Assembly (NCBI GenBank): GCA_918797485.1
Contig: CAKKNE010000004.1
Span: forward strand, 3,472,001 to 3,536,000
DNA length: 64,000 nucleotides
Source: Pelagomonas calceolata
Taxonomy: Eukaryota
Direction of reading: 5' to 3'
Shown: positions 1 to 64,000 of the stretch, piece after piece
Layout of the letters: each line of letters starts with the position of its first letter
How positions within the stretch are numbered: the first letter of the stretch is position 1
Translations under genes and position numbers: made by a program
Notes under the pieces: model-generated
Told to the model about the DNA's origin: nothing
The model's input: the letters and a program-made list of their open reading frames with translations, nothing else
Databases searched by the model: none

Positions 1-80
1 CCGGTCTAGGCACGGTGAGTTAGGCCTCCGAATCGCGCCGATCCACGTAGCGAGAAATAGGGATGTTTCAGTACAGATAC

Positions 81-1016
81 TTAAGCCCGTCGCCAACCCG
101 GCGGCTCCTCGCCGCGGCCCGCGGGCGGTCCGTAGGTCCGCTTCCAGAGCGCCCGCGCCCCGGCGGGCGTGAGCGAGACGTTCCGCGCGCGGAGGTCGCG
201 CGCGAATCGCCGGCTGACGAATATGAGGTCGTACGTGCAGTCCGCCGTCACCTCGCCGGGCCGGCACGGCGGCGGCGAGACGTCGTATTTGACGTCGAGG
301 TGGTACCATCGCGCCATCAGCGCGACGAGCGCCGCCGTGTCGTTTTTGGCGGCGCCCTCGACGCTCTCGACCTGGACGACGTCGGCGGGCGTCGCGGCCC
401 AGTCGACGGACCGGAGCACCTCGAGCTCGGCGCCCTCGACGTCGACGCTCACGTAGTCGAGGCGTTCGACGCGGCGCTCCCGCATCAGCCCCGCGACCGT
501 GTAGCAGGCGACGCTCGTCTCGCGCGCGACCTTGCCGCGGTGGCGCATCGCCTCGAGCCGCGCGGGGTCCATGTCGTCCGCGAAGCCTGAGAAGCCGCCC
601 TTCTTCGAGAAGACGAAGCGCCGCGCGCCGGCGCGCGCCGCGACCGCGCCGTGGTAGTTCCAGCACCCGGGTCGGTTCCGCACGAGCCGGTGGAACTCGT
701 CCGTCGGCTCGACGCAGAATCCCCGCCAGCCGCGCTGCTCGAACGCGTAGCTGTTCGAGTGGGCGACGCCGTCGCGGGCGCCGAATTCCAGGTAGACGCC
801 CGGCCCGGGCCGGTGCCGGAAGAACCGCTCGTAGACGTACAAATCTTGGCCGGCCTGGGACCGGAAGCGACCGCCGGGCCCGAGCGCGACGACCTTCGTT
901 GCCGGGCCGACGCCGACCGGCGCGCGCATGGCGGTGGAGCACAGGATCACGATAGCTATGACCGGAAGGACGAAACAGAGCCTGCGCCAAGCAGAGGGGC
1001 TGCCTATCGTCGGCAT
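81..1016 (-). CDS. FkbM-family SAM-dependent methyltransferase with N-terminal membrane anchor
   Basis: Motifs SQAGQD, YLEFGARDGVAHSNS, CVEP, DYVSVDVEGAELEVL. Likely start MPTIGS at 1016, followed by a hydrophobic helix; the longer track ORF extension is probably non-coding. Confidence 0.85.
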   Translation of the reverse strand: MPTIGSPSAWRRLCFVLPVIAIVILCSTAMRAPVGVGPATKVVALGPGGRFRSQAGQDLYVYERFFRHRPGPGVYLEFGARDGVAHSNSYAFEQRGWRGFCVEPTDEFHRLVRNRPGCWNYHGAVAARAGARRFVFSKKGGFSGFADDMDPARLEAMRHRGKVARETSVACYTVAGLMRERRVERLDYVSVDVEGAELEVLRSVDWAATPADVVQVESVEGAAKNDTAALVALMARWYHLDVKYDVSPPPCRPGEVTADCTYDLIFVSRRFARDLRARNVSLTPAGARALWKRTYGPPAGRGEEPPGWRRA

Positions 1017-1029
1017 CAATCCGTCTTCA

Positions 1030-1125
1030 GCCCGCTGCCCCCTGGACCAGCTGCGTACACGCAATGTGATCTCAAATCTGATCTCGGCCCGCTGCCCCCC
1101 TGGACCAGCTGCGTACACGCAATGT
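1030..1125. repeat. ~38-bp direct repeat in divergent promoter region
   Basis: gcccgctgccccc(c)tggaccagctgcgtacacgcaatgt at 1030-1067 and 1087-1125. Confidence 0.9.
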
Positions 1126-1383
1126 TCAGAGAGTGAGGTATAGAGGTATAGAGCTGAGGTACCTGAAGATAGAGTGAGTTTACGCGGGTTTTTATAGATT
1201 GAATCCGACCAATCGGGATACGGGTCCAGCACGCCGGGGCGCGGCCGGGTACGTTTGATTACAAGCGGGCAAAACCCGAACCGGCTGCTGCCATCTCGAT
1301 CTCGACCTGAGAGCAAAATCGAGAACCCGAATGGCTTTGTGATCGCTGCCCCTCGTGGGGCATTGCGTGCATCGCGCAGGACG

Positions 1384-2877
1384 ATGCGGTTGTTGTTGAT
1401 GGCGTGGTGGGTCGCGAGGCCCGTCGCCTCGGCAGCGACGGCGTGCCTGTACGCGCACGGCGACGCGTCGCGCCGGCCGCGCACCTGCGTCGACGTGCGC
1501 GCCCTCTCGCGCCAATCGCCCGCACGCTGCGCGACGCGGTCGCTGCGGCACCAGGTCTGCGCGCACGCGGACGGCGAGCTGGTGCAGCCGTTCTTCGTCC
1601 ACGCGGCGACGGCGGGGGGAAACGCGTCGAGTCCGGGCCCTCCCACCGAGTACGTCGTCGAACACGGCGTCTGCCGCGCGGCCGCGCGCGGCGCGGCCGA
1701 CGCCGTGGGCGCGGCGGCGGGGGCGCACGAGTGCGCCGCCCGGTGCGCGGCGCGGCTCCTCGCCGCCGGATGTCGCGCCTGGAGCTTCGCGAACCGCAGC
1801 TGCGCACTCTTCTACGACCGCGGCGCGCCGCGAAGCGTCGAGAGGAGCCACGACGCGCGCTGCGCGAGCGGCGAGGTCGACGCTCCCGTCCGCGTCGTCC
1901 GCGACGCCGTCGTGTCGCACTACGGGACGCACGTCTGCCCCTGCCGCGACCTCGGCGCGCCGTGCGTCGTCACGACGCTCGCGTGCGGCGCGGACGCCGA
2001 CGAGCCGCTGTCGACGGACGCGGCGCTCCGGCGGGCGCGCTGCGCGGCGCCGAGGTCCGACGCCGCCGTCGTGTCCATCGCGCAGCAGTTCGGCGCGGCG
2101 ACCTACCACTTCCTCGTCGAGGACCTCGGCCGCTGGCTCGTCGCGCGCGGCGCGGTGCCGCATCACGCGCGCGTCCGCGTCGCCGCGCCGGAGCACCCGG
2201 GACGCGCGCGCCGCGAGCGGAACTGGTGGCAGCGGGCCATCCACGGCGACCGCGACCCGCTCCGCAACCGACCGCAAATCGTCGAGCTCCTGCGGCTGAC
2301 CGGCGTCGGCCGCGCCCGGATCGAGACGGGGCCGGGCCCGTTTCGGCTCGTCTACGCTCCGGCGCAGTCGCCCTGCGAAGGGCCGACGATCCACCACCTC
2401 CTCGCGCTGCGCGCCGCGCTGCGGGCGGCGGCGCCCACCGCGGCGAAGCCACGCGTCGTCGTCGTCCGGCGCGCGGCGACGCGCGCGCTCTCGAACCACG
2501 ACGCGCTCGTCGCCGCGCTCGTCGGCGCGGGCATTGACGTGGCGGTCTACGACGACCGCCCGCTCCCCCAGCACGAGATCCTCGCGCTCTTTGCCACCGC
2601 GCGCGCCGTCGTCGCGCCGCACGGCGCCGGCCTCGCAAACATCGTCGTCGCGCCGCGACGCGCGATTGTCGTGGAGATCCGCGACGCGCGCCACTCCCGC
2701 TGCTTCCAGTACCTCGCCGAAGCGCTCGGCCTGCGATGGGAGGGCCTCGCGTCCGTCGCCGCGCCCGCGGCGGACTTCATGGCCGCGCCGCTCGTCGCGC
2801 CCGTGGCCGCCGTCGTCCGGTTAGTCGTCCGCGCGGCGAACGCGACACTGGACGCGGTTGTATCTAAAAGAATATGA
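1384..2877 (+). CDS. GT61 (DUF563)-like glycosyltransferase with Cys-rich PAN/apple-like segment
   Basis: Signal-like MRLLLMAWW; YHFLVE; RALSNHDAL; LFATARAVVAPHGAGLANIV...VVEI; ECAARC...CRAWSF...C. Confidence 0.8.
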   Translation: MRLLLMAWWVARPVASAATACLYAHGDASRRPRTCVDVRALSRQSPARCATRSLRHQVCAHADGELVQPFFVHAATAGGNASSPGPPTEYVVEHGVCRAAARGAADAVGAAAGAHECAARCAARLLAAGCRAWSFANRSCALFYDRGAPRSVERSHDARCASGEVDAPVRVVRDAVVSHYGTHVCPCRDLGAPCVVTTLACGADADEPLSTDAALRRARCAAPRSDAAVVSIAQQFGAATYHFLVEDLGRWLVARGAVPHHARVRVAAPEHPGRARRERNWWQRAIHGDRDPLRNRPQIVELLRLTGVGRARIETGPGPFRLVYAPAQSPCEGPTIHHLLALRAALRAAAPTAAKPRVVVVRRAATRALSNHDALVAALVGAGIDVAVYDDRPLPQHEILALFATARAVVAPHGAGLANIVVAPRRAIVVEIRDARHSRCFQYLAEALGLRWEGLASVAAPAADFMAAPLVAPVAAVVRLVVRAANATLDAVVSKRI

Positions 2878-2886
2878 CTCGGACAT

Positions 2887-3978
2887 TTAATTAGGGGGTG
2901 TCGTCAGCCTCTTCCATATTGTCGCGATCCAGGGGCGTGGTCGTCGTCTGACCTTGTCGGGCGGCACGACGAACGAGCCGAGCCGGCCGTCGGCGAGGCG
3001 ACCGAGGTGCCCCCAGAGCGCGTCCACGTCGATCGTGAAGTTCGCATCATGTTCGCCGTGTCTGGGGCAACTCGACCGAACGGCGGGGAAGTACGAGTAG
3101 GTGAGGTTAAGCTCGGTGAAGAAAGCTGGTATCTGCTCGAGCCAGCCGGTGCCGCGGCTCGGGCAGGCCATCTCGACGACGACCGTCCCGGGCCCGGCGC
3201 ACACGAGGTTGGCCATGTGGCCGCCGTGGGCGGCGAGGATGAAATCGGACTCGTGGAAGAGGGCGCACTGACGCCAGGGCGGGAGGCGGCCGAGGTCGTG
3301 GGGCTGCGCGACGACGGCGCCGAAGCGGCGCGCGCGCGCGACGAAGGTTCCGGCGTTGAGCCAGGCTCGCCGCCGCGTCGAGGCGTGGGCGTAGACGAGC
3401 GCGCGCGGCCTCGACCCATCTCGCCGCTGGTCGCGGACGAGCGCGGCTCGGAGCCGGCCGCTGAAGCCGGCGGGGGGCGCGGACCGAAACCGCGCGATCT
3501 CGGGCACGACGAGGCCGCCCGCGAAGCAGAGGCACCCGTCGTCGGCCCGGAGCTCGACGGCCGCCTGGGCCGTCGTCCGGTTGCCCAGGTAGGCTCGCCG
3601 CAGGACCCACCCGAGCCAGGTCCGGTTGAGGCTCGCGTCCATCGGGACGAAGACCTTGTGCGTCCGGCCGAGCCGCACCCCCTCCCCGAGCGCCTCGACG
3701 GACCACAACACGTCCATCAACTGGTGCACCGGATTCGTCGGGGGCGCGGTCAGTAGCACGGTCGGCGCGTGCACCGTCCGGCACGTCCGCCGTCCTCCGG
3801 CGATCCGCCGCAGCCACATCGTACCGTCCGCCGCGGCGCCGTCCCCGCGCCCGTCCTGGAAAAAGTAGTCCTGCCCCTCGCTGTCCGTCCGCGGGACGAT
3901 GCACGCGCCCCTCCACGTCGTGCCCACCACCACCCGGGCCGAGAGCGCGGCAAGGCTGAAGGACCACCACCCCATCAT
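2887..3978 (-). CDS. GT61-like glycosyltransferase
   Basis: Signal peptide; NPVHQLMD; RRAWLNA; QCALFHESDFILAAHGGHMANLVC...VVVEM. Confidence 0.8.
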   Translation of the reverse strand: MMGWWSFSLAALSARVVVGTTWRGACIVPRTDSEGQDYFFQDGRGDGAAADGTMWLRRIAGGRRTCRTVHAPTVLLTAPPTNPVHQLMDVLWSVEALGEGVRLGRTHKVFVPMDASLNRTWLGWVLRRAYLGNRTTAQAAVELRADDGCLCFAGGLVVPEIARFRSAPPAGFSGRLRAALVRDQRRDGSRPRALVYAHASTRRRAWLNAGTFVARARRFGAVVAQPHDLGRLPPWRQCALFHESDFILAAHGGHMANLVCAGPGTVVVEMACPSRGTGWLEQIPAFFTELNLTYSYFPAVRSSCPRHGEHDANFTIDVDALWGHLGRLADGRLGSFVVPPDKVRRRPRPWIATIWKRLTTPPN

Positions 3979-4112
3979 CGATTATCTATTGATTACTGGT
4001 GTCCGCCGGGTGCTGCCCCAAGTCATCTCACGCGAAGGGACAGCCGCACCCGCGTGCGGTCCAACTATTGATCTTGCATGACGCCATGGACGCCAGTGCC
4101 CTGGGCTATAGC

Positions 4113-4135
4113 CTAGTATGTCTAAGGCCGCTAGC
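4113..4135 (+). promoter_or_regulatory. CTAG-bounded upstream motif (variant)
   Basis: ctagtatgtctaaggccgctagc between divergent genes. Confidence 0.55.
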
Positions 4136-4283
4136 AAACAGGACAGGAAAAAAGGGGGGGTAAGAGGCCCTGTCCGTGTTGGCGGGGATTCTCTGACTTG
4201 ACATCATCAAAAAAAAGGCCGCAGCGGGAGGCCAGGTTGCTTCCAGCGCATAAAAAGCGCTCCCAGACGAGCTGTGGCTCCCA

Positions 4284-5378
4284 ATGCAAGGCGCGGATGC
4301 AGAGCGGCGCGAGGCAGGCGAGCGCCTCGCCATCCAGACCTATTTCGTGGTCGCCATCCTCGTGGTGGCCGTACCGCTCGCGACCTACCATGAATACGTC
4401 GCGCGCGGCGCGGGCGCGGGGCTGCTGTCGCCGACGGACGCGGCGAGGACGCGAGCGGACATCGCCGCGCGGCTCGAGGGCTTCGGGCGACCGCCGCGGC
4501 GGGCGGCGCGGCCCGTCGCCGGCGCGTACAGCGTCGAGGTCGTCTCGGTGAACGGCGCGGCCGTCGACGCCGACGCGACGCTCGGCGCGCTCGTGCGCGC
4601 GGTCGACGCGCGCGCCGGCGTCCGCGCGGCGCTCTCGACGCGCGAGCTCTTCGTCGACGCGGCGCTCGCGCACGGCGGCCGCGAGCGCTACGCGCTGGAC
4701 ACCGTCCGGGTCCTCCTCGCCGAGGCGCGGCGCGCGCGGCACGCCGTCGAGGCGCCGTTCCGCGGACGCCACCGGACTTTGCGGTTCGTCGCGATCCCCG
4801 CCGCGCCGGGGGCGACCATCGAAGGCAACGGAACCGCGGTGATCGCCGCAGCGCGCGGCGCAGCGGCGGACCCGGGCGGCGCGGCCCTCGTGCACGCCGG
4901 GGCCGGCGGCGCCGACGCGTTCCTCCGCCTCGCCGCGTCGCGGCTGCGCGCGGAGTGGGGCCTCGGAGCGGGGGCCGCGGACGCCTTCCGCCTCGCCGAC
5001 GCCGAGGCCGACGCGCTGGCGGTCGCCGCCGCCGAGGCGGCGCTCGCCGACGCGTTCGACCGCCTCGACGACCTCCGCGCCGTCGGCCCGCTCGCGCGGC
5101 CGTCCGACGCGCCGGCCGTCGCGGCGCGGCTCCTGGAGGCCGCCCGGACTGCGCGCGACGCGCGCGCGGCCGCGACGGCCCTCCGCGGCGCCGCGGACGC
5201 GCTCGACGCCGCGCTCGACGACCCGGCCCTCGCGCTGCCCGCGCGCATGCCCATCGAGCACCTCGCCGCCGTGTACGCGCCGATCGTCGCGCCGCTCGTG
5301 GCGCCGCTCGTCATGGGCTGCGCCAAGGAGACGCGGCGGTACCGAGCGACTGCGCGCGGCGGCGCCAAGGAAGACTGA
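4284..5378 (+). CDS. GPI transamidase component PIG-S-like protein
   Basis: N-terminal TM (YFVVAILVVAVPL) and a C-terminal DDPALALPARMPIEHLAAVYAPIVAPLVAPLV..KE resembling the PIG-S C-terminus. Confidence 0.6.
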   Translation: MQGADAERREAGERLAIQTYFVVAILVVAVPLATYHEYVARGAGAGLLSPTDAARTRADIAARLEGFGRPPRRAARPVAGAYSVEVVSVNGAAVDADATLGALVRAVDARAGVRAALSTRELFVDAALAHGGRERYALDTVRVLLAEARRARHAVEAPFRGRHRTLRFVAIPAAPGATIEGNGTAVIAAARGAAADPGGAALVHAGAGGADAFLRLAASRLRAEWGLGAGAADAFRLADAEADALAVAAAEAALADAFDRLDDLRAVGPLARPSDAPAVAARLLEAARTARDARAAATALRGAADALDAALDDPALALPARMPIEHLAAVYAPIVAPLVAPLVMGCAKETRRYRATARGGAKED

Positions 5379-5649
5379 TGTGTAACCCGAGGGCTTGTTT
5401 GCTTTGCTTAGAGCTAGGCCGCCTAGCAACCAGTGGCACCACGACCCTGACGACACAGCTTGACGTTGACACGACCATCTCACGACTTGTTATTTTCTGT
5501 ACGAGCTTGTAGGAGCTTGTAGAGGTGCTTCGGCCGGAAATCTGGTCGCCGCGGTGCACGATGCAGCACCAGGCAGCACCAAGTGCAAAAGAAAGCCTGA
5601 AAATGATCGACCGGGGCTGCCATGAGGCCGCGCGTCCTCTGGGGCTGCC

Positions 5650-7436
5650 ATGAGGCCGCGCGTCCTCTGCTTGTGCGGCCTCCTCGGAGCAGGATGCAGC
5701 CTCACCATCTATCCGCCGGCGCCGGGCGACGAGGTCGACGCCACTGCTCATTTATCGATCGACGGCCGAGAGCTGCCGCTCGTCGTCGAGCCCGGCTCCG
5801 GGAAGCGCTGCGACGGGCACCCGGCGCTCCCGTCCAGCCGCGCGCGCTTCGCGAGCGACGGGACCACGCGCGCCATCCTCAGCCTCGGCGCGACGCGCGG
5901 CGCGAGGCTGCGCGCCGTGGGAAGAGACGTGCGAGTCGACGCGACGAACGGCTCCTTGGCGTTCGTGCTCGACCGGCCGGACCACTACGTGCTGCGCGTC
6001 GCCGGCCGCCGGTTCTACTTCTGGGTCGACCCGCTCGCGGCGCTGGCGCGGCCCGCGGGCGCGGCGTCGTACGACGCGGAGCGGCGCCCCGGCGACTGGC
6101 TCGCGCGGGCCCTCGACGCCGGCCCCGTGGCCCTCGAGGCGGGCCTCCACCGCTCGCCCGCGTTCCTGATACCATCCCGCGGCGAGCTGCACCTCGCCCC
6201 GGGCGCGGTCCTGCGCTACGACGGGAGTGGCGGCGGCGCCGGCTTCGTCACCGTGCGAGGGGAGAACGTCACCGTCGGCGGCGTCGGAACGATAGACGCG
6301 TCGGACTTCGGGCCGGGGCACAACCTCCTCCTGGACGGGGCCACGCACGTCCGCGTCCTCGACGTCTTCTTTACGAAGAGCAGATGGTGGGCGCTGCGCA
6401 TTCGCGACTGCGACGACGTGGCGCTCGACCGCGTCAAGGTCTTTAGCGGCACCGACGGCGTCGACGTCGACGCGTCGCGCGACGTGCGCATCGGTCGGGC
6501 CTTCGTGCACGCCTGGGACGACGCCATCGCGATCAAGGCCACGGTCGCCGCGGAGGCGCGGGGCGTCCTCGCGGAGCACTGCCTCGTGTCGAGCCGGAAG
6601 TCCGCCTTTAAAATAGGCACGGAGACGCTCGGGGACATCCGGGACGTCACCGTCCGCCGCTGCGACGCCTTCGAGACGGCGCGCGGCGTCTTGATGGTGG
6701 GCAAGGACGGCGGCCGCATAGGAGACGTTCTCTTCGAGGACCTCTCGATTCAGCTGCGCGCGTACGCGGACGAGCCCAAGGCGGGGCGACCCATCGTCGT
6801 GGAGCTCATGCGCCGGCTCGGCAGCTCGCGGTTCCGAACTGTGTGGAAATCAAAATTTCACGGCGCCGTCGTGCTGAATCGTCCCGTCGTCCTCCACGCC
6901 ATCGACGCGATGCCTGCTCGATGGCGTGGCGATGCCGGTTCCTCACCGCTCGACCGAACCAGGTCGGCCGCGTCAAGTGCACCCGGCGCACTGGTTGATT
7001 TCCACACAGGTTCCGAAACGTGGTCTTCCGAAGAGTGCGGAGCGATCTGCGCGCGCCGCTCTATTTCGGAGGCAACGCGCGGACCGCGCTCTCCGGGATC
7101 CGGCTCGTCGACGTCGAACTGGCCGTGGCCGCCGCGCCGTCGCCGACGAGATCGTTCCTCGCGGAGTGCTCCGAGGTCGCGCCGCGGGGCGTCGCGAGCG
7201 AAAACCTCACGGTCCGCTGGAACGGCTTCCGCAGAGCGTGGGCGGGCGTCTCCGATCGCGGCGGCGGCGCGGACTGCGGGTCGCTCTGGGTGGCGACCGT
7301 CCACACGGCCGTCGAAACCTGGCGCCGAAGCGGCGTCGCGCCGGCGCTGCGGCGGCGCTTCGGACGCGACGACGCCGCGAAGCGGAAGTCCGCGCGCGCG
7401 GAAATGGCCTCTCGCGTGCGCGAGGGGGCGAGTTAG
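5650..7436 (+). CDS. Secreted GH28-like/pectin-lyase-fold glycoside hydrolase; exons 5650-6830, 7010-7436
   Basis: Signal peptide; GTDGVDV, WDDAIAIK, AFKIGTE. Removing intron 6831-7009 joins ORF 5650 to the frame of ORF 7020-7436 (SSRFRNVVFRRV). Confidence 0.8.
6831..7009 (+). mobile_element. Introner intron (GT-AG, 179 nt)
   Basis: TSD gttccgaa at 6831-6838 and 7010-7017 (perfect); TIRs ctgtgtggaaatcaa / ttgatttccacacag. Confidence 0.95.
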
Positions 7437-7617
7437 TGTGTTTTTGTGTACTCCATTCCTCCACCTTGATCCCTGATCCCAGAGTTCACGAGAGAGTGAG
7501 AGTCGCTGTTTATTTTCGTAGGAGCCGCGTCGGCCGGAAAATCCGAGTGCGCTGGAGCGAATAGAAATTCCTCTGAGTAAACTTCATACAACGCCGCGCT
7601 TCGGAAATCCCGCGTGG

Positions 7618-7640
7618 GCTAGCGGTCTGTAAGATACTAG
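7618..7640 (-). promoter_or_regulatory. CTAG-bounded upstream motif
   Basis: Reverse complement ctagtatcttacagaccgctagc, ~60 bp before ATG 7702. Confidence 0.7.
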
Positions 7641-7701
7641 GGATGCCTAGCAAGCAATGCACAAGCATTATGGACATGATTGGCTGCCGCACTGAACTAA
7701 C

Positions 7702-9025
7702 ATGAAGCCATCACCCCCCAGCAGCCGACTGCCGCGGTGGGCGACAGGCGCCGGGCTGCTCGTGCTGCTGCCCGTCGCGGGCTGGGCCCTGGGGCGGCGC
7801 TTTGCACAAGCCCGCTGCTCGGAGACGGCCACGCTGCTCGGGTCCGACCCGCGGCTGGCAAAGCACGCTGCGCAGACACGCGAGGCGAGGGGCGAGGCCG
7901 TGTTCCCGCTGGCGTGGCCGGCGCGGGCCAAGATGCATAAAAGAGAGCCGGAGCCACTTTACAACGCACCGAACCCGACGCAGCGCGTCGCTTTCGTCGT
8001 CGCGGGCGGCCTGCGGACCTTCGCGAACGCCAACGCGCATAGATCGCTCTTCTGGCACGGGCTGCGCGCCCTCGGCGGTTCCGTCGAGGCCATCTTCGTG
8101 GTGTCGACGGACCACGGTTGGCACTCCGACGGCCGCGACTTCCTGCGTCGCTCGCACCACGCGGACCGCGCGAAAATACGAGACGCGATCGCTGCGTTTG
8201 ATCCCGTCCACGTCGAGGTCCACTCGAACGCCGACTGTTCGAACGAGACGATCGCCCGCCGGATCGCGTGCTGCCCCGCCGGTAACCCAGACTCCAGAGT
8301 CCCCCAGACGTACCCCAGGCTCCAGGCGTACTGGCTCGCCGCGTCACTCGACGTCGTCCGGGCGCGCGAGCGCGCGGTCGGGCGCCCGTACGACTGGGTC
8401 GCCAGCATACGACCCGACCTCGTCCTGTTGGAGCCGCTGCCGGTCCTCGCGAACCTTGCGCCCACGCGGCTCTATGTGGCCGCGAAGACCTTTACGACGT
8501 CCAACATCTGGGACGTGTTCTTCAGTGCGGAAATCAACCAGTGCGTCGGGCCGGCCTGGAGGTATTATTTACTATTCTGGCCGCCTCGACGCAGCGCGAG
8601 AGTGCTTGGCGTCCTCGCACGAGGCGTCTTAGGCTTACTCACCCGAACGTTTGATTTCCGCACAGGTGCTCTTCCTCGTGCCGCGCGCGCTTGTCGCCGA
8701 CTTTGGCGCGAGCTTCGCGGCGGTGCGCGACGCGTGCCACTCCGAGGCGCTCGAGACCCAGCTCCGGGACGAGTGGCGAACGAGGGGTGTGCCCTACCAG
8801 GCGTACCCGTTCGCGGCGACGCTCCTGCGGAACGAGGGCCACCTCGACTGCGGGTACTTCCGACACACCGCGCTCGACCTCTTCGGGTCGTCGCGCGGGC
8901 GCGCCGGCGGGGCAGCCGTCGACCACGAACAGTGGTGCGGCGAAATCTCCGGCCGCATCTCCGGCGGCGCCGCCCTCTTCCCGCCTGTGAACTGGACGCG
9001 GACGACTAAAACAAAGCCAAGCTAG
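7702..9025 (+). CDS. Type II membrane protein, possibly glycosyltransferase-like; exons 7702-8514, 8666-9025
   Basis: N-terminal TM; RVAFVVAGGLRTF and YDWVASIRPDL motifs. Splicing gives IWDVLFLVPR. Confidence 0.65.
8515..8665 (+). mobile_element. Introner intron (GT-AG, 151 nt)
   Basis: TSD gtgttctt (8515-8522) / gtgctctt (8666-8673); TIRs cagtgcggaaatcaa / ttgatttccgcacag. Confidence 0.92.
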
Positions 9026-9045
9026 AAAATAAAAGACTTTCAAGT

Positions 9046-11761
9046 TTAAGTAAAGTCGCCCGGTCGCCGCCGCCGCTTGGACTTCATCAGGGCATTCATG
9101 TCTGGCGTGAGGATTTCTCTCGTCATCCGGAGGAGGGTGTCGCTGGGGAGCGCTCTGCGCTGTCGGTCCGTGATGGCCGACAATTCCGTAAGCGCCCGAT
9201 GAGCTGCGTGGACGTCAGGCGTGTCGACGATGCTCGGTTTGCCGATCAGGTCGGCCGGTGTCGTCGGCGCGGCGCCTCGGCGGCGCCGCGGCGCCGTCCG
9301 CCTCGCATCTCGGATTGAGTCGGTGCGTAGTGCGCTCATCGTGACGGCGAGCGCGTCCCTGTAGGCCCCTTCGTCGTCTTCGATCTCCCTCGTCTCTGAC
9401 CCTTGTTCCGTTGACGTTCTAGACGCGCGTTCCAGCCCCTTCACGACGCCCACACGCGACGCGCCACTGTCGCGCCGAGCGGGGCGCCGCGCAAGCGCGT
9501 CCTCCACAGCCGCAGCGGCCTTGGGAGGCGAGCGGGCCCACGAGGTCTCCAATGCATTCGCGACGCGCCGTTCCAGCGCGGCCTCAAACTCGTCGCAGAT
9601 GCGCCCGTAGGCAGGCGGCGGGGCACCCCCCTTCTTCGCGGCGCCAGATCTAACAAGGGCATCGAGTGCCGCTTTCGCCTGGACGTCGCGCCGGGCATTT
9701 ACGATGCGCTCGAAGTTTTCCCGTTGTTTCGCGCCGTCGTTGAGCTCGAGCATTGCCTCAAAAAACGATCGCGGGACTTCGAGCAACATGCTCCGCCGAG
9801 TCGTCGTCGCCGTCGCGAGGAAATGGGTCAGACCCTCTGCGATCTCGACGTCGCCGAGCATGGAGCCGGGCCCGAGCCGCAGCAGATCGACGCGTTCCCT
9901 CCGACTACCGACGGCGACGGCGCCCTCGAGCTTGAGCTCGCCCTGCACCTGTGTGGAGATAAACCAGTGAGCGGACGATAATTCTTCACAAAGTCATTTC
10001 TCGGCGACAACGTGGCAGTGATGACTGAATCGAGGGGTGTAAAGCCCACACCGCCACGCCATCGAACAGTCATCGTGTCGATGGCGTGGATGCTATGATT
10101 CACCCGTATGCGAGAACACCCGCAAAATTTGATTTCTACACGGCCCTGCACCACGAACGCGATGGTGTCGCACTGCAAGCCGCGCCTCGCGACCGCTGCA
10201 CCGGCACAGACATGACGTTTAGTCGACCTCTCAGCGAGCTGCATAAACGACTCCGGCCGCCAATGCTTGAACGGTCCGAGATCCCGAAAGAACTTTCGCG
10301 TCTGCATGATCTCAACTCGCCGGAGGTGCTCGACGGCGAGTGCGTTTCGGTAGTCGTCGCCCCGCACCTCAAGTACCACGCAAGGTTCGATGCACGCCGC
10401 CGTGTCGACGTACGGCGAGTCGGCGCTCGACGCGCCAGTGACGCCGACGCTCCGGAGCAGGGCCCCCTCGCCGAGGCCCGTGCCGGCCTGTGTGGAAATC
10501 AAATTTCGGGCGCCCCACGCCGTCGTGCCGTCTCCTTCATTGAATCAGCTCGACTGCGTGGAGGTTCCACGCCATCGACGCGACGGTGTCCCATGACCGC
10601 GTCGGCTCGATGGCGTGGAGGCTCACGAAGATCCACGCAATATTTGTCAGGATAACCTAACTCACTGGTTGATTTCCACACAGGTGCCGGCCACGACGTC
10701 CTTGGTCGCGACGCCGAGCGTGTCCCACTCTGGGTCCGCCTCCGGCCGCGGGCGGCGCGCCTCCGCTGGCGCTGGAGCGGCGGCGGCCGGCGACGGCGCG
10801 TCGGCAATTCTTTGCGCCGGCACCGGCGCTTCGGCGACGTGAGGTGAGGCCGACGCCGCCGGCGTCGGGGCTGACGTCGCGACGCCGAGCGTGTCCCACT
10901 CCGGCGGCGGCGAGCACGCCACTCCGGAGGTCGCGGACACGTCCTCCGCGGGCGCCGCCGTCGGCCGCGGGCTCGCCTCCGCGGGCGCCGGAGCGCCGGC
11001 GACCGGCGTGGCTGCAATCCCTTGCGCCACCGCCGGTGCCTCGTCGACCGTGCCGCGCGCAGCGCGGGCGAGCTCGTGCGGTCGGCGCCGCAGGACTGCC
11101 CGTCGATCGCCATATAGTTCCCGGCATTCTCGCGTCATGATCGGCGTCGAGTGGCGGAAGAGCTTGATCAAGCCCGCGTGCAGCACGTAGTACTTGTCGG
11201 CGACGTCTCCCTGGAGCCACAGCAGATCCCCGGCCGCGCGCTCGGTAACCGCCAGGTGCTGGCCTGTGTAGAAATCAACCAATGGGAGATGTGCACCACC
11301 ATGCCGTCAAGCCGCCGTGAAATTTGTTTTCCACACGAGGTGCTGACAGAGTCCGGGCAGCGCCGAGGCGTCGGCGCCGGCGAACGCGCCGGACGCCCAC
11401 GCGACGAGGTCGGCGACGACGGCGGCGTCCCTCTCCCCGGGCGCGTGTTCGCGGAGCGTCGCGAGCATTGCGTCGTGGCGTGCCCGCCGCGCCTGTACGT
11501 GAATCATGATTCAGCAGCGGCGGAGACGCTTGGTTTCCGCGACAATTTGGTTTATGCACTGCGCCTCGCGCGAGCGCCCCTGGTTCGTCTCTCCTCGCGT
11601 AACTTATGCAACCAGACGCGCCAGGCTCCGTACAGCTCCCGCTGGTTTGCCAAAGCTGCCTGCCGGGCCATCCTGGTGAGGAACCGCTTCAGGAAGGCTG
11701 CCCCCCGGGCGTCGGTGTCCCATGCTGCTGCTCCCGTTTCCTTCTCTTCTAAAGCCATCAT
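9046..11761 (-). CDS. Protein with two cyclic-nucleotide-binding-like domains; 5 exons: 11761-11570, 11492-11348, 11263-10692, 10487-10152, 9948-9046
   Basis: LLWLQGDVADKYYVLHAG..GTGLGEGALL and VARRGLQCDTIAFVVQGEL..LGPGSMLGD. Five track ORFs join in frame after removal of four introners. Confidence 0.85.
9949..10151 (-). mobile_element. Introner intron (GT-AG, 203 nt)
   Basis: TSD ccctgcac (+ strand 9941-9948 and 10144-10151, perfect); slightly diverged TIRs; spliced FVVQGELK. Confidence 0.93.
10488..10691 (-). mobile_element. Introner intron (GC-AG, 204 nt), inserted in reverse orientation
   Basis: TSD gtgccggc at 10480-10487 and 10684-10691 (perfect); perfect 15-bp TIRs; spliced DVVAGTGLGEG. 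Confidence 0.95.
11264..11347 (-). mobile_element. Short introner intron (GT-AG, 84 nt)
   Basis: TSD gtgctggc (11256-11263) / gtgctgac (11340-11347); diverged TIRs; spliced GLCQHLAVTE. Confidence 0.9.
11493..11569 (-). mobile_element. Short decayed introner intron (GC-AG, 77 nt)
   Basis: TSD cgccgcgc / cgcctcgc; gene-sense ends cagtgcataaaccaaatt ... tgattcacgtacag; spliced GARARRARHD. Confidence 0.8.
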
Positions 11762-11820
11762 CGCGCTCTTGACACAGCACAGCAGCCCAGTTTTAGAGAG
11801 GGCGCTGCGTCAAAGAGCTT

Positions 11821-11843
11821 GCTAGTATCTTACAACCGCTAGC
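11821..11843 (+). promoter_or_regulatory. CTAG-bounded upstream motif
   Basis: gctagtatcttacaaccgctagc, 60 bp upstream of the minus-strand start at 11761. Confidence 0.7.
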
Positions 11844-11941
11844 TATCTGCTGCGGGTTTCTACATCGATAGCGTACTTTTGTGGGCGGAGATATGTAACA
11901 AATCACTTACTAGTGGACTGCGTCTTCGATGGAGTGGGCGC

Positions 11942-13306
11942 CTACATGAAGGCCATGCGCCGCCCGCACCCGCCGTCCGCAAACGGGCACTGCTTGAAGG
12001 AGGCGCCATGATACATGATCTTGACGCCGTGTAACTTGCAGTCCTCGTGCTTGCAGACGACCCATCTGCCAGAGTCGGGGTCCTCCTTCGCGCGCTTATG
12101 CGCCGCGAGCCTTTTCGCAGTCGAGCTCTCTTTCCTTTTGATGGCGTCCTGCACGGGATCCAGTCCGCTCTCGTTCCTCGCTTTCTCGCGCCGCCTCCTA
12201 GCCCTCCCCCTCGCTTTCTTCTTTTGGTCATCTAGTTTTGTGCGGTGATTCTCGACGGTGGCCTCGCCGTCGTGCGGGTCCGTGCCCGCCTGCTCGGCGT
12301 AGGACACGCCAGCGGCCGCGAGCGCGTTCTTCTTGCGCTTCTCGGCGAGGCGCTCCACCTCTCCTGGCGACCGCGACGCCTCTAAGGCAGCTTTCTCCTT
12401 CGCTCTTGTGAGGATGCGCTCCGCGAGCGCGTCGGCCTTGCGCGGCGCCGTGCGTCGAGTCCTCGCCCGCGGCGCGTGCGCCAGCGTCGCCGCGAGCTTC
12501 TCCGCGGCCTCCATCGCGTAGATGAGGAGGAGCCGCTCGTCCGCGTCTTTCCCTTTCGACTTGTCCACGGCGCAGCGGTAGCGCTCCAGCGTGGCCTCCG
12601 CAACCAAATCGAGGTCCGCGAGCGGCTCGTCTCCAGCTGTCTCGAGGTTGCACGACGAACGGGCGTCCAAGGGTAGGCAGCTTCCCGCCCCCCTACCAAC
12701 ATCCATCCCGCGGAGACCGCCGCCCCCCTTCCGGGAGGAAAGCGTCGGAATGCGGCGCGGTTGGTTCGCCGGATGCACCCGCAGCGCATTGGCGATGTCC
12801 GGGTCCCGCTGCTGCAGAGCGAGCTGCGTCACGACCCGCTCCGCCAAGCCCGGTTTTCCAGCGTCGGCGTAGATGTCTTTCGCCACCCTGACCGAGCCGC
12901 CGTGAAAGCTCCGCACCGAGTCATGGAGGGGCTGCTTCGTCAGGTTTTGGGGGTTACTTTCTTCTATGAGCGCCAGGCAGTCGACGACGCCGCGGATGGG
13001 GTTTCTGAGCTTGCCGTTTGTAGGCGCGTACGACGCCGCGCGGGTTCTGAGCCCGTCGACGCACGCCGCGCACGCGGCCACGACGAAGGGGCCGCGCCGC
13101 GGCCTGTTGGTGCAGCCGGCGAAGCCGAGTGCGCAGAGGCAGTGCGCGCACGTCGGCGCCTTGGTCTCCGTCGTTCTCGCGAGCAATCCTCGGCGGCCGC
13201 CGCCGAGGTCGATGACCTTCGGGCAGACGAGGCACGTGTTCGTTTGATCGGCCTCGACGCTCCCCTCGGCGTAGAACACCTTCAGCTTCTGTCTTTCCGT
13301 CGCCAT
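11942..13306 (-). CDS. Hypothetical protein with Cys/His clusters at both ends (possible zinc fingers) and a basic coiled region
   Basis: 454-aa ORF with protein-like composition; CLVC, CAHC, CAAC and CKHEDC..H..CPF..C. No family recognised. Confidence 0.55.
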   Translation of the reverse strand: MATERQKLKVFYAEGSVEADQTNTCLVCPKVIDLGGGRRGLLARTTETKAPTCAHCLCALGFAGCTNRPRRGPFVVAACAACVDGLRTRAASYAPTNGKLRNPIRGVVDCLALIEESNPQNLTKQPLHDSVRSFHGGSVRVAKDIYADAGKPGLAERVVTQLALQQRDPDIANALRVHPANQPRRIPTLSSRKGGGGLRGMDVGRGAGSCLPLDARSSCNLETAGDEPLADLDLVAEATLERYRCAVDKSKGKDADERLLLIYAMEAAEKLAATLAHAPRARTRRTAPRKADALAERILTRAKEKAALEASRSPGEVERLAEKRKKNALAAAGVSYAEQAGTDPHDGEATVENHRTKLDDQKKKARGRARRRREKARNESGLDPVQDAIKRKESSTAKRLAAHKRAKEDPDSGRWVVCKHEDCKLHGVKIMYHGASFKQCPFADGGCGRRMAFM

Positions 13307-14732
13307 GCTTCGCTCTATCTAGCGTTTCGCTGCGCGGTGTTGCAGCAGCGCTGACAGCTGATCTATAGAGACCAGCACCCGCGCTCCCAGCGCGTAAATG
13401 GCAGCACGCGGCGCGCCTGATCCTCTGCTCTGCCTCTCGCGCCAAAGCTGCAGTCAAATGCCGGCCGCAAAAACGCGCGAGGGACGCTAGGTAGAGGCAT
13501 CGGGAGCGCTACACACTAAATACAATCCTCCTTACAACAGAAAAACCGGCAGCACCGGGGAACCCCGCGCGACAAGACAAGAGCTGGGCCATCTAGCGGC
13601 GACGCGGCCCGCGGCCCTGGTCGTGTATCTCTCCGAACGCCGCCGCCCTCGCGCCGTCGCCGAGATGACGTACTCCGAGCATGCGCTCCCATCAAACGCG
13701 GCGTCCTGTTCGTCGACCGGGAACGCGACATCGCCCTAGATGCGCACGGCCTGTGGCCCTACATCCAGCCCGGGGCCCGCCGAGACCTCGAGCGCGTCGA
13801 CTTTCCGCTCTTCGAGACTAGGACACCACCAGCAGGTCCGGTTCGTGCAACCTTCACGCCATCGAGCAGACGTAGTTCGAAACGACGCCGCGTCGACGGC
13901 GTACTGATGCAGGCCTTCGATTCATGATGTGCAGGATCGTCAAGACCTCCATCCGAAGAGGATGCGAGCCCGCGCGCGTCGTCAGAGGTGGCGCGTCGAC
14001 CGCGGCGCGCCGTTTCACAGCGTGCGCGCCGAGCAGAGGTCGGCGAACGAAGAGTGCCCACGCGTCGTTAGACGATTTGTGCGCGGCGCGCGAGAGTCTC
14101 CCGCGCCGCCGAGGCGGGGCTGGGCTGCAAGCTTGCTACCGCACTACTCCCTCTCCTGAGGCGCAACGCTGCGACGCGTGCTGGAGCTGTTGAAGCGTTC
14201 GTCCTACGCTCCTTTGGAACCGCTACTCTGCCTGGCACCAGCGCTCGCGCGTGCGGCGAGGCAAGCTGGCAATTGCGCAAGTTTTTGGTCAAGCCCCGGG
14301 TTTTCGGGCCTGTGATTTGTCCTTTTTGCGAGCGTCTTCGATTCTCAGCACACACTATACACTATTACACGCTAGTAAAAGGCGCGAGCCGGCCGCCGGC
14401 CGGCGTTTTGGCGCGCAGACATAGCCACCAATATCTCCTCTGCCTCGCATACTTTTGCGAGCGACAGAGCACCGTCAAAAAGTTTCACAAGTACGCCGCC
14501 GTGTCAAACAAACGCGACGCCGCGCGACCGCGAGCGTTTCTGCAAACCAAATTTCTCACAAGCATAGAAATTGCCCAAAAAACGCCGACGCCGCGACGAC
14601 GCGGCACCACAAAACACAGCGTCTCACCCGCCACACAGCTACACATCGCCACGAGACTGGAGAGCCCACCAAAACCATTCCCGCGCGAGACGAGCGCTTC
14701 TCCGTTCCGCAGGCAGACGCGCCGCATAAAAC

Positions 14733-15308
14733 ATGTCCGGCAAGAGCCAGAGCACCCAGATGGACGAGGACAAGGTCGTCGATTACTGCGGCGCCAGCGG
14801 GGCCAAGAAGGCCAATTTGACCACGCCGCGCCTGATCATTACGTCCAAGACCGGCCCGTACACGACGGTCAGCGCCGACGCCACGGTCGAAGACACCTGC
14901 CTCAAGGTCGGCGCGCCGACCGCCGGCCTCACGCACCTCATGCTCCACCTCCGGATGGGGGACGTCGAGATGGACGGCGACGGCGACGCGAACAACCCCG
15001 ACGTCACGGTCCTCATTAACGCGTCGACGAAGAAGAACAAGTTCGTCTCCGCCTTCCTGCCGGCGCTGGCCGCCTTGGCCCTCACGGGCCGCATGGAGCG
15101 CCGCGCGGCGGCCATCGAGGACTGCATCAACGAGACCGGCGAGCTGCGCAAGGAGCTCGCCCGAGACGCGGCGCGCGCGTGCCTGGTACGTCTCGCGCGT
15201 CGCGTCGCCGGCGTCGCCCGCCGTCGATCCTCCCCCGCGCAGGCCGACCTGCCGAACAAGACGACCGACGAGGCCTTGGCCACGGTGGGCAAGGCCAACC
15301 GCGTGTGA
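14733..15308 (+). CDS. Hypothetical protein
   Basis: 191-aa ORF with A-rich leader (aaaacATG) and high GC3. No family recognised. Confidence 0.55.
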   Translation: MSGKSQSTQMDEDKVVDYCGASGAKKANLTTPRLIITSKTGPYTTVSADATVEDTCLKVGAPTAGLTHLMLHLRMGDVEMDGDGDANNPDVTVLINASTKKNKFVSAFLPALAALALTGRMERRAAAIEDCINETGELRKELARDAARACLVRLARRVAGVARRRSSPAQADLPNKTTDEALATVGKANRV

Positions 15309-15953
15309 GGAGCCAGCGTCTTTCTTTTCTCGTGGTCGTTTCTCACTCAATCTATCGTAGGTTAGGGGAGCCCGAATCCGACGTGCGGCCGGCGAAGAAG
15401 CACTGCGGCGGCAACGGCAACCAGCACGACACCAGCGCCCCATTTATTGTTTAATGCGAAACCCAAACCAAGTCCGCTCCGCAGGAATGCGACGATCAAC
15501 CAGACCAAGTAGATTTGATAACCGTCGCCGCGCTCGCGACGACGACGCCCTTCCGCGTGCTAGGAGGGTAAAAGTCTAGATGACGACGTCGCTGTCACCC
15601 AGGGACTCGTCCGTCGACGGCGTCGGCGGCTGCTCGCGTCGGCGGCGGCGCCGTCGCTCGGTCCCTCGTCCCGACGCCGAGGCCCACCAGGAGGAGGCTG
15701 CCCGAGGTGGCTGCCGTGCGCCGGCGCGGGCGTCGAGCGGGCGCGCCTCGGGGCCCGCAACGCTCGTCGCGCCGCAGTCGCGGTTTCGCGCTACGTCGAG
15801 CCCACGCACACCAACACCAAGCCCTGAGCCTGAGCGTGAATTCACTTTGTGCTTGTACGGGTTAATGTTTGGCGGCCGAGAGCAGGCCTTTGACGCGAAA
15901 TTTCCTCTCTGCAAGAATCGTATAGGCGCCGGGGGCCATGTGTGAAAATCATT

Positions 15954-15977
15954 GCTAGTGTCTTACATGCCGCTAGC
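15954..15977 (+). promoter_or_regulatory. CTAG-bounded upstream motif
   Basis: gctagtgtcttacatgccgctagc upstream of the M28 peptidase. Confidence 0.7.
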
Positions 15978-16118
15978 TAGCTTGGTCTTTGTGTTGCCGT
16001 CCTGACGGGTCAGAGCGTCGCATGCATGCGCTAGGACCGATAGAATTCGTCCGCAGTGGCTGCACGCTGCAGACTGCAGGCCTGATCAAGGAATGAAAAG
16101 CAAATAGCAAACGGCTGA

Positions 16119-18398
16119 ATGCGCATGCGCCGCGGACGCCTCAAAAAGAAGACGAGCGACGGCGACGGCGGCGCGGCCCCGGAGAAGCCGCCGACGCGCA
16201 GCTGGCGCCGGGTATGTCTCGCCGTCGCGTGCGCCTGCGCGGCAGAAGTGCTGAGCTGCCGGCGGCGCGTCCCGGCGCCGGCGGGGTTCGACGCGGCGCG
16301 GGCGGCGACGCACGCGAGGGTCCTCGCGTCGCTCGGGCCGCGCACCGTCGGCGAGCGCGCGCTGGACGCGGGGCTCGCGTACGCGCTGCGGGAGGCGCGG
16401 CGCGTGCCGGACGCGGAAGTGGAGGAGTGGCGGAGCGGCCGCGGCGCGGTCGACCACGCGCAGTTCCTGGGCGGCTTCGTGGGCGTCTACGACGACGTCG
16501 CGTGCGTCGTCGCGCGCCTGAAGGGCCGGGCGGAGGGGAAGGGCGCCGTCCTGCTCAACGCGCACATCGACTCGGCGGCGAACGCGCCCGGCGCCTCGGA
16601 CGACCTCCTGGCCGTCGGCGTCTTGCTCGAAGCCCTGAACTATTTCTCGAAGAATAGGCCGCGGCGAGATCTCATCGTCCTCATCAACGGCGCGGAGGAG
16701 ACGCACCAGCTCGCGGCGCACGCCTTCGCGACGCAGCACCCCGCCGCGGAGGACGTGCGGTTCGTCGTGAACTTGGAATCGATGGGCTCCGGCGGACGGG
16801 AGTTCATTTTTCGCTGTGAGCGAGAGGATGTGAGCCTAGCCCTCCGCGGGACGACCGTCGCGCGCGGCTCCGTGCTAGCGGAGGAACTGTTCCGGGCGGT
16901 GCTCTGGCGCGCGGCGCGCACGGACTACGCCGAGTTCCTGCGGGCGCTGCCGCGCGCGGGCGTCGGGGGCGTCGACGTCGCCTTTCTGGAGGACGGCTAC
17001 GCGTACCACACGTCCCAGGACCGCCGCGTTTCCCTGAAATCGACGGCGAGCGAGGCCGCGACGCTCGTCGATGTCGTGGAGCGGCTCGAAGGGGTCGAAG
17101 ATGACGCGGAAGTCACGCACGGCTTCGTGTTCTTCGACCTCCTCGGCGTGGTCGTCGTGGGCTACTCCGCGACCGTCGCGCGGTGCCTCCACGGCGCTGC
17201 GGCGCTCGCCGGCGCGGTGGAGGCCCGGCGCCGCGCCGGCTCGCCGGCGGAGGCCCTCCAGGCGTTCGGTCGGGCGGCGCGCGCCGTCTTCGCGGCGGGG
17301 CTCGCGGCGGCGGCGTTCGGCGCGGTCCTCTCCCTCCTCGCGCCGATGCGATGGTACGCGGGTGGCGTGCCCGCGGCGCTGGTGCTCTTTCTGCCGCCGG
17401 CGGCGTTTGTCGGCGCCGACGAGGACGCTCTCGCCCTCTGGAGCCTGGTGTGTGGACTCGGGGCGCTGTTTAACATAGGCGCGGCCTACGCGGCCTGCGC
17501 GGCAGTGTTGGGGTTATTGTGTCGGTCTCTGCGGCCGGTGGCGCTCGTCGTCTGGATCCAAATCGCGCACACGCTCCTCGGCGTCGCGGTGCCGCTCCTC
17601 GGCAGGGTCGGGAGCCGCGTTCCGTTGGACGCGGCCGTCGGCGCGCTCGTTGGAATCCTTGCGGGCCTGATCCGCACGCTGACGCCGCCGTGGCCGCGGC
17701 CGCCGAACAAACGAGTGAGCGTTAGCGTCTTGGCCGGCCTGCTGGTCGCCGCCTGCGCGGCGCCGGCGTTCACGGCGGCGCGGCCCAAGCGCCTCGCGCT
17801 GCAGCACGTCTCCCGCGACCTGGAGATCTCTCGCGACAGCGGCCTCTGGGTGATTCCCCTGGACGGGTCGCGGCTGCGAGGACTCGGGCGGGCGCTGGGT
17901 CGCGCGACGCCGGTCGCGTGCGACAAGACGAGGCCGCCGTGCTACCTCGAGTACCCCTGGTTTTTTCCGTTCGCCGATATTGTGCGGGGCGACGTGTGGC
18001 TCGATGCGCCTTCGCCAGACTTGGCCGGCGACAAGCCGGCGTCGCTGGCGCTGGCGCGAATTGGCGACGCCGTGGACGTGAGCGTCGAGGGCCCCTCGCA
18101 CATGCACGTCGTGCTACGGGGCGACGTCCGCAGCTGGTCGTTCGCGGGCGTGAGACGCGCGCCGGAGCCGCGGCGCCGCGCGGAAGGGGTCTACCTCGCG
18201 CAGCTCACGTGCGGCCGGGCGCGGTGCTCGTTCCGCATCTCGGTCCGCGTCGACGGGCCGCTTGAGGTCTCCCTGGCCGCCCACCGCCCAGTGTTGACGA
18301 CAGAGGCGCTCGAGAACCTGCGGCGCGACCTGCCTCCCTGGGCCGTCGGGGCGGAATGGGGGAAATTTGTATCGGAGCTCGTCTTGAGGAGTGTGTAA
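16119..18398 (+). CDS. M28 family ER metallopeptidase (ERMP1-like), multi-TM
   Basis: LLNAHIDS, GASDD, NGAEE, VNLESMGSGG, TDY, YHTSQD followed by multiple TM helices. Confidence 0.9.
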   Translation: MRMRRGRLKKKTSDGDGGAAPEKPPTRSWRRVCLAVACACAAEVLSCRRRVPAPAGFDAARAATHARVLASLGPRTVGERALDAGLAYALREARRVPDAEVEEWRSGRGAVDHAQFLGGFVGVYDDVACVVARLKGRAEGKGAVLLNAHIDSAANAPGASDDLLAVGVLLEALNYFSKNRPRRDLIVLINGAEETHQLAAHAFATQHPAAEDVRFVVNLESMGSGGREFIFRCEREDVSLALRGTTVARGSVLAEELFRAVLWRAARTDYAEFLRALPRAGVGGVDVAFLEDGYAYHTSQDRRVSLKSTASEAATLVDVVERLEGVEDDAEVTHGFVFFDLLGVVVVGYSATVARCLHGAAALAGAVEARRRAGSPAEALQAFGRAARAVFAAGLAAAAFGAVLSLLAPMRWYAGGVPAALVLFLPPAAFVGADEDALALWSLVCGLGALFNIGAAYAACAAVLGLLCRSLRPVALVVWIQIAHTLLGVAVPLLGRVGSRVPLDAAVGALVGILAGLIRTLTPPWPRPPNKRVSVSVLAGLLVAACAAPAFTAARPKRLALQHVSRDLEISRDSGLWVIPLDGSRLRGLGRALGRATPVACDKTRPPCYLEYPWFFPFADIVRGDVWLDAPSPDLAGDKPASLALARIGDAVDVSVEGPSHMHVVLRGDVRSWSFAGVRRAPEPRRRAEGVYLAQLTCGRARCSFRISVRVDGPLEVSLAAHRPVLTTEALENLRRDLPPWAVGAEWGKFVSELVLRSV

Positions 18399-18481
18399 CA
18401 ATTTTGTCGTCGTCTTTGGTATACCGAACGATTCTTACCGAGGGAGAGAGGGAGGGCGATGGCGAGGGCGAGCACGACGCA

Positions 18482-20491
18482 TCACGCGGCGAGGACGAGC
18501 ACGAGGAGCGCGGCGCTGACGCCTGAGAGGCGGTGGGCGGCGTCGACAGTGCGGGTTGCGGTCGGAGCCACGGTCGGAGCCACGGTCGGAGCCACGGTCG
18601 GCCGGGGCGTTGGAAACGGACAGTCCACGCCTTGGCGCATCACGCCGCACGATGTCGACGCGCACTTGGTGCCGGCAAACGCGTCTTGAAAGGTGAGGCT
18701 GCCGTCCCCATCGGCAAACTCAACGTCGTCGTCGACGCACCAGCCGAGGTCCTGGTCGAAGGACGTGGCGCTGTGGAACATGTAGCTCATGTCCGTGACG
18801 CTGTCGACCGTCCAACCACTAATGTCTTGGTCGAAGGCAATGGCGGCAGCGAACATCCCTATCATGTCCGTAACGCCCGCGGTATTCCACGCGCCTATGT
18901 CTTCGTTGAAGGACGAGGTCTCCTGGAACATATCAGCCATGTTCTTGACGCTAGAGGTATCCCACGCGCCTACGTCCTGGTTAAAGGCCAAGGCACCGTT
19001 GAACAAGCCCCCCATGTGCGTGACACTGTCGACCGCCCAATCACCGATGTCCTGGTTGAAGGACGAGGAACCGTAGAACATCCCGTACATGGTCTTGACG
19101 CCGGAGGTATCCCACGCGCCGATGTCCTCGTTGAAGGTATTCGCAGATGCCGGAAGCACGCAGGAATCACATTCGGGGCAGGGTTCATCATCATCCTCGT
19201 CCATCCAATCCTGCCGCGCACAAAACAGCCACGACATGTCCGTCACCCCCGATGTCTCCCACGTCGAGATGTGGCCGTACGTCGACTCGGCGGCCGTCGC
19301 GTCCGAGAACCACGCCGCGACTGCCGTTCGAATGTGACTATCGGTCATGACGTAGCCCGTGGGGCGCGGCGTCGGTGCGGGGACGCAGTTGCTGCTTTGC
19401 ACGACACCGCACGACGTCGACTCACACGCGGCGCCAGTAAACGCCTCTTCGAAAGCCTCTTCGAAATCCACGTCGTCGTCAACGCACCAGCCGAGGTCCT
19501 GGTTAAAGGCCAGGGCTTCCATGAACATCTCTTCCATGCTCATGACGCTGTGGACCGCCCAACCACCGATGTCTTGGTTAAAAGACGTGGCTTCGGCGAA
19601 CATCCCGCCCATGTCCTTGACGTTGGAAACGGGCCAGTTGCCGATGTCCTGGTTGAACGACGAGGCGTAGCCGAACATTTCGCCCATAGACGTGACGCTG
19701 TGGACCGCCCAACCACCAATGTCCTGGTCGAAGGCCGAGGCGCCGCGGAACATCTCGTGCATATCCGTGACGCTGCGGACCGCCCAACCACCGATGTCTC
19801 GGTTAAACGACGAGGCCTCGTTGAACATCCCGTACATGGTCTTGACGCCGGAGGTATCCCACGCGCCGATGTCCTGGTTAAAGGCGGAGGCGCCGTGGAA
19901 CATCCAGTCCATCCTTGTGACGCCAGAGGTATCCCATGGGCCGATGTCCTCGTCGAAGGACGACGTCGACGATAAGACGCAGTCATCATAGCACCCGTCG
20001 CCATTCGCGCAGTCCTCAATCATCCAATCAGCACGCACGCAAAACAACCATGACATGTCCGTCACCCCCGATGTCTCCCACGTCGAGATGTGGCCGTACG
20101 TCGCCGCTGCGGCCGTCGCGTCCGAGAACCACGCCGCGACGGCCGTTTTTAAGTTGCTGTCGGTCATGACGTAGCCCGAGAGCACGCGCCGCTGCTCGTA
20201 GTGCCGCTGCTCGTAGTTTGATATCGCAGCCACGTCGCGGTCGCCCGCGGGCGCCGCGGCGGACTGGGAGCCCAGGATGGGGCTGCTCAATCTATGATGC
20301 TGCGCGGCTGCCCGTGAGCCCACGCGCCGCTGCTCGTAGTTTGATATCGCAGCCACGTCGCGGTCGCCCGCGGGCGCCGCGGCGGGCTGGGAGCCCAGGC
20401 TCCAGGTGGGGCTGCTCAATCTAATTATGGGGCTGCGCTGCGCGGCGGCCTGTATGCCTAGTACCGCCAGGGCTGCGAAGGATGGAAACAT
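18482..20491 (-). CDS. DUF285/BspA-type repeat surface protein, probably GPI-anchored
   Basis: Signal peptide [12 protein letters not shown]; ~25-aa repeats FNQDIGxWDTSxVxxMxxMF in two duplicated modules; PTVA repeats; hydrophobic C-terminus. Confidence 0.9.
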
Positions 20492-20661
20492 TCGTGCGTT
20501 TCTTGCTGCTGTTGCTAGTCTCTGCGTTAGGACAGCTGTTGGGATCCTTGGTGTCATCTGACGCCTCTATGTGTCCGGGTCCAGTAAGGTTGTAAGGGTG
20601 GGCGCACGCATGCAACCGGTGCGAACGAGGTCATTTGCGCGATCTTTTTTTGCGGCATCGA

Positions 20662-20682
20662 GCTAGCGGTGTAAGACACTAG
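20662..20682 (-). promoter_or_regulatory. CTAG-bounded upstream motif
   Basis: gctagcggtgtaagacactag between divergent genes. Confidence 0.7.
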
Positions 20683-20911
20683 AATGCTATTTTTGGTGCG
20701 GCGTTTTTTGCACGCCGGCATCGCGAGCACAAGGATCGTGCGTGCGGAAAAGCCCTAGGAACTAGTACCCTCCTTCACATCTGGCAGCTGCCAGGAGAAG
20801 CGCGCGAACCTCGATCATTGGAAAGCATCTGACTTGCCAGTTGATTCTAAAACACAACCGCAAGAGCCAAAACAAACACAAGAAGCCAAAACAAACACAA
20901 GAGAGCCAGAG

Positions 20912-22515
20912 ATGTCGGAGCAGGCCGAGGGCTGGCACACCGACGCGAGCGGCCTGCGCGTCAAGAAGTGGGACCCGCACCGCGAGACGCGGCGGCGCGG
21001 CTACGAGCGGCAGCTGCAGCAGCACCAGGTGCGGCGGCTCGAGGGCGCGACGCCGTCGTCCTACGCCTCGAACCAGCCGGGCACGCTCGCGGCGCGCGGC
21101 GCCGCCGCGCGCGCCAAGGCGCAGCAGTCGCGGGACGCGCGCGTGGGCCGCGCGAAGAAGTTCAACGACCGCCACGCGGAGGCGCTCGTGCGGCGTCAGA
21201 AGCAGGGCGCCGCGGCGTCGCACCGCGAGAACGACCGCTACATGGCCGACTTCCGCGACGCGTACGGCCTCGCGGCGCCGGCCGAGCCGGCCGGCGGCCC
21301 GCGCGGCGCGGCCTGCGCCTTCTCGCGCGCGCGCGTCGCGTCGTGGGGCAATCGAGAGGTCGACGCGGCCGCGGCCGACGCGTTCCGGCGGGGCCCGCGC
21401 GACCCGCGCGGCGCGCTCGTCGACTGCAGCGACCGGCCGCTCCTCGCGATGTCCGTGTCGGACGACGGCGCCGACGTCGTCGCGGGCGGCGCGGACCACG
21501 CGGCCCACGGCGTCGACGTGGCGCGCGCCGGCGCCAGGCCCCAGCGCCAGTACCACGGCAAGGCGCGCGGCCACCACGAGTGGGTGACGGGCGTCGCGCA
21601 CTGCGGCGGCCGGAGCGTCGCGACGTGCGGCGCCGACGGGCGGCTCTGCCTCTGGCGCTCGCCGCACGCGTGCGAGGAGCTCGTCACCGCGGACGGCGCG
21701 GCGTCGCTCTCCGTGCTGCTGGCCGACGCCGCGCGGCCGCAGCTCCTCCTGGCGGCGGGCTACGACGGCACGGCGCGGCTCTTCGACGTCGGCGGGCGGC
21801 GCGCGCGCGAGGCGGGCCGGCTGGCGCCCGGCGGCGGCGCCGGCCGCGCGCCGGTCCTCTGCGCCGCCTGGGACCGGGAGGCCTGCGGCCTCGGCGACCG
21901 CGACGGCCGCGTGCTCGTCTACGACCTCGCGACCTGCTCGCGGACGCGGCTCCTCCGGCTCCCAGCGGCGTTTGCGCGATGCCGCGCACGCGACTCACCG
22001 GTCGCTTTCCACCGCGCAGGCCCCACGAGGAGGCGGGCCACTGCGTCGCGCTCTGCGCGGTCGGCGACCGCCTCGTGAGCGGCCACCAGGACGGCCGCGT
22101 GCGGGGCTGGGACGCGCGCGACCGCGACGACCGGCCGGCCTGGACCGCGCCCGCGCACCGGGGCCGCGCCGGGGCCGGCGCGGCCTCGTGCGTCGCGGCG
22201 CTGGCGGACGACGCCCTCGTCGCGACGTGCGGCGCGGACCGGCGCGTCTGCGTCGTCGACCCGCGCGCGCCGGACGCGCCCGTCCACGCCTTCCGCGAGC
22301 ACCGCGACTTCCCCTACTGCCTCGCGACGCTCGGCGGGGACCTCATCTTCACGGGCGCCGGCGACGGCGCGCTGCTCTGCCACGACGTGCGCGGCGCCGG
22401 AAGCTGCGCGTGGGGCCTCGGCGCGGGCCTGAGCGCCGTGCGCTGCGTCGACGCGCGGCCGGGCCAGCTCGCCGCCGCGGGCGACGACGGCAACGTAATG
22501 GTCTGGGAGTTTTGA
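20912..22515 (+). CDS. WD40-repeat protein; exons ~20912-21957, 22020-22515
   Basis: GHHEWVTGV..TCGADGRLCLW, AGYDGTARLFD, SGHQDGRVRGWD, GDDGNVMVWEF. The frame change is explained by a short intron ending ccgcgcag at 22019. Confidence 0.85.
21958..22019 (+). other. Probable GC-AG intron, decayed introner-like
   Basis: 3' end actcaccggtcgctttccaccgcgcag resembles the introner end actcactggttgatttccacacag. Donor position uncertain (21958 or 21949). Confidence 0.6.
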
Positions 22516-22534
22516 ATTTCACACTACATACATA

Positions 22535-23403
22535 TCACATTACGTCCCCCCCTCCGTCGTCGAAGTCGAGCATGAAGTCCTGCGCGTCGACGAGCTCACC
22601 CGCGACGACGATCACGTCGGAGCCGTCCTCGACGTCGAGGTCGACGAGCGACTCGCCCACGAGCCGCGTCACCTCGCGCAGCTCGTACTCGTTCATCTCG
22701 CCCAGGACGCGGAACGAGAACACGCCGCGTACCTCGCGCGCGAACCTGTGTGGAAATCAACCAGTGAGTTAGGTTGCCCGACGGCCGCGTCAAGCGCCTC
22801 GCCGCCGCGGCGCCGAATTTCGTCTCCGTGAAATTTGATTTCCACACAGGCGCGATACGCGGCGTGGTCGGGTGACAAGCGCAGCACGAGCCGCGTCGGC
22901 GTCCCGCCGCAGACGTAGACGCCCTCCCAGGCGCCCGCGAGGGGTATTGACGCGTCGGCGGCCTCGTCGGCGTCGACGCGCTGGAGCGTGAACCGCGAGC
23001 AGGCCGCCATGATGTCACCTTCCCCATCAGTAATTTCGCCCGACAACGTACAGTTGTCCTCGAAGCGGCCCCGCAGCCCGACCGTGATCCAGCCCTCGGG
23101 CTGGTCGAGCCAGGCGCCGGCGACGAGCTCGAAGGCGCCCTCGGCGTCAGGCAGGTCGCCCCGCACCTCGAACGCGCCCTTGACGGCGTCCGCGCGGTCG
23201 CGGCCCTCCTCGAGGTGGGCCCGCACGACGCCGAGGAGCCGCTCGCGCCACGACGACGGCTTCGCCGCCGGCGCCGCATTTGTTGGTGGCCGCGCCGGCG
23301 CGCGGCCGTTGATTATTTCGCAGTCCGGGCCCGCGAGCGAGGTGCAGCGCTGTGTAGTTGCTTGTCGGAGGAGGAGGAGGAGGAGGGCTAGGGCGTGGCG
23401 CAT
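22535..23403 (-). CDS. Hypothetical secreted protein; exons 23403-22859, 22745-22535
   Basis: Signal peptide MRHALALLLLLL; internally repeated (GAFEV/GVFSF-RxxG) module; splicing gives DHAAFAREVRGVFSF. Confidence 0.7.
22746..22858 (-). mobile_element. Introner intron (GT-AG, 113 nt)
   Basis: Perfect TIRs at 22746 and 22849; gene-sense TSD gtatcgcgc (intronic, +1 nt) vs gttcgcgc (exonic); CTAAC branch-like site. Confidence 0.92.
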
Positions 23404-24172
23404 GGTGCAGCTCTGGTGCAGCTGTGCACAGGCTCTGGTGTGATGGCCTCAGGGCTGCGGTGCGGATGCAGCCGTACGAAAAGTGATCTCCGCGTGCTCC
23501 GGAGGTACTTTGCAGGCCTCTAGGAGGCACGCAGACTCGTCGCAAAAGCCAGGCAAGCTAGCTATTGAGGCTCTAGCGGCAAAGCCGAACGACTACCGAG
23601 GGCGTAAGCTTTGCGATAAATCAAATTGCAATTCCTACGAATAGTCTCGTGTCGTGCGTCGAGACCCGTGTGACGGCCGCCCCCGCGTCGCCCTCGGCGC
23701 GAGGGCGCAATGCTGTGTTCTCGTCTCCGTCGCTTGGGCCCGGGGAAGGACGGGCCGCTTGTAGGAATCGCCAGGGAGTTGTTTTTCGGCCGAGGGAGGA
23801 GGTACTAAGACGCCGGACGCGCGGCGCGCCCAGCATGCCCAAAAACGCCAGTTTGCTAGATTCGTCCGGTTGGGCGGAGCAATAGGCTGCGGCAGGGGTG
23901 TTCCCACGGCTCCTAGACACCCCAGAAGGCAGCTGAAAGCTGATGACGACGGCCACGCGCAGCTGTAGAGGACGTCTATCTACAACCCCGGCTAACCTGG
24001 GCCCGTCACCACCCCCGTGCGGCTTGCTGGTTGCAATCTTTGCCGACGGACGCAGCGTGTTGGCGAGCGTCGCGTCGCGGGACGCCAGCTTCGGAGTCTC
24101 GGATCCAGCCTCGCTCATAGCCCCAAAACAGCGCCGCGGCACGCCCGTGGCGCCCCCAAACGGGACCCAGAC

Positions 24173-25315
24173 ATGCCGCGACCCGGCAGACGACGACGGC
24201 ATACTCCCACAACAGCCCTCCTGCTCCTAGCAACAAAAACCGCCGCGTCGACGCTCTCGCTCCGGCCCAAAACAACAATCAAGCCGCAGATTAATATTGT
24301 GGACTACCCGCCGGCGCCGCCGGACCCGACGGACTTTAGTTTTGATTATGACGCCGCCGAGGCCGCGGCGAACGCGCCCCGTTTATTAACCAAGGACGAG
24401 GAGGTCGCGCTCGCGCGGTCGGTCCAAAGATTACGCCGGTTGGAAGACGTGCGCAGCGCGCTGGCGCACGGCACGGGGCGCACGGAGGAGCAGGTGCCGG
24501 ACTTCGAGTGGGCCCAGACGCTGGGCGTGGACTTTGAGTACCTCAGCGCCGAGAAGCAGCGCGGCGCCGCGGCGCGCGCGACGCTAACCCAGGCGAACCT
24601 GAGATTGGTAGTGAGCATCGCGAAGCGCTACCGGTTCTGCGGGTTAGATAGGGAGGACCTGCTCCAGGAGGGCGCCTTCGGCCTGTCGCGCGCCGTCGAG
24701 CGCTTCGACCCGGAGCGCGGCTTTCGCTTCTCGACCTACGCGACGTTCTGGATCCGCCAGGCGGCGCTAAGAGCGCTGGCCGAGCAGAGCCGGGTCATCC
24801 GCTTGCCCGCTCATGTCCACGACCAGCTCGCTTCTCTGAGAAAGGCGTCGCGCGCGCTCCAGTCCGAACTGGGCCGGGACGCGTCGACGGACGAGCTCGC
24901 GGACCACCTCTCGGCGTCGGCGGAAAAGGTCGATTTCTTGCGGCGCTGCGAGCAGCAGGACCCGCAGTCCCTCGAGGCGGCGCGCCAGGTGAATAGAGGT
25001 AAGGGTTCCATGGCGAGCAACCAAAACGGTAACGCGCCGAACTTCGCCGAGCTCCTCGCCGACCAGACGCCGGCGCCGGAGCAGGTCGTGGAACAGGCGC
25101 ACCGCTACGAGCGCGTGACGAAGCTTTTCGACAGCGCGCTGACGGCGCGCGAGCGCGACGTCCTCGGCATGACGTTCGGGCTCGGCGGCCGCGCGCCGCT
25201 GTCGAAAACGAAGATCGCGGAGCTGCTCCGCGTCTCGCGCGAGCGCGTCCGCCAGATCGAGGTCCGCGCGCTCGGAAAGCTCCGCTCGCACGTCCGCGAG
25301 CCGCGTGCCGCCTAA
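24173..25315 (+). CDS. Nuclear-encoded plastid RNA polymerase sigma-70 factor
   Basis: LLTKDEEVALA, ANLRLVVSIAKRY, DLLQEG, FDPERGFRFSTYATFWIRQ, VSRERVRQIE; N-terminal targeting-like extension. Start codon is a best guess. Confidence 0.9.
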   Translation: MPRPGRRRRHTPTTALLLLATKTAASTLSLRPKTTIKPQINIVDYPPAPPDPTDFSFDYDAAEAAANAPRLLTKDEEVALARSVQRLRRLEDVRSALAHGTGRTEEQVPDFEWAQTLGVDFEYLSAEKQRGAAARATLTQANLRLVVSIAKRYRFCGLDREDLLQEGAFGLSRAVERFDPERGFRFSTYATFWIRQAALRALAEQSRVIRLPAHVHDQLASLRKASRALQSELGRDASTDELADHLSASAEKVDFLRRCEQQDPQSLEAARQVNRGKGSMASNQNGNAPNFAELLADQTPAPEQVVEQAHRYERVTKLFDSALTARERDVLGMTFGLGGRAPLSKTKIAELLRVSRERVRQIEVRALGKLRSHVREPRAA

Positions 25316-25352
25316 CAATTCTAGTAGTTCTCTCGCGTCGATGGCGTCGCAA

Positions 25353-26603
25353 TCACAAAACACTTACACGCGCCTCGACGCCGAGGTCGCCAGATACGTG
25401 CGAAAAGACGAGGGCAGCGTTCGTCCCGCCGAAGCCGCTCGACGTCGAGAGCGCCACGCGCAGGTCCCGGCGCGTCGCCTCCACGACGAGCGTCACGCGC
25501 GCCGACGTGGGCAGCGGCGCCGCGAGGTGCGCCGTCGCCGGCGCGAGGCCGTCTCTCAGGGCCAGGACCGCGAAGCAGGCCTCGAGCGCGCCCGCCGCGC
25601 CGAGCAGGTGGCCCGTCGCGCCCTTCGTCGACGCCACGAGCGCGTCGTCGCCGCGCCGCCCTTCGAGCAAAGCCTCGAGCGCCGCGAGCTCGGCCGCGTC
25701 GCCGGCGGGCGTGCCGGCCGCGTGCGCGTTGACGTGGTCGATCAGGTCAGGCTCAAAGTTGGCGTCGCCCAGCGCGGCGCGCGCGGCCCTCAACACGCCC
25801 GCGCCGTCCGGCGGCGGCGCTGACATGTGCACGGCGTCGCCGCCGAGGCCGTAGCCCCGCAGCTCCGCGTAGGCGCGCGCGCCGCGGCGCGCCGCGCTCG
25901 CCGCGTCCTCGAGCACGAGCACGGCGGCGCCCTCGCCGAGCACGAAGCCGCTCCGCGCGGCGTCGAAGGGCCGCGCGGCGCCGTCGCGCGAGAGCGCGCC
26001 CATGCGCGCGAAGCCCCGGAGCGCGACCTCGTCGACGCACGCCTCAGCGCCGCCGCAGAGGGCGACGTCGCAGTCCCCGCGCTGGACGAGGCGGAACGCG
26101 TCGCCCACGGCCTGGGCCCCGGCGGCGCACGCCGCGGCCGACGTCTGCACGGGGCCCGCGCAGGCGTGCTCGAGGGACACGGCGCCGGCCGCCGTGTTGC
26201 AGAGCGCGCGCGGCACGAAGAACGGCGAGAGCTTCTTGCCTTCGGCGACGCGGTGCGCCGCGTCGACGATGTCGCCCAGGCCGCCGACGCCCGACGCGAT
26301 CGACGCGCCGCGCCGCGCCGGCGCGTGGGCCTCGAGGCCGCCGGCGTCGCGGACCGCCTCGGCGGCCGCGCGGAGCGCCAGCGCGACGACCCGCGCCTTC
26401 TCCCGCTTCTCGTCGAGCGCCAGGTCGCCGCAGCGCGCCGCGACGAACGACGCGCCGTCGATGTCGAACCGTGCTGCCGCCGACTCGCCGCGCTGCGCGC
26501 GCCGCCAGCTCTCCGCGGCGGTCCCGCCGAGCGGCGACGCGCAGCCGAGCCCCGTCACGACGACGCGGCGCAGCGGCTGGTGGAGGCGTGGTGGGGGCAG
26601 CAT
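25353..26603 (-). CDS. fabF: 3-oxoacyl-ACP synthase II (KAS II; FabF/OXSM-like, possibly mitochondrial)
   Basis: RRVVVTGLG, AACAAG, GFVLGEGA, NAHAAGT..GD, STKGATGHLLGAAG, GFGGTN. Confidence 0.92.
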   Translation of the reverse strand: MLPPPRLHQPLRRVVVTGLGCASPLGGTAAESWRRAQRGESAAARFDIDGASFVAARCGDLALDEKREKARVVALALRAAAEAVRDAGGLEAHAPARRGASIASGVGGLGDIVDAAHRVAEGKKLSPFFVPRALCNTAAGAVSLEHACAGPVQTSAAACAAGAQAVGDAFRLVQRGDCDVALCGGAEACVDEVALRGFARMGALSRDGAARPFDAARSGFVLGEGAAVLVLEDAASAARRGARAYAELRGYGLGGDAVHMSAPPPDGAGVLRAARAALGDANFEPDLIDHVNAHAAGTPAGDAAELAALEALLEGRRGDDALVASTKGATGHLLGAAGALEACFAVLALRDGLAPATAHLAAPLPTSARVTLVVEATRRDLRVALSTSSGFGGTNAALVFSHVSGDLGVEARVSVL

Positions 26604-26715
26604 TGCTCGTTTTTGCAGTCTGCAGGCGTGCAGCGATGGTGTTGCACTCTGCGGTTCCTCCGCTAGCTGTAAATCAACAAATGCGATGCGCGGCTCGAGC
26701 CAAAGGGTGGTGCTT

Positions 26716-26739
26716 GCTAGTGCCTTACAGGACGCTAGC
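26716..26739 (+). promoter_or_regulatory. CTAG-bounded upstream motif
   Basis: gctagtgccttacaggacgctagc between divergent fabF and USP. Confidence 0.7.
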
Positions 26740-26885
26740 TACGGAGCGCTTCAAGTCACTTTTTACGCTGCATTGCTGCAATCAGAGATTACGCGGAGGC
26801 TTCGAATCCTTGCTCGCAGCGGTGCAGACCACGCGCTGCACATCAGCAAGCTCAAGCTTAACACTTGGTGCCAAGCTAGGCTGCA

Positions 26886-27989
26886 ATGGCGGCTGCAAGG
26901 CCCTGCAAGCTGCTGCTAGCAATCGCCGCAGCGGCGCAGGCCACGACCTGGGGCGGCTTAAGGAATCAAGGCAACACCTGCTACCTCAACAGCCTGCTCC
27001 AGACGCTGTTCCATGTGCCGGCGCTCCGGTCGGACGTGCTGGGCCGGCCGGCGGAGCCGCGCGGATTGATGAAGCGGCTGCGGACGGCGCCGCGGCCGGC
27101 GCGCGCCCTGGCGGACGTCTTCAAACGGCTGGCGCAGAACGCGACGGCGCAGACGCGCGGCCTCACGCGCGCGCTCGGCGTGAGCGGCCTGCAGCAGCAG
27201 GACGCGCAGGAGTACCTGCGATTGCTGGTCGGCGAGTTGTGCGAGGACGCGGCGCTCGGGGATCGCGTGCGGAGCTGCTACGAGGGCCGCGCGGAGAATT
27301 TCCTCGAGGCCACCGACGCCGAGGCCGAGCGCCTGGGCGAGCGGCCGGCCAAAATTCGCGAGGAGGCCTTCCTGGACGTGTCGCTGGACGTGGAGGCGGA
27401 GGACGGCACCGTGGAGGGGGCCCTCCAGCGCTACCTCGAACCCGAAATTCTGGACGGCGAGAACCGGTGGGCGTCGCCGGCCGGGCGCTGCGCCGCGCGC
27501 AAGGGCGTCCGGTTCGCGCGGCTGCCTTCAGTAATTGTGCTCCACCTCAAGCGCTTCGCCTACGACTACATGCGGGACGAGGTACAAAAGAAAGGCGCGC
27601 CGCTGCGCGTGCCCTTCCGGCTGCCGGCGGCGGCCTTCGAGCGCGCCGCGCCCGTGGAAGAGCCGGAGGAGGGCGAGGAAGCCGTCGCGCCGGCCGGCGC
27701 CGAAGAAGCGCCGCCAGACGACGACCGGGACCCGTACCTGCTCCACGCCGTCGTCGTGCACGTCGGCGGCGGCCGCGGCGGCCACTACTACGCGTACGTC
27801 GACCCGCTGCTCGACGGCCGCTGGGTCAAGTTCGACGACGACCGCGTCTCCGCCGCCGACGCGCGCGTCGTCGCCGCGGAGGCGGCCGGCGCCGAGCTCG
27901 GCGGCGGGAACTCGGTCGGGGCCTACCTCCTCCAGTACGTGCGCGCGTCCGCGGCGCCGCGGCTCGGGCTGCGCGGGGTCGAGCTTTAG
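26886..27989 (+). CDS. Ubiquitin-specific protease (C19/USP) with N-terminal signal peptide
   Basis: GLRNQGNTCYLNSLLQ, QQDAQE, LHLKRF, HVG...GGHYYAY, WVKFDD. Confidence 0.92.
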   Translation: MAAARPCKLLLAIAAAAQATTWGGLRNQGNTCYLNSLLQTLFHVPALRSDVLGRPAEPRGLMKRLRTAPRPARALADVFKRLAQNATAQTRGLTRALGVSGLQQQDAQEYLRLLVGELCEDAALGDRVRSCYEGRAENFLEATDAEAERLGERPAKIREEAFLDVSLDVEAEDGTVEGALQRYLEPEILDGENRWASPAGRCAARKGVRFARLPSVIVLHLKRFAYDYMRDEVQKKGAPLRVPFRLPAAAFERAAPVEEPEEGEEAVAPAGAEEAPPDDDRDPYLLHAVVVHVGGGRGGHYYAYVDPLLDGRWVKFDDDRVSAADARVVAAEAAGAELGGGNSVGAYLLQYVRASAAPRLGLRGVEL

Positions 27990-28027
27990 TTTCATTTACT
28001 TTGTAATGCTCGGTCTCGTTAGTCTAC

Positions 28028-28060
28028 TGTTACGGTGCTAGGACTAGTGGGCGGAGCCCC
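28028..28060 (+). repeat. Dispersed ~32-bp repeat, copy 1
   Basis: tgttacggtgctaggactagtgggcggagcccc; near-identical at 29519 and 44451. Confidence 0.9.
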
Positions 28061-28430
28061 TCGGTCTCGTCGTCGTCGTCGCGCGGGTGCGCCTTTTTTC
28101 TTGGGTAGGCGTCGGCGACGCGGCCTATTCGTGGCCGCCGGACGTATCCGCTGTGTCCGGAGGGAAAGATGCCCGTATGCGCGTGGGGCGGCGCCGTCCT
28201 GTCACAGGGTTGATTTTGTAGCAGGGAGAGCCATTTTGGCAGTCGCCATACGAGCTTGTTGGCGTAACGCGCGGGTAGCACAGCTTTCGATTGCATCACG
28301 CAACATACCATCACTGCGCTCGAAAGCTGCAGTGATCGCCGCGACACCGCTAGGTAGTTGCCTGTGCCCAAAAAGGCTGTGCTTGCAGCAGTGCATCGCC
28401 GCGCGCGAAAAGAAATAAGCTAACGCAACG

Positions 28431-29396
28431 ATGCGCCGCGCCCTGACGCTAGCGCTCTGCCTCGCGGCCGCCGACGCGGGCTTGAGGATCGGCAAGCCGT
28501 CCGGCGCGGGCGCGCTGAAGATGGCCACGCGCGAGGAGGAGAAGAAGGCGAAGGAGGAGCGCCGCGCGAAGCGCAAGGCCGCCATGTCCAAGGACCCGGA
28601 GCAGGCGCGGAAGGAGCTCAAGGAGCGCCTCGCGGGCTATAGTACCGGCGAGGCGCGGGCGCGCAAGTACATGCAGATCGCGCGGACGAAGAAGTTCGGC
28701 ATGAGCGACGAGGAGTTCGCGAAGCAGCAGCAGACGTACGGGCGCGTCGCCATGGACGAGGCCCAGATGGAGATGCGGCGGCGGGCCGAGAAGGCCCGGG
28801 ACGCGGTGGAGACACAACGCATCAAGGAGAACCGGAGCCGCGTCTTCCGCCGCGTGACGGGCCGCGCCGCGAAGGCGACGGACCCCGTCGACGCGGACCC
28901 AACCCTGGCCCCGGTTGCGGTGGCGGCGGACGGTAGCGTGGCGGCGGCGCCGCGTTCTACCAGACTCTCGCCCGCCGCGAAGAAGGTGCTCAAGGGCTCG
29001 GCGCTCGCCGCGGCGGCCGCGGCCGTCGGCAAGCTCGTGGTCGCCAAGATCGCCGAGCGGCCGGCGGCGGCCCCGCCGGCACCCGCCCCGCCGGCGCCGG
29101 CGCCCGCCGAACCGGCCGTGGACGCCGCGGAGCCGGACGCCCCGGCCGAGGAGGCCGTCGCGCCGGCCGGCGCCGACGACGACGCTGCCGCCGCTGAAGA
29201 CGGCGCCGCGGCCGTCCCCGGCATGAGCCCCGAGGCGGCGGCGCGCCTCGCCGAGGCGAAGCTGCGCGAGGAGCTCCTCGGCCGCGTCGAGGGCCAGTAC
29301 AAGCTGCGCGGGGAGACGTGCCCGCTGAGCGTGCAGAAGCAGACCGTCGCCGAGCTCGAGGCGACGCTCGCGGAGCTGCGGGGGGAGCGCGAGTGA
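28431..29396 (+). CDS. Hypothetical protein with signal peptide (possibly plastid-targeted), coiled-coil and Pro/Ala-rich regions
   Basis: MRRALTLALCLAAADAGL; strong GC3 bias; 321 aa. Confidence 0.75.
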   Translation: MRRALTLALCLAAADAGLRIGKPSGAGALKMATREEEKKAKEERRAKRKAAMSKDPEQARKELKERLAGYSTGEARARKYMQIARTKKFGMSDEEFAKQQQTYGRVAMDEAQMEMRRRAEKARDAVETQRIKENRSRVFRRVTGRAAKATDPVDADPTLAPVAVAADGSVAAAPRSTRLSPAAKKVLKGSALAAAAAAVGKLVVAKIAERPAAAPPAPAPPAPAPAEPAVDAAEPDAPAEEAVAPAGADDDAAAAEDGAAAVPGMSPEAAARLAEAKLREELLGRVEGQYKLRGETCPLSVQKQTVAELEATLAELRGERE

Positions 29397-29518
29397 GTTC
29401 GTGGTGGGTAAACACGCAATGTCATCGTAGTAGGACGCGCTACTTCGCGTCGAGGCGCGACGGACTGATCGGTGCGAGCCCGCCGTGTGTCAATCGGTGC
29501 GCGCGGGTTCATTATATC

Positions 29519-29550
29519 GTTGCGGTGCTAGGACTAGTGGGCGGAGCCCC
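29519..29550 (+). repeat. Dispersed ~32-bp repeat, copy 2
   Basis: gttgcggtgctaggactagtgggcggagcccc. Confidence 0.9.
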
Positions 29551-29645
29551 TTGGGGGAAGACGTGCGCGGTCAGGCTCAGGCTAGTTACGTCGCAGGGTC
29601 CCCCGTACCCCTCCCGCTCCCCCCGGTCCCACCCGTCCGGATTTT

Positions 29646-29668
29646 GCTAGTGTCTTACAGCACGCTGG
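29646..29668 (+). promoter_or_regulatory. CTAG-bounded upstream motif
   Basis: gctagtgtcttacagcacgctgg upstream of GDI. Confidence 0.65.
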
Positions 29669-29866
29669 GACACGCGGCATTAATTTTCATTTTTCGCGCA
29701 TCTAATCGCTGCCTGGGAGCTGGGCATCGCTGCGGCCTCATCGGTGATCAGTTCGCGCCCGCAGCCCGTCGCTGCGCGTCGCTCAACGCTCGCATCCACC
29801 GCTGCGGCTCGCTGGATAAAATAAACAAATAGAAATCGAGGAGAGCGGCCGCTCAGTAGTAAAACC

Positions 29867-31623
29867 ATGGCCGATTTCAAGGGCGACGACGAGGTCGCCG
29901 CAGCAGCGGACGCCGTCGCGGACGTGAAGCTAGAAGAAGAGAAAGCACCGGAGTTTCCGCAGTTCCCGTGGCTTCCGCCCGGCAAAAAACCGCTAGCCGA
30001 CGGCGAGTACGACTGCATCGTCATGGGTACCGGATTAAAAGAGTGCGTCCTGTCCGGCTTGCTAGCCACAGCGGGAAAAAAAGTGCTCCACGTGGACCGC
30101 AACTCGTACTACGGCGCCGACTCCGCCTCGCTGAACCTAAGCAACTTGTTTGCGAAGTTCAACAACGGCAAGCAGCCGGAACAGCGCATCTTTGATGTGC
30201 TAGGCCAGAACCGCGACTATAATGTTGATCTGATCCCGAAGTGCATCATGGCGTGTGGTAAATTAGTAAAAATGCTGATACATACGAAAGTAACAAGATA
30301 CTTGGAGTTTCGGTCGCTAGATGCGTCCTACGTGTATCGGAACGGCAAGATTTATAAAGTGCCGGCGACGAAGATGGAGGTCGTCAGTAATGGTTTACTA
30401 GGCTTGTTCGAGAAAAGGCGCATGATCAACTTCCTCATGTATTTGCAATCTTATGATGAAAAAAAACCAGAAACACATAAAGGAAGGGATTTGACGCGGA
30501 TGACGATGCGCCAGCTCTACGACGAGTACGGGCTCGAGAAGGGGACCAGGGAGTTTGTAGGGCATGCCATGGCTTTACAGTTGAACGACGACTACATGGA
30601 TCAACCGGCTTTGTCGACGGTGAAGGCTATTATTATGTACTGCTACTCGGTCGATAGATATGGCAAGAGTCCTTATGTTTATCCGATGTACGGGTTAGGA
30701 GGCCTGCCGGAAGGGTTTTCGCGGTTATGTGCGATTCACGGCGGCACGTTCATGTTGAATCGCTCAGTAGATGAAGTATTATTTGATAATGAGGGCAAGG
30801 CCTGGGGCATTCGCGGAGACGATGAGATTGCAAAGGCGAAGATTTTTATTGGAGATCCCTCCTACTTCCAGCCTTATCAGAAGTGTAGGGAGATCGGCAA
30901 GGTTGTGCGGTCCATCTGCTTTTTAAATCATCCGATCCCCAATACCAATGACGTCGACAGTCTACAGATCATCATCCCCTCGACGCAGCTGAATCGGAAG
31001 AACGACATATATGTCGTGCTCATTTCCAATTCGCACCAGGTGACAGCTGCAGGCAAGTACGTGGCCATTTGTTCGACGGTCGTCGAGACGAGCGCACCGA
31101 TCAGTGCATAAATCAAATTGTCGCGGCGCGCCTCGCCTATGGTTGAATTACGGCATCGACGCGACGTCTGCTGGATATGCGTTTGATTTGCACACAGGAA
31201 CCGATGCGTGAACTCGCGCCGGCGCTGGGGCTGCTCGGCACGATCATGACGCGCTTCGACGACGTCGTACCGCTTTACGAGCCCCTCGCCGACGGCCGCG
31301 CGGACCAGTGCATAAATCAAATTGCAGCGGCGCGTCTTCGCAACTGCTACCACCATGGCCTCCACGCCATCGACGCGACTTCAGCACGACGGCGTGGCGG
31401 TGTGGTCCTCACGGATCGATTCAGCCACGGCCGCGTCGCCGAGAACTCACTGGTTGATTTGTGCACAGGAGCGGACAACTGCTACATCTCCAAGAGCTTC
31501 GACGCGACGTCGCACTTCGAGACGACGTCGCTCGACGTGATCGACATGTACGAGCGCATCACGGGCGAGAAATTAGATCTGGACAAGATGGCCGACTCGG
31601 CGCCGGACGAGGACGGGTACTAG
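29867..31623 (+). CDS. GDI: Rab GDP-dissociation inhibitor; exons 29867-31093, 31198-31297, 31469-31623
   Basis: EYDCIVMGTGLKECVLSGLL, VLHVDRNSYYG, RDYNVDLIPK, SPYVYPMYGLGGLPEGFSRLCAIHGGTFMLN, spliced C-terminus SKSFDATSHFETT. Confidence 0.96.
31094..31197 (+). mobile_element. Introner intron (GC-AG, 104 nt)
   Basis: TSD gcaccgat / gaaccgat; TIRs cagtgcataaatcaa / ttgatttgcacacag; spliced VETSEPMRELAP. Confidence 0.92.
31298..31468 (+). mobile_element. Introner intron (GC-AG, 171 nt)
   Basis: TSD gcgcggac / gagcggac; TIRs cagtgcataaatcaa / ttgatttgtgcacag; spliced DGRADNCYIS. Confidence 0.93.
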
Positions 31624-31642
31624 AGGGGGCCACATGTATAAA

Positions 31643-32299
31643 CTAGAACACATCATTTACCCACAACTCCCCGTCGAGGGGGCGCCCGCGCGCCTCGAGC
31701 GCGTCGGCGAGCGCCTCGCGCAGAGCGATGTCTGGCAGCGACACGACGAGGTCCTCGACGAGGTCGACGCCGAGGATCTCGTCCGCCGCGTCGAGCCAGG
31801 CGTCGGGCGCCAGGTCGCGGCGCGACGCCCGCCGCGAGTTCTGGCGCAGGACAGAAAATGCATCCGCGCCGCACTCGCACCGGACGGCCTCGAGCGTTGC
31901 AGCGGCCGCGTCGCTGCGTTTTTGAGTCCACGCGTCGTGCTCGGCGACGACGTCGTAGAGTTTACAATGTGGTGTGAGTCCCGACCCGTAGACGCGGTCG
32001 ACGCGCCGCCCTCGGTGCCACACCAACCGTTGACCGTACGACACGAATGCAATGCGGTGCTGCGGTATCGCTTTCGCCAGCATGCGCTCAGTGCCATTCA
32101 CGCGGTCGTTCGCATCGCCCCACGCGGCGCCGACTTTCACCGGCAGCTGCGCTTCGCGGAAGTAAAACGTGAAGCGACTCGCGTCGACGCCGCGATCGTA
32201 CTCGAGGCGTTGCAATACATCGGCGACGGGGCGCAGCGCCATCGCTTTGGCTGCGGCCAGCAGACTGCATATACTGCATACTGCTGCACACCAGCGCAT
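31643..32299 (-). CDS. MJ1316 (DUF504)-like RNA cyclic-phosphate-end recognition domain protein
   Basis: LRPVADVLQRLEYD...F.F ... IPQHRIAFV.Y...VWHR..RVDRVYGSG matches my recollection of the family pattern; signal-like N-terminus. Confidence 0.7.
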   Translation of the reverse strand: MRWCAAVCSICSLLAAAKAMALRPVADVLQRLEYDRGVDASRFTFYFREAQLPVKVGAAWGDANDRVNGTERMLAKAIPQHRIAFVSYGQRLVWHRGRRVDRVYGSGLTPHCKLYDVVAEHDAWTQKRSDAAAATLEAVRCECGADAFSVLRQNSRRASRRDLAPDAWLDAADEILGVDLVEDLVVSLPDIALREALADALEARGRPLDGELWVNDVF

Positions 32300-32489
32300 C
32301 GGTCACGAATTCGGCCTGCAGCAGGCAGCAGGCAGCAGCAGCTCTTAAAGCATCAGTCCGCGATTTCAACGCTCTCGCGCAGCCGTGCGCGGCACAGCTG
32401 CGAGCAGAGAGTCTACTAGCAGCCCCCACGCAGTCCCAGCACGATTGATGGCGGAGCAATCACTCAAAAAGCTCCGGCACTGCTGCACA

Positions 32490-32510
32490 CTAGCACGTTA
32501 TTACGCTAGC
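32490..32510 (+). promoter_or_regulatory. CTAG-bounded upstream motif, subtype B
   Basis: ctagcacgttattacgctagc; similar to the reverse complement of 55616-55638. Confidence 0.5.
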
Positions 32511-32655
32511 TATTATCGATGCGGCAAGCGCGTTAGCCCGCGTTTGTCCACCACCGCTAGTCTTTACACCGTTTTATAGCCCTGCGCAGCGCTGCGCACG
32601 ACAGCGGGCAGTCCTGCCGAGTCATACAGCCTCCGTCCTTGTGCAAGGCATACAT

Positions 32656-34275
32656 ATGGCCGTGCACGTCTCCCGGGCCGAGTTCGAGGCCCAAGCGGGC
32701 CGTAGCACGCTGCCGACGATCTCCTGTCCCGAGTGCGGCGTGCCCACGATCGCGCGGGACGACGGATTTCTCTGCCTCGACTGCGTGCGCGCGACGTACG
32801 ACTGGCGCGCGCCTTTGGAGGCGCACCTGAAGAAGCACCCCAAGCTTTTGACTTTAAGGCGCTGCACGGGCTGCGACCGCGTCGAGACGACGGCGGCGAA
32901 CAAGAAGGAGCGCCGCTGGGAACGAGGAGATAGGGACACCGACGAGCTGCTGGCGGTCTTGTTGAGACGCGTCAAGGCGCAGCTCTTCGGGAAGAAGGCC
33001 CTGGATCTGGTGGACGGTTTGTCCGCGGGCCTCAAGGCCGGCGACCCGCTCGCGCTCCGGGACGCGCGCCTCGTCTGGACGGAGCCGCACTCGCGGCGCC
33101 TGAAGTTGGAAGTTGACGTGGCGCACGCGTCCGTGCGCCAGCGCCTGCTGCTCGAGTTTGTGGAAGAGCGCTGCAAGTGCGCGGACTGCGCGGGCGAGGC
33201 GCGGGAACGGAGAAACCGAAAAATGGGCAAGGGCGGCGGCGACTTCGGCGCGCGGGTTCAAATAAGAGCGCACGGCGGCTCCTGCGCGCGGACGATGCGG
33301 TCGCTCGAGGACGCGATCCGCGCCATCGGGAAAACAGGTTTGATGTTCGGCGCGGCGCGCCTGCCGCGCGGCAAGGGCCTGGACGTGGACTTCGCGCAGG
33401 AGAAGGACGGTGATAGATTTGTCGACGAGCTGCGGCGGGCCGGGCGCGCGCCGCTGCGCGTCGCCTCCAAGACGCGGAAGCTCGTGACGCACGTAGCGAC
33501 CCGTGCGGACGTATATTCACGCCGTCGATGCGGCTCACCGGTCGATGTGCCCACACAGGATCCGAAGGCCAACACCGTGGAGTACCAGAAAACCATTCTG
33601 CTGGAGGTGCCGCCCATATCAAAATGGGACCTCGTCGTCAAGGAGCCGCGCGGCGGCGGCGGGCCGGCCCTTTACTTGGTGTCGTCGGTCCGGCGCGAGA
33701 TACGGCTGGATCGCGTCGACGGCGTTGGTGAGGAAGAAGTGAACGGCGAGCAGTTCTTCCGCAAGCCCTTTGAGAGCGTGGCGTCGGCGGATGCGTTAAT
33801 AGACGTGCGGGTCGTCGACGCCGTCCCGTTGGACGACACGAGCGTTATGGTACAGCGGCACGAGGGCGACGCACCTGTTCAAGCTGATGCGTCGCGGCTG
33901 CCCTTGGCGTCGCAGAAATCAGACGCCGTCGTCAAGGCCTACGATGTCGAGTCCATCGTGGGCGCGGACGTCAAAACGAGCAGTCGCTACGTCCTCGTCG
34001 CGCCCGGCGGCAAGAGGGACGTCGGCGACTCCACGACGACGGCGTCGACGGTGCTCTCGCGGAAACAACAGCGCCACGCCAAACGGCGGGCGAACTCATC
34101 AGCGTCGGTGGCCTCGGACGCCCCCACCGAGCGCGACTTCGGCGAGATCGAGTTCCGCGAGCTCCTCGACCAGCCCGACGCGATCCCTGAAGAAGGGGAA
34201 GAACTCGACTTGGAGCGCCTGCGCATTGCGTCGGAGGACTCGGAGGCGCTCGACGCGGAATTCTTTGGTGCGTAA
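32656..34275 (+). CDS. NMD3-like 60S export adaptor (divergent); exons 32656-33492, 33559-34275
   Basis: CPECG..CLDC, CTGC, DARLVWTEPHSRRLKL, CADC, ARVQIR, KLVTH|DPKANT; acidic C-terminus. Confidence 0.8.
   Translation: MAVHVSRAEFEAQAGRSTLPTISCPECGVPTIARDDGFLCLDCVRATYDWRAPLEAHLKKHPKLLTLRRCTGCDRVETTAANKKERRWERGDRDTDELLAVLLRRVKAQLFGKKALDLVDGLSAGLKAGDPLALRDARLVWTEPHSRRLKLEVDVAHASVRQRLLLEFVEERCKCADCAGEARERRNRKMGKGGGDFGARVQIRAHGGSCARTMRSLEDAIRAIGKTGLMFGAARLPRGKGLDVDFAQEKDGDRFVDELRRAGRAPLRVASKTRKLVTHVATRADVYSRRRCGSPVDVPTQDPKANTVEYQKTILLEVPPISKWDLVVKEPRGGGGPALYLVSSVRREIRLDRVDGVGEEEVNGEQFFRKPFESVASADALIDVRVVDAVPLDDTSVMVQRHEGDAPVQADASRLPLASQKSDAVVKAYDVESIVGADVKTSSRYVLVAPGGKRDVGDSTTTASTVLSRKQQRHAKRRANSSASVASDAPTERDFGEIEFRELLDQPDAIPEEGEELDLERLRIASEDSEALDAEFFGA
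33493..33558 (+). other. In-frame 66-nt GT-AG intron, decayed introner-like
   Basis: gtagcgac...ctcaccggtcgatgtgcccacacag; removal restores the NMD3-like KLVTHDPK. Confidence 0.75.
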
Positions 34276-34290
34276 GATGTTGTGACATGA

Positions 34291-35265
34291 TTACGTGCCT
34301 ACGTACTGGACGGCCAGGTCCTTTTCGGAGCTTGATCGGAGGAAGCTCAGCAGTGCCGAGGCCGTTTGTTCGGGCTGCTCCCACGGCAGGCAGGCCCGGG
34401 CGTCCCGAATGATGTATCCGCCGGCTGGAAACGGGAGCTGCTCGAGCGCCTCGCGCGTGCGGTTCACGGGATCGCGGGCTCCCGGGAAGACTCCTCGGAT
34501 GATCGAAGTCGGGACCATCAAATCCGCAAGCAGGCCGCCCCGCTCGTCGCGCCAGGCACCGCCGGCGGGTATCGTCCCGCAGAGATACGACAAAGTAGCA
34601 AATCTCCCGCGAGAGTCGCGAGCGCTCTCATAACACTGCTTCACCCAGGCATCGTCCGATTCGCCGGCGAATAGATTTTTATCGGTAAACGACCGTATGC
34701 GCTCGCCCTTCTTCCCGCGGAGCCGGCGAAAGAACAGATTTCCAACGGGCGACGAAGAAACCGCCCAGGCGACTCGCTGGATGCGCCGCGGGGCGCGGGG
34801 CACGGCCGGCGCGGTGCGGTCCGCCTCGACGCCCTCCGACGCCACGAAGCTCAGAGGCGGCGGCGAGAGGCAGGCCACGCCGCGCACCGTGTCCGTGCCG
34901 CCGAGGCGCCACATCTCGAGCGCCACGGGCAGGAGCCCGCCCTGGCTCACCAACACGCACGGCTCCCCGATCACCTCCCGGACGTAGGCGTCAAGCTGCC
35001 CCGCCCAGACCTCGGGCTTGTAGAAGCGCCTCGGTTTTGGCTTGGCGTCACCGGTACCCAGTAGATCGGGCGCGTGTGTGTCGCCGCCGTCCCACACATC
35101 CTGAAAACGCGCGTAGAATTGTCGATCGATGCCCACGCCCACCGGCGGGATCAATAGCAGCGGCGGCAGGTCGGCGGCGCCGCGCGTGACGCGAGCTCCA
35201 TAGGTTTCTCGGCCGTATTTATGCTGCAGAGCTGCGCAGCCTGTTATCAGTGCGAGCCGCAGCAT
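34291..35265 (-). CDS. Alpha/beta-hydrolase-fold protein, probably plastid-targeted
   Basis: Signal peptide; PLLLIPPVGVG, APDLLGTG, VLVSQGG, CLPWEQP. Confidence 0.75.
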   Translation of the reverse strand: MLRLALITGCAALQHKYGRETYGARVTRGAADLPPLLLIPPVGVGIDRQFYARFQDVWDGGDTHAPDLLGTGDAKPKPRRFYKPEVWAGQLDAYVREVIGEPCVLVSQGGLLPVALEMWRLGGTDTVRGVACLSPPPLSFVASEGVEADRTAPAVPRAPRRIQRVAWAVSSSPVGNLFFRRLRGKKGERIRSFTDKNLFAGESDDAWVKQCYESARDSRGRFATLSYLCGTIPAGGAWRDERGGLLADLMVPTSIIRGVFPGARDPVNRTREALEQLPFPAGGYIIRDARACLPWEQPEQTASALLSFLRSSSEKDLAVQYVGT

Positions 35266-35418
35266 TGTTGAGCTGTGCCGATCTAATACAGCTCCTTTAC
35301 TTTCGCGGCAAAGCTACGCGCGTGCCAGTGAGCTTTATCCAGCCTGCAGCCTCCTTGCACTGGCGCGCTCTCACAACCTAAATCGGTGCGGAGGAGGCCG
35401 AACAGCTGCAAATAAAAG

Positions 35419-36155
35419 ATGCCTCGTCAAGCGCTGCGTCGATCGCTGCTCCTTGTTGCAGCAGCCGCAGCGCTGAAACCGCTGCAGCGCCGCGCTGCAC
35501 TCAGTGGCCTGACCAGCGCTGCACTCGTGCAAACGCAGCCGGCGCGGGCCGACGAGCTCTCGTTCAGCAAAGCGAGAAATGGTCTCGAGTACGCGGACGC
35601 CAAGGTCGGCAGCGGCTCTCCGTTTAGAACCGGCCAGCGCGTTGCCGTCGACTACGTCATGTCGACGACAGGCGCACGGTACGGCTCGAAGATCGACGCC
35701 ACTAAGGACCGGAACGAGCCGTACTCGTGGGTCCTCGGCGACGGCACGACCATCCTAGGTCTCGAGCAAGCGATCCTCGGAGGCGACGGCGTGCCGCCGA
35801 TGCTCCCGGGAGGCGTGCGACGCTTAATTGTTCTGGTCTGTGCATAAATCAAAATGCCACGCCGTGCTGAATCTTCGCGTCGACCTCCACGCATCACCCG
35901 ACTCACTGGTTGATTTGTGCACAGGTTCCCGCGGAGTTGGCCTACATCGACAAGGCTCGCCCCGCGAAGAACTCGTTGCAAATACAGGACTGCGAGAAGG
36001 GTCGCGGGCCGGTTCCTCCTAACGCGCCGGAGAGAGCTGGCGATATGGGTGCCGGCGAGTACCAGCGGTTCAAGAACATTTATTGCAACCCGAATCGGCC
36101 GTACCAGCCGGACCTCGTGCTTGATGTCCGGCTGTTCGGGAGGAAGGGTGGATAA
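35419..36155 (+). CDS. FKBP-type peptidyl-prolyl isomerase, thylakoid-lumen type; exons 35419-35829, 35925-36155
   Basis: Signal peptide plus RR..ARA Tat-like motif; GLEYADAKVGSG, VAVDY, ILGLEQAI, MLPGGVRRLI|VPAELAY. Confidence 0.9.
35830..35924 (+). mobile_element. Introner intron (GT-AG, 95 nt)
   Basis: TIRs ctgtgcataaatcaa / ttgatttgtgcacag; diverged TSD gttctggt / gttcccgc. Confidence 0.9.
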
Positions 36156-36221
36156 GTAGCATTAAAATGTAAATTCGGGTTTCCAGCCTCAATACGCTTC
36201 GGCTATAGGTGAGCTTGGATT

Positions 36222-36245
36222 GCTAGAGTCTTACAATCCGCTAGC
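36222..36245 (+). promoter_or_regulatory. CTAG-bounded upstream motif
   Basis: gctagagtcttacaatccgctagc upstream of MTN. Confidence 0.7.
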
Positions 36246-36415
36246 TGATTATTTTGCAGCTCGCACGCCAGCCAGCGCTTTCAGGCTTTGCATTGCAAGC
36301 GAAAGTGCAAAGACCTGCAAAATAGAGAGCGACGCATAAGCACTGCAGCAGCACGCACGCAGCCGAGGCCAGGAAACCTTGGCAACAAGACAAAAACAAC
36401 CAAGGAGCAAGCGAT

Positions 36416-37150
36416 ATGGCAGCCCAAGCCGCCAAGCGCATCAACAAAGTCGGCTTCCTCGTGGCCATGCAGGAGGAGGCCGCGCCCTTCATCGGCGCCC
36501 TAAAGCTGCAGAAGCGCGCGCCGCACGCGCGCGCGCCGATCGTCGTCCACGAGGGCTCGTACAAGGACGCGACGGTCCTGGTCTACAGCCCCGGCGTCGT
36601 CGACGGCAAGTCTCTCGTGGGCACGGACGCCGCGTTCCTGACGGCGTTCCTCGCGGCCGAAGATGGATTGGACCTCTTCGTGAACGCGGGCACGTGCGGC
36701 GGCTTCGCAAAAAGGGGAGGCAAGGTCGGCGACGTCTACTGCTGTGGTGAATTTAAACACCACGACCGCCGCGTGCCCATCCCCGGTTATGATTCAATGT
36801 GCGTCGGGCACCGCCGGGCGACGCCCGCGCCGGGTCTTGTATCAAAACTCGGCCTCAAAACGGGCCTCTGCACGACGGGCAACTCGCTGGACTGCTCGCC
36901 GACGGACGCGCCGATTATTGAAGAGAGCGGCGCCGTCTGCAAGGACATGGAGGCCGCGTCCCTCGCCCACGCCGCCGAATTGTCGGGGACGCCCTTCCTC
37001 GCGATCAAGGTCGTGACGGATATTGTGGATGGGCCCCACGCGACGCAGGACGAGTTCCTCGCGAACCTGTCGACGGCCTCGAAGGCGCTCCAGAAGGTGC
37101 TGCCCGAGGTCCTCGACTACGTCACCGGGAAGAGCGTCGCCGAGCTCTAA
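36416..37150 (+). CDS. MTN: 5'-methylthioadenosine/S-adenosylhomocysteine nucleosidase
   Basis: VAMQEEA, NAGTCGG, HDRRVPIP, TGNSLD, KDMEAA, KVVTDIVDG. Confidence 0.92.
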   Translation: MAAQAAKRINKVGFLVAMQEEAAPFIGALKLQKRAPHARAPIVVHEGSYKDATVLVYSPGVVDGKSLVGTDAAFLTAFLAAEDGLDLFVNAGTCGGFAKRGGKVGDVYCCGEFKHHDRRVPIPGYDSMCVGHRRATPAPGLVSKLGLKTGLCTTGNSLDCSPTDAPIIEESGAVCKDMEAASLAHAAELSGTPFLAIKVVTDIVDGPHATQDEFLANLSTASKALQKVLPEVLDYVTGKSVAEL

Positions 37151-37165
37151 TAGAACACATGTATC

Positions 37166-40100
37166 TTATGAAAGGTCTAGCTCCTCCACCGAGGAGTCCT
37201 CGTCGGACTCGGTCCTGGGTTCCTCGTCGTCGGACGACTCGTGCGTCTCGTGCTCGTCGAAGCGGCGCGTGCCGAGGTCGACGCACTGGACGAGCTTTTG
37301 CGATGCGGCCTCGAAGTCGACAAAGGCCGGCACGTCGATGGTACACACACACGCGTGCGCCGTCGGCAGCGCGCCGGGCGGTAGATGCCGGCCCGCGTGG
37401 AGCGTGAACGGGTGGCGCCCGCCGTTCAATCCTACCAAGTGCGCGAAGCCGCCGACGGGCACCCTTCGAGACCCCGTCGCGAACTGGAGCAGGCCGTGCA
37501 ATCTCTTCGGGTGCGTTTTCGACCAACCTTCGACCACATTCCAGAAGAGCTTCACTTCCTTCGCGTCCGGTTGTAAACCACCCGCGTAGCGCGTGTGTCT
37601 TCTCCAGTCGGCCACGTCCACGCCCCTTAACCCCGACAGTAATCGACAAAAATCTAAGGGAGAGAGCATGCGCCGCGCATCCCTCAAAACCTCCGACGGC
37701 ATGACGGTCCTCAGGCCCCGCGCCATGGCTTGGATGGGCTCGCGCAGCGACCCCCGCAACCGATAGTCTCGCATTGTCTTCACGAACTCATTCCGAGTAT
37801 CGGACGTGACGGCCTTATCTTCACCGCCCTCCACAAGCTCGACGCGGCTCCCTGGAGCTACCGCCCGCGCTTCATCTGATGCACCTAACACATCAGCCAA
37901 GGCGAACGTCCGCGGCGCCCCCTCCATCGGTGATACGTCCTCCTCACCATCGTCGTCGCCGGCGTCGTGCTCCGTATGATCCAACCCGTCCGTGAAGTCC
38001 AGCTCCAGCCCCTCGACATCGTTATTTTCGATCCACGCCATCGAGGCAGCGAGCTGCGGATCTAATGATTCTAAGTCGCCCTCTGAAGGCGGCTCGCCAT
38101 CATTTAATAACCAGGCACACACATACGAATGTAGAGGCAAATCTAAAGTAACTTGCTGCCAGACCGCCAGGCCGAACAACCTACCGAGAGCTTCGAAGTC
38201 GCCCTCCCAGTGCGGATTACCATACATTGAAGCCGCATTGGGAATAAAACTCCGACCCCCATCACAAGTCCTTAGTAACGACCCTCCTCCCCTAATAAAC
38301 GCCCTACGAGCCAGCAGATCCATCCACTCCCTTGCGACAGCTGAACCGACCGCACTTTCACCTTTAAATCGGACCTCAAAGTCCCCCGTCACGTCTTCGG
38401 CGAAAAGGCCCGTGACGTCCTTCTTTTGTGTGCGCAGCTGCTCCAACTGAGGAGCGTGTCGATCACATTCGACAAACGCCAGAGCTCGCTCGTCGTCGTC
38501 ATGTAACGGTCGGTGGCACCGTTGGAGTCGCCTAGCGAGCCAGACTCGTTTCTCCGCGGCAGTCATACGTTGTGTCAAAGCTTTCAGGTCATCATTCAAT
38601 GTTGGGGAAGGCTTTGATCGATACACAACCTCTGCCAAAGCCCAGGCTTGCGAGGCGTCTTTCGGCACGCCCCGCAAGGGCCAGAGCGGAGCGGCACGGA
38701 GTGGAGAAGCGTTTTCTGACCGATTCGTGTTCCTTATGGTGGAGACTTCGAATTTCGTCAGAGTCTTCTCCTGACACTGCTTCTTGAGCAGTTCCCCATC
38801 CGCACCACAAACCATGAACCCACCGATGGGCGGCGGAGACGCGCCAAACACGCCCATCCGGAACGCGGGCCTCGCTAGCCCATCGTCAAACAAATCGTTG
38901 ATGACGACTACAACTGAAGCACCGGCCTCCTCACTGAGTCGCACGGCCGTGGCCCAGTCCGGCGCCTTCGGCGACTTGCGGATGTGCGACCGGTCGACGA
39001 TGACGGCGGAGCCATCTTGGACCTGCCAATCCTCAGAGCCGATGGGCGCTGATTGATCAGAACTGATTGTTTGAGTAGCAACAGCATCCGCGAAACGCTC
39101 GTTCCACGACGCAGGAACGGCCGCAAGCTTTAGGGAAGAACCATCAGAGAAAGTCGCCGTCAGTTCCCCGCTCACGGGCAGCTCGGCCGCACTTTGATCG
39201 AAGTTCGCCAGCAGGACCATGTCTTCCAGCGTCGCCTTCGTCGGCCCGCCGATGCCCAAGGTACCTCTTAGCTCGTGGAAGTAGTCGGCCCAGGAAGGGG
39301 TCGGGGCCCTACCTTCCGCCTCGTCGTGCTCGGGCTCCTGGTTTATGACCTCGGCGGCCAGTACTACCTCTTCAATAGGGTCATCTGGGACCGTCTCTGA
39401 TGGCGGCGGCGGCGGCGCATCAACATCGGGAACGTCTTCCTCCTCGACGTCGCCTGCCAGCGCCGCCGCCAATGAAAGCATCGCCGCGCGCGCCGGCGCA
39501 TGACTTGTCAATGCTTCGAGCACACCGACAGCCCTAGTCTCCTTGCAGGCCGCCGCCGCCAGCTTTTCGAGGAGCGGCACGCCGCACCAGACGCCCGCCG
39601 AGACCCTCGATGCGTCTATCGACGCGAGCTTGGATAGTGCACCACAAGCATGAGCACAAAACAAGTCGTCGCCGTCGACAAACAGCAACAAATAACCCAA
39701 TGAAGCGGCGAGCCACTCGCCCAGCCGCGCCGCGGGCGGGCCGTTGGCGTCGCTCCTTGCTCTTTGAACGGCCTCGTCGTCAAAACGTCGTTGTAACCTC
39801 CTTGCTAATTTTTCATCCGACTCCTCGTCGCCCCGCTGCTCTGACTCCTCTGGTTCTTCTTCAATGCCGCCGCGCCGCGCCACTCTAATAGCGGCGTCCC
39901 AGCGCCAGCCCGGCCGGACGAACGCGTCCGCTTCCAATGTAGAAGACATGAGCCGGTCCCCACAAGCCTTGATGACGCCCGGCAGGCCCAAGGGCGGGGC
40001 CCGCTCGTCCCGGACGACCACACAGAGGTGCAGCGCCAACAGCTCCGCGTCGCGGAAGTGCTCGCACTCGTCGCGCACCCAGGGCTGCGCGCCCCGCTCG

Positions 40101-41227
40101 AATAGTCTTTCAAGCCACGACGCCGCCGAGAGTCTAGGTGATAAAGCAGCACAACCACACACGACGCGCTGGCGCTCCTTGCGCCGTGCGGCCTCGTCCC
40201 GCAAGGGGTTGCGGTTCTCGGACGACGTCGACTGCGTGTCTCCATTCGTTGGCTCGCCATCACTGTCGTTGTCGTCCCCCTCTTCTGACAGGGGAGAGGG
40301 CTCCGGCGTCGCGTCCAGCAGCCACTGCGTCGTCGCTCCTAGTAAATGGCGCGCCGCGCGCCTTCTTATGCTATCGAGCGCGTCCGGCGCCGCGGCGAGC
40401 ACGGCCAGGGCGTTCGCGGCGAACTTGGCGACGCCGTGGCTCCTACATCTTTGCTCCATGCGCCAGCCGCAGCGCAGCGCGTGGCGCAGCGCGTCCACCA
40501 CGCGCGGCGCGCAATTGAGTCGCGACGCGGCGCCCGGCTCCGCTCCCAACAACTGGCCGCAGGCGAACGTCGCGCGGTCGTAGGCCTCGCGCAGCGGCGC
40601 GCAGTCCCTTAATACAACCAGATCGCACTCCAGCGTGCGGCAGAGGTACTCCAACAAAGCGTCGAGCGACTGCGCCCGTTCAGATACGGCCGCCGCCGTT
40701 AATCTTTCAGGCGCCTGGAGCAATTCGAAAAGACCTTCCACATCTAAGGAGGGAGACACGAGCATCGTCCTAAACACGGCCGCGCGCGCGGCCTGGGCGG
40801 GCTCCGTGTCCGCTCTCGCTTCGCAGCGCGCGAGCTCCTCCATCAACCGCACATTCCCAGGATCCTGTTTGAGGCCCGCCTCGTAGGACGCGCGCGCGTC
40901 GGCCCTTCTCCCAAGTCGCCACTCCGCCGCGCCTCTTCTGAGGTAGCCCTTGCCGAACGCCGGATCCAACCACAGGCACCGCTCGGCGTCGTCGAAGGCG
41001 TCCTCGGCGCGGTCTAGTTGTAAGAGAGTCGCGGAGCGGTTCGACCAGGTCGTCGCCTCCGTCGGATCGTGCAGGGCGCTCGCCGAGTAGTGGGTGAGGG
41101 CCTCCTCGAAGTCGCCGTTGGCGTAGGCCTCGTTCGCGCGCTTCCGCAGGGCCTCGGCCTTGGCGTCTTTTTGCGTCGTGCCGGGGTAGAGGTCGGGGTG
41201 GAGGATCGTGCGCGGCGCCGGCTTCAT
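37166..41227 (-). CDS. HECT E3 ubiquitin ligase with N-terminal TPRs and a PA-like domain
   Basis: TPRs (WSNRSA, KGYLRRG); EVRFKGE..G..VAREW; LLQFATGS.RVP.GGF; LPTAHAC (catalytic Cys). Confidence 0.92.
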   Translation of the reverse strand: MKPAPRTILHPDLYPGTTQKDAKAEALRKRANEAYANGDFEEALTHYSASALHDPTEATTWSNRSATLLQLDRAEDAFDDAERCLWLDPAFGKGYLRRGAAEWRLGRRADARASYEAGLKQDPGNVRLMEELARCEARADTEPAQAARAAVFRTMLVSPSLDVEGLFELLQAPERLTAAAVSERAQSLDALLEYLCRTLECDLVVLRDCAPLREAYDRATFACGQLLGAEPGAASRLNCAPRVVDALRHALRCGWRMEQRCRSHGVAKFAANALAVLAAAPDALDSIRRRAARHLLGATTQWLLDATPEPSPLSEEGDDNDSDGEPTNGDTQSTSSENRNPLRDEAARRKERQRVVCGCAALSPRLSAASWLERLFERGAQPWVRDECEHFRDAELLALHLCVVVRDERAPPLGLPGVIKACGDRLMSSTLEADAFVRPGWRWDAAIRVARRGGIEEEPEESEQRGDEESDEKLARRLQRRFDDEAVQRARSDANGPPAARLGEWLAASLGYLLLFVDGDDLFCAHACGALSKLASIDASRVSAGVWCGVPLLEKLAAAACKETRAVGVLEALTSHAPARAAMLSLAAALAGDVEEEDVPDVDAPPPPPSETVPDDPIEEVVLAAEVINQEPEHDEAEGRAPTPSWADYFHELRGTLGIGGPTKATLEDMVLLANFDQSAAELPVSGELTATFSDGSSLKLAAVPASWNERFADAVATQTISSDQSAPIGSEDWQVQDGSAVIVDRSHIRKSPKAPDWATAVRLSEEAGASVVVVINDLFDDGLARPAFRMGVFGASPPPIGGFMVCGADGELLKKQCQEKTLTKFEVSTIRNTNRSENASPLRAAPLWPLRGVPKDASQAWALAEVVYRSKPSPTLNDDLKALTQRMTAAEKRVWLARRLQRCHRPLHDDDERALAFVECDRHAPQLEQLRTQKKDVTGLFAEDVTGDFEVRFKGESAVGSAVAREWMDLLARRAFIRGGGSLLRTCDGGRSFIPNAASMYGNPHWEGDFEALGRLFGLAVWQQVTLDLPLHSYVCAWLLNDGEPPSEGDLESLDPQLAASMAWIENNDVEGLELDFTDGLDHTEHDAGDDDGEEDVSPMEGAPRTFALADVLGASDEARAVAPGSRVELVEGGEDKAVTSDTRNEFVKTMRDYRLRGSLREPIQAMARGLRTVMPSEVLRDARRMLSPLDFCRLLSGLRGVDVADWRRHTRYAGGLQPDAKEVKLFWNVVEGWSKTHPKRLHGLLQFATGSRRVPVGGFAHLVGLNGGRHPFTLHAGRHLPPGALPTAHACVCTIDVPAFVDFEAASQKLVQCVDLGTRRFDEHETHESSDDEEPRTESDEDSSVEELDLS

Positions 41228-41401
41228 TTGTCGCTGCGATTTTTGCCAGTGGTAGTGTACTCGCTTAGAGATGGCCGGTGCGCGGTGAGAGATGCGCTGC
41301 GCTGTGTGTGATCAGCCAAGGCCCTCGCAGTCTCTTCTAATCCGTGGGTTACACAGCAGGGCTCGAGATTAGAGAGCTCGAGTCCACATCGATTGCAGCA
41401 T

Positions 41402-41425
41402 GCTAGTGTGTTACAGACCGCTAGC
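41402..41425 (+). promoter_or_regulatory. CTAG-bounded upstream motif
   Basis: gctagtgtgttacagaccgctagc upstream of the HECT gene. Confidence 0.7.
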
Positions 41426-41506
41426 TGCGCTGTTACGAAACGTCCTCGACCACCCTACACCCCCTTTGATTTTAATCTATCCGAATTCTTTATCCGAAGT
41501 GCCTAG

Positions 41507-41854
41507 CTACAGCCCGCCGCTGCCGAAGCCCGCGAGCACAAAAAAGTTGAACGCGATGAGCCCGAAGCCCACCAACGTGAGCGTCGTGGGATCGCCCTTG
41601 AGGAGCTCTTTCAAGTTGATCCCTTCGACGTCGTACTCGGGCTGCTCCGGGATTTCTAATTTGCGGTTGCCTTCGTCGTTCGACCCCGCGCGCAGCGCCG
41701 TCGATGGCGCGGCTGGCCGCCGGAGCGCAGAAATCGTGCAAGTGCTCAACGGCGCGACCGCGACCGCTTTGTGAGGCGCCGGCATCGATGCGCCGCGCAG
41801 CAGCGCATCACTGCATCCCAGCAGTGTGAGAGCAACACAGAGCTGTAACCGCAT
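41507..41854 (-). CDS. Small probable plastid membrane protein
   Basis: Bipartite-like leader MRLQLCVALTLLGCSDALL...ALRA; C-terminal TM LTLVGFGLIAFNFFVL. Confidence 0.65.
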   Translation of the reverse strand: MRLQLCVALTLLGCSDALLRGASMPAPHKAVAVAPLSTCTISALRRPAAPSTALRAGSNDEGNRKLEIPEQPEYDVEGINLKELLKGDPTTLTLVGFGLIAFNFFVLAGFGSGGL

Positions 41855-42074
41855 GGTACGTTCTCGCGTGCGCTGTCCTGTTATTGCTGGAATAGAGTCG
41901 CAGTGCTCTCCTCCAATCAATTCTCTCGACCAGTCCTGGTGTTTATGGCACCACTTGGCCCGATCAAATGCCCTCTCCTGCCCAAGTCTCGCAGGCGAAG
42001 TTGGGCTGGCCTTCGAAACGAGTCTTCCACGGCCATTCCCTCAGCCATGCACGAGTGGTATGAGGCGCGGACGT

Positions 42075-42096
42075 CTAGCGGCCGTAAGACACTAGC
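42075..42096 (-). promoter_or_regulatory. CTAG-bounded upstream motif
   Basis: ctagcggccgtaagacactagc between divergent genes. Confidence 0.7.
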
Positions 42097-42217
42097 ATCT
42101 TGCTCAAGTTTGCTAAGCTGGCATTTACGAGGCGTTTTGTGCATCGTTCTGCACTCCTCGGCGCTGGGCGTTGCTCACACGCTCAACTCCGATCACGCAA
42201 AGAAACTGCGTGCACCG

Positions 42218-44368
42218 ATGCGCCGCACCGCTGCGCGTTTAATGCTACTGCTGCGCGTGACTCGCGCCTTCCAAAGCAGTTTCGCGGCCACGACCCGCCG
42301 CAGCGTGTGCCGCAACGCTGCGACGATGCAAAACCCACTCCTCATCCAAGAGGGCCTGCCCAAATTCAAATCCATCGAGAGCAAGGACATCGAGCCCGGC
42401 ATCGCGAGCGTCCTCGACACGCTCGACAGCGACCTGAAGTCGCTCGAGGACGCCATCGACGGCACGTCGTCGTACGAGGCGACGATCGAAGCTTTGGAGA
42501 AGATCTCGGCGCCGCTCGGCTTCGCCTGGGGCGTCGTGGGCCACCTCGAGGGCGTGAAGAACTCGGACGCGCTGCGCGACGCCAAGGCGGCGATGCAGCC
42601 CAAGGTCGTCGGCGCGACGCAGAAGCTCGGCCAGTCGCGCAAGGTCTACGAGGCCCTCGAGGGCATCGCGGCGCGCGACGAGGTGCAGGGCGAGCGCAAG
42701 CGCATCGTCGACGCTTCTTTGAGAAGCATGCGCCTCGGCGGCGTGGCGCTCGAGGGCGAGGCCAAGGAGCAGTACAACGCGAACCAGGTCCGCCTGTCCG
42801 AGCTGTCGACGCAGTTCTCGAACAACGTGCTCGACGCGACGAAGGCCTTCGAGCTCGTGCTCACCGACGCGGCGGACGTTGAAGGGTTGCCGCCGTCGGC
42901 GCGCGCGGCCGCGGCCGAGAAGGCTTTATCGCTTAAGAAGTGCGAAAAAGCCGACGCCGAGAACGGCCCTTGGGTTTTGGGCTTGGATGCGCCCTCATAC
43001 ATCCCCGCGATGCAGCACCTAAAATCCTCGGCGCTCCGCGAGAAGCTGTACGCAGCGTTCGTCACGCGCGCCGGCGAGCAAAACGCACCGCTCATCGACG
43101 AGATCCTATCGTTAAAGCAGAAGCAGGCGAAGCTCCTGGGCTTCGAGTCGTATGCTGATGTGTCGCTGGCGTCGAAGATGGCGGCCAGCGTCGCGGAGAT
43201 CGAGGAGCTCCACGTGCTTCTCGCGGCGAAGGCGACGCCCGCGGCGCACCGCGAGCTCGCGGAGCTCAAGGAGTATGCCTCTTCGAAGGGCCACGAGGGC
43301 AACCTCGAGCACTGGGACGTGCCCTACTGGGCGGAGAGGCTCCGCGAGGAGCGCTTCGATTATAGCGACGAGGAGCTTCGGCCGTACTTTGCGCTGCCCG
43401 CCGTCTTAGATGGATTATTCCAACTGATCGAGCGCCTCTTCGGCGTCACGGTAGAAGCCGCGGACGGCAAGGCCGAGGTCTGGAACGACGACGTGCGCTT
43501 CTTCGAGGTCAAGGACGGCGACAAGGTCGTGGCGTCCTTCTACCTGGACCCCTACTCGCGGCCGGCGGACAAAAGAGGCGGCGCCTGGATGGACGTCTGC
43601 GTCGGCAAGTCCAAGGCGCTGAAGCGCGACGTGCCTACCGCCTACTTAACGTGCAACGGGTCGCCGCCCGTCGGCGACAAGCCCTCGCTCATGACGTTCG
43701 ACGAGGTCAATACTTTATATCATGAGATGGGCCACGGGCTCCAGCACATGCTCACCAAGGTCGAGGACGGCGACGCCGCGGGCATTAATGGAGTGGAGTG
43801 GGACGCCGTCGAGCTGCCGTCGCAGTTCATGGAGAACTGGTTGTTGGATCGCCCGACGCTCTACGGCTTCGCGAAGCACTACGAGACGGGCGAGCCGCTG
43901 CCCGACGAGTTTTATGATAAGCTGAAGGGCTCGAAGACGTACAACGCGGGCTTGGCCATGACGCGCCAGCTGGCCTTTGGTATGTTGGACGTCGAGCTCC
44001 ACAAGAACCCTCACCTCACGGAGCCGGTCTTCGACGTGCAGAAGCGCATCTTCGGCAAGTACTTAGCCATGGCGCCGCGCGACTACGACCGCTTCCTGTG
44101 CGCCTTCTCGCACATCTTCGCCGGCGGCTACTCGTGCGGCTACTACTCGTACAAGTGGGCCGAGGTGCTGTCGGCGGACGCCTTCGGCGCGTTCGAGGAG
44201 GCCGGCCTCGAGAACGAGGCCGCCGTCCGCGAGCTCGGCCAGCGGTTCCGCGACACGGTCCTCGCGTGCGGCGGCGGCACGCCGCCCGCGGAGGTGTTCG
44301 AGACGTTCCGCGGGCGCAAGCCGTCGCCCGAGGCGCTGATCCGCCACAGCGGCCTCGCCGACGAGTAA
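42218..44368 (+). CDS. prlC: Oligopeptidase A (M3A), organelle-targeted
   Basis: NPLL..GLPKF, FYLDPYSRPADKRGGAWM, HEMGH, EWDAVELPSQFMENW, FSHIFAGGY, YYSYKWAEVL. Confidence 0.95.
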   Translation: MRRTAARLMLLLRVTRAFQSSFAATTRRSVCRNAATMQNPLLIQEGLPKFKSIESKDIEPGIASVLDTLDSDLKSLEDAIDGTSSYEATIEALEKISAPLGFAWGVVGHLEGVKNSDALRDAKAAMQPKVVGATQKLGQSRKVYEALEGIAARDEVQGERKRIVDASLRSMRLGGVALEGEAKEQYNANQVRLSELSTQFSNNVLDATKAFELVLTDAADVEGLPPSARAAAAEKALSLKKCEKADAENGPWVLGLDAPSYIPAMQHLKSSALREKLYAAFVTRAGEQNAPLIDEILSLKQKQAKLLGFESYADVSLASKMAASVAEIEELHVLLAAKATPAAHRELAELKEYASSKGHEGNLEHWDVPYWAERLREERFDYSDEELRPYFALPAVLDGLFQLIERLFGVTVEAADGKAEVWNDDVRFFEVKDGDKVVASFYLDPYSRPADKRGGAWMDVCVGKSKALKRDVPTAYLTCNGSPPVGDKPSLMTFDEVNTLYHEMGHGLQHMLTKVEDGDAAGINGVEWDAVELPSQFMENWLLDRPTLYGFAKHYETGEPLPDEFYDKLKGSKTYNAGLAMTRQLAFGMLDVELHKNPHLTEPVFDVQKRIFGKYLAMAPRDYDRFLCAFSHIFAGGYSCGYYSYKWAEVLSADAFGAFEEAGLENEAAVRELGQRFRDTVLACGGGTPPAEVFETFRGRKPSPEALIRHSGLADE

Positions 44369-44450
44369 TTGTGAATATCTATCCTTTCGTCTCGTCGACG
44401 ACACCGTGATGAGTGCGTTTCTGTTACGGGCAGGACTAGTGGCGTTCAAT

Positions 44451-44482
44451 TGTTACGGTGCTAGGACTAGGGGGCGGAGCCC
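44451..44482 (+). repeat. Dispersed ~32-bp repeat, copy 3 (plus a partial copy at 44421-44444)
   Basis: tgttacggtgctaggactagggggcggagccc. Confidence 0.88.
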
Positions 44483-44503
44483 TGACTTTTTAAATTGAGC
44501 TGA

Positions 44504-44525
44504 GCTAGTGTATAACGGTACTAGC
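44504..44525 (+). promoter_or_regulatory. CTAG-bounded upstream motif (variant)
   Basis: gctagtgtataacggtactagc upstream of the kelch gene. Confidence 0.5.
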
Positions 44526-44740
44526 TGGCTCAAATCACGCAGAGCGTCACTCAGATCTCGTTCCTTTGCGCGGTTTCTGCCTTGATCGCGCAGCAGTTGC
44601 CTCACCTGAAGCCTATGCAGTGCGCCTGAGCAGCAGAGCGGTCGCAAATATCGCCTACATAGCCAAAAGCAGACTCAGATCAAAGGGCCTCCAGTGCTCC
44701 GAGTCGACGCACGTCGAACTGACGCTCAAAAACACACCCC

Positions 44741-45835
44741 ATGATGCGGATCCGACGATATCTCGCCCTGGGCGCACAAAGCTGCGTCGGCGGTGCGCGT
44801 GCCCTGTCCGACGCGGCGTCCTTGTCCCTGCCTCGCCGTCGATGCATCTCGTGTCGATGCAACTCGTGACTATCTCGTCCGCACAGGTCGTGGCAGGCCG
44901 CCGGCAAAGGCCCGAAGGTCTCCGGCGCGGCCAGCGCCTCGCTGAAGGACGGTCGAGTACTGCTGTGGGGCGGCCTGGACGAGGCGCGCAACGCCGTTGA
45001 CAGCCTGTACGCCTTCGAGAACGGCGAGTGGACTCCGGTCGAGACGACGGGCTTCAAGCCCCAAAAGGCCATGTACGCGGCGGCGGCCACGCAATCTTTA
45101 GTCGGCACGAGCGGCAAGGAGGAGTTTGTGGTCTGCGGGGGCTGGGACCCGGGCGAGAAGGGCTCGGGCGGGTCCTTCAGCGACGCCGTCCACGCGCTCG
45201 ACGTGAACAAGCTCGAGTGGCAGAAGGACGACCCCCTGCCGTGCGGCCCCGTGTCGCGGCACGCCGCCGCGACGGTCGGCGGCAGCGCCGAGGGCCGCAT
45301 CTACATCCACGCGTTCCGGGACGGGGTGGTACGGCGCGACGCGTGCGGCATCGCCAAGTCGCACAAGACGACGGGCCGGGGCCCGGAGAGCCTGTCGATG
45401 TGCGCCGTGGCGCCGGTGGGCGACGCGGGCTTGCTGGTCGTCGGCGGCGCGACCAAGAACGGCGAGTTCTCCGACCGGGCGTACGTGCTGGACACGAAGT
45501 CCTACGAGTGGACGGAGCTCGACGCCCCGGACGGCCCCACGGCGCGGGGATCGGCGTGCTGCGCCGCGCTCGACGCCAGCCGGGTCGTCTTCTTCGGCGG
45601 CGCGGGCAAGGGCACGGACTCGCCCGGCTCCGGCGGCCTCAAAGCGACGGCCGAGACCTGGCTCCTGACGGTGGACGGCGCCAAGGGCACGTGGGAGCAG
45701 CTTGACGTCGCCGGGCCGGCGGCGCGCGTCGCCGCGACGCTCGACGCGCTCCCGGACGGGCGCGTCCTTCTGAGCGGCGGCTGGGACCCGGCGACGGGCG
45801 GCACCTTCGACGACGTCTGGGCCCTCGCGCTCTGA
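44741..45835 (+). CDS. Kelch-repeat protein; probable exons 44741-44817, 44887-45835
   Basis: Repeated VLLWGG/VVCGG/LVVGG/VFFGG/LLSGG..W blades. The frame extends upstream of 45071 to an acceptor ccgcacag (44886); an in-frame TGA at 44867 lies in the inferred intron. Donor uncertain. Confidence 0.8.
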
Positions 45836-45890
45836 GGTTGGCTTTGTTCCCTTGTCCTATAAATTTCCTACAGAATTAGTCACACAGAAC

Positions 45891-47414
45891 CTAGGGGGGA
45901 TGGACGCACGACGTCCCGTTGCGCGCCAGCGCGCGCCGCTGGCGCCGCGACAGGTCCAGACGGTAGCCGTGCATGTTGTCGCCGTCGGCGCAGGCGGCGC
46001 CGGGACGGGACGCGACGTTCAGGCACCGGACGACGTTCGAGCAGCCGGGCACGCTCCTCACATCTATCCCCGTCGCGACGACGCCGCAGGGCCTGGACTG
46101 CGAGCAGTGGAGCATCGCGGCGACGCCGGACGTGTGCCAGCCCGTGAGGCCCGACACGGTCACGTCCGACACCGCGACGGCGTCCGTCTCGTTCGCGCAC
46201 GTGCCGCGGTGCTGGCTCGCGGGGCAGTAGAACTGGTCCACGACCAACGGCTGGCCCACGGCGCGCACGTCGAGGTTCGAAAACGTGACGTTGCGCACGT
46301 GGCCGCGGCCGCCCTGCCACGTCTTCACGCGGGCCGCGTTCGACGTCCGATAGAAGCGGACGTTCGCTAATAAAACATCCTCGACGGACTGCTCCGTGTG
46401 GCGTTCGCCGAGGCTTCCAATCGATAGCCCGTGGCCCTTGTGGAAGAGGCCCCCCAGCACCTGGACGCGCCGCGAGCCCTCCTTGATGGCCACGTTGTCG
46501 TCTCCCGTCGAGACGTGGCACTTGCTGATGGTGACGTCGGACGAGGCCAACACATCAATACCGTCCGTGTTCACGGATCCCGACGGCGTCGCGACGCGGA
46601 GGCGGTCCAGCTTGATGCGCTCCGAGTCCAGCACGACCACGTGGTAAAACGGCGACTCGACGAGGGACAGGTAGCGGACGACGCAGTCGCTCGATTCCCG
46701 AATCACGAGCAGCGCCGGCGCTCGTATCTCGGGCCTCCGTTTGCGGCGCCGCCACCACGGCTGGCCGCGGCCCTCGATCGCGCCGGAGCCCGATATGACG
46801 AGGGACCGGCAGTACCGCAGCTCGAGGAACGCGTACCGCATACGCTGGCGCTCCGCCGACAACGACGCGTCCTCCTGCGGCGGCCGGGGCCAGCGCTCCA
46901 TCACGGGCGCCCGCACCGTGCCGTCGATGCGGATCTCCAGCTCGCTCTCCTCGACCAGCGCTATTGGCGACAGCAAAAAGGTATGCCCCGCGGGCAGGAG
47001 CACGACAGCCCTTTTCACGCCGCGCGCCGCGGCGACGGCGGCCTCGAACGCGGCCTTGTCGTCCGCGACGCCGTCGCCCTTGGCGCCGTGGTCCATGACG
47101 CTAATCACCGTGCGTTGCGTGGACGCCGCCTTCGCCTGGGCCGCGCGCTCGCGCTCGCCGTCGTGCTCGCGCGCGTCCTTTGCGTACGCCGCGTCCGCGC
47201 CGGCGACCCACTTCCGCTTCTGGTTCATGATCTCGAGCTGCGCCGGCGTCGGCGGCGGCGGTGGCGGACGCGGCCAGCGGTCCGCCAGGGGCACCGTGCG
47301 GTTCGGCTGCAGGCGGTCGAACGCTTGCGCCCACGGGCGGCGCCGGCGCGGGCGCCCCCAGGCTGCCGAGGCTAGTGTTGCGCACACCAGCGCTGGAACA
47401 AGGCATTTGCGCAT
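45891..47414 (-). CDS. GH28 polygalacturonase-like, paralog A
   Basis: Signal peptide; GAKGDG, NTDG, GDDN, GHG.SIGSLG, RVKTW. Confidence 0.92.
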   Translation of the reverse strand: MRKCLVPALVCATLASAAWGRPRRRRPWAQAFDRLQPNRTVPLADRWPRPPPPPPTPAQLEIMNQKRKWVAGADAAYAKDAREHDGERERAAQAKAASTQRTVISVMDHGAKGDGVADDKAAFEAAVAAARGVKRAVVLLPAGHTFLLSPIALVEESELEIRIDGTVRAPVMERWPRPPQEDASLSAERQRMRYAFLELRYCRSLVISGSGAIEGRGQPWWRRRKRRPEIRAPALLVIRESSDCVVRYLSLVESPFYHVVVLDSERIKLDRLRVATPSGSVNTDGIDVLASSDVTISKCHVSTGDDNVAIKEGSRRVQVLGGLFHKGHGLSIGSLGERHTEQSVEDVLLANVRFYRTSNAARVKTWQGGRGHVRNVTFSNLDVRAVGQPLVVDQFYCPASQHRGTCANETDAVAVSDVTVSGLTGWHTSGVAAMLHCSQSRPCGVVATGIDVRSVPGCSNVVRCLNVASRPGAACADGDNMHGYRLDLSRRQRRALARNGTSCVHPP

Positions 47415-47508
47415 TTTTTTCTTGCCTTTCAGACGCGTGGCGATACACATTGATCATCCATGGAACTTTTGAGGTCCAATTTGTAAGCCTTCGGCGCAAA
47501 GCGTGAAA

Positions 47509-47536
47509 GTATGGTATGGTATGGTATGGGATGGTA
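47509..47536. repeat. (GTATG)n microsatellite
   Basis: gtatggtatggtatggtatgggatggta. Confidence 0.85.
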
Positions 47537-47746
47537 CCTTAGGGCATGCTAGGCCCACTTATTTTTTTTACTTCCTACTACCGGTGACCCACCTCAAATT
47601 ATTGGCACATAAAAGGAGATACCCATCTGGCTATAAAAAAAATAGTAGGTGGTAGGCAGGCGGGGGTGGCATTGTCGCTGTGATCGTCGGACGCGCGAGG
47701 ACATATACTACAAAGACTCCTTACACACAAACAGAGCAACCCATCA

Positions 47747-49267
47747 TCAGGGATGCGCACTCGTATGAACGCACGGCACGTCGCCCAACGCCTCCGTCAT
47801 CGGCCGCGTGATGTCCAGCCGGAAGCCGTGCATGTTGTCGCCGTCGGCGCAGGCGGCGCCCGGACGGGGCACGACGTTCAGGCACCGGACGACGTTCGAG
47901 CAGCCGGGCACGCTCCTCACATCTATCCCCGTCGCGACGACGCCGCACGGCGTCGACTGCGAGCAGTGGAGCATCGCGGCGACGCCGGACGTTTGCCATC
48001 CGACGATACCGGACACTTTCACGTCCGACACCGCGACGGCGTCCGTCTCGTTCGCACAGACCCCGGGATGCTGACTCTCGGGGCAGTAGAATTGATCGAG
48101 CACGAGCGGATGGTAAACGCCGCGCACGTCGAGGTTCGAGAACGTGACGTTGCGCACGCGGCCGCGGCCACCCTGCCACGTCTTCACGCGGGCCGCGTTC
48201 GACGTCCGATAGAAGCGGACGTTCGCGATCAAGACGTCCTCCACGGACTGCTCCGTGTGGCGCTCGCCGAGGCTTCCAATCGATAGTCCGTGGCCCTTGT
48301 GGAAGAGGCCCCCCAGCACCTGGACGCGCCGCGAGCCCTCCTTGATGGCCACGTTGTCGTCTCCCGTCGAGACGTGGCACTTGCTGATGGTGACGTCGGA
48401 CGAGGCCAGCACGTCGACGCCGTCCGTGTTGACGCTCCCGGGCGGCGTCGCAATACGCAGTCGGTCCAGGGTGACGCGCTCCGAGTCCAGCACGACCACG
48501 TGATAAAACGGCGACTCGACCAGAGACAGGTACCGCACGGCGCAGTCGCGCGATTCCCGAATCACCAGCAGCGCCGGCGCCCGGACCTCGGGTCGTACCT
48601 TCCTCAGCGCCCACCACGGCTGGCCCTGCCCTTGGATGGTCCCGCGCCCCGATATGACGATAGCACGGCAGCGCCTCAGTTCCAGAAACGCGTACCGCAT
48701 ACGCTGCCGCTCCGCCGACAACGCGGAATCCTCCCGCGGCGGCGGCGGCCAGCGTTCCATGGGAGGCGCCCGCACCGTGCCGTCGATGCGGATCTCCAGG
48801 TCGGTCTCATCGACCAGCTCTATTGGCGACAGCAAAAAGGTATGGCCCGCGGGCAAATGCACGACTGCATTTGTCTTGCCCCGCGCCGCGGCGACGGCAG
48901 CTTCGAAAGCAGCTCTGTCGTCCACGACGCCGTCGCCCTTGGCGCCGTGGTCCATGACGCTAATCATCGCCGTGTGACTGCTCCCGGCTGCCCGTGCGCG
49001 CTCTTCGTCGTGCGCGCGCGCGTCCTTGGCATACGCCGCGTCCGCCTTGGCGAGCCACTGCTGCGTCCGATCGGCGATTTCCACGATCTTCTGCTTGTAA
49101 GAGTCCACGAGATCCTCCATGCCCGCATCGCGCGACACTTTGAGGATCAAGTCTTTTCGCGTGACCCGATCTCTGGCGCGGACCAGGACCGTGTCGCGCT
49201 GCTCGTGGTTGTGCGGGCGCGCTGCTGCTGCGGCGACGGCCACCAGCGTTAGCGCTCTATGCATCAT
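47747..49267 (-). CDS. GH28 polygalacturonase-like, paralog B (tandem duplicate)
   Basis: Same motifs as paralog A, with long near-identical DNA tracts. Confidence 0.92.
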   Translation of the reverse strand: MMHRALTLVAVAAAAARPHNHEQRDTVLVRARDRVTRKDLILKVSRDAGMEDLVDSYKQKIVEIADRTQQWLAKADAAYAKDARAHDEERARAAGSSHTAMISVMDHGAKGDGVVDDRAAFEAAVAAARGKTNAVVHLPAGHTFLLSPIELVDETDLEIRIDGTVRAPPMERWPPPPREDSALSAERQRMRYAFLELRRCRAIVISGRGTIQGQGQPWWALRKVRPEVRAPALLVIRESRDCAVRYLSLVESPFYHVVVLDSERVTLDRLRIATPPGSVNTDGVDVLASSDVTISKCHVSTGDDNVAIKEGSRRVQVLGGLFHKGHGLSIGSLGERHTEQSVEDVLIANVRFYRTSNAARVKTWQGGRGRVRNVTFSNLDVRGVYHPLVLDQFYCPESQHPGVCANETDAVAVSDVKVSGIVGWQTSGVAAMLHCSQSTPCGVVATGIDVRSVPGCSNVVRCLNVVPRPGAACADGDNMHGFRLDITRPMTEALGDVPCVHTSAHP

Positions 49268-49345
49268 TGTTTTGCTGCTATCTGCGGCATCGATAACAAC
49301 AGGGGCCGTGCCTTTGCGCCTGTCTCGTCTCGACCGAGCAGATTA

Positions 49346-49368
49346 GCTAGCGTCCTGTAAGACACTAG
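49346..49368 (-). promoter_or_regulatory. CTAG-bounded upstream motif
   Basis: gctagcgtcctgtaagacactag between divergent genes. Confidence 0.7.
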
Positions 49369-49531
49369 AAAAATTAGAAGCCTCGAGCTCCTTGGGAGCG
49401 GCACGTGGATCTCCGGCTGCGCGACCCTCTTCGCAAACGTTGTCGTGGTACCGAGGACACGCTCGCTTCTAACTCGCAGGATCGCCGCCTAGAAGAGGCA
49501 GCCCAAGCCCCAGAGACCCTACGCCAGGAGT

Positions 49532-50170
49532 ATGGCCGACGAGCCCGAGTGGGCGCGGCAGCCCCCGCCGGCGCCGCCGCCGGCCGCGCCGCCCGCGGCG
49601 GCGAGCCCCGAGCCGGACTGGGCCAAGCCGGCGCCCGCTCCATCAAACGAGCCCGCGTGGGCGCGGACGCCGGCGCCGGCCCCCGCGCCTTCATTGAATG
49701 AGCGCGTCGGCGCCGCCGTTGTCGGCGCGGCGATTGGGGCAGCCAAGCCGCCCATGGACATGTCCTTCTTAAATTTACCGAAGCCGATCCTCGCGATGCG
49801 GTTCATGAACGTGCTGAGCGCCTTCATGCTGAGCTTTTGCGCTATTACCAAACTCATGACCACCGATAGATTGGCGCCGGGCATCGTGGCGGTCTACATC
49901 TTTATTTTTGCCGTGGCCATTTTCCTCTTCGAGCTGCACATTCCGCAATTAGGAAGGGGCCTCGCGGAGAATTTGGGGTTCCTCTACTCGGCGATGGGCC
50001 GCTTCTGGTTCCTGATTCTGGTGGCTATATTGGCAGCGTCGGGCCACGGTTTGTGGGGCATCTTCACGGTCATTCTGGTGGTGTGCACGGCCGTCGTGAA
50101 CGCGCTCATCTGGTGGAAGTACCCCGACTACGAGAAGGGCTGCCGCATCGTCGACCTCGGCCAGGCCTGA
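49532..50170 (+). CDS. COPI-associated/TVP15-like small multi-TM protein
   Basis: Y..IFA..IFLFE...ENLGFLYSAMGRFWF pattern; about 4 TM helices; Pro-rich N-terminus with EPxWA repeats. Confidence 0.75.
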   Translation: MADEPEWARQPPPAPPPAAPPAAASPEPDWAKPAPAPSNEPAWARTPAPAPAPSLNERVGAAVVGAAIGAAKPPMDMSFLNLPKPILAMRFMNVLSAFMLSFCAITKLMTTDRLAPGIVAVYIFIFAVAIFLFELHIPQLGRGLAENLGFLYSAMGRFWFLILVAILAASGHGLWGIFTVILVVCTAVVNALIWWKYPDYEKGCRIVDLGQA

Positions 50171-50217
50171 GGCATCCAATTCTCTGGAAATACATAATCA
50201 CACATTTATACACACTA

Positions 50218-51588
50218 CTAGCCTCGGAGGAGCACGTTCTCGACGGCCTGGAGCTCCTCCGCGGGGTCCTCCTCGGTCTGCACTGGTTTTGTTTCAAAAC
50301 CGTCGAAGTGCTTCCGCGCGACGAAGCGGAACGCGATGGCCGTGAGCAGAACAAGTACGGCGCAGAGGAAGAGGACCGCGGGTCGGCTCACGCCTAGATG
50401 GCCCGCGGCGACGAAGAGAAAACCGCCCATCAGGTCACCTACTGCCGTCGTTAAGAGGTAGAGCGCCGAGACGGATGCGCGCATCGCTTCGGGTGCTTTC
50501 TCGTACGAGTACTCGAGCCCGGTCACGCTCACCAGGATCTCGGCGACAGTGATGAGAAAGAGCTGCGGAAGCTGCCAGAGGATGTTCACGCGCTGCCCGC
50601 TGTTCACCCTCAGGTCCAGGAGACCAGCGACGACGAACGCGGCCGCCGCGACAATCATGCCGGCCATCATGCGCCATGGCGCGCGCGTGCTGACGCCCCG
50701 TCTTTCCAATGCCGGATATATAACCTTTTCGAAGAGCGGCAGGAGCAGCAGGATGAGGACGGGGTTGATGACGCCCATCGTCTCCGGTTGTAGTTTGCCC
50801 TTGAAGTTCTTCATCTCCGACGCCTGGACGACCCAGATGCTCCCTTGCTGGTCGTAGAGCATCCAGAACACGGGCAGCAGGACCATCACCTCGCCAATCG
50901 ACCGCAGCTCCCGGGCGTCGTCGTCGTCCGGCACGCGCCACGCGCACGCGCGCCAGATGGCCGCCGGCACGCCGACGCCGCCCTCGCGCGGCGGCAGCAT
51001 CGTGTATTTGCGCCGCCCTCCAATAAAAACGGCGAGGGCCGCCGCGAGGAGGACCGCGGGCACGGCGAACGCAGCAGCGTAGCCAAAAATGGCCCGCATG
51101 GCCGGGACGAGGAGGTACGAGAAGACCGAGCCGAGGTTTATGGACGCGTAGAACACGGCGAAGTACCGCCGCGTCGCCTCGCTCGCGTCGCCGATCGCGT
51201 TGTCGATTTGATCCGCACCGAACGTGGACACGCAGGGCTTGATGCCACCCGTACCCAAGCCGACGAACACCAGGGCTACGATCGTCCAGGGAAGCGACGC
51301 CACGGCGGCCGCGGCCACGAGGACCCACAGGCCGACGGCGTAGACGCTGCCGAAGCGCATGATCGTCGCGTAACGGCCCCAGCGCTCGTCCGACAGCCAA
51401 GCGCCGACCAACGGCGCGGCGTAGGCGAGCGCCGAGGTGAACATGAAGCCAGCCGCCGCGCTGCTCTCGCGCATGTCTAGGCTGACGAAATAGAGAGTGA
51501 GGATTGCTCGAAAACCGTAGTACGAGAACCGCTCCATGCCTTCCATAAGGATGATGCGCCAAACATGCGCAGGCGTGCCTGCCAGCAT
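50218..51588 (-). CDS. POT/PTR (SLC15) proton-dependent oligopeptide transporter
   Basis: EGMERFSYYG, GAWLSD..WGRY, GTGGIKPCVSTFGADQ, FYASINLGS, GLEYSYEKAP. Confidence 0.95.
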   Translation of the reverse strand: MLAGTPAHVWRIILMEGMERFSYYGFRAILTLYFVSLDMRESSAAAGFMFTSALAYAAPLVGAWLSDERWGRYATIMRFGSVYAVGLWVLVAAAAVASLPWTIVALVFVGLGTGGIKPCVSTFGADQIDNAIGDASEATRRYFAVFYASINLGSVFSYLLVPAMRAIFGYAAAFAVPAVLLAAALAVFIGGRRKYTMLPPREGGVGVPAAIWRACAWRVPDDDDARELRSIGEVMVLLPVFWMLYDQQGSIWVVQASEMKNFKGKLQPETMGVINPVLILLLLPLFEKVIYPALERRGVSTRAPWRMMAGMIVAAAAFVVAGLLDLRVNSGQRVNILWQLPQLFLITVAEILVSVTGLEYSYEKAPEAMRASVSALYLLTTAVGDLMGGFLFVAAGHLGVSRPAVLFLCAVLVLLTAIAFRFVARKHFDGFETKPVQTEEDPAEELQAVENVLLRG

Positions 51589-51789
51589 GCTTGCTTGCTC
51601 TCGTCGGACTGCGGCAGGTGCTGTGGAGCGGCGGGCAGCTTTGCACCCAAGCCGTGCCGCTATTTATGCGAAAGCACGAAGTGCAGGCTACGCAACGAAC
51701 TAGTAATGTCTATGCGTGGCAGTGCTTGTAATTTTAGCGTACCGACAGCCCGGAGAAGCACTCAAATAGCAAGCCGTAATCCCGCGTGG

Positions 51790-51813
51790 GCTAGCGGCAT
51801 GTAAGACACTAGC
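51790..51813 (-). promoter_or_regulatory. CTAG-bounded upstream motif
   Basis: gctagcggcatgtaagacactagc; also shares the flank aatcccgcgtgg with the 7606-7640 copy. Confidence 0.7.
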
Positions 51814-51836
51814 AAATGTGCAATCTCCGTACTTAC

Positions 51837-52932
51837 TCACCCCGGCACGGCAACGGGACTCGAGAACGTCACGGTCCGCAGAGCCGCCGTCTCGTCCGGA
51901 GGCCGCGTCGACACGTGGACGACCGCGGGCCAGCTCGACCCGGGCCGGTACACGGTCACGGCAGTGTAATCGGGGTCAGCCCGTCTCTCGCGCGGCGGCT
52001 TTCGTTTCGGAGACTTCGGCAGCGTCATATCGAAGCGCTTCGTCCGGTCGAAGGCCCCGAGCAGGGCCTGCATCGGCTTCTTGGCCGCGGATACCTTCCG
52101 ATACCTCGGGGGCACCGCCGCGGCCCGCTTCCGCCGCGACAGTTCGGCGTCGAGCCGCGCGGCGAAGGGTCGCCGCGGCCGCGTCGAGCGCGCCTTCGGC
52201 GGCGGCGGGTCGACGCACGCGGCCCACTCGGCGCACTTCTCGATGACTCGCAGCTGGTCGAGCTGTTTGCGCTTCTCCGGCGACGTGGGGGACCCGGGAC
52301 CCATGAGCGCGTCGAGCATCTGGCGCCGCCGCGCGACGGAGATCTGCGTCTCGACTGCGAGCAGGTCGCTCGAGCCCTTCGCCGCCGTCTTTCGGAGCTC
52401 GGCCGGCCGCAGTCCGTTCGTGATGGCGAAGTCGCGGAACTCGTCCATGTTCAAGCCAGGTTCGCCGTCAGCGTCCTTCTCGTTGATGGCGTTGGCGAGC
52501 CGCTCGACGGCGGCCCGGTCCCGGGCCACGCCCAAAATGGCCATGGGCTCGATGAGCTCGCGAGCATCGACAGAGCCGTCCCGCGTGACGTCGAGCGTGC
52601 GGAACCAATCCTGCGTGGAGGTCGACCGGTGCGTGCCCTGCTTTGGACGAGGGGAGCGGGTCGCGTCGATGGCGTCTCGGTCGACGGATTCCAAGGACGC
52701 CGCGTCGCACCTCGACGTCCCGCTTCTGCTCGTCCTTCCGCCGCAGCATCTCGTAGCCGACGAGGCCGTGGATCTTCGCGTGCTTCACCGTGTCGACGCG
52801 CTGGCTCTCGGCCCAGGCGTCCTGCAGGATCTTCTTCCGTCGCCGGGTGTCGCGGCTCAGGGCCGCGAGCTTCTCATCGGCCGTGGGCTCGCGCTTGCTC
52901 TTGCCGATGGAGAGGTCGAGGAGGTCCAGCAT
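51837..52932 (-). CDS. EF-hand protein; exons 52932-52711, 52610-51837
   Basis: Splicing gag|gtgcga...ccacgcag|gat gives RDVEDWFRTLDVTRDGSVDAREL (EF-hand) and a second degenerate loop DADGEPGLNMDEF. Confidence 0.75.
52611..52710 (-). other. 100-nt GT-AG intron, decayed introner-like
   Basis: 3' end caccggtcgacctccacgcag and internal cgccatcgacgcga shared with the introners. Confidence 0.8.
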
Positions 52933-53486
52933 GGTGCTGCTGGGGTAGGGTTAGGTTAGCCGCTCCTACGTGCTCCTTAGCTTGGCAATCGTTCGTGCCG
53001 GAGGGAGGCCGACTGCGGGCTGCAGCAGCACGCACACGGGCTGCCCGAGAGCCCCAGGGGAGCTCACGGAGGCTGCCCCAACGCGAGCATCTCCCAGCGT
53101 CGGGTTTTGAATTGCTAGCGCCATAATTGCGGCCCGAGGCCTCTCCCGACCCCTCGCCCCGGGCTCCTCGACGACGGATACGCCGCAGAGACCTCACCGG
53201 AGCGGACCCCCACCCTGGCGAGGTTAATGATGCAGCGGCGCCTCGATCGAGGCGGGACGTCTTCGGGGAGCCCGGCTCGGGCGATTTTCGGGGCGTGGCA
53301 GCCTCCTTCGCCCCAGCGGGCAGCCGTCTGACCCTCGGAAGCGGCGGGGCAGGCCCTGCGGCGCCGCTAGGGCCCTGCCAGCGAGCGCGCGCTCCTGGAA
53401 ACTTGGCAAGCCGGCGCGCGGGAGCGGCGCGGCGCGCGCGGAACTTGGCGCTGCGCGCGCGGGAGCGGCGCGGCGCGCACACGGCG

Positions 53487-55418
53487 ATGGCCACGCGCGT
53501 GAGCGCGACGGCGCCTACGTCGTGTCGACGACGATGGTGGCCCCGGGCCCTGCTTATGATAGCGGCGGCGGCGGCGCAGTGCGACTATAATGACGATTCC
53601 TGCATCGTCATCGTCGCCTGCGGCGACTCGATCACGCGCGGCGGTCACGGCACGAAGGGCTGGGACTGGCCGGAGCTCGTCCAGGACGAGCTGGGCGACA
53701 ATTATCTGGTCATCAATAGAGGCGTGAGCGGCTCGACGCTCACGGACTTTACGGACCGAGCCTGGATCGACACGTCGCACGGCGAGGAGGCGTTGGAGGA
53801 CTCGCGCAAGGCGAACGCGTTTGTTGTTGCTTTAGGTACGAACGACGCGAAAAGTGGGGGCGACGAGCCCATCTGGCCGCTCCTTGGGCCCCACGAGTTC
53901 GCGGACGCCTACGAGCACGTCCTCGATGAGCTGAGGGACGCCGCCGACGAGGAGCCCATCATGTTCGTGGCGACGCCCATCCCGCAGTCGGAAGATTCGG
54001 GGAAATGGCCGGACGTCGACATCCTGAACGTCGAGATGCCGCCCATCATCGAGGGCATCGCTCATGATAATGATGCTATTCTAATTGATGCGCACCTCGC
54101 GGACTTCTACGACGCAAATGGTGATGTAGACCCCCAGTTTTATGATGATTCTGTGCACCCGAACGACGCCGGCTACAAGCTCATCGCCTCGGCCGTCGCG
54201 GACGCGATCCGACAACAGTTCCCGGCGCCGTCGCCGCGGCCGACGCATAAACCGAGCTACGCGCCGACCGTGCGGCCGTCGTCACGGCCTTCGCCGCGGC
54301 CTACATTTATACCGTCGCCCGCGCCGACGCCGCGGCCGACGACGCCCGCGCCGTCGCCGGCGCCTTCATTCAGGCCAACCCAAAAGCCGTCGCCCGCGCC
54401 GTCCTCGATACCGACGGCGGCGCCCACGCCGGTACCGCGCGCCTCGTCCAATAAACAGGACGAGCCCGTCTCGGCCGCGGGCGCCGCGGTCGGCACCGTG
54501 CTGGGCGCGTTCGTGCTCGTGGGGTCCTACGTCTTGGTCCAGGGCGTCCGGAAGCTGCGGCGGAAGAAGGAGCGCGTCCAGGGCGCGACGGACTCGCCGC
54601 CGCCGCCGCCGTCGTTCTCGCCGCCGGGCGACGAGAAGGGGCTCCTGTCGTCGCCGGACAACTGGTGGCGCAAGCGTTTGGCGGGAGGCACGTCGCGCTA
54701 CGAGCATAGTGATGATGACGTGCGCATCACGGTCGACTTTGGCGGGCGCCGCGTGCCGGTGGCGAACGCACGGTCGAACTCGCCAGCCGGTTTTGGGAAG
54801 TGGTTCCGGCCGCTGTCGCCGCGGCGCTTTCTCTGGAAGAACTCCTTCGATGCGAGTGAGGCGGCCTGCCCGACGCCCGACGGCGAGGAGGTCAAGGAGG
54901 AGTACCCTGATGATCGTGTCAAGCGGCCGACGCCGCGGCGGCCCTTGGGGGAGGCCTCCGACGTCTTCGCCATCGAGATGTCGCCGCGGTCGCACTCGCC
55001 GACGCCCACCGATAGTAGTTTTGCCGAGTCGCTCGGCGAGTCGGACGTGGTGGTGGTGGCGCTCGACGTCGACTCGCAGAGCGCGCGCTCGGAGTCGCCT
55101 CCCTTGGAACCGTCGCCCGCCACGCCGCCGACGTCGCCTCTCCAAAAACTCATGAAGTCGGTCTCGAACAGCATGCTGGGCAAGAACAGCTGGGCGAAGA
55201 CGCAGGCGTCGCCGGCGGCGCAGCGCGCGCGGCGGCGCGCGTGGTCCGAGACCGACGACTTCTCGCGCGGCACGCCGTCGCCGCCGGCCTCCGACGACGT
55301 CAGCTCCGAGGCGAGCTCCGTGCCGCCGCCGCCGGCGGCGCCGTCGCCGCAGCCGCCCTTCGGGTCCCCGGCGCGGTTTCCGCAACCCATCTTCGCCGAC
55401 GACTCGGACGATCTCTAG
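53487..55418 (+). CDS. SGNH/GDSL esterase ectodomain + Pro/Thr/Ser stalk + TM + low-complexity tail
   Basis: GDSIT, NRGVSG, LGTND, DSVHPN..GY; PTxxPS repeats; TM AVGTVLGAFVLVGSYVLV. Confidence 0.88.
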   Translation: MATRVSATAPTSCRRRWWPRALLMIAAAAAQCDYNDDSCIVIVACGDSITRGGHGTKGWDWPELVQDELGDNYLVINRGVSGSTLTDFTDRAWIDTSHGEEALEDSRKANAFVVALGTNDAKSGGDEPIWPLLGPHEFADAYEHVLDELRDAADEEPIMFVATPIPQSEDSGKWPDVDILNVEMPPIIEGIAHDNDAILIDAHLADFYDANGDVDPQFYDDSVHPNDAGYKLIASAVADAIRQQFPAPSPRPTHKPSYAPTVRPSSRPSPRPTFIPSPAPTPRPTTPAPSPAPSFRPTQKPSPAPSSIPTAAPTPVPRASSNKQDEPVSAAGAAVGTVLGAFVLVGSYVLVQGVRKLRRKKERVQGATDSPPPPPSFSPPGDEKGLLSSPDNWWRKRLAGGTSRYEHSDDDVRITVDFGGRRVPVANARSNSPAGFGKWFRPLSPRRFLWKNSFDASEAACPTPDGEEVKEEYPDDRVKRPTPRRPLGEASDVFAIEMSPRSHSPTPTDSSFAESLGESDVVVVALDVDSQSARSESPPLEPSPATPPTSPLQKLMKSVSNSMLGKNSWAKTQASPAAQRARRRAWSETDDFSRGTPSPPASDDVSSEASSVPPPPAAPSPQPPFGSPARFPQPIFADDSDDL

Positions 55419-55615
55419 TCCCGGCTTTCACCCCGGGACGCTCTCTTAATTTATTAGCTGTGAATTCTTGTCTCTCTCTGTGTGCCCGCGGCGACGACGA
55501 TGTCGAGGCTGAACGTAGCAGTTCGCCTTCTTACAGTAGCGAGAGCGCTCTCAGTGACGGTTAATGGGACGCGTTTTTGTGTACGTGTTGCTTCCCACCT
55601 TTTCCGGTCCATTAT

Positions 55616-55638
55616 GCTAGCGTGATAAACGTGCTAGC
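55616..55638 (-). promoter_or_regulatory. CTAG-bounded upstream motif, subtype B
   Basis: gctagcgtgataaacgtgctagc upstream of the KRE6-like gene. Confidence 0.5.
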
Positions 55639-55781
55639 CCCTGGACAACGTGTGTCAGCTGGACCAAAAAACGGGGATACACCACATATGAGAGCATAGC
55701 TTGTGCCTAGGCAATCTCAACTATTCACCCAGTGCCAGCGCTGCACCACTAGCCCTCAGCTTGCAGCTTACGCGTGCAGAC

Positions 55782-57596
55782 ATGGGCGATTTTGCATCCC
55801 CAGAGGCAGGCGGCGATGCGACGACGCCGCGGCGACGCAACGCCGACGAGGACGCGACGACGCCGCGGCAAGAGCCCCGCGACGTCGCCGCCCCGCCGGC
55901 GCGCGCGCGCCGACGACGAACCCACACCTTGAGCCGCTGCGCCTTCCTCCTCAGCTTGCGTGGCTGTAGTGGCGGCTGGGTCGACCCCGACACGCCGAAG
56001 CAGCACCTCAAAACGAAGAGCCTAAGACGGCCGGAAGCAGGAGAGTTCGAGCTCATATACAGTGACGAGTTCGAGGTAGCAGGCCGCACGTTCGACGACG
56101 GGCACGACCCGCGCTGGACGGCCGTCGACAAGAACGACTACACGAACATGGCCCTGCACTTTTATAAAAGTAAACACGTCACTACCAGTGGAGGCGCCTT
56201 GAACATCTCGACGAGGTACGAGCCGACGTCGTTCATGAGCGCGGAGGACAAAAAAGGTTTCGTCGAGATGCAAAAGCGCACGAAGCCCTACGCGTCGGGC
56301 CTAGTACAGGGCTGGGGCAAGTTCTGCTTCACCGGTGGGATCATGGAGGTCCGAGCTCGATTACCCGGTGCCGGCCATGTGGGGGGATTGTGGCCCGCGA
56401 TGTGGTTACTAGGTGCTCTAGCTAGAGCTACTTATGTAGGCTCGACAGATTGGATGTGGCCCTGGTCCTTCGACAAGTGCGACCGGAGCCTGCAGCCAAA
56501 ACAAGAAATTAACGCCTGCGAGCCGAATCCTCATTTCGGCCTCCATTCCAAGGAAGGTAGAGGCGCGCCGGAGATCGACCTGCTCGAGGCCATGCCCGGG
56601 TCTGGCACGCTAGGTTACGGTCTCAAAAAACCTTACTTCAGTGCATCGTATCAGGTGGCGCCGGGCAAGCCGCATGATAGACCGATCGAAGGGAAAAAAC
56701 CGCGCAAGGGCCAGTGGTACGAGAAGGGTTTGGAATATGGCAAGAACGCGACGGTCAACGCCTTCTTCTATGGGGAAGAACTGAGCCACAAGACGAAAAG
56801 AGATACGTACGTCGCGGACGCGGTGTCGGCCAACCGCCCTATCACAGACGACCACTTCCAGAACTACCACACGTATCGGCTCGAGTGGTCGACGACGGAA
56901 GGTCATAAACACCTGTCCTGGTTCCTGGATGGCGAGAAGGTCTTCCACATGCCGCCGGAAGCATTGGAGCTCACAGGAGCCAAGATGCCCGACGAGCCCA
57001 TGCACATCCTGCTGAACACGGCCGTGAGCAGTACGTGGGGCTTCCCGGCACCTTGCCCGCCGGGCTGCGCGTGCGAATGCTTCGATTGTCAAGGATCACT
57101 ACCCGACCCGGCCTGCTCGTGCGGCATGCCCGAGGGTTTATGTGCGATGCTGCCGGCCTTCTATGAGATCGACTCTGTCAGAGTCTGGCAGCAGGCTGAT
57201 GAACCTTCCCATAAAGTAGGGTGTAGTACGGACACGAGACCTACCGCGAAGTTCATCGAGGGTCATAGACATCGCTACTTCGACCCCTACAACGACGAGA
57301 CGCAACCATTGAAACCCCAGGTCCACGGCGGTGGTACTTGTACGAAAGATAAGGACTGCGGGCGGGCGTCGGCTTGTAAGGACGGTCAATGTAAGTGCCA
57401 GGGCGAGTGGACGGGCCCGCACTGTAGAGCCGCCAAGGCCTTTGACGATCACGTCTGGGAGCACCCGCCCACGCTCTCCTTCTACGGGCCCGTCGTGCCG
57501 GCGTCTTTATTGAGATTCGGGGCGCTGCTGGTTGGGGTATTGGCTTCCGTCTTCGCGCTGCACGTCGCGCAGCGCCAGAAGAAGGACCTTAGTTAG
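55782..57596 (+). CDS. GH16 KRE6/SKN1-like beta-glucan transglycosylase
   Basis: GWVDPDTP, LIYSDEF, WGKFCFTGG, GLWPAMW, GRGAPEIDLLE; EGF-like segment and C-terminal TM. Confidence 0.92.
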   Translation: MGDFASPEAGGDATTPRRRNADEDATTPRQEPRDVAAPPARARRRRTHTLSRCAFLLSLRGCSGGWVDPDTPKQHLKTKSLRRPEAGEFELIYSDEFEVAGRTFDDGHDPRWTAVDKNDYTNMALHFYKSKHVTTSGGALNISTRYEPTSFMSAEDKKGFVEMQKRTKPYASGLVQGWGKFCFTGGIMEVRARLPGAGHVGGLWPAMWLLGALARATYVGSTDWMWPWSFDKCDRSLQPKQEINACEPNPHFGLHSKEGRGAPEIDLLEAMPGSGTLGYGLKKPYFSASYQVAPGKPHDRPIEGKKPRKGQWYEKGLEYGKNATVNAFFYGEELSHKTKRDTYVADAVSANRPITDDHFQNYHTYRLEWSTTEGHKHLSWFLDGEKVFHMPPEALELTGAKMPDEPMHILLNTAVSSTWGFPAPCPPGCACECFDCQGSLPDPACSCGMPEGLCAMLPAFYEIDSVRVWQQADEPSHKVGCSTDTRPTAKFIEGHRHRYFDPYNDETQPLKPQVHGGGTCTKDKDCGRASACKDGQCKCQGEWTGPHCRAAKAFDDHVWEHPPTLSFYGPVVPASLLRFGALLVGVLASVFALHVAQRQKKDLS

Positions 57597-58179
57597 TATT
57601 GCACATAAAACGTATCAATCGAAGTCACATACGCCCCCGCGGTGGCGTCCAAGGACGGAATTCCCCTTGCCGGGACGCCACCGACTGCGTGTGCGGGGAC
57701 GCGTGGAACTCGTAGTCGCGGCGATGGCGTGGCGGTGGGGTTGACGCCACGTACGCCCGCCGCGACGCCATCGCCGTGCGGGTGGGGCAGGACTACTCCC
57801 GTCGTTCCCGCGCCATCGCCGCGACACGGACGGGGGCACTGGGAGCGGACCCGCGCCGACACCGCGCCCGCAGACGTGTCCCGGAGTAAGAGGACCCGTA
57901 TGCCCGGGCCCGCGAGAGGTGCCGCGTCGAGCGGCCAAGGCTAGTACCTTCGAACTGAGGGCCGGCCGCTGCTCCAGCGCCGATGAAAATCGCAGCCGGC
58001 CGAGGCCGTTGCGGAGCCATGGATCCTACAGCTGCGTAGGAGCCTTGCGTGAGCAGCGCTCGCGCACCACCGGGCAGCCTTTCCGCCGCGGACGCCGGCA
58101 AGCCACTCTCTGCAGTGTTGCCAGGCAAGCAGCAGACGCAAAGCGCGAACGCGCAGTAAGGGGCACATCAATCAACAAG

Positions 58180-61100
58180 ATGGCCCACACAACAAAAAAA
58201 ATGAAGCTGAAGCGCACGATGCGCGAGGTGCTCGACGACGAGGCGTCGGCGATGAGCGTCGAAGAAGAGCTCATGAACAACGTGGTGAAGATCAATGGGG
58301 TGTGGCAGTTCCGCTCGACCCAGAAGATCTCGAAGCGCCAGAAGGAGGCCCAGGTCCAGCGCATCCAGGAAGAAAAAGCAGAGGAACAGCGCCAATTGGC
58401 GCTGCTCAAGGCGGAAGAAAGTGATGATGAGACGTCCTATCCCGAGGTGCAGCCCGAGGACCTGAACGTCGGCGAGACCTTGGTTCCGGCTCGATTGCAT
58501 CCGGACTACGAGAACTATGTGCGGTTGGCCATCGCCGGAGTAGATAGGTATGATTTGAGGATAATCATGCGCAAGGACGGCCTGGACACGGGCACCCTGA
58601 AAAGGCCGGAGAAGAAAGTCATCCTGGGCAAGAAGATGGTCGAGGCCACGGCCAAGAAGCAGAAACAAGCAGAGCTCGAGGAGACCCCTGAAGAGATCGC
58701 CGCGGCCGAGCGCAAGTTGAAAGCGGTCACGATGCGCAAAGTCACGCGCGTGAAGATGGAAGCTATTGAGTCCATACAACAGCAGCAGGTCGACCTGATG
58801 CGACTCGCTGATAAGCTCGTGGAGCACTACGGGAAGGTCTCGAATTTTGTGGGGATCGAGGCCTTTGGGGACACGGGGATTGGCTACTCCATGCAGATCG
58901 AGGACACGACGATGGTGAAAGGTATCACGGCGTTGTTGTTAGATCACGCCGCGCGCGAGGAAAAAAAGAGGAAAATCTACGCCGCGAAAGATGAAGAAGA
59001 ACTCATGGCGCTGGAGTTCGAGCTAGATAAAAAAGAAGATGATGAAGGCCACGGGAAGGATTTCACGCATGGTAGTCTCATCTACAAGTTGGAGCGCATC
59101 GCGTCGTACATGCAGTACCTCGGGTTCCTAGGTATGTTAGATGTCCCGTGGACGTCTGGTGTCAGGTTGTTCCTAGTCCAAGGCTCCTTCTTCTTGGACT
59201 CGCACATGTGGCCTTTGGTCACGGTTCATCGGTGGATCTGGGAGAGCGGCAAGGTCTACAAAGACGAGGACCATGAAAAAGCGGAGCACGACGCCTACGC
59301 TGCCGGTTTTGAGACCCAGCCTGGTGATGATCGAGCGGGCGGCGCGCCGGCTGTGGGTGGTGGTCGGGGCGGTGGCCGCGGTGGAAGATATTTGATAGGA
59401 GACTTCTACCTGATCGACTTGTACTTCTACCGTGACGTTACAAGATACTGCTATAGCTTAGCATTCTCGGCCATCCTCCTCGTGGCCTTCTTCTTCCTCT
59501 GGCAGGTCGACGACTATACCGATCCCAGGTTTACGGATCGGTGGCGGCTCATGCACATCGAGCACTGGTGGTCGTTAGGTGTTCCGAGGTCGTTCCTCTA
59601 CTTCCTAGGGTACTCTATAGTACTGGTAGTAGCACCAGCCATAGCCCTGGAGTACACGTACGGCACCGCGGGCGAAGGGTCGGAATACATCGCCGAAGGC
59701 CCGGGGAAAGAGAAAGGTGTAAATAGTGGTATGAACCGGTCCATGAAGCACGCGACGACCATGCTCGTTGCCGGTTTGTCGTTGACCGTATACGTCTGGT
59801 TCTTGTATATCTTCTTCACAACCATGATGCGCCGAGTGTTCATCGCCAAGACGAAGCATGCGAAGGCGTATTCATCAGTAGTACTGTTGAAGAACACCTT
59901 GAAGTGGAAGGCTACTCTATTATTAGTGCTAGTGTTCCTGAACTACATGCCGACGTGCTTGTATGTGTTGGGGGGCATGGTACCTGTTTATTCCTCAAAA
60001 GTCTGGGCCGAGACTCTGAAGTACGACCCCTACTACCGGGAGGCGGACTACACCATGCCGGACATGGTGCCGCCCGACTACGGGTCGAACATGAAGGATA
60101 GGTACTGGCTCAACCCCGACCCTGGTTTGGAGCCCGTCGATCCTCATATAAGGCCCTTGAATCGCTACCAGACGCGGAAGACCCAGCGGAAAGAGAATAT
60201 CTATGGCTACACGGGAGGCGGCGACGCGACGCCCTGGGAGCCCGTCAACTACGCGGGGTATCGCCACTATCCGTGTTATTATTTATCCTTCCCGCCGGAG
60301 ATCGCTTCCGAGCCGGAGTCGTCCCACCACTCGGACCAGGGCGTCGTGCGCAAGGACACGGCGATCTATGGCGGGCGGCTGCGGCCGCCCACCTTGACAG
60401 ACGACCCGGGCCTCGACATTCTGGAAGCGACGGATTCTAATGGAGAAAAGTACTGGTACGAGAACCGGCCCGAGGAGGAGAGCTTCAATCGCGACGGGAC
60501 GAAGAAACCCATCAAAAGGTGGGCCTACGACCCGCGATACCGGACGGACTGGCGGAACGAGACCGCATTGCGAAAGTATCCGACCTACGACTGGTCCCGG
60601 GCGTCGGGGCGCGCGGGCGGGCGGGATCGGGAGTTCTGGCGCTGCGTCTATAAGAAGCGCTGCAGCCACGAGTGGAAGGACTGGTGCGCGGCCAAAGAGA
60701 AGGGGCCGTCCGTCATCACGCCCATGTCGTGCCGCCCAGAACCTTTAGGATGGGCGCAGTACGAGCCGCAGGAACGCAAGCCGCACCAGTGTAATAGAAG
60801 AGTGGACTGCATGGACGTGGCTGGGGTGTTGTTATATACGACGTCTTGTCTAGCGGCCGTGTTTTATGTCCTGGGCACACCACTACTCGTGAACTACCTC
60901 ATCCAGCTCACGAGAGCGCAATTGTACGAGTGCGAGTGGTGGACGAACTACGAGACGGCCTGGCGGCGCTTCAACGTCGTTTGTGTGGAATGTGAAGCGT
61001 GGTCCATCGTCCAAGTGGTCTTGGCGGTCGGGGAGGTGTGGAAGGAGCAGGCCGTCCAGGACTTCGTGGAGTACCGGAGGAAGGGGCCCGCCTTCGTCAA

Positions 61101-64000
61101 GTGGGCGCTGGGGTGGGCCTTCTACATCATCTATTTGGTGGCCTGCTGCCCGTTTCGATGCGTCCTGAAACTCTGCTGTTCCATCGACCCCGACAAGGAG
61201 CGAAAGAAGCGCAAGTACCAGGCCATGATCTCCGACGCGTTGGATGGGCCTTCTAGAGTGGCCCGCGTCCTGAAGTCGACGGGAGCTTACGTGTTTGCCG
61301 AGGACTCGAAGGAGGACGACGTGTCGACGCTAGGCGGCGACTACGTCGACCCCTTCGCGGAAAAACCGAAGCCCGAGGGGTTCAGGCAAAAGGCCAAGTA
61401 CTACGCCGTTTGTTTTGTCACTTCCATATATAACGGCCTCGCCTTCGTGCTGTGCTGCCTGGCCAAGTGGCTCGGCGGCAAACATCTCGCCCGAGACAAG
61501 GAAGAGGACGAGGAGGAGGTCGAAGTGGACCCGAACAAGCCTTTTAGTCTGGAGGATCTCATCGACAAGGACGAGTGGGAGCCGCCGCGGACCGACGAAG
61601 GATCGATCTGGATGCGTTTTAGAGGATACAACTACAAGATCGCGGTCGCGCAGTGGTTCGACAACATCATCATGTTCGCGGTCGTGTGGTCGGTCCTCGC
61701 CCTGGACTTCATGCCCACGCGGCCCATCATGGAGGGTCTGCTCGGGCGGCACGGCGACACGGCCTACGCCGCGAAGTACTGGTTGAAGATCTACAACCGG
61801 AACAACGCTTATTTAGATATGCGGAACTACTCGGTCACCGACGCCCTGTCCATGGGGGTAGACATACCTTATGTGGGGCGCTCCGCAAATATCACGACCT
61901 GGGCCGAGAAGGAGAAGCACGCGGACTACTGGTTCGGCGACCCAGTCACGGGCGAGAGCGCGGCGTACGGCGACGACGATTTTCATGAAGGTGACCCGCG
62001 CAAGCCGGACGGGTACTGCGGCTTCGGCGGGGAGTCGAACTGCATGTTGTATTTCTCGGTCCAATGGATCGCCGGCGTCGTCTTCTGGTTCGAGGTCCAG
62101 ATCAAGTGGACGGGCTGGGGCAAGACGATGTATTTTAAGGACTACTTCAACTGGCTCGACGTCTTTTTGCTGGGCTTCTGGGTCATGAACACGCTGATGT
62201 TGGTGTTGTTCGCGGGCGGGTCGGGGGGCGGCGGCCTCGGGGCCCTCAAATCCCTAAAGGCGCTGAAGTCGCTCAAGTCGCTCAAATCCCTGAAGGCCCT
62301 GAAGTCGCTCAAGTCGCTTAAAGTACTGCGATTATTGAAATGCGCGAAGTACATCGACCCGTTGATGTACCAGATCAAGCGCTGGTTCCTGCGGTGGATC
62401 GCCGACGACAAATTGGCGTCCAAGGAACTATTAGCGAAGAAGAAGGAGACCATGTCCGAGTGGCGCGCGGAGCGGTCCCTCCCGGCGAAGATCGAGAACC
62501 TGAAGAAGGGCTTCCAGCACGCGAAGCGCGAGTACTCGGTCTGCTTCGACGAGTTCGAGCGGGATCATGAATTACAAATTACGAACTTTGAGGCCGTCGT
62601 CGACACGGCCGCTTTATCATATCTAGTGGCGCAGTTCAAGAGTAACGCGCCGTTCTGGCGCCTCGTGTTGCTGAGCGAGACGGCGGTGTTCTGCGTCATC
62701 GTGACGTGGCTGAAGGCGTCGCAGCCGCCCTGGGCGATATGTCTCGGTGGAGCTTTGGTTAGATCGTTGTACGCCTTCGCTACCTTCATGAAGAAGCCCT
62801 ACCTCTACGTGCGCGAGGGGCAGGTCGACGTGCAGACGAGGACGGTCACGATCCTCTTGATGATCTTCGGCGCCATCCTCGACAAGGATTTGCGAGATCA
62901 GCGAGGCACGAAACCCGAACACGAAGCGGCCTACGCCGAGCACAAGGCAAAATTTGCGACGGAGTCCGCGCGGACCGCGATCAACACCTGGGCGTTGTTG
63001 CTCATGGCCTTTAACTGGTTACGGTTGGCCTACCTGTGCCGCTTCCACGAGATGCTGCGGGACTTCCGGGACTTTTTAGTATTCCAGGCCGACGCGCAAG
63101 TTGTCAGTCTGTTAATCTCGTACGTGGACTGGAAGTGCTACGCCTTCGAGGACTCGAATTATGGATTGCAGATGATGCGGCAGTGGGACGCGTTAATAGA
63201 CAGACACCAGGCGACGATGTACTCCGTGCCCTGGTTATCCCCGCGACCGGCGAATTTGCTGTCCTGGTACGAGACGCTCGTGGTCATCCGGTGGGCGGCG
63301 ATCCGAGACATAAGGGTGACGACGATGCGGACGCCGACGGGGCAGTGCATCTTGCACTCGGCCATGCTGAAGGGCGAGCCCGAGGTCGTGGCGTGGTTGC
63401 TGTACAACCATCCCGAGTTACTGGCGGTCACGGACGACCAGCGCGACTCGCCCGTGATTATTTGTTTGAAGGAGCTAAGTGCTACATTACTCAGACACCA
63501 CAAGAAGCCCTCGGACAAGACGGCCTGGAAGCGCGCGAAACTAGCGGAAATTTTATTGAGCGACCAGGTCCAGCAGTTTAGGGTTCCGTGGAATTTGACG
63601 CATTTCCGGGGTCTCGGCGACATCGCCGTGCCGCTGCTGGGCGAGCTGGCCCAGCAGATGGCGCTGGCCTTCAACCTGACGCCGCCGGCGGGCTTCGTGC
63701 GCATCTCGAAGTGGCACAAGTACCCCGGCGACATTCCCAACTTCCTGGCGCAGTGCTACGTGGCTTGTCGCGATAGTGTGGATGCGCCGCGATGCGAACT
63801 GGGCGACCTGGGCCGGGTCACGTTCCAGGCCCTGATGCGCGCGCTGGAGATGCGCCAGACGACGATCACGATCTCGTCGAACTTTTTTAATTGTTATCCG
63901 ATTAGTATCGTGCGCATCGACGCTCGAGCGAATAGATTAGATTCAGAAACAGCATCGTACGCCGCGCACGCCGTGTCCCGCAATTCGGCTTTGACATATT
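58180..64000 (+). CDS. Giant multi-pass membrane protein with voltage-sensor-like module, ankyrin-like and LRR-like segments (3' partial)
   Basis: I found no stop in the frame from ATG 58180 to the window end (~1940 codons, read by eye); absent from the ORF track. S1-S4-like segments at 61651-62349, ankyrin-like at ~63331-63465. Confidence 0.88.
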   Translation, partial: MAHTTKKMKLKRTMREVLDDEASAMSVEEELMNNVVKINGVWQFRSTQKISKRQKEAQVQRIQEEKAEEQRQLALLKAEESDDETSYPEVQPEDLNVGETLVPARLHPDYENYVRLAIAGVDRYDLRIIMRKDGLDTGTLKRPEKKVILGKKMVEATAKKQKQAELEETPEEIAAAERKLKAVTMRKVTRVKMEAIESIQQQQVDLMRLADKLVEHYGKVSNFVGIEAFGDTGIGYSMQIEDTTMVKGITALLLDHAAREEKKRKIYAAKDEEELMALEFELDKKEDDEGHGKDFTHGSLIYKLERIASYMQYLGFLGMLDVPWTSGVRLFLVQGSFFLDSHMWPLVTVHRWIWESGKVYKDEDHEKAEHDAYAAGFETQPGDDRAGGAPAVGGGRGGGRGGRYLIGDFYLIDLYFYRDVTRYCYSLAFSAILLVAFFFLWQVDDYTDPRFTDRWRLMHIEHWWSLGVPRSFLYFLGYSIVLVVAPAIALEYTYGTAGEGSEYIAEGPGKEKGVNSGMNRSMKHATTMLVAGLSLTVYVWFLYIFFTTMMRRVFIAKTKHAKAYSSVVLLKNTLKWKATLLLVLVFLNYMPTCLYVLGGMVPVYSSKVWAETLKYDPYYREADYTMPDMVPPDYGSNMKDRYWLNPDPGLEPVDPHIRPLNRYQTRKTQRKENIYGYTGGGDATPWEPVNYAGYRHYPCYYLSFPPEIASEPESSHHSDQGVVRKDTAIYGGRLRPPTLTDDPGLDILEATDSNGEKYWYENRPEEESFNRDGTKKPIKRWAYDPRYRTDWRNETALRKYPTYDWSRASGRAGGRDREFWRCVYKKRCSHEWKDWCAAKEKGPSVITPMSCRPEPLGWAQYEPQERKPHQCNRRVDCMDVAGVLLYTTSCLAAVFYVLGTPLLVNYLIQLTRAQLYECEWWTNYETAWRRFNVVCVECEAWSIVQVVLAVGEVWKEQAVQDFVEYRRKGPAFVKWALGWAFYIIYLVACCPFRCVLKLCCSIDPDKERKKRKYQAMISDALDGPSRVARVLKSTGAYVFAEDSKEDDVSTLGGDYVDPFAEKPKPEGFRQKAKYYAVCFVTSIYNGLAFVLCCLAKWLGGKHLARDKEEDEEEVEVDPNKPFSLEDLIDKDEWEPPRTDEGSIWMRFRGYNYKIAVAQWFDNIIMFAVVWSVLALDFMPTRPIMEGLLGRHGDTAYAAKYWLKIYNRNNAYLDMRNYSVTDALSMGVDIPYVGRSANITTWAEKEKHADYWFGDPVTGESAAYGDDDFHEGDPRKPDGYCGFGGESNCMLYFSVQWIAGVVFWFEVQIKWTGWGKTMYFKDYFNWLDVFLLGFWVMNTLMLVLFAGGSGGGGLGALKSLKALKSLKSLKSLKALKSLKSLKVLRLLKCAKYIDPLMYQIKRWFLRWIADDKLASKELLAKKKETMSEWRAERSLPAKIENLKKGFQHAKREYSVCFDEFERDHELQITNFEAVVDTAALSYLVAQFKSNAPFWRLVLLSETAVFCVIVTWLKASQPPWAICLGGALVRSLYAFATFMKKPYLYVREGQVDVQTRTVTILLMIFGAILDKDLRDQRGTKPEHEAAYAEHKAKFATESARTAINTWALLLMAFNWLRLAYLCRFHEMLRDFRDFLVFQADAQVVSLLISYVDWKCYAFEDSNYGLQMMRQWDALIDRHQATMYSVPWLSPRPANLLSWYETLVVIRWAAIRDIRVTTMRTPTGQCILHSAMLKGEPEVVAWLLYNHPELLAVTDDQRDSPVIICLKELSATLLRHHKKPSDKTAWKRAKLAEILLSDQVQQFRVPWNLTHFRGLGDIAVPLLGELAQQMALAFNLTPPAGFVRISKWHKYPGDIPNFLAQCYVACRDSVDAPRCELGDLGRVTFQALMRALEMRQTTITISSNFFNCYPISIVRIDARANRLDSETASYAAHAVSRNSALTY

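Follow-up and report, generated by a model that had tools for sequence, protein, structure and literature searches.

In this study, we analyzed a 64,000-nt stretch of Pelagomonas calceolata DNA (the window) for a recurrent motif bearing two CTAG tetranucleotides, which is probably an orientation-free core promoter element, analogous to a TATA box and likely bound by a putative general factor that sets the start of transcription. A sequence-only reading of the same DNA had proposed a site for a general factor, and this proposal is favored by the near-fixed short distance of the motif upstream of RNA 5' ends, by its occurrence in both orientations and by its uneven conservation, whereas the symmetric bidirectional use that had also been envisaged was not borne out.

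Form and placement of the motif

The extended consensus derived from 123 sites is GCTTG-CTAG-TRTCTTACA-N1-4-CG-CTAG-CT; relative to the pattern first given, it is longer by GCTTG at the left end and by CT at the right end. The motif is 22–29 bp long, compared with 22–24 bp as first listed. The flank preferences on the left and right of these sites are not mirror images. All 15 positions originally listed in the window (13 main copies and two of a subtype) carry the motif. The pattern as first stated fits only three of the 13 main copies exactly (11821, 15954 and 51790), and 11 of the 13 match it with at most two mismatches. Ten order-4 Markov simulations of the 64,000-nt window, which served to set the chance level, yielded no matches when up to four mismatches were allowed and an average of 0.8 per window when five were, and the 11 copies with up to two mismatches are therefore far beyond chance. 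The main copies at 4113 and 44504, with five mismatches each, and the subtype copies are supported by their position as well as by their sequence. The density of the motif in the window is one per 4.3 kb, and extrapolation from 15 per 64 kb gives about 7,600 copies in 32.4 Mb.

None of the 15 copies overlaps a gene model (p about 3e-12; models built from ORFs, Pfam and RNA joints, with an intergenic share of 17%), and their distance to the nearest start codon ranges from 62 to about 215 bp, in agreement with the earlier description of the copies as intergenic and ~60–230 bp upstream of a start. The motif was said to lie upstream of most genes; it is indeed widespread, but the figure is better given as 15 of 25 promoter-bearing intergenic regions (~60%), with one copy each. 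Seven copies are in divergent promoters: 4112..4135 (+ strand, degenerate; GT61-like and PIG-S-like genes), 15954..15977 (+, exact; M28 peptidase), 20662..20683 (−; DUF285 and WD40), 26716..26739 (+; ketoacyl synthase and UCH), 32489..32510 (+, subtype; MJ1316 and NMD3), 42074..42096 (−; peptidase M3 and a minus-strand gene) and 49346..49369 (−; GH28 and a COPI-associated gene). The other eight are in tandem promoters: 7618..7641 (−; gene on the left-half side), 11821..11843 (+, exact; minus-strand gene), 29646..29669 (+, right CTAG broken; Rab GDI), 36222..36245 (+; nucleosidase/phosphorylase), 41402..41425 (+; minus-strand TPR-HECT gene), 44504..44525 (+, degenerate; Kelch gene), 51790..51813 (−, exact; PTR2 transporter) and 55616..55638 (−, subtype; SKN1/KRE6-like gene). 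The idea that the motif occurs mainly once per divergent promoter thus does not hold and, with eight of 15 copies in tandem promoters, it is not specific to divergent ones. As had been noted, the neighboring genes are functionally unrelated, judged by their Pfam matches. Two further stretches are possible copies: a degenerate one at 23557..23577 (−; 18 bp from an RNA contig that ends at 23539) and a highly degenerate one at 47530..47553 (+; RNA contig end at 47501, ~29 bp), the latter weak and read by eye.

A metagenome scan revealed at least 120 further loci with the motif. Among the matches listed, only one of 82 copies was inside a long GC3-rich ORF, compared with 206 of 400 random places, and of the 44 copies with full flanks, 30 had a predicted start no more than 400 bp off on one or both sides, as did 99 of 300 random places (p 2e-5); no predicted start was closer than 50 bp to the fully flanked copies among these matches.

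Distance to RNA 5' ends and orientation

Among the RNA 5' ends listed beside full copies, six of ten are 25–29 bp from the near edge of the motif, on either side of it; a rough model with ends uniform over 200 bp puts the chance of this clustering at about 1e-5, and the ten comprise three raw-read pile-ups, all from one sample, and otherwise contig ends, which are not cap data and do not show a transcription start. The six are the contig ends at 16003 (26 bp, M28 peptidase), 29697 (28 bp), 32538 (28 bp) and 51761 (29 bp) and the raw-read 5' pile-ups at 42122 (26 bp) and 44550 (25 bp). One of the remaining ends is at 45 bp (contig end 49414) and three are at 101–159 bp, including the contig end at 41243, 159 bp from the copy at 41402..41425. 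Only one divergent pair, that of the copy at 42074..42096, has raw-read ends for both of its genes, with pile-ups at 42122 and 42131 on the peptidase M3 side (26 and 35 bp) and at 41973 on the side of the minus-strand gene (101 bp), and it does not support symmetric bidirectional use. Counting against a core promoter role, RNA contigs run over the copy at 26716 and enter that at 51790. In addition, a motif copy is included in about 120 reads that come from another locus, and at least one copy elsewhere is within polyA RNA. Some active promoters are without a full copy (that of a sigma-70 gene, with ends at 23964–23973, and those at 13422 and 28246) and, therefore, the motif is not required for transcription.

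The earlier observation that the motif occurs in either orientation was confirmed: in the tandem promoters it faces four times one way and four times the other, and it is inverted between the homologous loci L025 and L056, 118 bp from the shared block in both. In the second homologous pair, L034/L066 (both pairs were chosen for having the motif), the motif is 96% identical, whereas the 40-bp flanks are 51% and 60% identical (random 46%). Predicted starts were somewhat commoner and nearer on the left-half side than on the right-half side (40/50 versus 31/53, p 0.02; 32/64 versus 26/68, p 0.22, in a second count among the matches listed), indicating that the motif is not fully symmetric. In 25 copies that had been selected without use of the exact pattern, the CTAG letters are conserved at 198 of 200 positions and the interior letters at 248 of 275 (p 2e-5).

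These observations suggest a model in which a putative, likely two-headed general factor would bind the 22–29-bp double-stranded element and position RNA polymerase II, with transcription starting about 25–30 bp beyond the motif edge in either orientation. Two DNA-binding domains would read the inverted CTAG-centered half-sites (A/C-C-R-CTAG-C-W, outward), which may be separated by a variable spacer of 1–4 bp. The near half-site would then span about −33 to −27, where a TATA box normally lies, and therefore the factor would contact or replace promoter recognition by TBP/TFIIB. Together with adjoining T-tracts, the factor may also keep the promoter nucleosome-free.

Surroundings of the motif and alternative explanations

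Of 239 arms among the matches listed, 45 have TTTT at 4–32 bp outward from the motif and 10 have it at 32–60 bp (p 5e-7), and GC and CG are lowered within about 80 bp of the motif. These features, together with the presence of one copy per promoter, at unrelated genes and in both orientations, would also be expected of a site for a general regulatory factor comparable to Reb1, Abf1 or Cbf1 of yeast. Such a factor would only evict nucleosomes, and starts would lie nearby because little DNA is left open. In yeasts, the repertoires of these factors are specific to the lineage (PMC2897762). We regard this explanation as rather unlikely, since the 25–29-bp cluster seems tighter than pure exclusion predicts and no CG periodicity in phase with the motif was detected (its observed power was reached in 104 of 200 shifted controls; this is a sequence proxy only); however, CG periodicity is absent from these sequences altogether. 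It overlaps with the core promoter explanation, and both could hold.

A tiny mobile element, surviving as a neutral remnant, a footprint or a promoter-targeted insertion with CTAG as its duplicated target, appears distinctly improbable. The two terminal CTAGs might represent a duplicated target, a separate ~120-bp repeat with its own CTAG pair often adjoins the motif (the two have a CTAG in common in L098), and paralogous genes have the motif at differing distances and orientations. However, at the 123 sites duplications of 2–8 bp outside the motif were as frequent as in permuted sequences (a comparison that does not cover the CTAGs themselves), and in-register flank identity was random, with at least 20 of 30 matching in one of 8001 right-flank and none of 7626 left-flank pairs. 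With neither target-site duplication nor shared flanks in these sites, the transposon remnant offered as the alternative in the sequence-only reading is disfavored. In addition, neutral decay would neither spare the CTAGs nor confine length changes near one spacer, and the base preferences of the two flanks differ, unlike those of mirror-image ends. Possibly, the motif had an old mobile origin and was later domesticated. As for presence or absence of copies among strains, one further DNA run over the window was thin and near-identical.

That the motif is a replication origin or origin-licensing sequence coincidentally located in promoters is very improbable: it is intergenic, with AT-richer surroundings and an asymmetric core, but origins are usually much sparser than one per 4.3 kb, and the link to RNA 5' ends would be left unexplained. 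Least probable of all is an RNA hairpin in 5' leaders or a DNA cruciform. One strand can form a stem of 7 bp, with an RNA folding energy of −9.0 kcal/mol, and a copy within polyA RNA was seen, but the other strand folds at −5.3, the fold is weak as DNA (−2.7), the motif is upstream of RNA ends and occurs on either strand, the outer pair is without covariation (18 C-C versus 1 C-G among 120 sites) and there was no Rfam match in the window. The reversible core promoter element accordingly remains our preferred explanation.

Comparison with known elements and implications

No TATA peak was found within 50 bp of the motif, nor a positional peak of the initiator YCAYT near it; a directional TATAWAAR near −30 was likewise lacking, the −30 region consisting of CTAG-containing GC-rich sequence. 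GGCWGCC is enriched in the motif flanks, without significant position. An element of the form described here was not found in the literature searched. The closest counterpart, found in Schizosaccharomyces pombe, is the HomolD box, CAGTCACA/G, a non-TATA 8-mer, mostly at ribosomal protein genes, that is bound by the TFIIB-like Rrn7, lies 39–52 bp upstream of the start, works inverted and acts as a TATA analogue (PMC10253590). The motif resembles HomolD in its near-fixed short distance upstream (six of ten RNA-seq ends at 25–29 bp) and in its either orientation, here a matter of occurrence and not of function, but differs in being a bipartite pseudo-palindrome three times longer, with a variable spacer, in ~60% of promoter regions and at unrelated genes. 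The octamer CAGTCACA/G or its inverse is not in the consensus from 123 sites, two variants holding GTGACT only. The Pfam family PF11781, which we take to be the Rrn7 zinc ribbon, is absent from the annotation rows covered (chromosomes 1–5 and the start of 6).

The RFX X-box, with the consensus GTNRCC-N0-3-RGYAAC, likewise has inverted half-sites and a variable spacer, and the left end of the motif, TTGCTAG, resembles an RFX half-site; the overall length and right half of the motif differ, and the RFX domain PF02257 had no hits in 14,639 of 16,667 annotation rows. The oomycete initiator, INR, has a YCAYTYY-type consensus. INR, FPR and DPEP are lineage-specific core motifs of a stramenopile without detectable TATA boxes (PMC3599244). 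They coincide with the start or follow it, with DPEP mostly forward and INR+FPR present in about 13% of genes; the motif described here, by comparison, is upstream, reversible, far commoner and different in sequence, with no YCAYT peak. The yeast Reb1/Abf1/Cbf1 and poly(dA:dT) sites are widespread, at unrelated genes and lineage-specific (PMC2897762). The motif is like them in its many unrelated promoters and adjacent A/T tracts, but is much longer, two-part and has an edge within ~30 bp of RNA ends.

Viral contigs had no motif matches and prokaryote genomes had seven, six in marine bins with algal-looking neighbors and the seventh inside a low-GC bacterial ORF, which we read as chance. Five of 18 proteins looked up from motif loci cluster with named P. 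calceolata proteins, and one locus protein is 67% identical to a Chrysophaeum and 61% to an Aureococcus protein; none of the loci examined was assignable to another genus. An apparent homology between L054 and the COPI gene in the window proved spurious and was dropped. L124/L127 was rejected as a strain comparison: the motif is common to both and the promoter identical, but the divergence is mosaic.

A more far-reaching possibility, which we hold only tentatively and consider somewhat doubtful, is that in Pelagomonas TATA/initiator recognition at most genes has been replaced by this long reversible element, with a lineage-specific two-headed factor occupying the TBP position and measuring the start from the gene-facing end. 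This would constitute a genome-wide orientation-free code, possibly made from domesticated mobile-element ends. TBP and canonical TFIIB were not among 14,639 of 16,667 annotation rows (chromosomes 1–5 and the start of 6). Four phenylalanines are functionally important in TBP. Since Aureococcus retains an ordinary TBP with these four in place (PMC7221094), loss of TBP in Pelagomonas is unlikely.

The motif could serve as a start-site predictor for annotation, as an expression-vector part for this alga and as a lineage marker, six of the seven matches in prokaryote genome bins looking like algal fragments. It points to one dominant factor and, if the core promoter explanation is true, would represent an unusual solution to start-site selection, in which a long, reversible element acts at a fixed distance in ~60% of promoter regions.

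Motif copies in the window and beyond

The window, inferred to come from Pelagomonas calceolata, is eukaryotic, compact and rich in GC. For the genome of this species 32.4 Mb and 16,667 genes are given in PMC9481584. The genes of the window are mostly single-exon and of unrelated functions, with Pfam matches for 24 of 32 ORFs. These include a tandem pair of GH28 polygalacturonase-like genes (45891-49267), with a third GH28-like gene at 5650. Low-GC coding stretches occur at 29900-31000 and 56000-64000: Rab GDI has 49% GC in part of its length, and a very long ORF that begins near 58180 has 53-61%. They may mark the margin of a low-GC centromeric region.

All 15 copies listed in the sequence-only reading were found between 4113 and 55638. 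The pattern it proposed fits 11 of them with two or fewer mismatches but only three exactly, the copies at 4113 and 44504 having five mismatches each, and ten Markov simulations of the window gave no match at up to four mismatches. As that reading had stated, none of the 15 overlaps a gene model, in a window of which the models leave 17% intergenic. Its proposal of an element upstream of most genes becomes, in our own count from window sequence and RNA, one full copy in 15 of 25 promoter-bearing intergenic regions and never two. The suggested association with divergent promoters applies to seven of 11 such regions, but eight of 14 tandem regions have a copy as well. Occurrence in either orientation was borne out by the eight tandem promoters, with the gene on the right-half side in four and on the left-half side in four.

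An exact-pattern scan identified at least 123 sites in at least 120 loci of metagenome contigs and none in viral contigs. Some of the proteins adjoining the metagenome copies fall into 90% clusters together with named P. calceolata proteins. Six of the seven matches in prokaryote genomes resemble algal fragments in marine bins. Algal-looking motif-bearing segments are carried by the bacterial or archaeal marine-metagenome bins L121, L122, L123, L124, L125 and L127. In some cases a segment seems to be linked with bacterial genes on a single contig, and these bins are likely chimeric or contaminated assemblies. Among the metagenome sites listed, the consensus extends past the pattern, on the left by GCTTG (each position at 47-74%) and on the right by CT (87% and 57%), outside which the flanks are near background. 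At listed loci of at least 1 kb, one of 82 sites lay inside a long GC3-rich ORF, versus 206 of 400 random places. With a simple gene finder, a start was found within 400 bp of 30 of the 44 sites having 500 bp on both sides, versus 99 of 300 random places; the nearest predicted start was never closer than 50 bp (median distances 152 bp on the left, 186 bp on the right). Under a looser rule, 40 of 50 left arms versus 31 of 53 right arms had a start (p 0.02), a possible slight preference for starts on the left-half side.

Constraint on the motif and its surroundings

The motif is built from two CTAG-centred half-sites in inverted orientation, their starts separated by 16-19 bp, with the asymmetric core TRTCTTACA and a spacer of 1-4 bp between them. 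In a set of 25 copies with up to four mismatches, none chosen by exact pattern and 0.3 expected by chance, letters matched at 198 of 200 CTAG positions versus 248 of 275 interior positions (p 2e-5). Covariation of the outer base pair was sought and not found. Outward-pointing TTTT runs are enriched on both sides, in 45 of 239 arms at 4-32 bp versus 10 at 32-60 bp, and both GC and CG are low within ~80 bp, with no CG periodicity phased on the motif. In the flanks of the metagenome loci L001-L120, GGGCAGCC/GGCTGCCC occurs in either orientation and is enriched ~tenfold up to 250 bp from the motif. It is frequently close to start codons and is a possible second promoter or leader word.

The alternative of a plain transposon remnant is made unlikely by the surroundings of the copies, which have no target-site duplication outside the motif and an in-register flank identity equal to random. 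An all-against-all comparison of loci gave three usable homologous pairs. In L034/L066 identity was 96% in the motif, 51% and 60% in the 40-bp flanks and 93% in the next 100 bp, and in L017/L111 it was 92%, 68% and 67%, and 85%, respectively (random flanks 46%). The motif of L025 is inverted relative to that of L056, yet each copy lies 118 bp from one block that the two loci share. The pairs show retention of the motif amid drift and not a rate, since both members of each were chosen for having it. Within a paralogous family, motif distance and orientation differ between members, and a member with no evident start had no copy in the 700 bases examined.

Another dispersed repeat, at most ~120 bp long and beginning GTTACGGTGCTAGGACTAG, occurs at 28028-28064, 29518-29640 and 44451-44482 and at the outside loci L047, L060, L085, L098 and L004. 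In L047 and at each of the three window positions it lies just past a gene's 3' end and in the gene's direction. It often abuts the motif, one CTAG being common to both in L098. Its nature may be that of a small mobile element targeting these promoters, or of a terminator or boundary element.

RNA 5' ends

RNA reads and contigs were mapped to 32200-52100 and 11500-31000; the figures below draw on 11 of 15 end rows and 24 of 1,649 contig pieces for the first stretch and on 13 of 25 and 16 of 343 for the second. Among the ends listed, ten lie in regions with a full copy, six of them 25-29 bp from its near edge (five on the right-half side, one on the left). Raw reads gave ends at 44550 (25 bp), at 42122 and 42131 for one gene (26 and 35 bp) and at 41973 (101 bp). 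The other seven come from the ends of contigs and are no proof of a start, at 16003 (26 bp), 29697 and 32538 (28 bp each), 51761 (29 bp), 49414 (45 bp), 15820 (134 bp) and 41243 (159 bp); the raw runs represent one sample. The 25-29-bp tie was seen again in contigs of three runs from two further studies. With the six ends at 25-29 bp as reference point, the near CTAG occupies roughly -33 to -27. Ends at 23539 and 47501 lie 18 and ~29 bp from degenerate look-alikes, and three among those listed, 23964-23973, 13422 and 28246, have no full copy. The sharp ends at 23964-23973 belong to a nuclear-encoded sigma-70 factor (24173-25315), the top-expressed gene in 11500-31000. Also counting against a start 25-29 bp from the motif, RNA contigs span the copy at 26716 and reach into that at 51790, and ~120 reads from another locus include a copy.

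Two transcribed minus-strand regions within 13450-15820 (depth up to 35) have no Pfam matches; a plus-strand ORF at 14733 is opposite to the transcribed strand. Repeated introns of the introner type, whose ends resemble TGTGGAAATCAA...TTGATTTCCACACAG, occur at 6838-7020, 8524-8665, 22743-22857, 31106-31198, 31308-31469 and 35829-35925, with splicing of 35829-35925 and 22743-22857 observed in RNA. Introners have been described before from P. calceolata (PMC9481584).

A candidate core promoter element

The motif is a DNA word that occurs once per promoter region and in either orientation, keeps a nearly constant spacing to RNA ends, and has half-sites under constraint and T-tracts alongside. A putative factor with two DNA-binding heads would read both half-sites across the flexible spacer. 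TBP and TFIIB usually occupy about -38 to -24; as an RNA-seq end can coincide with the true start or fall downstream of it but never upstream, the near half-site would overlap that place, and because of this overlap the factor may be part of the initiation complex or its direct loader. The near-symmetry of the motif would let either end serve. Equal firing of one site both ways was not observed: in the single divergent pair where raw reads mark an end to either side, the distances were 26-35 and 101 bp. Nucleosome exclusion would be a likely second role of the factor.

TFIIE, TFIIF, TFIIH, several TAFs and Brf1 are present in the published annotation of chromosomes 1-5. None of the family numbers for RFX, CP2, SNAPc50, TBP and canonical TFIIB was found in 14,639 of the 16,667 annotation rows, with chromosome 6 mostly outside, where the TBP and canonical TFIIB genes probably lie. 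Given this coverage, and since Aureococcus has an ordinary TBP, no conclusion is drawn from the TBP gap.

The fission yeast HomolD box, described in PMC10253590, is eight bases long, lies 39-52 bp upstream of the start, works inverted and binds the TFIIB-like Rrn7. By analogy the candidate motif may work similarly, but it differs in sequence, length, two-part build and gene range and is not a HomolD box. It resembles yeast general regulatory factor sites in breadth and A/T tracts (PMC2897762) and differs from the oomycete INR, FPR and DPEP (PMC3599244). No description was found in searches of open literature that covered listings and the beginnings of abstracts, and literal motif strings matched only one unrelated retracted paper. 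The words promoter and motif are absent from the main text of the pelagophyte papers PMC9481584, PMC13284251 and bioRxiv 2024.10.30.620910, as is the motif from the text of the PMC9481584 supplementary notes, figure pages aside. We conclude that the motif is real and very frequent, probably a core promoter element, and apparently an undescribed one.

Follow-up and report, generated by a model that had tools for sequence, protein, structure and literature searches.

Introns built from short inverted-repeat elements in six genes of Pelagomonas calceolata, with a probable origin in DNA transposition

Ten elements of 69–196 bp, each bounded at both ends by 15-bp terminal inverted repeats (TIRs), were found by sequence inspection in six genes of the window, the 64-kb stretch of Pelagomonas calceolata DNA analysed here; the copies and their introns are called a to j. 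A TIR-bounded element lay at every one of the ten places listed in an earlier note, although its coordinates mixed the start of the duplication (plus-strand genes) with the start of the TIR (minus-strand genes). Element spans are given here from TIR to TIR, and an intron is the donor-side duplicate plus the element. Intron a (6831..7009, +, 179 nt, GT-AG, phase 2) comprises the donor-side duplicate at 6831-6838 and the element at 6839-7009, with the exon copy at 7010-7017, in a GH28-like gene assigned by Pfam (5650-7436). Intron b (8515..8665, +, 151 nt, GT-AG, phase 0; element 8523-8665, reversed) interrupts a gene without a Pfam match (7702-9025). Four introns lie in a cNMP-binding-like gene on the minus strand (11761-9046): c (9949..10151, 203 nt, GT-AG, phase 0; element 9949-10143), d (10488..10691, 204 nt, GC-AG, phase 0; element 10488-10683, reversed), e (11264..11347, 84 nt, GT-AG, phase 1; element 11264-11339) and f (11493..11569, 77 nt, GC-AG, phase 0; decayed element 11493-11561). 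These four sit in one common 715-aa frame, so that the number of host genes is indeed six, as had been claimed. Predicted intron g (22746..22858, −, 113 nt, GT-AG, phase 2; element 22746-22849, donor-side copy of 9 nt) falls in a second gene without a Pfam match (23403-22535), whose spliced frame is given by homologues. The Rab GDI gene (29867-31623, +) contains intron h (31094..31197, 104 nt, GC-AG, phase 0; element 31102-31197) and intron i (31298..31468, 171 nt, GC-AG, phase 1, in frame and stop-free; element 31306-31468), and an FKBP gene (35419-36155, +) contains predicted intron j (35830..35924, 95 nt, GT-AG, phase 0; element 35838-35924).

Ten proved not to be the full set, because a decayed eleventh copy had been missed; it forms a predicted intron in the NMD3 gene (32656-34275, +) at 33493..33558 (+, 66 nt, GT-AG, phase 0, in frame and stop-free). 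Nor are all ten of the others clear copies, as the note had called them: the 5' TIR of e contains one extra base and f has six TIR mismatches; c and h have four each. The 8-bp direct duplication reported for every copy is present at the flanks, but it is exact in only three of the ten (a, c and d), with one mismatch in five (b, e, f, h and i), a one-base insertion in g, which makes its donor-side copy 9 bases and its intron the element plus 9, and three mismatches in j. The two duplicates differ by at most one edit in nine of the ten copies, j being the exception; a 7-of-8 match between two 8-mers is expected by chance, at the GC content of the window, with a probability of about 0.0007. In each copy the donor-side 8-mer agrees with the exon downstream of that copy and not with the other copies. 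All ten copies have the splice sites described earlier, with a donor (GT in six, GC in four) at the start of the upstream duplicate and a CAG acceptor from the TIR. As judged from these alignments, the site duplication supplies the donor, and the acceptor lies within the element end.

The ends and an inner hairpin are common to copies in unrelated genes, and stable hairpins form when the spliced copies are folded. In the window, a TIR weight matrix scored 18 matches of at least 14 bits, as compared with 0, 0, 0, 1 and 0 in five shuffles, a control that is partly circular because the matrix was trained on 16 of these same ends. A scan for TIRs with flanking duplications, made without a motif, recovered four of the ten copies among 33 hits, against 5–11 in shuffles; this noisy scan revealed no second element family in the window, and Rfam gave no matches. 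In DNA run X3, summed depth reached ∼23,000 at position 6986 as against 14–18 on single-copy pieces, a rough sign, and not a count, of some 10^3 copies. The elements are short, non-coding, multi-copy and TIR-bounded, as are non-autonomous TIR transposons of the MITE type, and related sequences form whole introns at unrelated gene positions, as introners do.

RNA joints were found that skip exactly 179, 151, 203, 204, 84 and 77 bases at introns a to f, the element plus 8 in six of the six copies tested, as the earlier note had predicted for these junctions. The joint for a was present in RNA runs X21, X22, X6 and X12, those for b, c and f in four of four runs, and that for e in X22, X6 and X12; the joint for d was seen only as 4 + 1 raw reads from one sample and was absent from two contig runs. 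Five of the six skip lengths recur in probable-RNA contigs from two further studies, and c, e and f are present unskipped in DNA run X3. At b, e and f, where the duplicates differ, the joints overlap by 3, 1 and 3 bases, respectively, which identifies the downstream duplicate as the copy that is kept. Mapping of reads at 88% likeness yielded no true junction, being swamped by copies from other loci. Runs X16–X20, whose word shares were small, do not enter into these results. For h and i, the spliced GDI product is identical over 456 residues to the transcript-derived protein P0123, and homologues lack extra residues in 146 of 148 cases at h and 144 of 148 at i. Exact removal that restores the frame is therefore documented by RNA for a–f and by a transcript protein for h and i, and is predicted for g and j; the claim that splicing takes the element plus one duplicate holds in this form, except that the predicted intron g is the element plus 9.

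Could these be insertions that are simply tolerated, or old introns later hit by a MITE, and not introns made by insertion? Two of the 11 copies, i and the one in NMD3, keep the frame and contain no stop, and in public annotations both are read as coding sequence; the annotated P. calceolata protein CAH0374578.1 matches the spliced GDI but reads through i. PolyA reads likewise contain many unspliced copies from other loci. Against this, the exact RNA skips refute such an account for a–f and the transcript protein refutes it for h and i, relatives are without the intron at the h, i, j and NMD3 sites, homologues conserve the downstream duplicate as coding sequence, and seven of the ten intron lengths are not multiples of three. 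We regard this alternative as extremely improbable, and consider the copies to be introns that were made by insertion.

The manner of their insertion is indicated by orientation. Copies b and d run opposite to the transcript, yet RNA shows them spliced, which favours DNA transposition. Spread as RNA, in which a spliced intron reverse-splices into another message and the product is returned to DNA by copying, is a route put forward for introners of fungi and for some of Micromonas; RNA-based spread has been suggested for introners elsewhere (10.1101/2022.06.06.494994). The stable hairpins formed by the spliced copies would suit such a route, as would the NMD3 donor-side 8-mer, which fits its target poorly, as though the insertion had been of an entire intron. 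Reversal in two of ten copies is not expected from reverse splicing, however, and largely refutes this route; the TIRs at both ends and the match of each donor-side 8-mer to its own downstream exon also speak against it, and we think it very unlikely.

We are confident of an account in which the elements are spliced out with one duplicate and likely arose as non-autonomous DNA transposons, or MITE-type introners, mobilized by a transposase whose gene lies elsewhere and which probably belongs to the hAT superfamily. Such a transposase would bind the TIRs, make an 8-base staggered cut and insert the element in either orientation, and repair would duplicate the 8 bases. The sequence shows that the element brings the 3' splice site, since an end that starts with CTG is CAG on the opposite strand, and that where the target starts with GT or GC the upstream duplicate is the 5' splice site. 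Splicing then takes the upstream duplicate and the element and keeps the downstream duplicate, leaving the protein unchanged, as RNA shows for a–f and a transcript-derived protein for h and i, and as is predicted for g and j. Exonic insertions that lack a usable donor would presumably be purged, which would explain why all ten donors are GT or GC. Copies would later decay towards ordinary-looking introns, a course visible in part in their shorter interiors, worn TIRs and drifting donor-side duplicates.

An 8-base target duplication with short TIRs is a signature of hAT elements, whose TIRs begin with a (C/T)ARNG-like motif such as CAGTG; P, Merlin and Mutator are DDE superfamilies with 8–9-base duplications. 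The duplication of the window copies fits hAT, and four left ends, those on the donor side of b, f, h and i, start with CAGTG. The remaining 16 ends begin with CTGTG or variants, which would sit better with an enzyme from another DDE superfamily (P, Merlin or Mutator) acting on the same elements. The statement that the window holds no transposase was borne out: Pfam detected no transposase family among 53 + 14 window frames (171 frames of at least 150 aa being listed), and no long element with these ends was found in the window, or in the viral contigs or prokaryote genomes searched, so that the enzyme is inferred. Among the rows listed of the published P. calceolata gene table, one is a transposase (Tc1-like) and none has a hAT domain. 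That the largest published P. calceolata family is classed as hAT speaks for that superfamily; the hAT call for fam2, however, rests on a nucleotide match in RepBase, and another family, fam5, has a 9-base duplication and carries the label Mariner (PMC12130899). A non-hAT enzyme is a minority possibility that we take seriously, and hAT is preferred. No excision or new insertion was seen among the data examined. A viral vector was considered and rejected: when viral contigs were scanned for exact TIRs, the 53 and 14 matches obtained were all single, with no properly paired second end, and were attributed to chance, and an 18-base end pattern gave none there. Prokaryote genomes had 11 single TIR matches and no element; one of these matches is 27 bases long and lies at the extreme end of L151, a short MAG contig. 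A repeat of high depth in the window, at 18457-20307, was also rejected as a transposon, being a DUF285 gene.

Introners of Aureococcus anophagefferens reportedly carry one splice site and take the other from the duplication (Huff, Zilberman and Roy in 2016). The same division is described for them in later accounts (10.1101/2020.10.14.339549; PMC11282704); Aureococcus is another genus, and the likeness is one of mechanism. Introner-like elements (ILEs) of classes 6, 8 and 10 in Polarella glacialis and those of Symbiodinium are also alike, with an 8-base GHN6 duplication and insertion in either orientation, and the Polarella 8-base cut and free orientation are themselves described as similar to Aureococcus (10.1101/2020.10.14.339549). 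These hosts are dinoflagellates in which GA donors are common, and in these elements GA donors were later converted to other donors, as detected by comparing donor and exon copy (same source); in contrast, the P. calceolata family rows, among those listed, contain no GA donor (PMC12130899). Micromonas introners resemble the window copies as repeated introns that differ in presence and absence between lineages (Simmons et al., 2015, PMC4540971; PMC11282704), but they have a 3-base duplication and, in the example given, co-opt the acceptor and not the donor (PMC11282704).

The suggestion that these subfamilies might be uncatalogued finds no support, because introners of the same build have been published for P. 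calceolata itself, the species to which protein identity also assigns the window: 956 elements with GT or GC donors, an AG acceptor, TIRs and a length peak near 200–210 bp (Guerin et al., 2022, PMC9481584 / 10.1101/2021.10.25.465678), and 11 families, the largest classed as hAT and as ‘co-opt 5' carry 3'’ (Gozashti et al., 2025, PMC12130899 Dataset S2). In donors, acceptor, TIRs and lengths the window copies are like these, with no difference evident in the text available. They also fit fam2 (340 copies, 202 bp, TIR of 13, GT 281 and GC 42, ‘co-opt 5' carry 3'’, hAT) in donor mix, length and mechanism, in a comparison of descriptions only; the fam2 row states no duplication to set beside their 8 bases (PMC12130899). 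The mechanism, genus and species are already in print and the kind of introner is already known; what the window adds is a clean, RNA-checked case of intron birth by transposition. The reading through of GC-donor or in-frame copies implies that P. calceolata protein sets and introner counts are probably off, and together with the density here (11 in 64 kb) it suggests that the numbers in print, 956 elements and 340 for fam2, may be too small.

Two sites bear on whether a borrowed donor stays as it was inherited. In the NMD3 copy, four of the eight duplication bases match in the window, and the donor-side peptide is identical in 20 of 20 read-through proteins, a combination poorly explained by simple duplication plus neutral drift. 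The target there began with GA, in an Asp codon that is conserved as far as yeast and human, and now the donor is GT; none of the 20 read-through proteins has a GA donor-side copy at this element. At site g, read-through proteins point to donor-side copies of 7, 8 and 9 bases among wild haplotypes: of 44 such proteins, only 3 keep the copy intact, while 20 have the 7-base form and 18 the 9-base form, these two being separate changes at the same +3 position, adjoining an intact TIR. It is conceivable, though we hold it doubtful, that the borrowed donor is re-tuned after insertion and not merely inherited, by a process readable in wild Pelagomonas, one of the ocean's most abundant eukaryotes. 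Should selection drive re-tuning, elements could settle at sites that lack a canonical donor even where the spliceosome uses GT and GC, and segregating present/absent and donor variants would allow direct measurement of what new introns cost in fitness and of their fixation. We found no report of donor re-tuning or insertion polymorphism in Pelagomonas in the openly readable literature. A GA-to-GC donor gain at h was dropped as undecidable, relatives having Glu, Gln or Thr there.

Empty sites with a single target copy, which the note had proposed to look for, were found in related DNA contigs for h and i (L002, L080 and L003) and for j (L003), and point to recent gain; the NMD3 copy likewise has an empty site in L003. 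The i site in L001, L002 and L080 reads exactly as the upstream duplicate, so that it is the exon copy, and not the donor, that has changed at i. Copy g is missing from 58 of the 102 homologous proteins that span its position, a set that may include transcripts. These comparisons indicate, in part, that different Pelagomonas lineages carry different insertions, and selection acting on newly formed introns could be measured from the insertion and donor variants of wild haplotypes. DNA run X14 had no empty site; its pieces show 0–1 differences at depth 3–6, and X14 is therefore no independent strain. Wild haplotypes were seen to differ in the presence or absence of insertions.

All ten TIR-bounded copies of the introner family are present in the window, with 69–196 bp between their 15-base inverted ends. 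Upstream duplicate and element together occupy 6831–7009 (a), 8515–8665 (b), 9949–10151 (c), 10488–10691 (d), 11264–11347 (e), 11493–11569 (f), 22746–22858 (g), 31094–31197 (h), 31298–31468 (i) and 35830–35924 (j). The 8-base direct duplication claimed in the earlier note flanks every copy and is site-specific, but it is exact in only three of the ten; five are one base off, j is three bases off, and at g the donor-side repeat copy is one base longer than the exon-side copy. In gene sense the upstream copy begins with GT at a, b, c, e, g and j and with GC at d, f, h and i, all ten elements end in CAG, and taking out the upstream copy plus the element leaves six genes with long frames. These encode a GH28-like protein, an unknown protein, a 715-aa cNMP-binding-like protein (four copies, c–f), a second unknown protein, Rab GDI (h and i) and an FKBP (j); the intron phase is 0 in six copies, 1 in two and 2 in two. 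A TIR matrix gave 18 strong matches, against 0–1 in a control that is partly circular. The site-specific duplications, in which a 7/8 match would arise by chance at ∼0.0007 per site, are a signal for the elements independent of the matrix.

All 11 copies, including a decayed one in NMD3, lie within the first 36 kb of the window, four of them in one gene; no end-profile match of note was found in the last 28 kb (36000–64000). The family's inner hairpin motif also occurs without TIRs at 13851–13905, 25333–25347, 38032–38045, 52660–52675 and 57715–57737, the first inside a transcribed stretch, where it could represent either a relic or a different repeat.

Reads placed on 5600–15400 at 99% likeness, which covers a–f, confirmed the predicted splice junctions: skips of 179, 151, 203, 204, 84 and 77 bases, each the element plus 8, were seen at all six copies, on the gene strand. 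A single sample supplied the raw RNA reads (X21, X22; 2–28 reads per joint), and contigs from two further studies (X6, X12; their RNA status is the tool's guess) carry five of the six joints, d being absent. At b, e and f, where the duplicates are unequal, the overlap at the joint indicates that the downstream copy is retained in the message. DNA run X3 contains c, e and f unskipped. For h and i, a 493-aa transcript protein (P0123) is identical to the spliced GDI product; for g and j, homologues rather than reads yield the same predicted spliced frame. At 7009–7011, ∼3,400 and ∼3,000 polyA reads run past the end of the element into a single foreign sequence that looks coding; they stem from an unspliced copy within a strongly expressed gene at another locus. 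Two short segments resemble introns but have no TIRs; they lie at ∼21970–22019, with a branch-point-like motif in common with the element's end, and at 15186–15242 (+), for which the 99% read placement gave no joint among those listed.

We conclude that a–j form a genuine introner family, supported by RNA and previously known in P. calceolata. The kind, the mechanism and the occurrence in this species have all been described; membership of a particular named family is putative. Guerin et al. (PMC9481584) report 956 putative introners with GT and GC donors, an AG acceptor and conserved TIRs, and Gozashti et al. (2025, PMC12130899) list 11 families, of which fam2 (340 copies, 202 bp, 13-base TIR, GT 281/GC 42) is given the mechanism ‘co-opt 5′ carry 3′’ and the class hAT. 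Eight-base duplications and insertion in either orientation are described as similar to Aureococcus (Roy et al., 10.1101/2020.10.14.339549).

The element has distinct left and right ends, and b and d are reversed relative to the transcript. Because these two are nevertheless spliced, and because of the TIRs and site-specific duplications, the data point to DNA cut-and-paste insertion, not reverse splicing. An element end starting CTG gives the CAG acceptor on the other strand, the GT or GC donor comes from the target, and survival would be restricted to GT/GC targets. We infer that the mobilising enzyme is hAT, from the 8-base cut, which is the hAT rule, and from the class assigned in print to the largest family. 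In agreement with the earlier note, the 67 window frames scanned contain no transposase; none was found in the viral contigs or prokaryote genomes searched, and among the rows listed the published gene table has one Tc1-like row only. A bacterial MAG contig (L151, 2647–2675) terminates in 27 bases of element end plus GT, probably as a result of chimeric assembly or misbinning.

Empty sites were found in relatives. Eighty GDI loci were retrieved and the six closest spanning the sites were examined: h and i are absent from L002, L080 and L003, and j and the NMD3 copy from L003, a 16-kb syntenic locus, all three loci being taken as DNA by their extent. The empty site at i is identical in sequence to the upstream duplicate. 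GDI proteins 98% identical to the window's, on contigs of 4.5–109 kb, have neither insertion. Presence/absence differences are known for Micromonas introners (PMC4540971). Compared with L001, L002 and L004, window 30000–31090 reveals GDI haplotypes ∼97–98% identical in protein and only 82–84% in DNA, which marks deep and possibly cryptic lineages.

The spliced GDI is identical to CAH0374578.1 (P0121; Pelagomonas calceolata) over all 456 aligned residues, the next named matches being from other pelagophytes. Element i appears in CAH0374578.1 as 57 additional residues, a GC–AG intron that the annotation overlooked; public annotations run through both i and the NMD3 copy, and protein P0314 is identical to the NMD3 read-through frame.

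The NMD3 copy (33493–33558, +) has a worn TIR starting 8 bases past a GT. Its exon-side duplicate begins GA, within a codon for Asp whose conservation extends to L003, yeast and human, and its donor side begins GT, matching the exon copy at four of eight bases. Among 45 homologues spanning the site, 20 run into the copy and 25 are without it; all 20 share the donor-side peptide, some with a better kept TIR alongside, and none of them has a GA intermediate. This leaves two readings: acquisition of the donor shortly after insertion, or arrival of the copy with a foreign flank.

At g (gene 23403–22535), 102 of 117 proteins examined span the site: 44 run into g, 17 into another insertion 12 codons downstream (∼22710), which is absent from the window and appears to hold the same inner motif, and 41 into neither. 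Among the 44, the donor-side copy has 7 bases in 20, 9 in 18, keeps its 8-base length but is altered in three, and is intact in three; these forms, back-read from translations of cluster members sampled from listings of no more than 15 per cluster, are not allele frequencies. The variants represent about four events. They may have arisen through neutral drift, an account made possible by the deep synonymous divergence between haplotypes. Re-tuning of the borrowed donor after insertion, suggested by g and the NMD3 copy, we consider a rather unlikely reading for Pelagomonas. GA-to-GC donor conversion is described for Symbiodinium (Roy et al., 10.1101/2020.10.14.339549); our literature search found no paper on GA targets with donor gain, or on g-type donor variants, in Pelagomonas.

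Elsewhere in the window, a reading frame that stays open for 1940 aa or more (58180–64000, +) has no Pfam match, a multi-copy intergenic repeat lies at ∼15600–15980, and a DUF285 repeat gene with many paralogues occupies 18482–20566 (−).

What the first reader, a model, noticed from the sequence alone, without database searches (positions are those of the whole stretch)
58180..64000. Unlisted giant membrane protein: voltage-sensor module inserted in a multi-TM scaffold, followed by ankyrin- and LRR-like segments
Seen: an uninterrupted + frame of >=1940 codons missing from the ORF track. It contains S1-like QWFDNIIMFAVVWSVLALDF (61651-61710), S2-like WIAGVVFWFEVQIK (~62065-62106), S3-like YFKDYFNWLDVFLL (~62131-62172) and a basic S4. 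Established: the S2 FxxExxxK and S3 NxxD patterns are voltage-sensor hallmarks. No pore loop is evident after S4. The flanking TM segments (MQYLGFLGMLDVPW; LSYLVAQFKSNAPFWRLVLL; KPYL) resemble the Flc/Pkd2 TRP-like multi-TM domain, apparently split by the sensor. An ankyrin-like GQCILHSAMLKGEPEVVAWLL and an LRR-like start follow. Inference: a possibly new class of voltage-regulated membrane signalling or transport protein.
Basis: partly seen in the sequence, partly recalled or inferred. Interest (0 to 1): 0.8.

Follow-up and report, generated by a model that had tools for sequence, protein, structure and literature searches.

The report
Voltage sensor plugged into algal protein
A marine alga expresses a giant membrane protein in which a sodium/calcium-channel-type voltage sensor without a pore is inserted into an algal membrane protein whose relatives in brown algae lack it, which likely puts that protein under control of membrane voltage.

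Summary
Confirmed. Window 58180-64000+ is a real, transcribed, unspliced gene of a pelagophyte-like alga: 1940 codons in the window, about 2780 aa in full. Its order is a charged N-terminus, six predicted membrane helices, a Nav/Cav-type S1-S4 voltage sensor with no pore, four more helices, an ankyrin-like unit and about 20 or more LRRs. The sensor matches Nav/Cav channels by sequence (E about 1e-6) and by predicted fold in an ortholog (Z 13.5). Of 41 family members spanning the site, 11 (one pelagophyte clade) carry it. The other 30 (brown algae, a chrysophyte, unnamed) lack it and keep both flanks. The 10-helix core folds confidently, has no clear solved relative, and weakly resembles fungal Flc/Pkd2 (Pfam TRP). 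The sensor is under purifying selection. Its S4 carries 12 basic residues, 11 of them lysine here but 7-8 of 9 arginine in Chrysophaeum-type orthologs. Most likely S4 pulls on a conserved cytosolic helix that leads into the core, as in SLC9C1. That coupling and the core's output (Ca2+ entry or signalling) are inferred, not shown. It is not a canonical channel, Hv channel, VSP or SLC9C1, and my literature searches found no description.

The parts
58180..64000 (+). Gene, 5' 1940 codons of an estimated 2780-2790-aa protein; no introns in the window
   Evidence: reads and contigs; full-length orthologs of 2295-2476 aa; whole ortholog locus L001
58336..58599 (+). Charged N-terminal region with a weak CCDC53 (WASH subunit) C-terminal-like helical motif, aa 53-140
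   Evidence: Pfam PF10152 E 0.0026, below cut-off; also in P0005, P0009, P0010, P0011; not reported for the sensor-less full-length relatives scanned
59080..59973 (+). Core helices TM1-TM5 (predicted), aa 301-598
   Evidence: hydropathy; ortholog models; conserved across sensor-bearing and sensor-less members
59977..60819 (+). Outer (inferred extracellular or luminal) loop with two conserved cysteines C699 and C877 and lineage-specific inserts
   Evidence: Cys in 17 of 19 and 18 of 19 rows; inserts visible
60823..60909 (+). Core helix TM6, followed by cytosolic helices (inferred) leading to the insertion site
61645..61713 (+). Voltage sensor S1; serine, not aspartate, at mid-helix
   Evidence: aligns with Nav1.7 S1
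61750..62040 (+). About 97-aa insert in the S1-S2 outer loop, absent from Aureococcus and Chrysophaeum-type orthologs; exonic
   Evidence: 66% identical in L001; covered by reads without joints
62050..62205 (+). Voltage sensor S2 (F-x-x-E-x-x-x-K) and S3 (N-x-x-D)
   Evidence: S2 motif in 11 of 12 rows, S3 motif in 12 of 12
62242..62349 (+). Voltage sensor S4: 12 basic residues at every third position (11 Lys, 1 Arg)
   Evidence: 36 of 36 residues identical in ortholog L001 while 21 of 36 codons differ
62461..62613 (+). Conserved cytosolic helix and beta-hairpin between S4 and TM7; candidate coupling element (inferred)
   Evidence: present in sensor-less relatives; region 1391-1478 is 94% identical in L001, the highest of 10 regions
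62656..63036 (+). Core helices TM7-TM10 with invariant E1500 and P1540 and near-invariant R1554; the part with weak Flc/Pkd2 (Pfam TRP) likeness
   Evidence: E 29 of 29, P 29 of 29, R 28 of 29; TRP hits in P0010 (E 6.7e-4) and P0079 (E 0.024)
63088..63789 (+). Cytosolic conserved helical region with an ankyrin-like unit at about 63337-63492
   Evidence: Ank_5 E 0.003; Ank_4 E 1.8e-5 in relative P0043; family-wide
63790..64000 (+). Start of an LRR_6-type solenoid that continues beyond the window
   Evidence: alignment; LRR_6 in all 7 orthologs; 20-22 pattern matches per protein in 5 proteins

Best explanation
This is an expressed algal membrane protein in which a Nav/Cav-type voltage sensor without a pore is inserted into a predicted cytosolic helical stalk of a predicted 10-helix core, and the sensor likely switches that core, which is probably a Flc/Pkd2-like Ca2+-entry or signalling unit with an ankyrin-LRR tail. 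Shown: the gene, its transcription, the domain order, the sensor hallmarks, the lack of a pore half, the sensor's absence from 30 relatives, and purifying selection on S4. Predicted: the folds and the 14-helix topology with both ends cytosolic. Inferred: a voltage change moves S4; S4 pulls on the conserved helix (aa 1428-1465) that runs into TM7 with its invariant glutamate; this changes the state of the core and of the ankyrin-LRR tail. That would be SLC9C1-like coupling through cytosolic helices rather than S4-S5 gating of a tetrameric pore. Sensor-less orthologs would be gated by another cue, such as stretch or a ligand.
For: Sensor by sequence and fold: ortholog model residues 560-700 match CatSper1 at Z 13.5, rmsd 3.0, 127 aligned; Cav1.2 Z 12.7, rmsd 3.0, 120 aligned; Ci-VSP Z 11.2, rmsd 3.6, 132 aligned. 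S2 F/E in 11 of 12 and S3 D in 12 of 12 rows; 9-12 S4 charges. The sensor is kept in all 11 members of one clade. S2-S4 is 90% and the post-S4 linker 94% identical to L001, against 62-73% for the variable loops, while 40-55% of codons for identical residues differ. In the sensor-less model the site is the tip of a helical hairpin between TM6 and TM7 (secondary structure). Core likeness to Pfam TRP. Fission-yeast Pkd2 passes Ca2+ on membrane stretch (PMC9727806, abstract read). SLC9C1's S4 is embedded in intracellular helices (PMC13095418, passages read).
Against: No functional data. S4 here is 11 Lys and 1 Arg, and gating charges are predominantly Arg (PMC13095418 section 18). The outer S2 acidic position is mostly not acidic (Glu in P0003 only, read by eye), so the sensor may be stiff, shifted or parked. 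The TRP likeness is below Pfam's cut-off, seen in 2 of 51 relatives and not in the window protein. The core has 10 predicted helices and no Ig-like luminal domain, whereas Pkd2 is predicted to have 9 plus that domain (10.1101/2022.08.11.503631, passages read). The folds are of orthologs P0005 and P0019, not of the window protein. I could not inspect model coordinates, so S4-core contacts are unknown. Thirty relatives work without any sensor.
Confidence: 0.45

Rival explanations
1. The sensor works but the core carries no ions: the protein is a voltage-dependent receptor or scaffold whose output is binding of partners by the ankyrin-LRR tail and the CCDC53-like N-terminus.
For: No pore half after S4; about 1100 aa of ankyrin-LRR tail kept in every full-length member; few conserved polar residues inside the predicted helices (R306, Q312, T1535, E1500, R1554). 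The channel status of the Flc/Pkd2 family is itself called putative in the papers seen.
Against: No enzymatic or nucleotide-binding output domain found by Pfam; an invariant intramembrane Glu and Arg are also what a transport site would need.
Confidence: 0.25
2. The S1-S4 unit is retained for a non-voltage role: a fixed structural, lipid-binding or docking module, for example for assembly with a four-domain channel, or a pH or anionic-lipid sensor.
For: Lys-dominated S4 in the window protein, L001, Aureococcus and P0014 (1 Arg of 10-12). TMEM266 is a sensor-fold protein with no known channel function (PMC13095418). S4 length varies from 9 to 12 charges.
Against: Six Chrysophaeum-type orthologs keep 7-8 Arg, and the every-third-residue spacing and the S2/S3 countercharges are kept across the clade.
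Confidence: 0.2
3. The sensor itself conducts ions (protons as in Hv1, or an omega-type leak), with the core as carrier and regulator.
For: Pore-less sensor of Nav/Cav ancestry, as Hv channels are (PMC13095418); replacing S4 arginines can open gating-pore currents.
Against: No Asp or Glu in mid-S1 in 12 of 12 rows, serine in all 12 as in Nav1.7 (read by eye); S4 has 9-12 charges against 3 in Hv1.
Confidence: 0.07
4. The fusion is an assembly or gene-model artefact, or a decaying recent insertion.
For: Ortholog model P0002 lacks S2, so gene models in this family can be wrong.
Against: Single DNA and probable-RNA contigs span the stretch without gaps; the same order is found in 10 other proteins and locus L001; strong purifying selection.
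Confidence: 0.02

Closest known systems
SLC9C1 (sperm Na+/H+ exchanger with a voltage sensor)
   Same: One Nav-like S1-S4 without a pore, attached to a separate multi-helix membrane domain, with S4 running into cytosolic helices (PMC13095418, passages); SLC9C1 chains are among the top, non-significant Foldseek rows of the model (E 0.009).
   Different: No Na+/H+ exchanger or cyclic-nucleotide domain by Pfam. The sensor sits inside the membrane domain (6 helices before, 4 after), not after it. The tail is ankyrin-LRR.
Four-domain Nav/Cav channels (source of the sensor)
   Same: S1-S4 sequence and fold. The sensor profile hits their repeats with best E 3e-12 to 3e-19, and the third of four hits scores best in 6 of 11 channels with four hits (these channels were retrieved by the query itself).
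   Different: One sensor only, with no S5-P-S6; Ion_trans matches stop at profile position 111-119 of 241.
Fungal Flc/Pkd2 family (Pfam PF06011 TRP)
   Same: Weak match of TM7-TM9 to profile positions 280-386; Atlas feature likeness of the sensor-less core.
   Different: Below cut-off; 10 predicted helices against 9; no N-terminal Ig-like domain; long ankyrin-LRR tail; no sensor was mentioned in the Pkd2 passages read (0 hits for 'voltage').
Voltage-sensing phosphatase, Hv1 and TMEM266
   Same: A single pore-less sensor (Ci-VSP Z 11.2, rmsd 3.6, 132 aligned).
   Different: No phosphatase domain; no mid-S1 Asp; not a stand-alone sensor.
Sensor-less orthologs: Ectocarpus CBJ33045.1, Cladosiphon, Scytosiphon, Epipyxis proteins
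   Same: Same core, linker, ankyrin-like and LRR order.
   Different: No S1-S4 and no CCDC53-like hit; annotated only as hypothetical or leucine-rich-repeat proteins.

Membership tests
Voltage-sensor domain (S1-S4) | Four-helix sensor fold | tested here: met
   Model of ortholog P0005: four helices at pLDDT mostly 80-95 (58 at the start of S4); Z 13.5, rmsd 3.0, 127 aligned to CatSper1; 42 chains at Z 8 or more, the top 36 rows all voltage-sensor proteins
Voltage-sensor domain (S1-S4) | S2 aromatic plus acidic residue, S3 acidic residue | tested here: met
   11 of 12 and 12 of 12 rows; criteria from PMC13095418
Voltage-sensor domain (S1-S4) | S4 basic residue at every third position, mostly Arg | tested here: inconclusive
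   Spacing met (9-12 charges). Arg-dominant in 6 of 12 rows, mixed in 1, Lys-dominant in 5 including the window protein
Voltage-sensor domain (S1-S4) | S4 moves with voltage (gating current) | not testable with these tools
   needs electrophysiology
6TM/24TM voltage-gated channels (Nav, Cav, Kv, EukCat, TPC, canonical TRP) | S5-pore loop-S6 directly after S4 | tested here: not met
   Ion_trans covers only positions up to 111-119 of 241 in all sensor-bearing proteins scanned; about 100 hydrophilic residues follow S4, and the next helices belong to the family core
Hv1 proton channels | Aspartate in the middle of S1 | tested here: not met
   0 of 12 rows; serine in all 12 (read by eye, register); criterion from PMC13095418 section 15
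Voltage-sensing phosphatase | PTEN-like phosphatase domain after S4 | tested here: not met
   no such Pfam hit in the window protein or full-length orthologs
SLC9C1 | 13-helix Na+/H+ exchanger domain and cyclic-nucleotide-binding domain | tested here: not met
   no such Pfam hit; predicted helix order is 6 core, 4 sensor, 4 core
Flc/Pkd2 (PF06011 TRP) | Pfam TRP match above the gathering score | tested here: not met
   best 19.0 bits against a cut-off of 28.5; 2 of 51 relatives, none in the window protein
Flc/Pkd2 (PF06011 TRP) | Same transmembrane fold | tested here: inconclusive
   No library of predicted cellular structures on hand; Atlas features score 0.90, 182 of 256 shared, with clusters carrying TRP on 25% of members
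Flc/Pkd2 (PF06011 TRP) | Signal peptide and Ig-like luminal domain before the helices | tested here: not met
   The N-terminal 300 aa are highly charged with no hydrophobic segment; feature from 10.1101/2022.08.11.503631
Flc/Pkd2 (PF06011 TRP) | Ca2+ permeation on stretch | not testable with these tools
   needs reconstitution

The most novel reading that the evidence does not exclude
A new class of voltage-sensor-coupled protein beside channels, phosphatases and SLC9C1: a channel-derived sensor grafted into a membrane core of unsolved fold turns an ancestral voltage-independent algal receptor or channel into a voltage-gated one, and in one sub-lineage does so with an almost all-lysine S4.
Probability: 0.4. 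Interest if true: 0.87.

Novelty: new variant of a known kind. Interest (0 to 1): 0.68.

Why it matters
The review read here lists only channels, phosphatases, SLC9C1 and Hv1/TMEM266 as users of S1-S4 sensors (PMC13095418). This family would add another kind of partner. It comes with natural controls: orthologs with no sensor (Ectocarpus), with an Arg-rich S4 (Chrysophaeum) and with a Lys-rich S4 (this gene, Aureococcus). That makes two questions directly testable: how a sensor is grafted onto a new membrane protein, and whether lysines can serve as gating charges. It also points to an unstudied electrical-signalling component in marine picoalgae and a membrane core with no clear solved relative.

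Tried and rejected
No whole genome is held, so the 3' end was inferred from read contigs and orthologs. Pfam on the whole window protein found only the weak CCDC53 hit; the sensor appears only when scanned alone. Foldseek gave nothing at E 0.001 or better for either model. The sensor-less core model (pLDDT 80.9, pTM 0.80) had no match above background: best Z 7.2, rmsd 4.1, 110 aligned, among 48,161 chains, none at Z 8 or more; best Z 6.6 in the second look. At 596 residues a match can be missed, so this does not show a new fold. A profile of TM7-TM10 plus tail found nothing in the PDB by sequence (best E 0.15). The Atlas gave no usable hit for the window's own membrane region. The idea that S4 is a DNA slippage repeat was rejected: codons vary and differ from the ortholog while the protein is identical. 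The idea that the large inserts are unspliced in-frame introns was rejected. One 136-base skip in a metatranscriptome contig (X17, 62840-62977, non-canonical ends, 24-base side) was set aside as likely from another organism. A flagellar location was considered, but I found no evidence: one search listed five papers, seen as listings only. Literature searches: six accessions, 0 papers; 'voltage sens' + 'leucine-rich repeat' + 'pelagophy', 0; 'voltage sens' + PF06011, 0; searches listed no paper on this architecture (listings only; 20 of 102 and 12 of 2713 shown). Most subscription papers and all supplements were not searched; proteome supplements could list the Ectocarpus ortholog. Earlier scan findings: none. 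The careful tree did not finish; the quick tree was used.
Full report
Observation. The + frame is open from 57745 to the window end. From ATG 58180 it gives 1940 codons without a stop, with GC at third positions mostly 0.7-0.9. The quoted motifs are present, at the stated places where given. No whole genome is held. Four polyA raw-read runs, all from one sample and so not independent, cover 30, 29, 30 and 30 of 30 bins, almost entirely on one strand, with no joints. A contig of 8559 nt from run X1 (RNA by guess) matches 57987-64000 without gaps and extends 2545 nt further. The 94% identical fragment P0008 has 1070 aa from the residue matching M1716, which predicts 2785 aa and needs 2538 further nt. 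Metagenome locus L001 carries a whole ortholog, 73-94% identical, with two introns. The closest named relatives are from Aureococcus anophagefferens (57-59%) and Chrysophaeum taylorii (48%), so the source is inferred to be a pelagophyte alga.

The sensor. Residues 1141-1407 hit Nav1.1-1.8, Cav2 and Cav3 chains, best E 8e-7. That the best-matching stretch is repeat III of Nav1.7 is my recalled numbering. Pfam Ion_trans matches at E 3e-9 over profile positions 33-114 of 241, and orthologs stop at 111-119, so the pore half is absent. An AlphaFold2 model of Chrysophaeum P0005 residues 298-1215 (44-row alignment, pLDDT 79.0, pTM 0.73) has four helices at 574-711. They match CatSper1 (Z 13.5, rmsd 3.0, 127 aligned), Cav1.2 (12.7, 3.0, 120), Cav2.2 (12.6, 3.1, 129) and Ci-VSP (11.2, 3.6, 132). 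Among 12 sensor sequences the S2 F-x-x-E-x-x-x-K motif is in 11 (the P0002 model lacks S2) and S3 N-x-x-D in 12. S4 has 9-12 basic residues at every third place. The window protein has 12, of which 11 are Lys. L001, both Aureococcus models and P0014 also have a single Arg, P0004 has 5, and six Chrysophaeum-type proteins have 7-8. Against L001, S4 is 36 of 36 identical while 21 of 36 codons differ. S2-S4 is 90% and the post-S4 linker 94% identical, against 62-73% in variable loops. Mid-S1 is Ser in all 12 rows, as in Nav1.7, so the Hv1 aspartate is missing.

The insertion. An exhaustive HMMER search with the last 800 residues gave 154 proteins at E 0.001 or better, 150 listed. Further searches added pelagophyte-type and brown-algal members. 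Using module profiles built from 8 sensor-bearing proteins, 41 of 203 proteins held span both flanks of the site. Eleven have the sensor; these include the window protein, the 7 others used to build the profile, and one cluster-mate of P0010. Thirty lack it: 22 are closely related brown-algal-type sequences (named: Ectocarpus, Cladosiphon, Scytosiphon, Hapterophycus) and 8 are others (named: the chrysophyte Epipyxis). Their best sensor-profile E is 4.4 or worse, although the same profile finds repeats of unrelated four-domain channels at best E 3e-12 to 3e-19. A profile-free check on 22 of the 41 agrees: 9 of 9 sensor-bearing loops have 3-4 hydrophobic segments, both motifs and a run of 9-12 basic residues; 13 of 13 others have 0-1 segments, neither motif and runs of at most 3. 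In P0019 the loop is only about 91 aa. A quick maximum-likelihood tree of the shared C-terminal core and ankyrin region (43 rows, sensor excluded) puts the 11 sensor-labelled rows on one side of a branch (SH-aLRT 99). Only 7 of the 20 rows of the chrysophyte-like group span the site, and near-duplicate brown-algal rows were left out. The tree is unrooted, and pelagophytes and the brown-alga/chrysophyte side are separate ochrophyte branches (recalled). So one gain in pelagophytes and one loss in the others are not yet told apart. A gain at some point is likely, because the sensor's relatives are channel repeats and the Atlas look-alikes of the core are 317-442 aa proteins.

The core. Both models predict ten helices outside the sensor: six before and four after. 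A sensor-less member folds at pLDDT 80.9, pTM 0.80. The known orientation of S1-S4 puts the insertion loop and the C-terminal tail inside the cell and the two-cysteine loop outside (inference). Lys/Arg counts in the flanks mostly agree for TM1-TM8 but not clearly for TM9-TM10. Family-wide conserved residues include R306, Q312, the W-x-x-x-D-Y-T-D loop, C699, C877, W1428, R1429, H1463, D1475, E1500 (29 of 29), P1540 (29 of 29) and R1554 (28 of 29). Pfam TRP (PF06011, the Flc/Pkd2 family) hits TM7-TM9 in 2 of 51 relatives scanned (E 6.7e-4 and 0.024), below cut-off. The Atlas returns for the Ectocarpus core 30 feature hits: 24 in unnamed clusters (top rows 0.90-0.93, mostly oomycete by their few records) and 6 in clusters with TRP on a quarter of members (0.90).

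Tail and head. After TM10 come a conserved helical region, one weak ankyrin-like unit (E 0.003 here; 1.8e-5 in P0043) and an LRR_6 solenoid with 20-22 pattern matches in each of five proteins counted. Database names such as RanGAP reflect only these repeats (inference). A weak CCDC53-like motif lies in the N-terminus of 5 of 8 sensor-bearing proteins with a complete start, and was not reported in the sensor-less full-length proteins scanned.

Mechanism. In the sensor-less model the site is the tip of a helical hairpin between TM6 and TM7. In sensor-bearing proteins S4 is followed within about 40 residues by the family's conserved helix and beta-hairpin, which lead into TM7. This linker is the most conserved of ten regions compared with L001. 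I infer that voltage moves S4, that S4 pulls this helix, and that this switches TM7-TM10 and the tail. SLC9C1 is the working analogue: its sensor lies apart from the transporter and S4 is embedded in intracellular helices (PMC13095418; abstract, passages and sections 15 and 18 read). The output is most likely Ca2+ or cation entry, by analogy with fission-yeast Pkd2 (PMC9727806, abstract only), or else partner binding by the LRRs. I give 0.45 to the coupled-core reading, 0.25 to a pure scaffold, 0.2 to a non-voltage role, 0.07 to conduction through the sensor and 0.02 to artefact. The main evidence against is the Lys-rich S4, the weak outer countercharges, the sub-threshold TRP match and the lack of any assay.

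Comparison and novelty. It works like SLC9C1 or VSP (one sensor, foreign effector) but is a member of neither, nor of Hv or the 6TM/24TM channels. UniRef names the Chrysophaeum protein only 'Ion transport domain-containing protein'. Ten literature searches showed no description of this architecture; they cover open-licence PMC and bioRxiv main texts only, and long result lists were seen in part. Verdict: real, conserved, expressed and apparently undescribed architecture; function untested; interest 0.68.

Noticed in passing
L001:3901-3990 and L001:7178-7303 (same in L002:405-494 and from 3682): The ortholog in the two metagenome loci has two introns that resemble each other (78% over 90 bases) at sites where the window gene has none. 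This looks like introner-type mobile introns (name recalled).
   Followed up: partly
window:62242-62349: S4 has shifted from Arg-rich (Chrysophaeum type, 9 charges) to Lys-rich (this gene and Aureococcus, 11-12 charges) while keeping the three-residue spacing.
   Followed up: partly
window:60007-60819 and 61750-62040: Large aromatic- and charge-rich inserts in predicted outer loops, largely absent from the other orthologs aligned but 62-66% conserved in L001.
   Followed up: partly
window:57682-57776: Short G+C-rich sequence upstream of the gene that matches several other contigs of the same runs (loose ends); probably a small dispersed repeat.
   Followed up: no
window:55782-57596 (+): Upstream neighbour is a SKN1/KRE6-type GH16 beta-glucan protein (E 2e-64), read over ten times more deeply than this gene in runs X21 and X23.
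   Followed up: no
window:47747-55418: Other neighbours: GH28 pectin hydrolase (47747-49267, -), COPI-associated protein (49532-50170, +), POT/PTR2 peptide transporter (50218-51588, -), GDSL lipase-like protein (53487-55418, +). No nucleotide match of the neighbours to L001 or L002.
   Followed up: no
window:59061 and 62274: Two third-position read differences (3 of 7 reads in X23; 7 of 15 in X21), both synonymous by codon position; the second lies in the S4 repeat and starts at only 2 places.
   Followed up: partly
proteins P0023-P0053 (chrysophyte-like group): These sensor-less relatives carry a long acidic insertion of several hundred residues after the ankyrin-like unit that pelagophyte and brown-algal members lack.
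   Followed up: no
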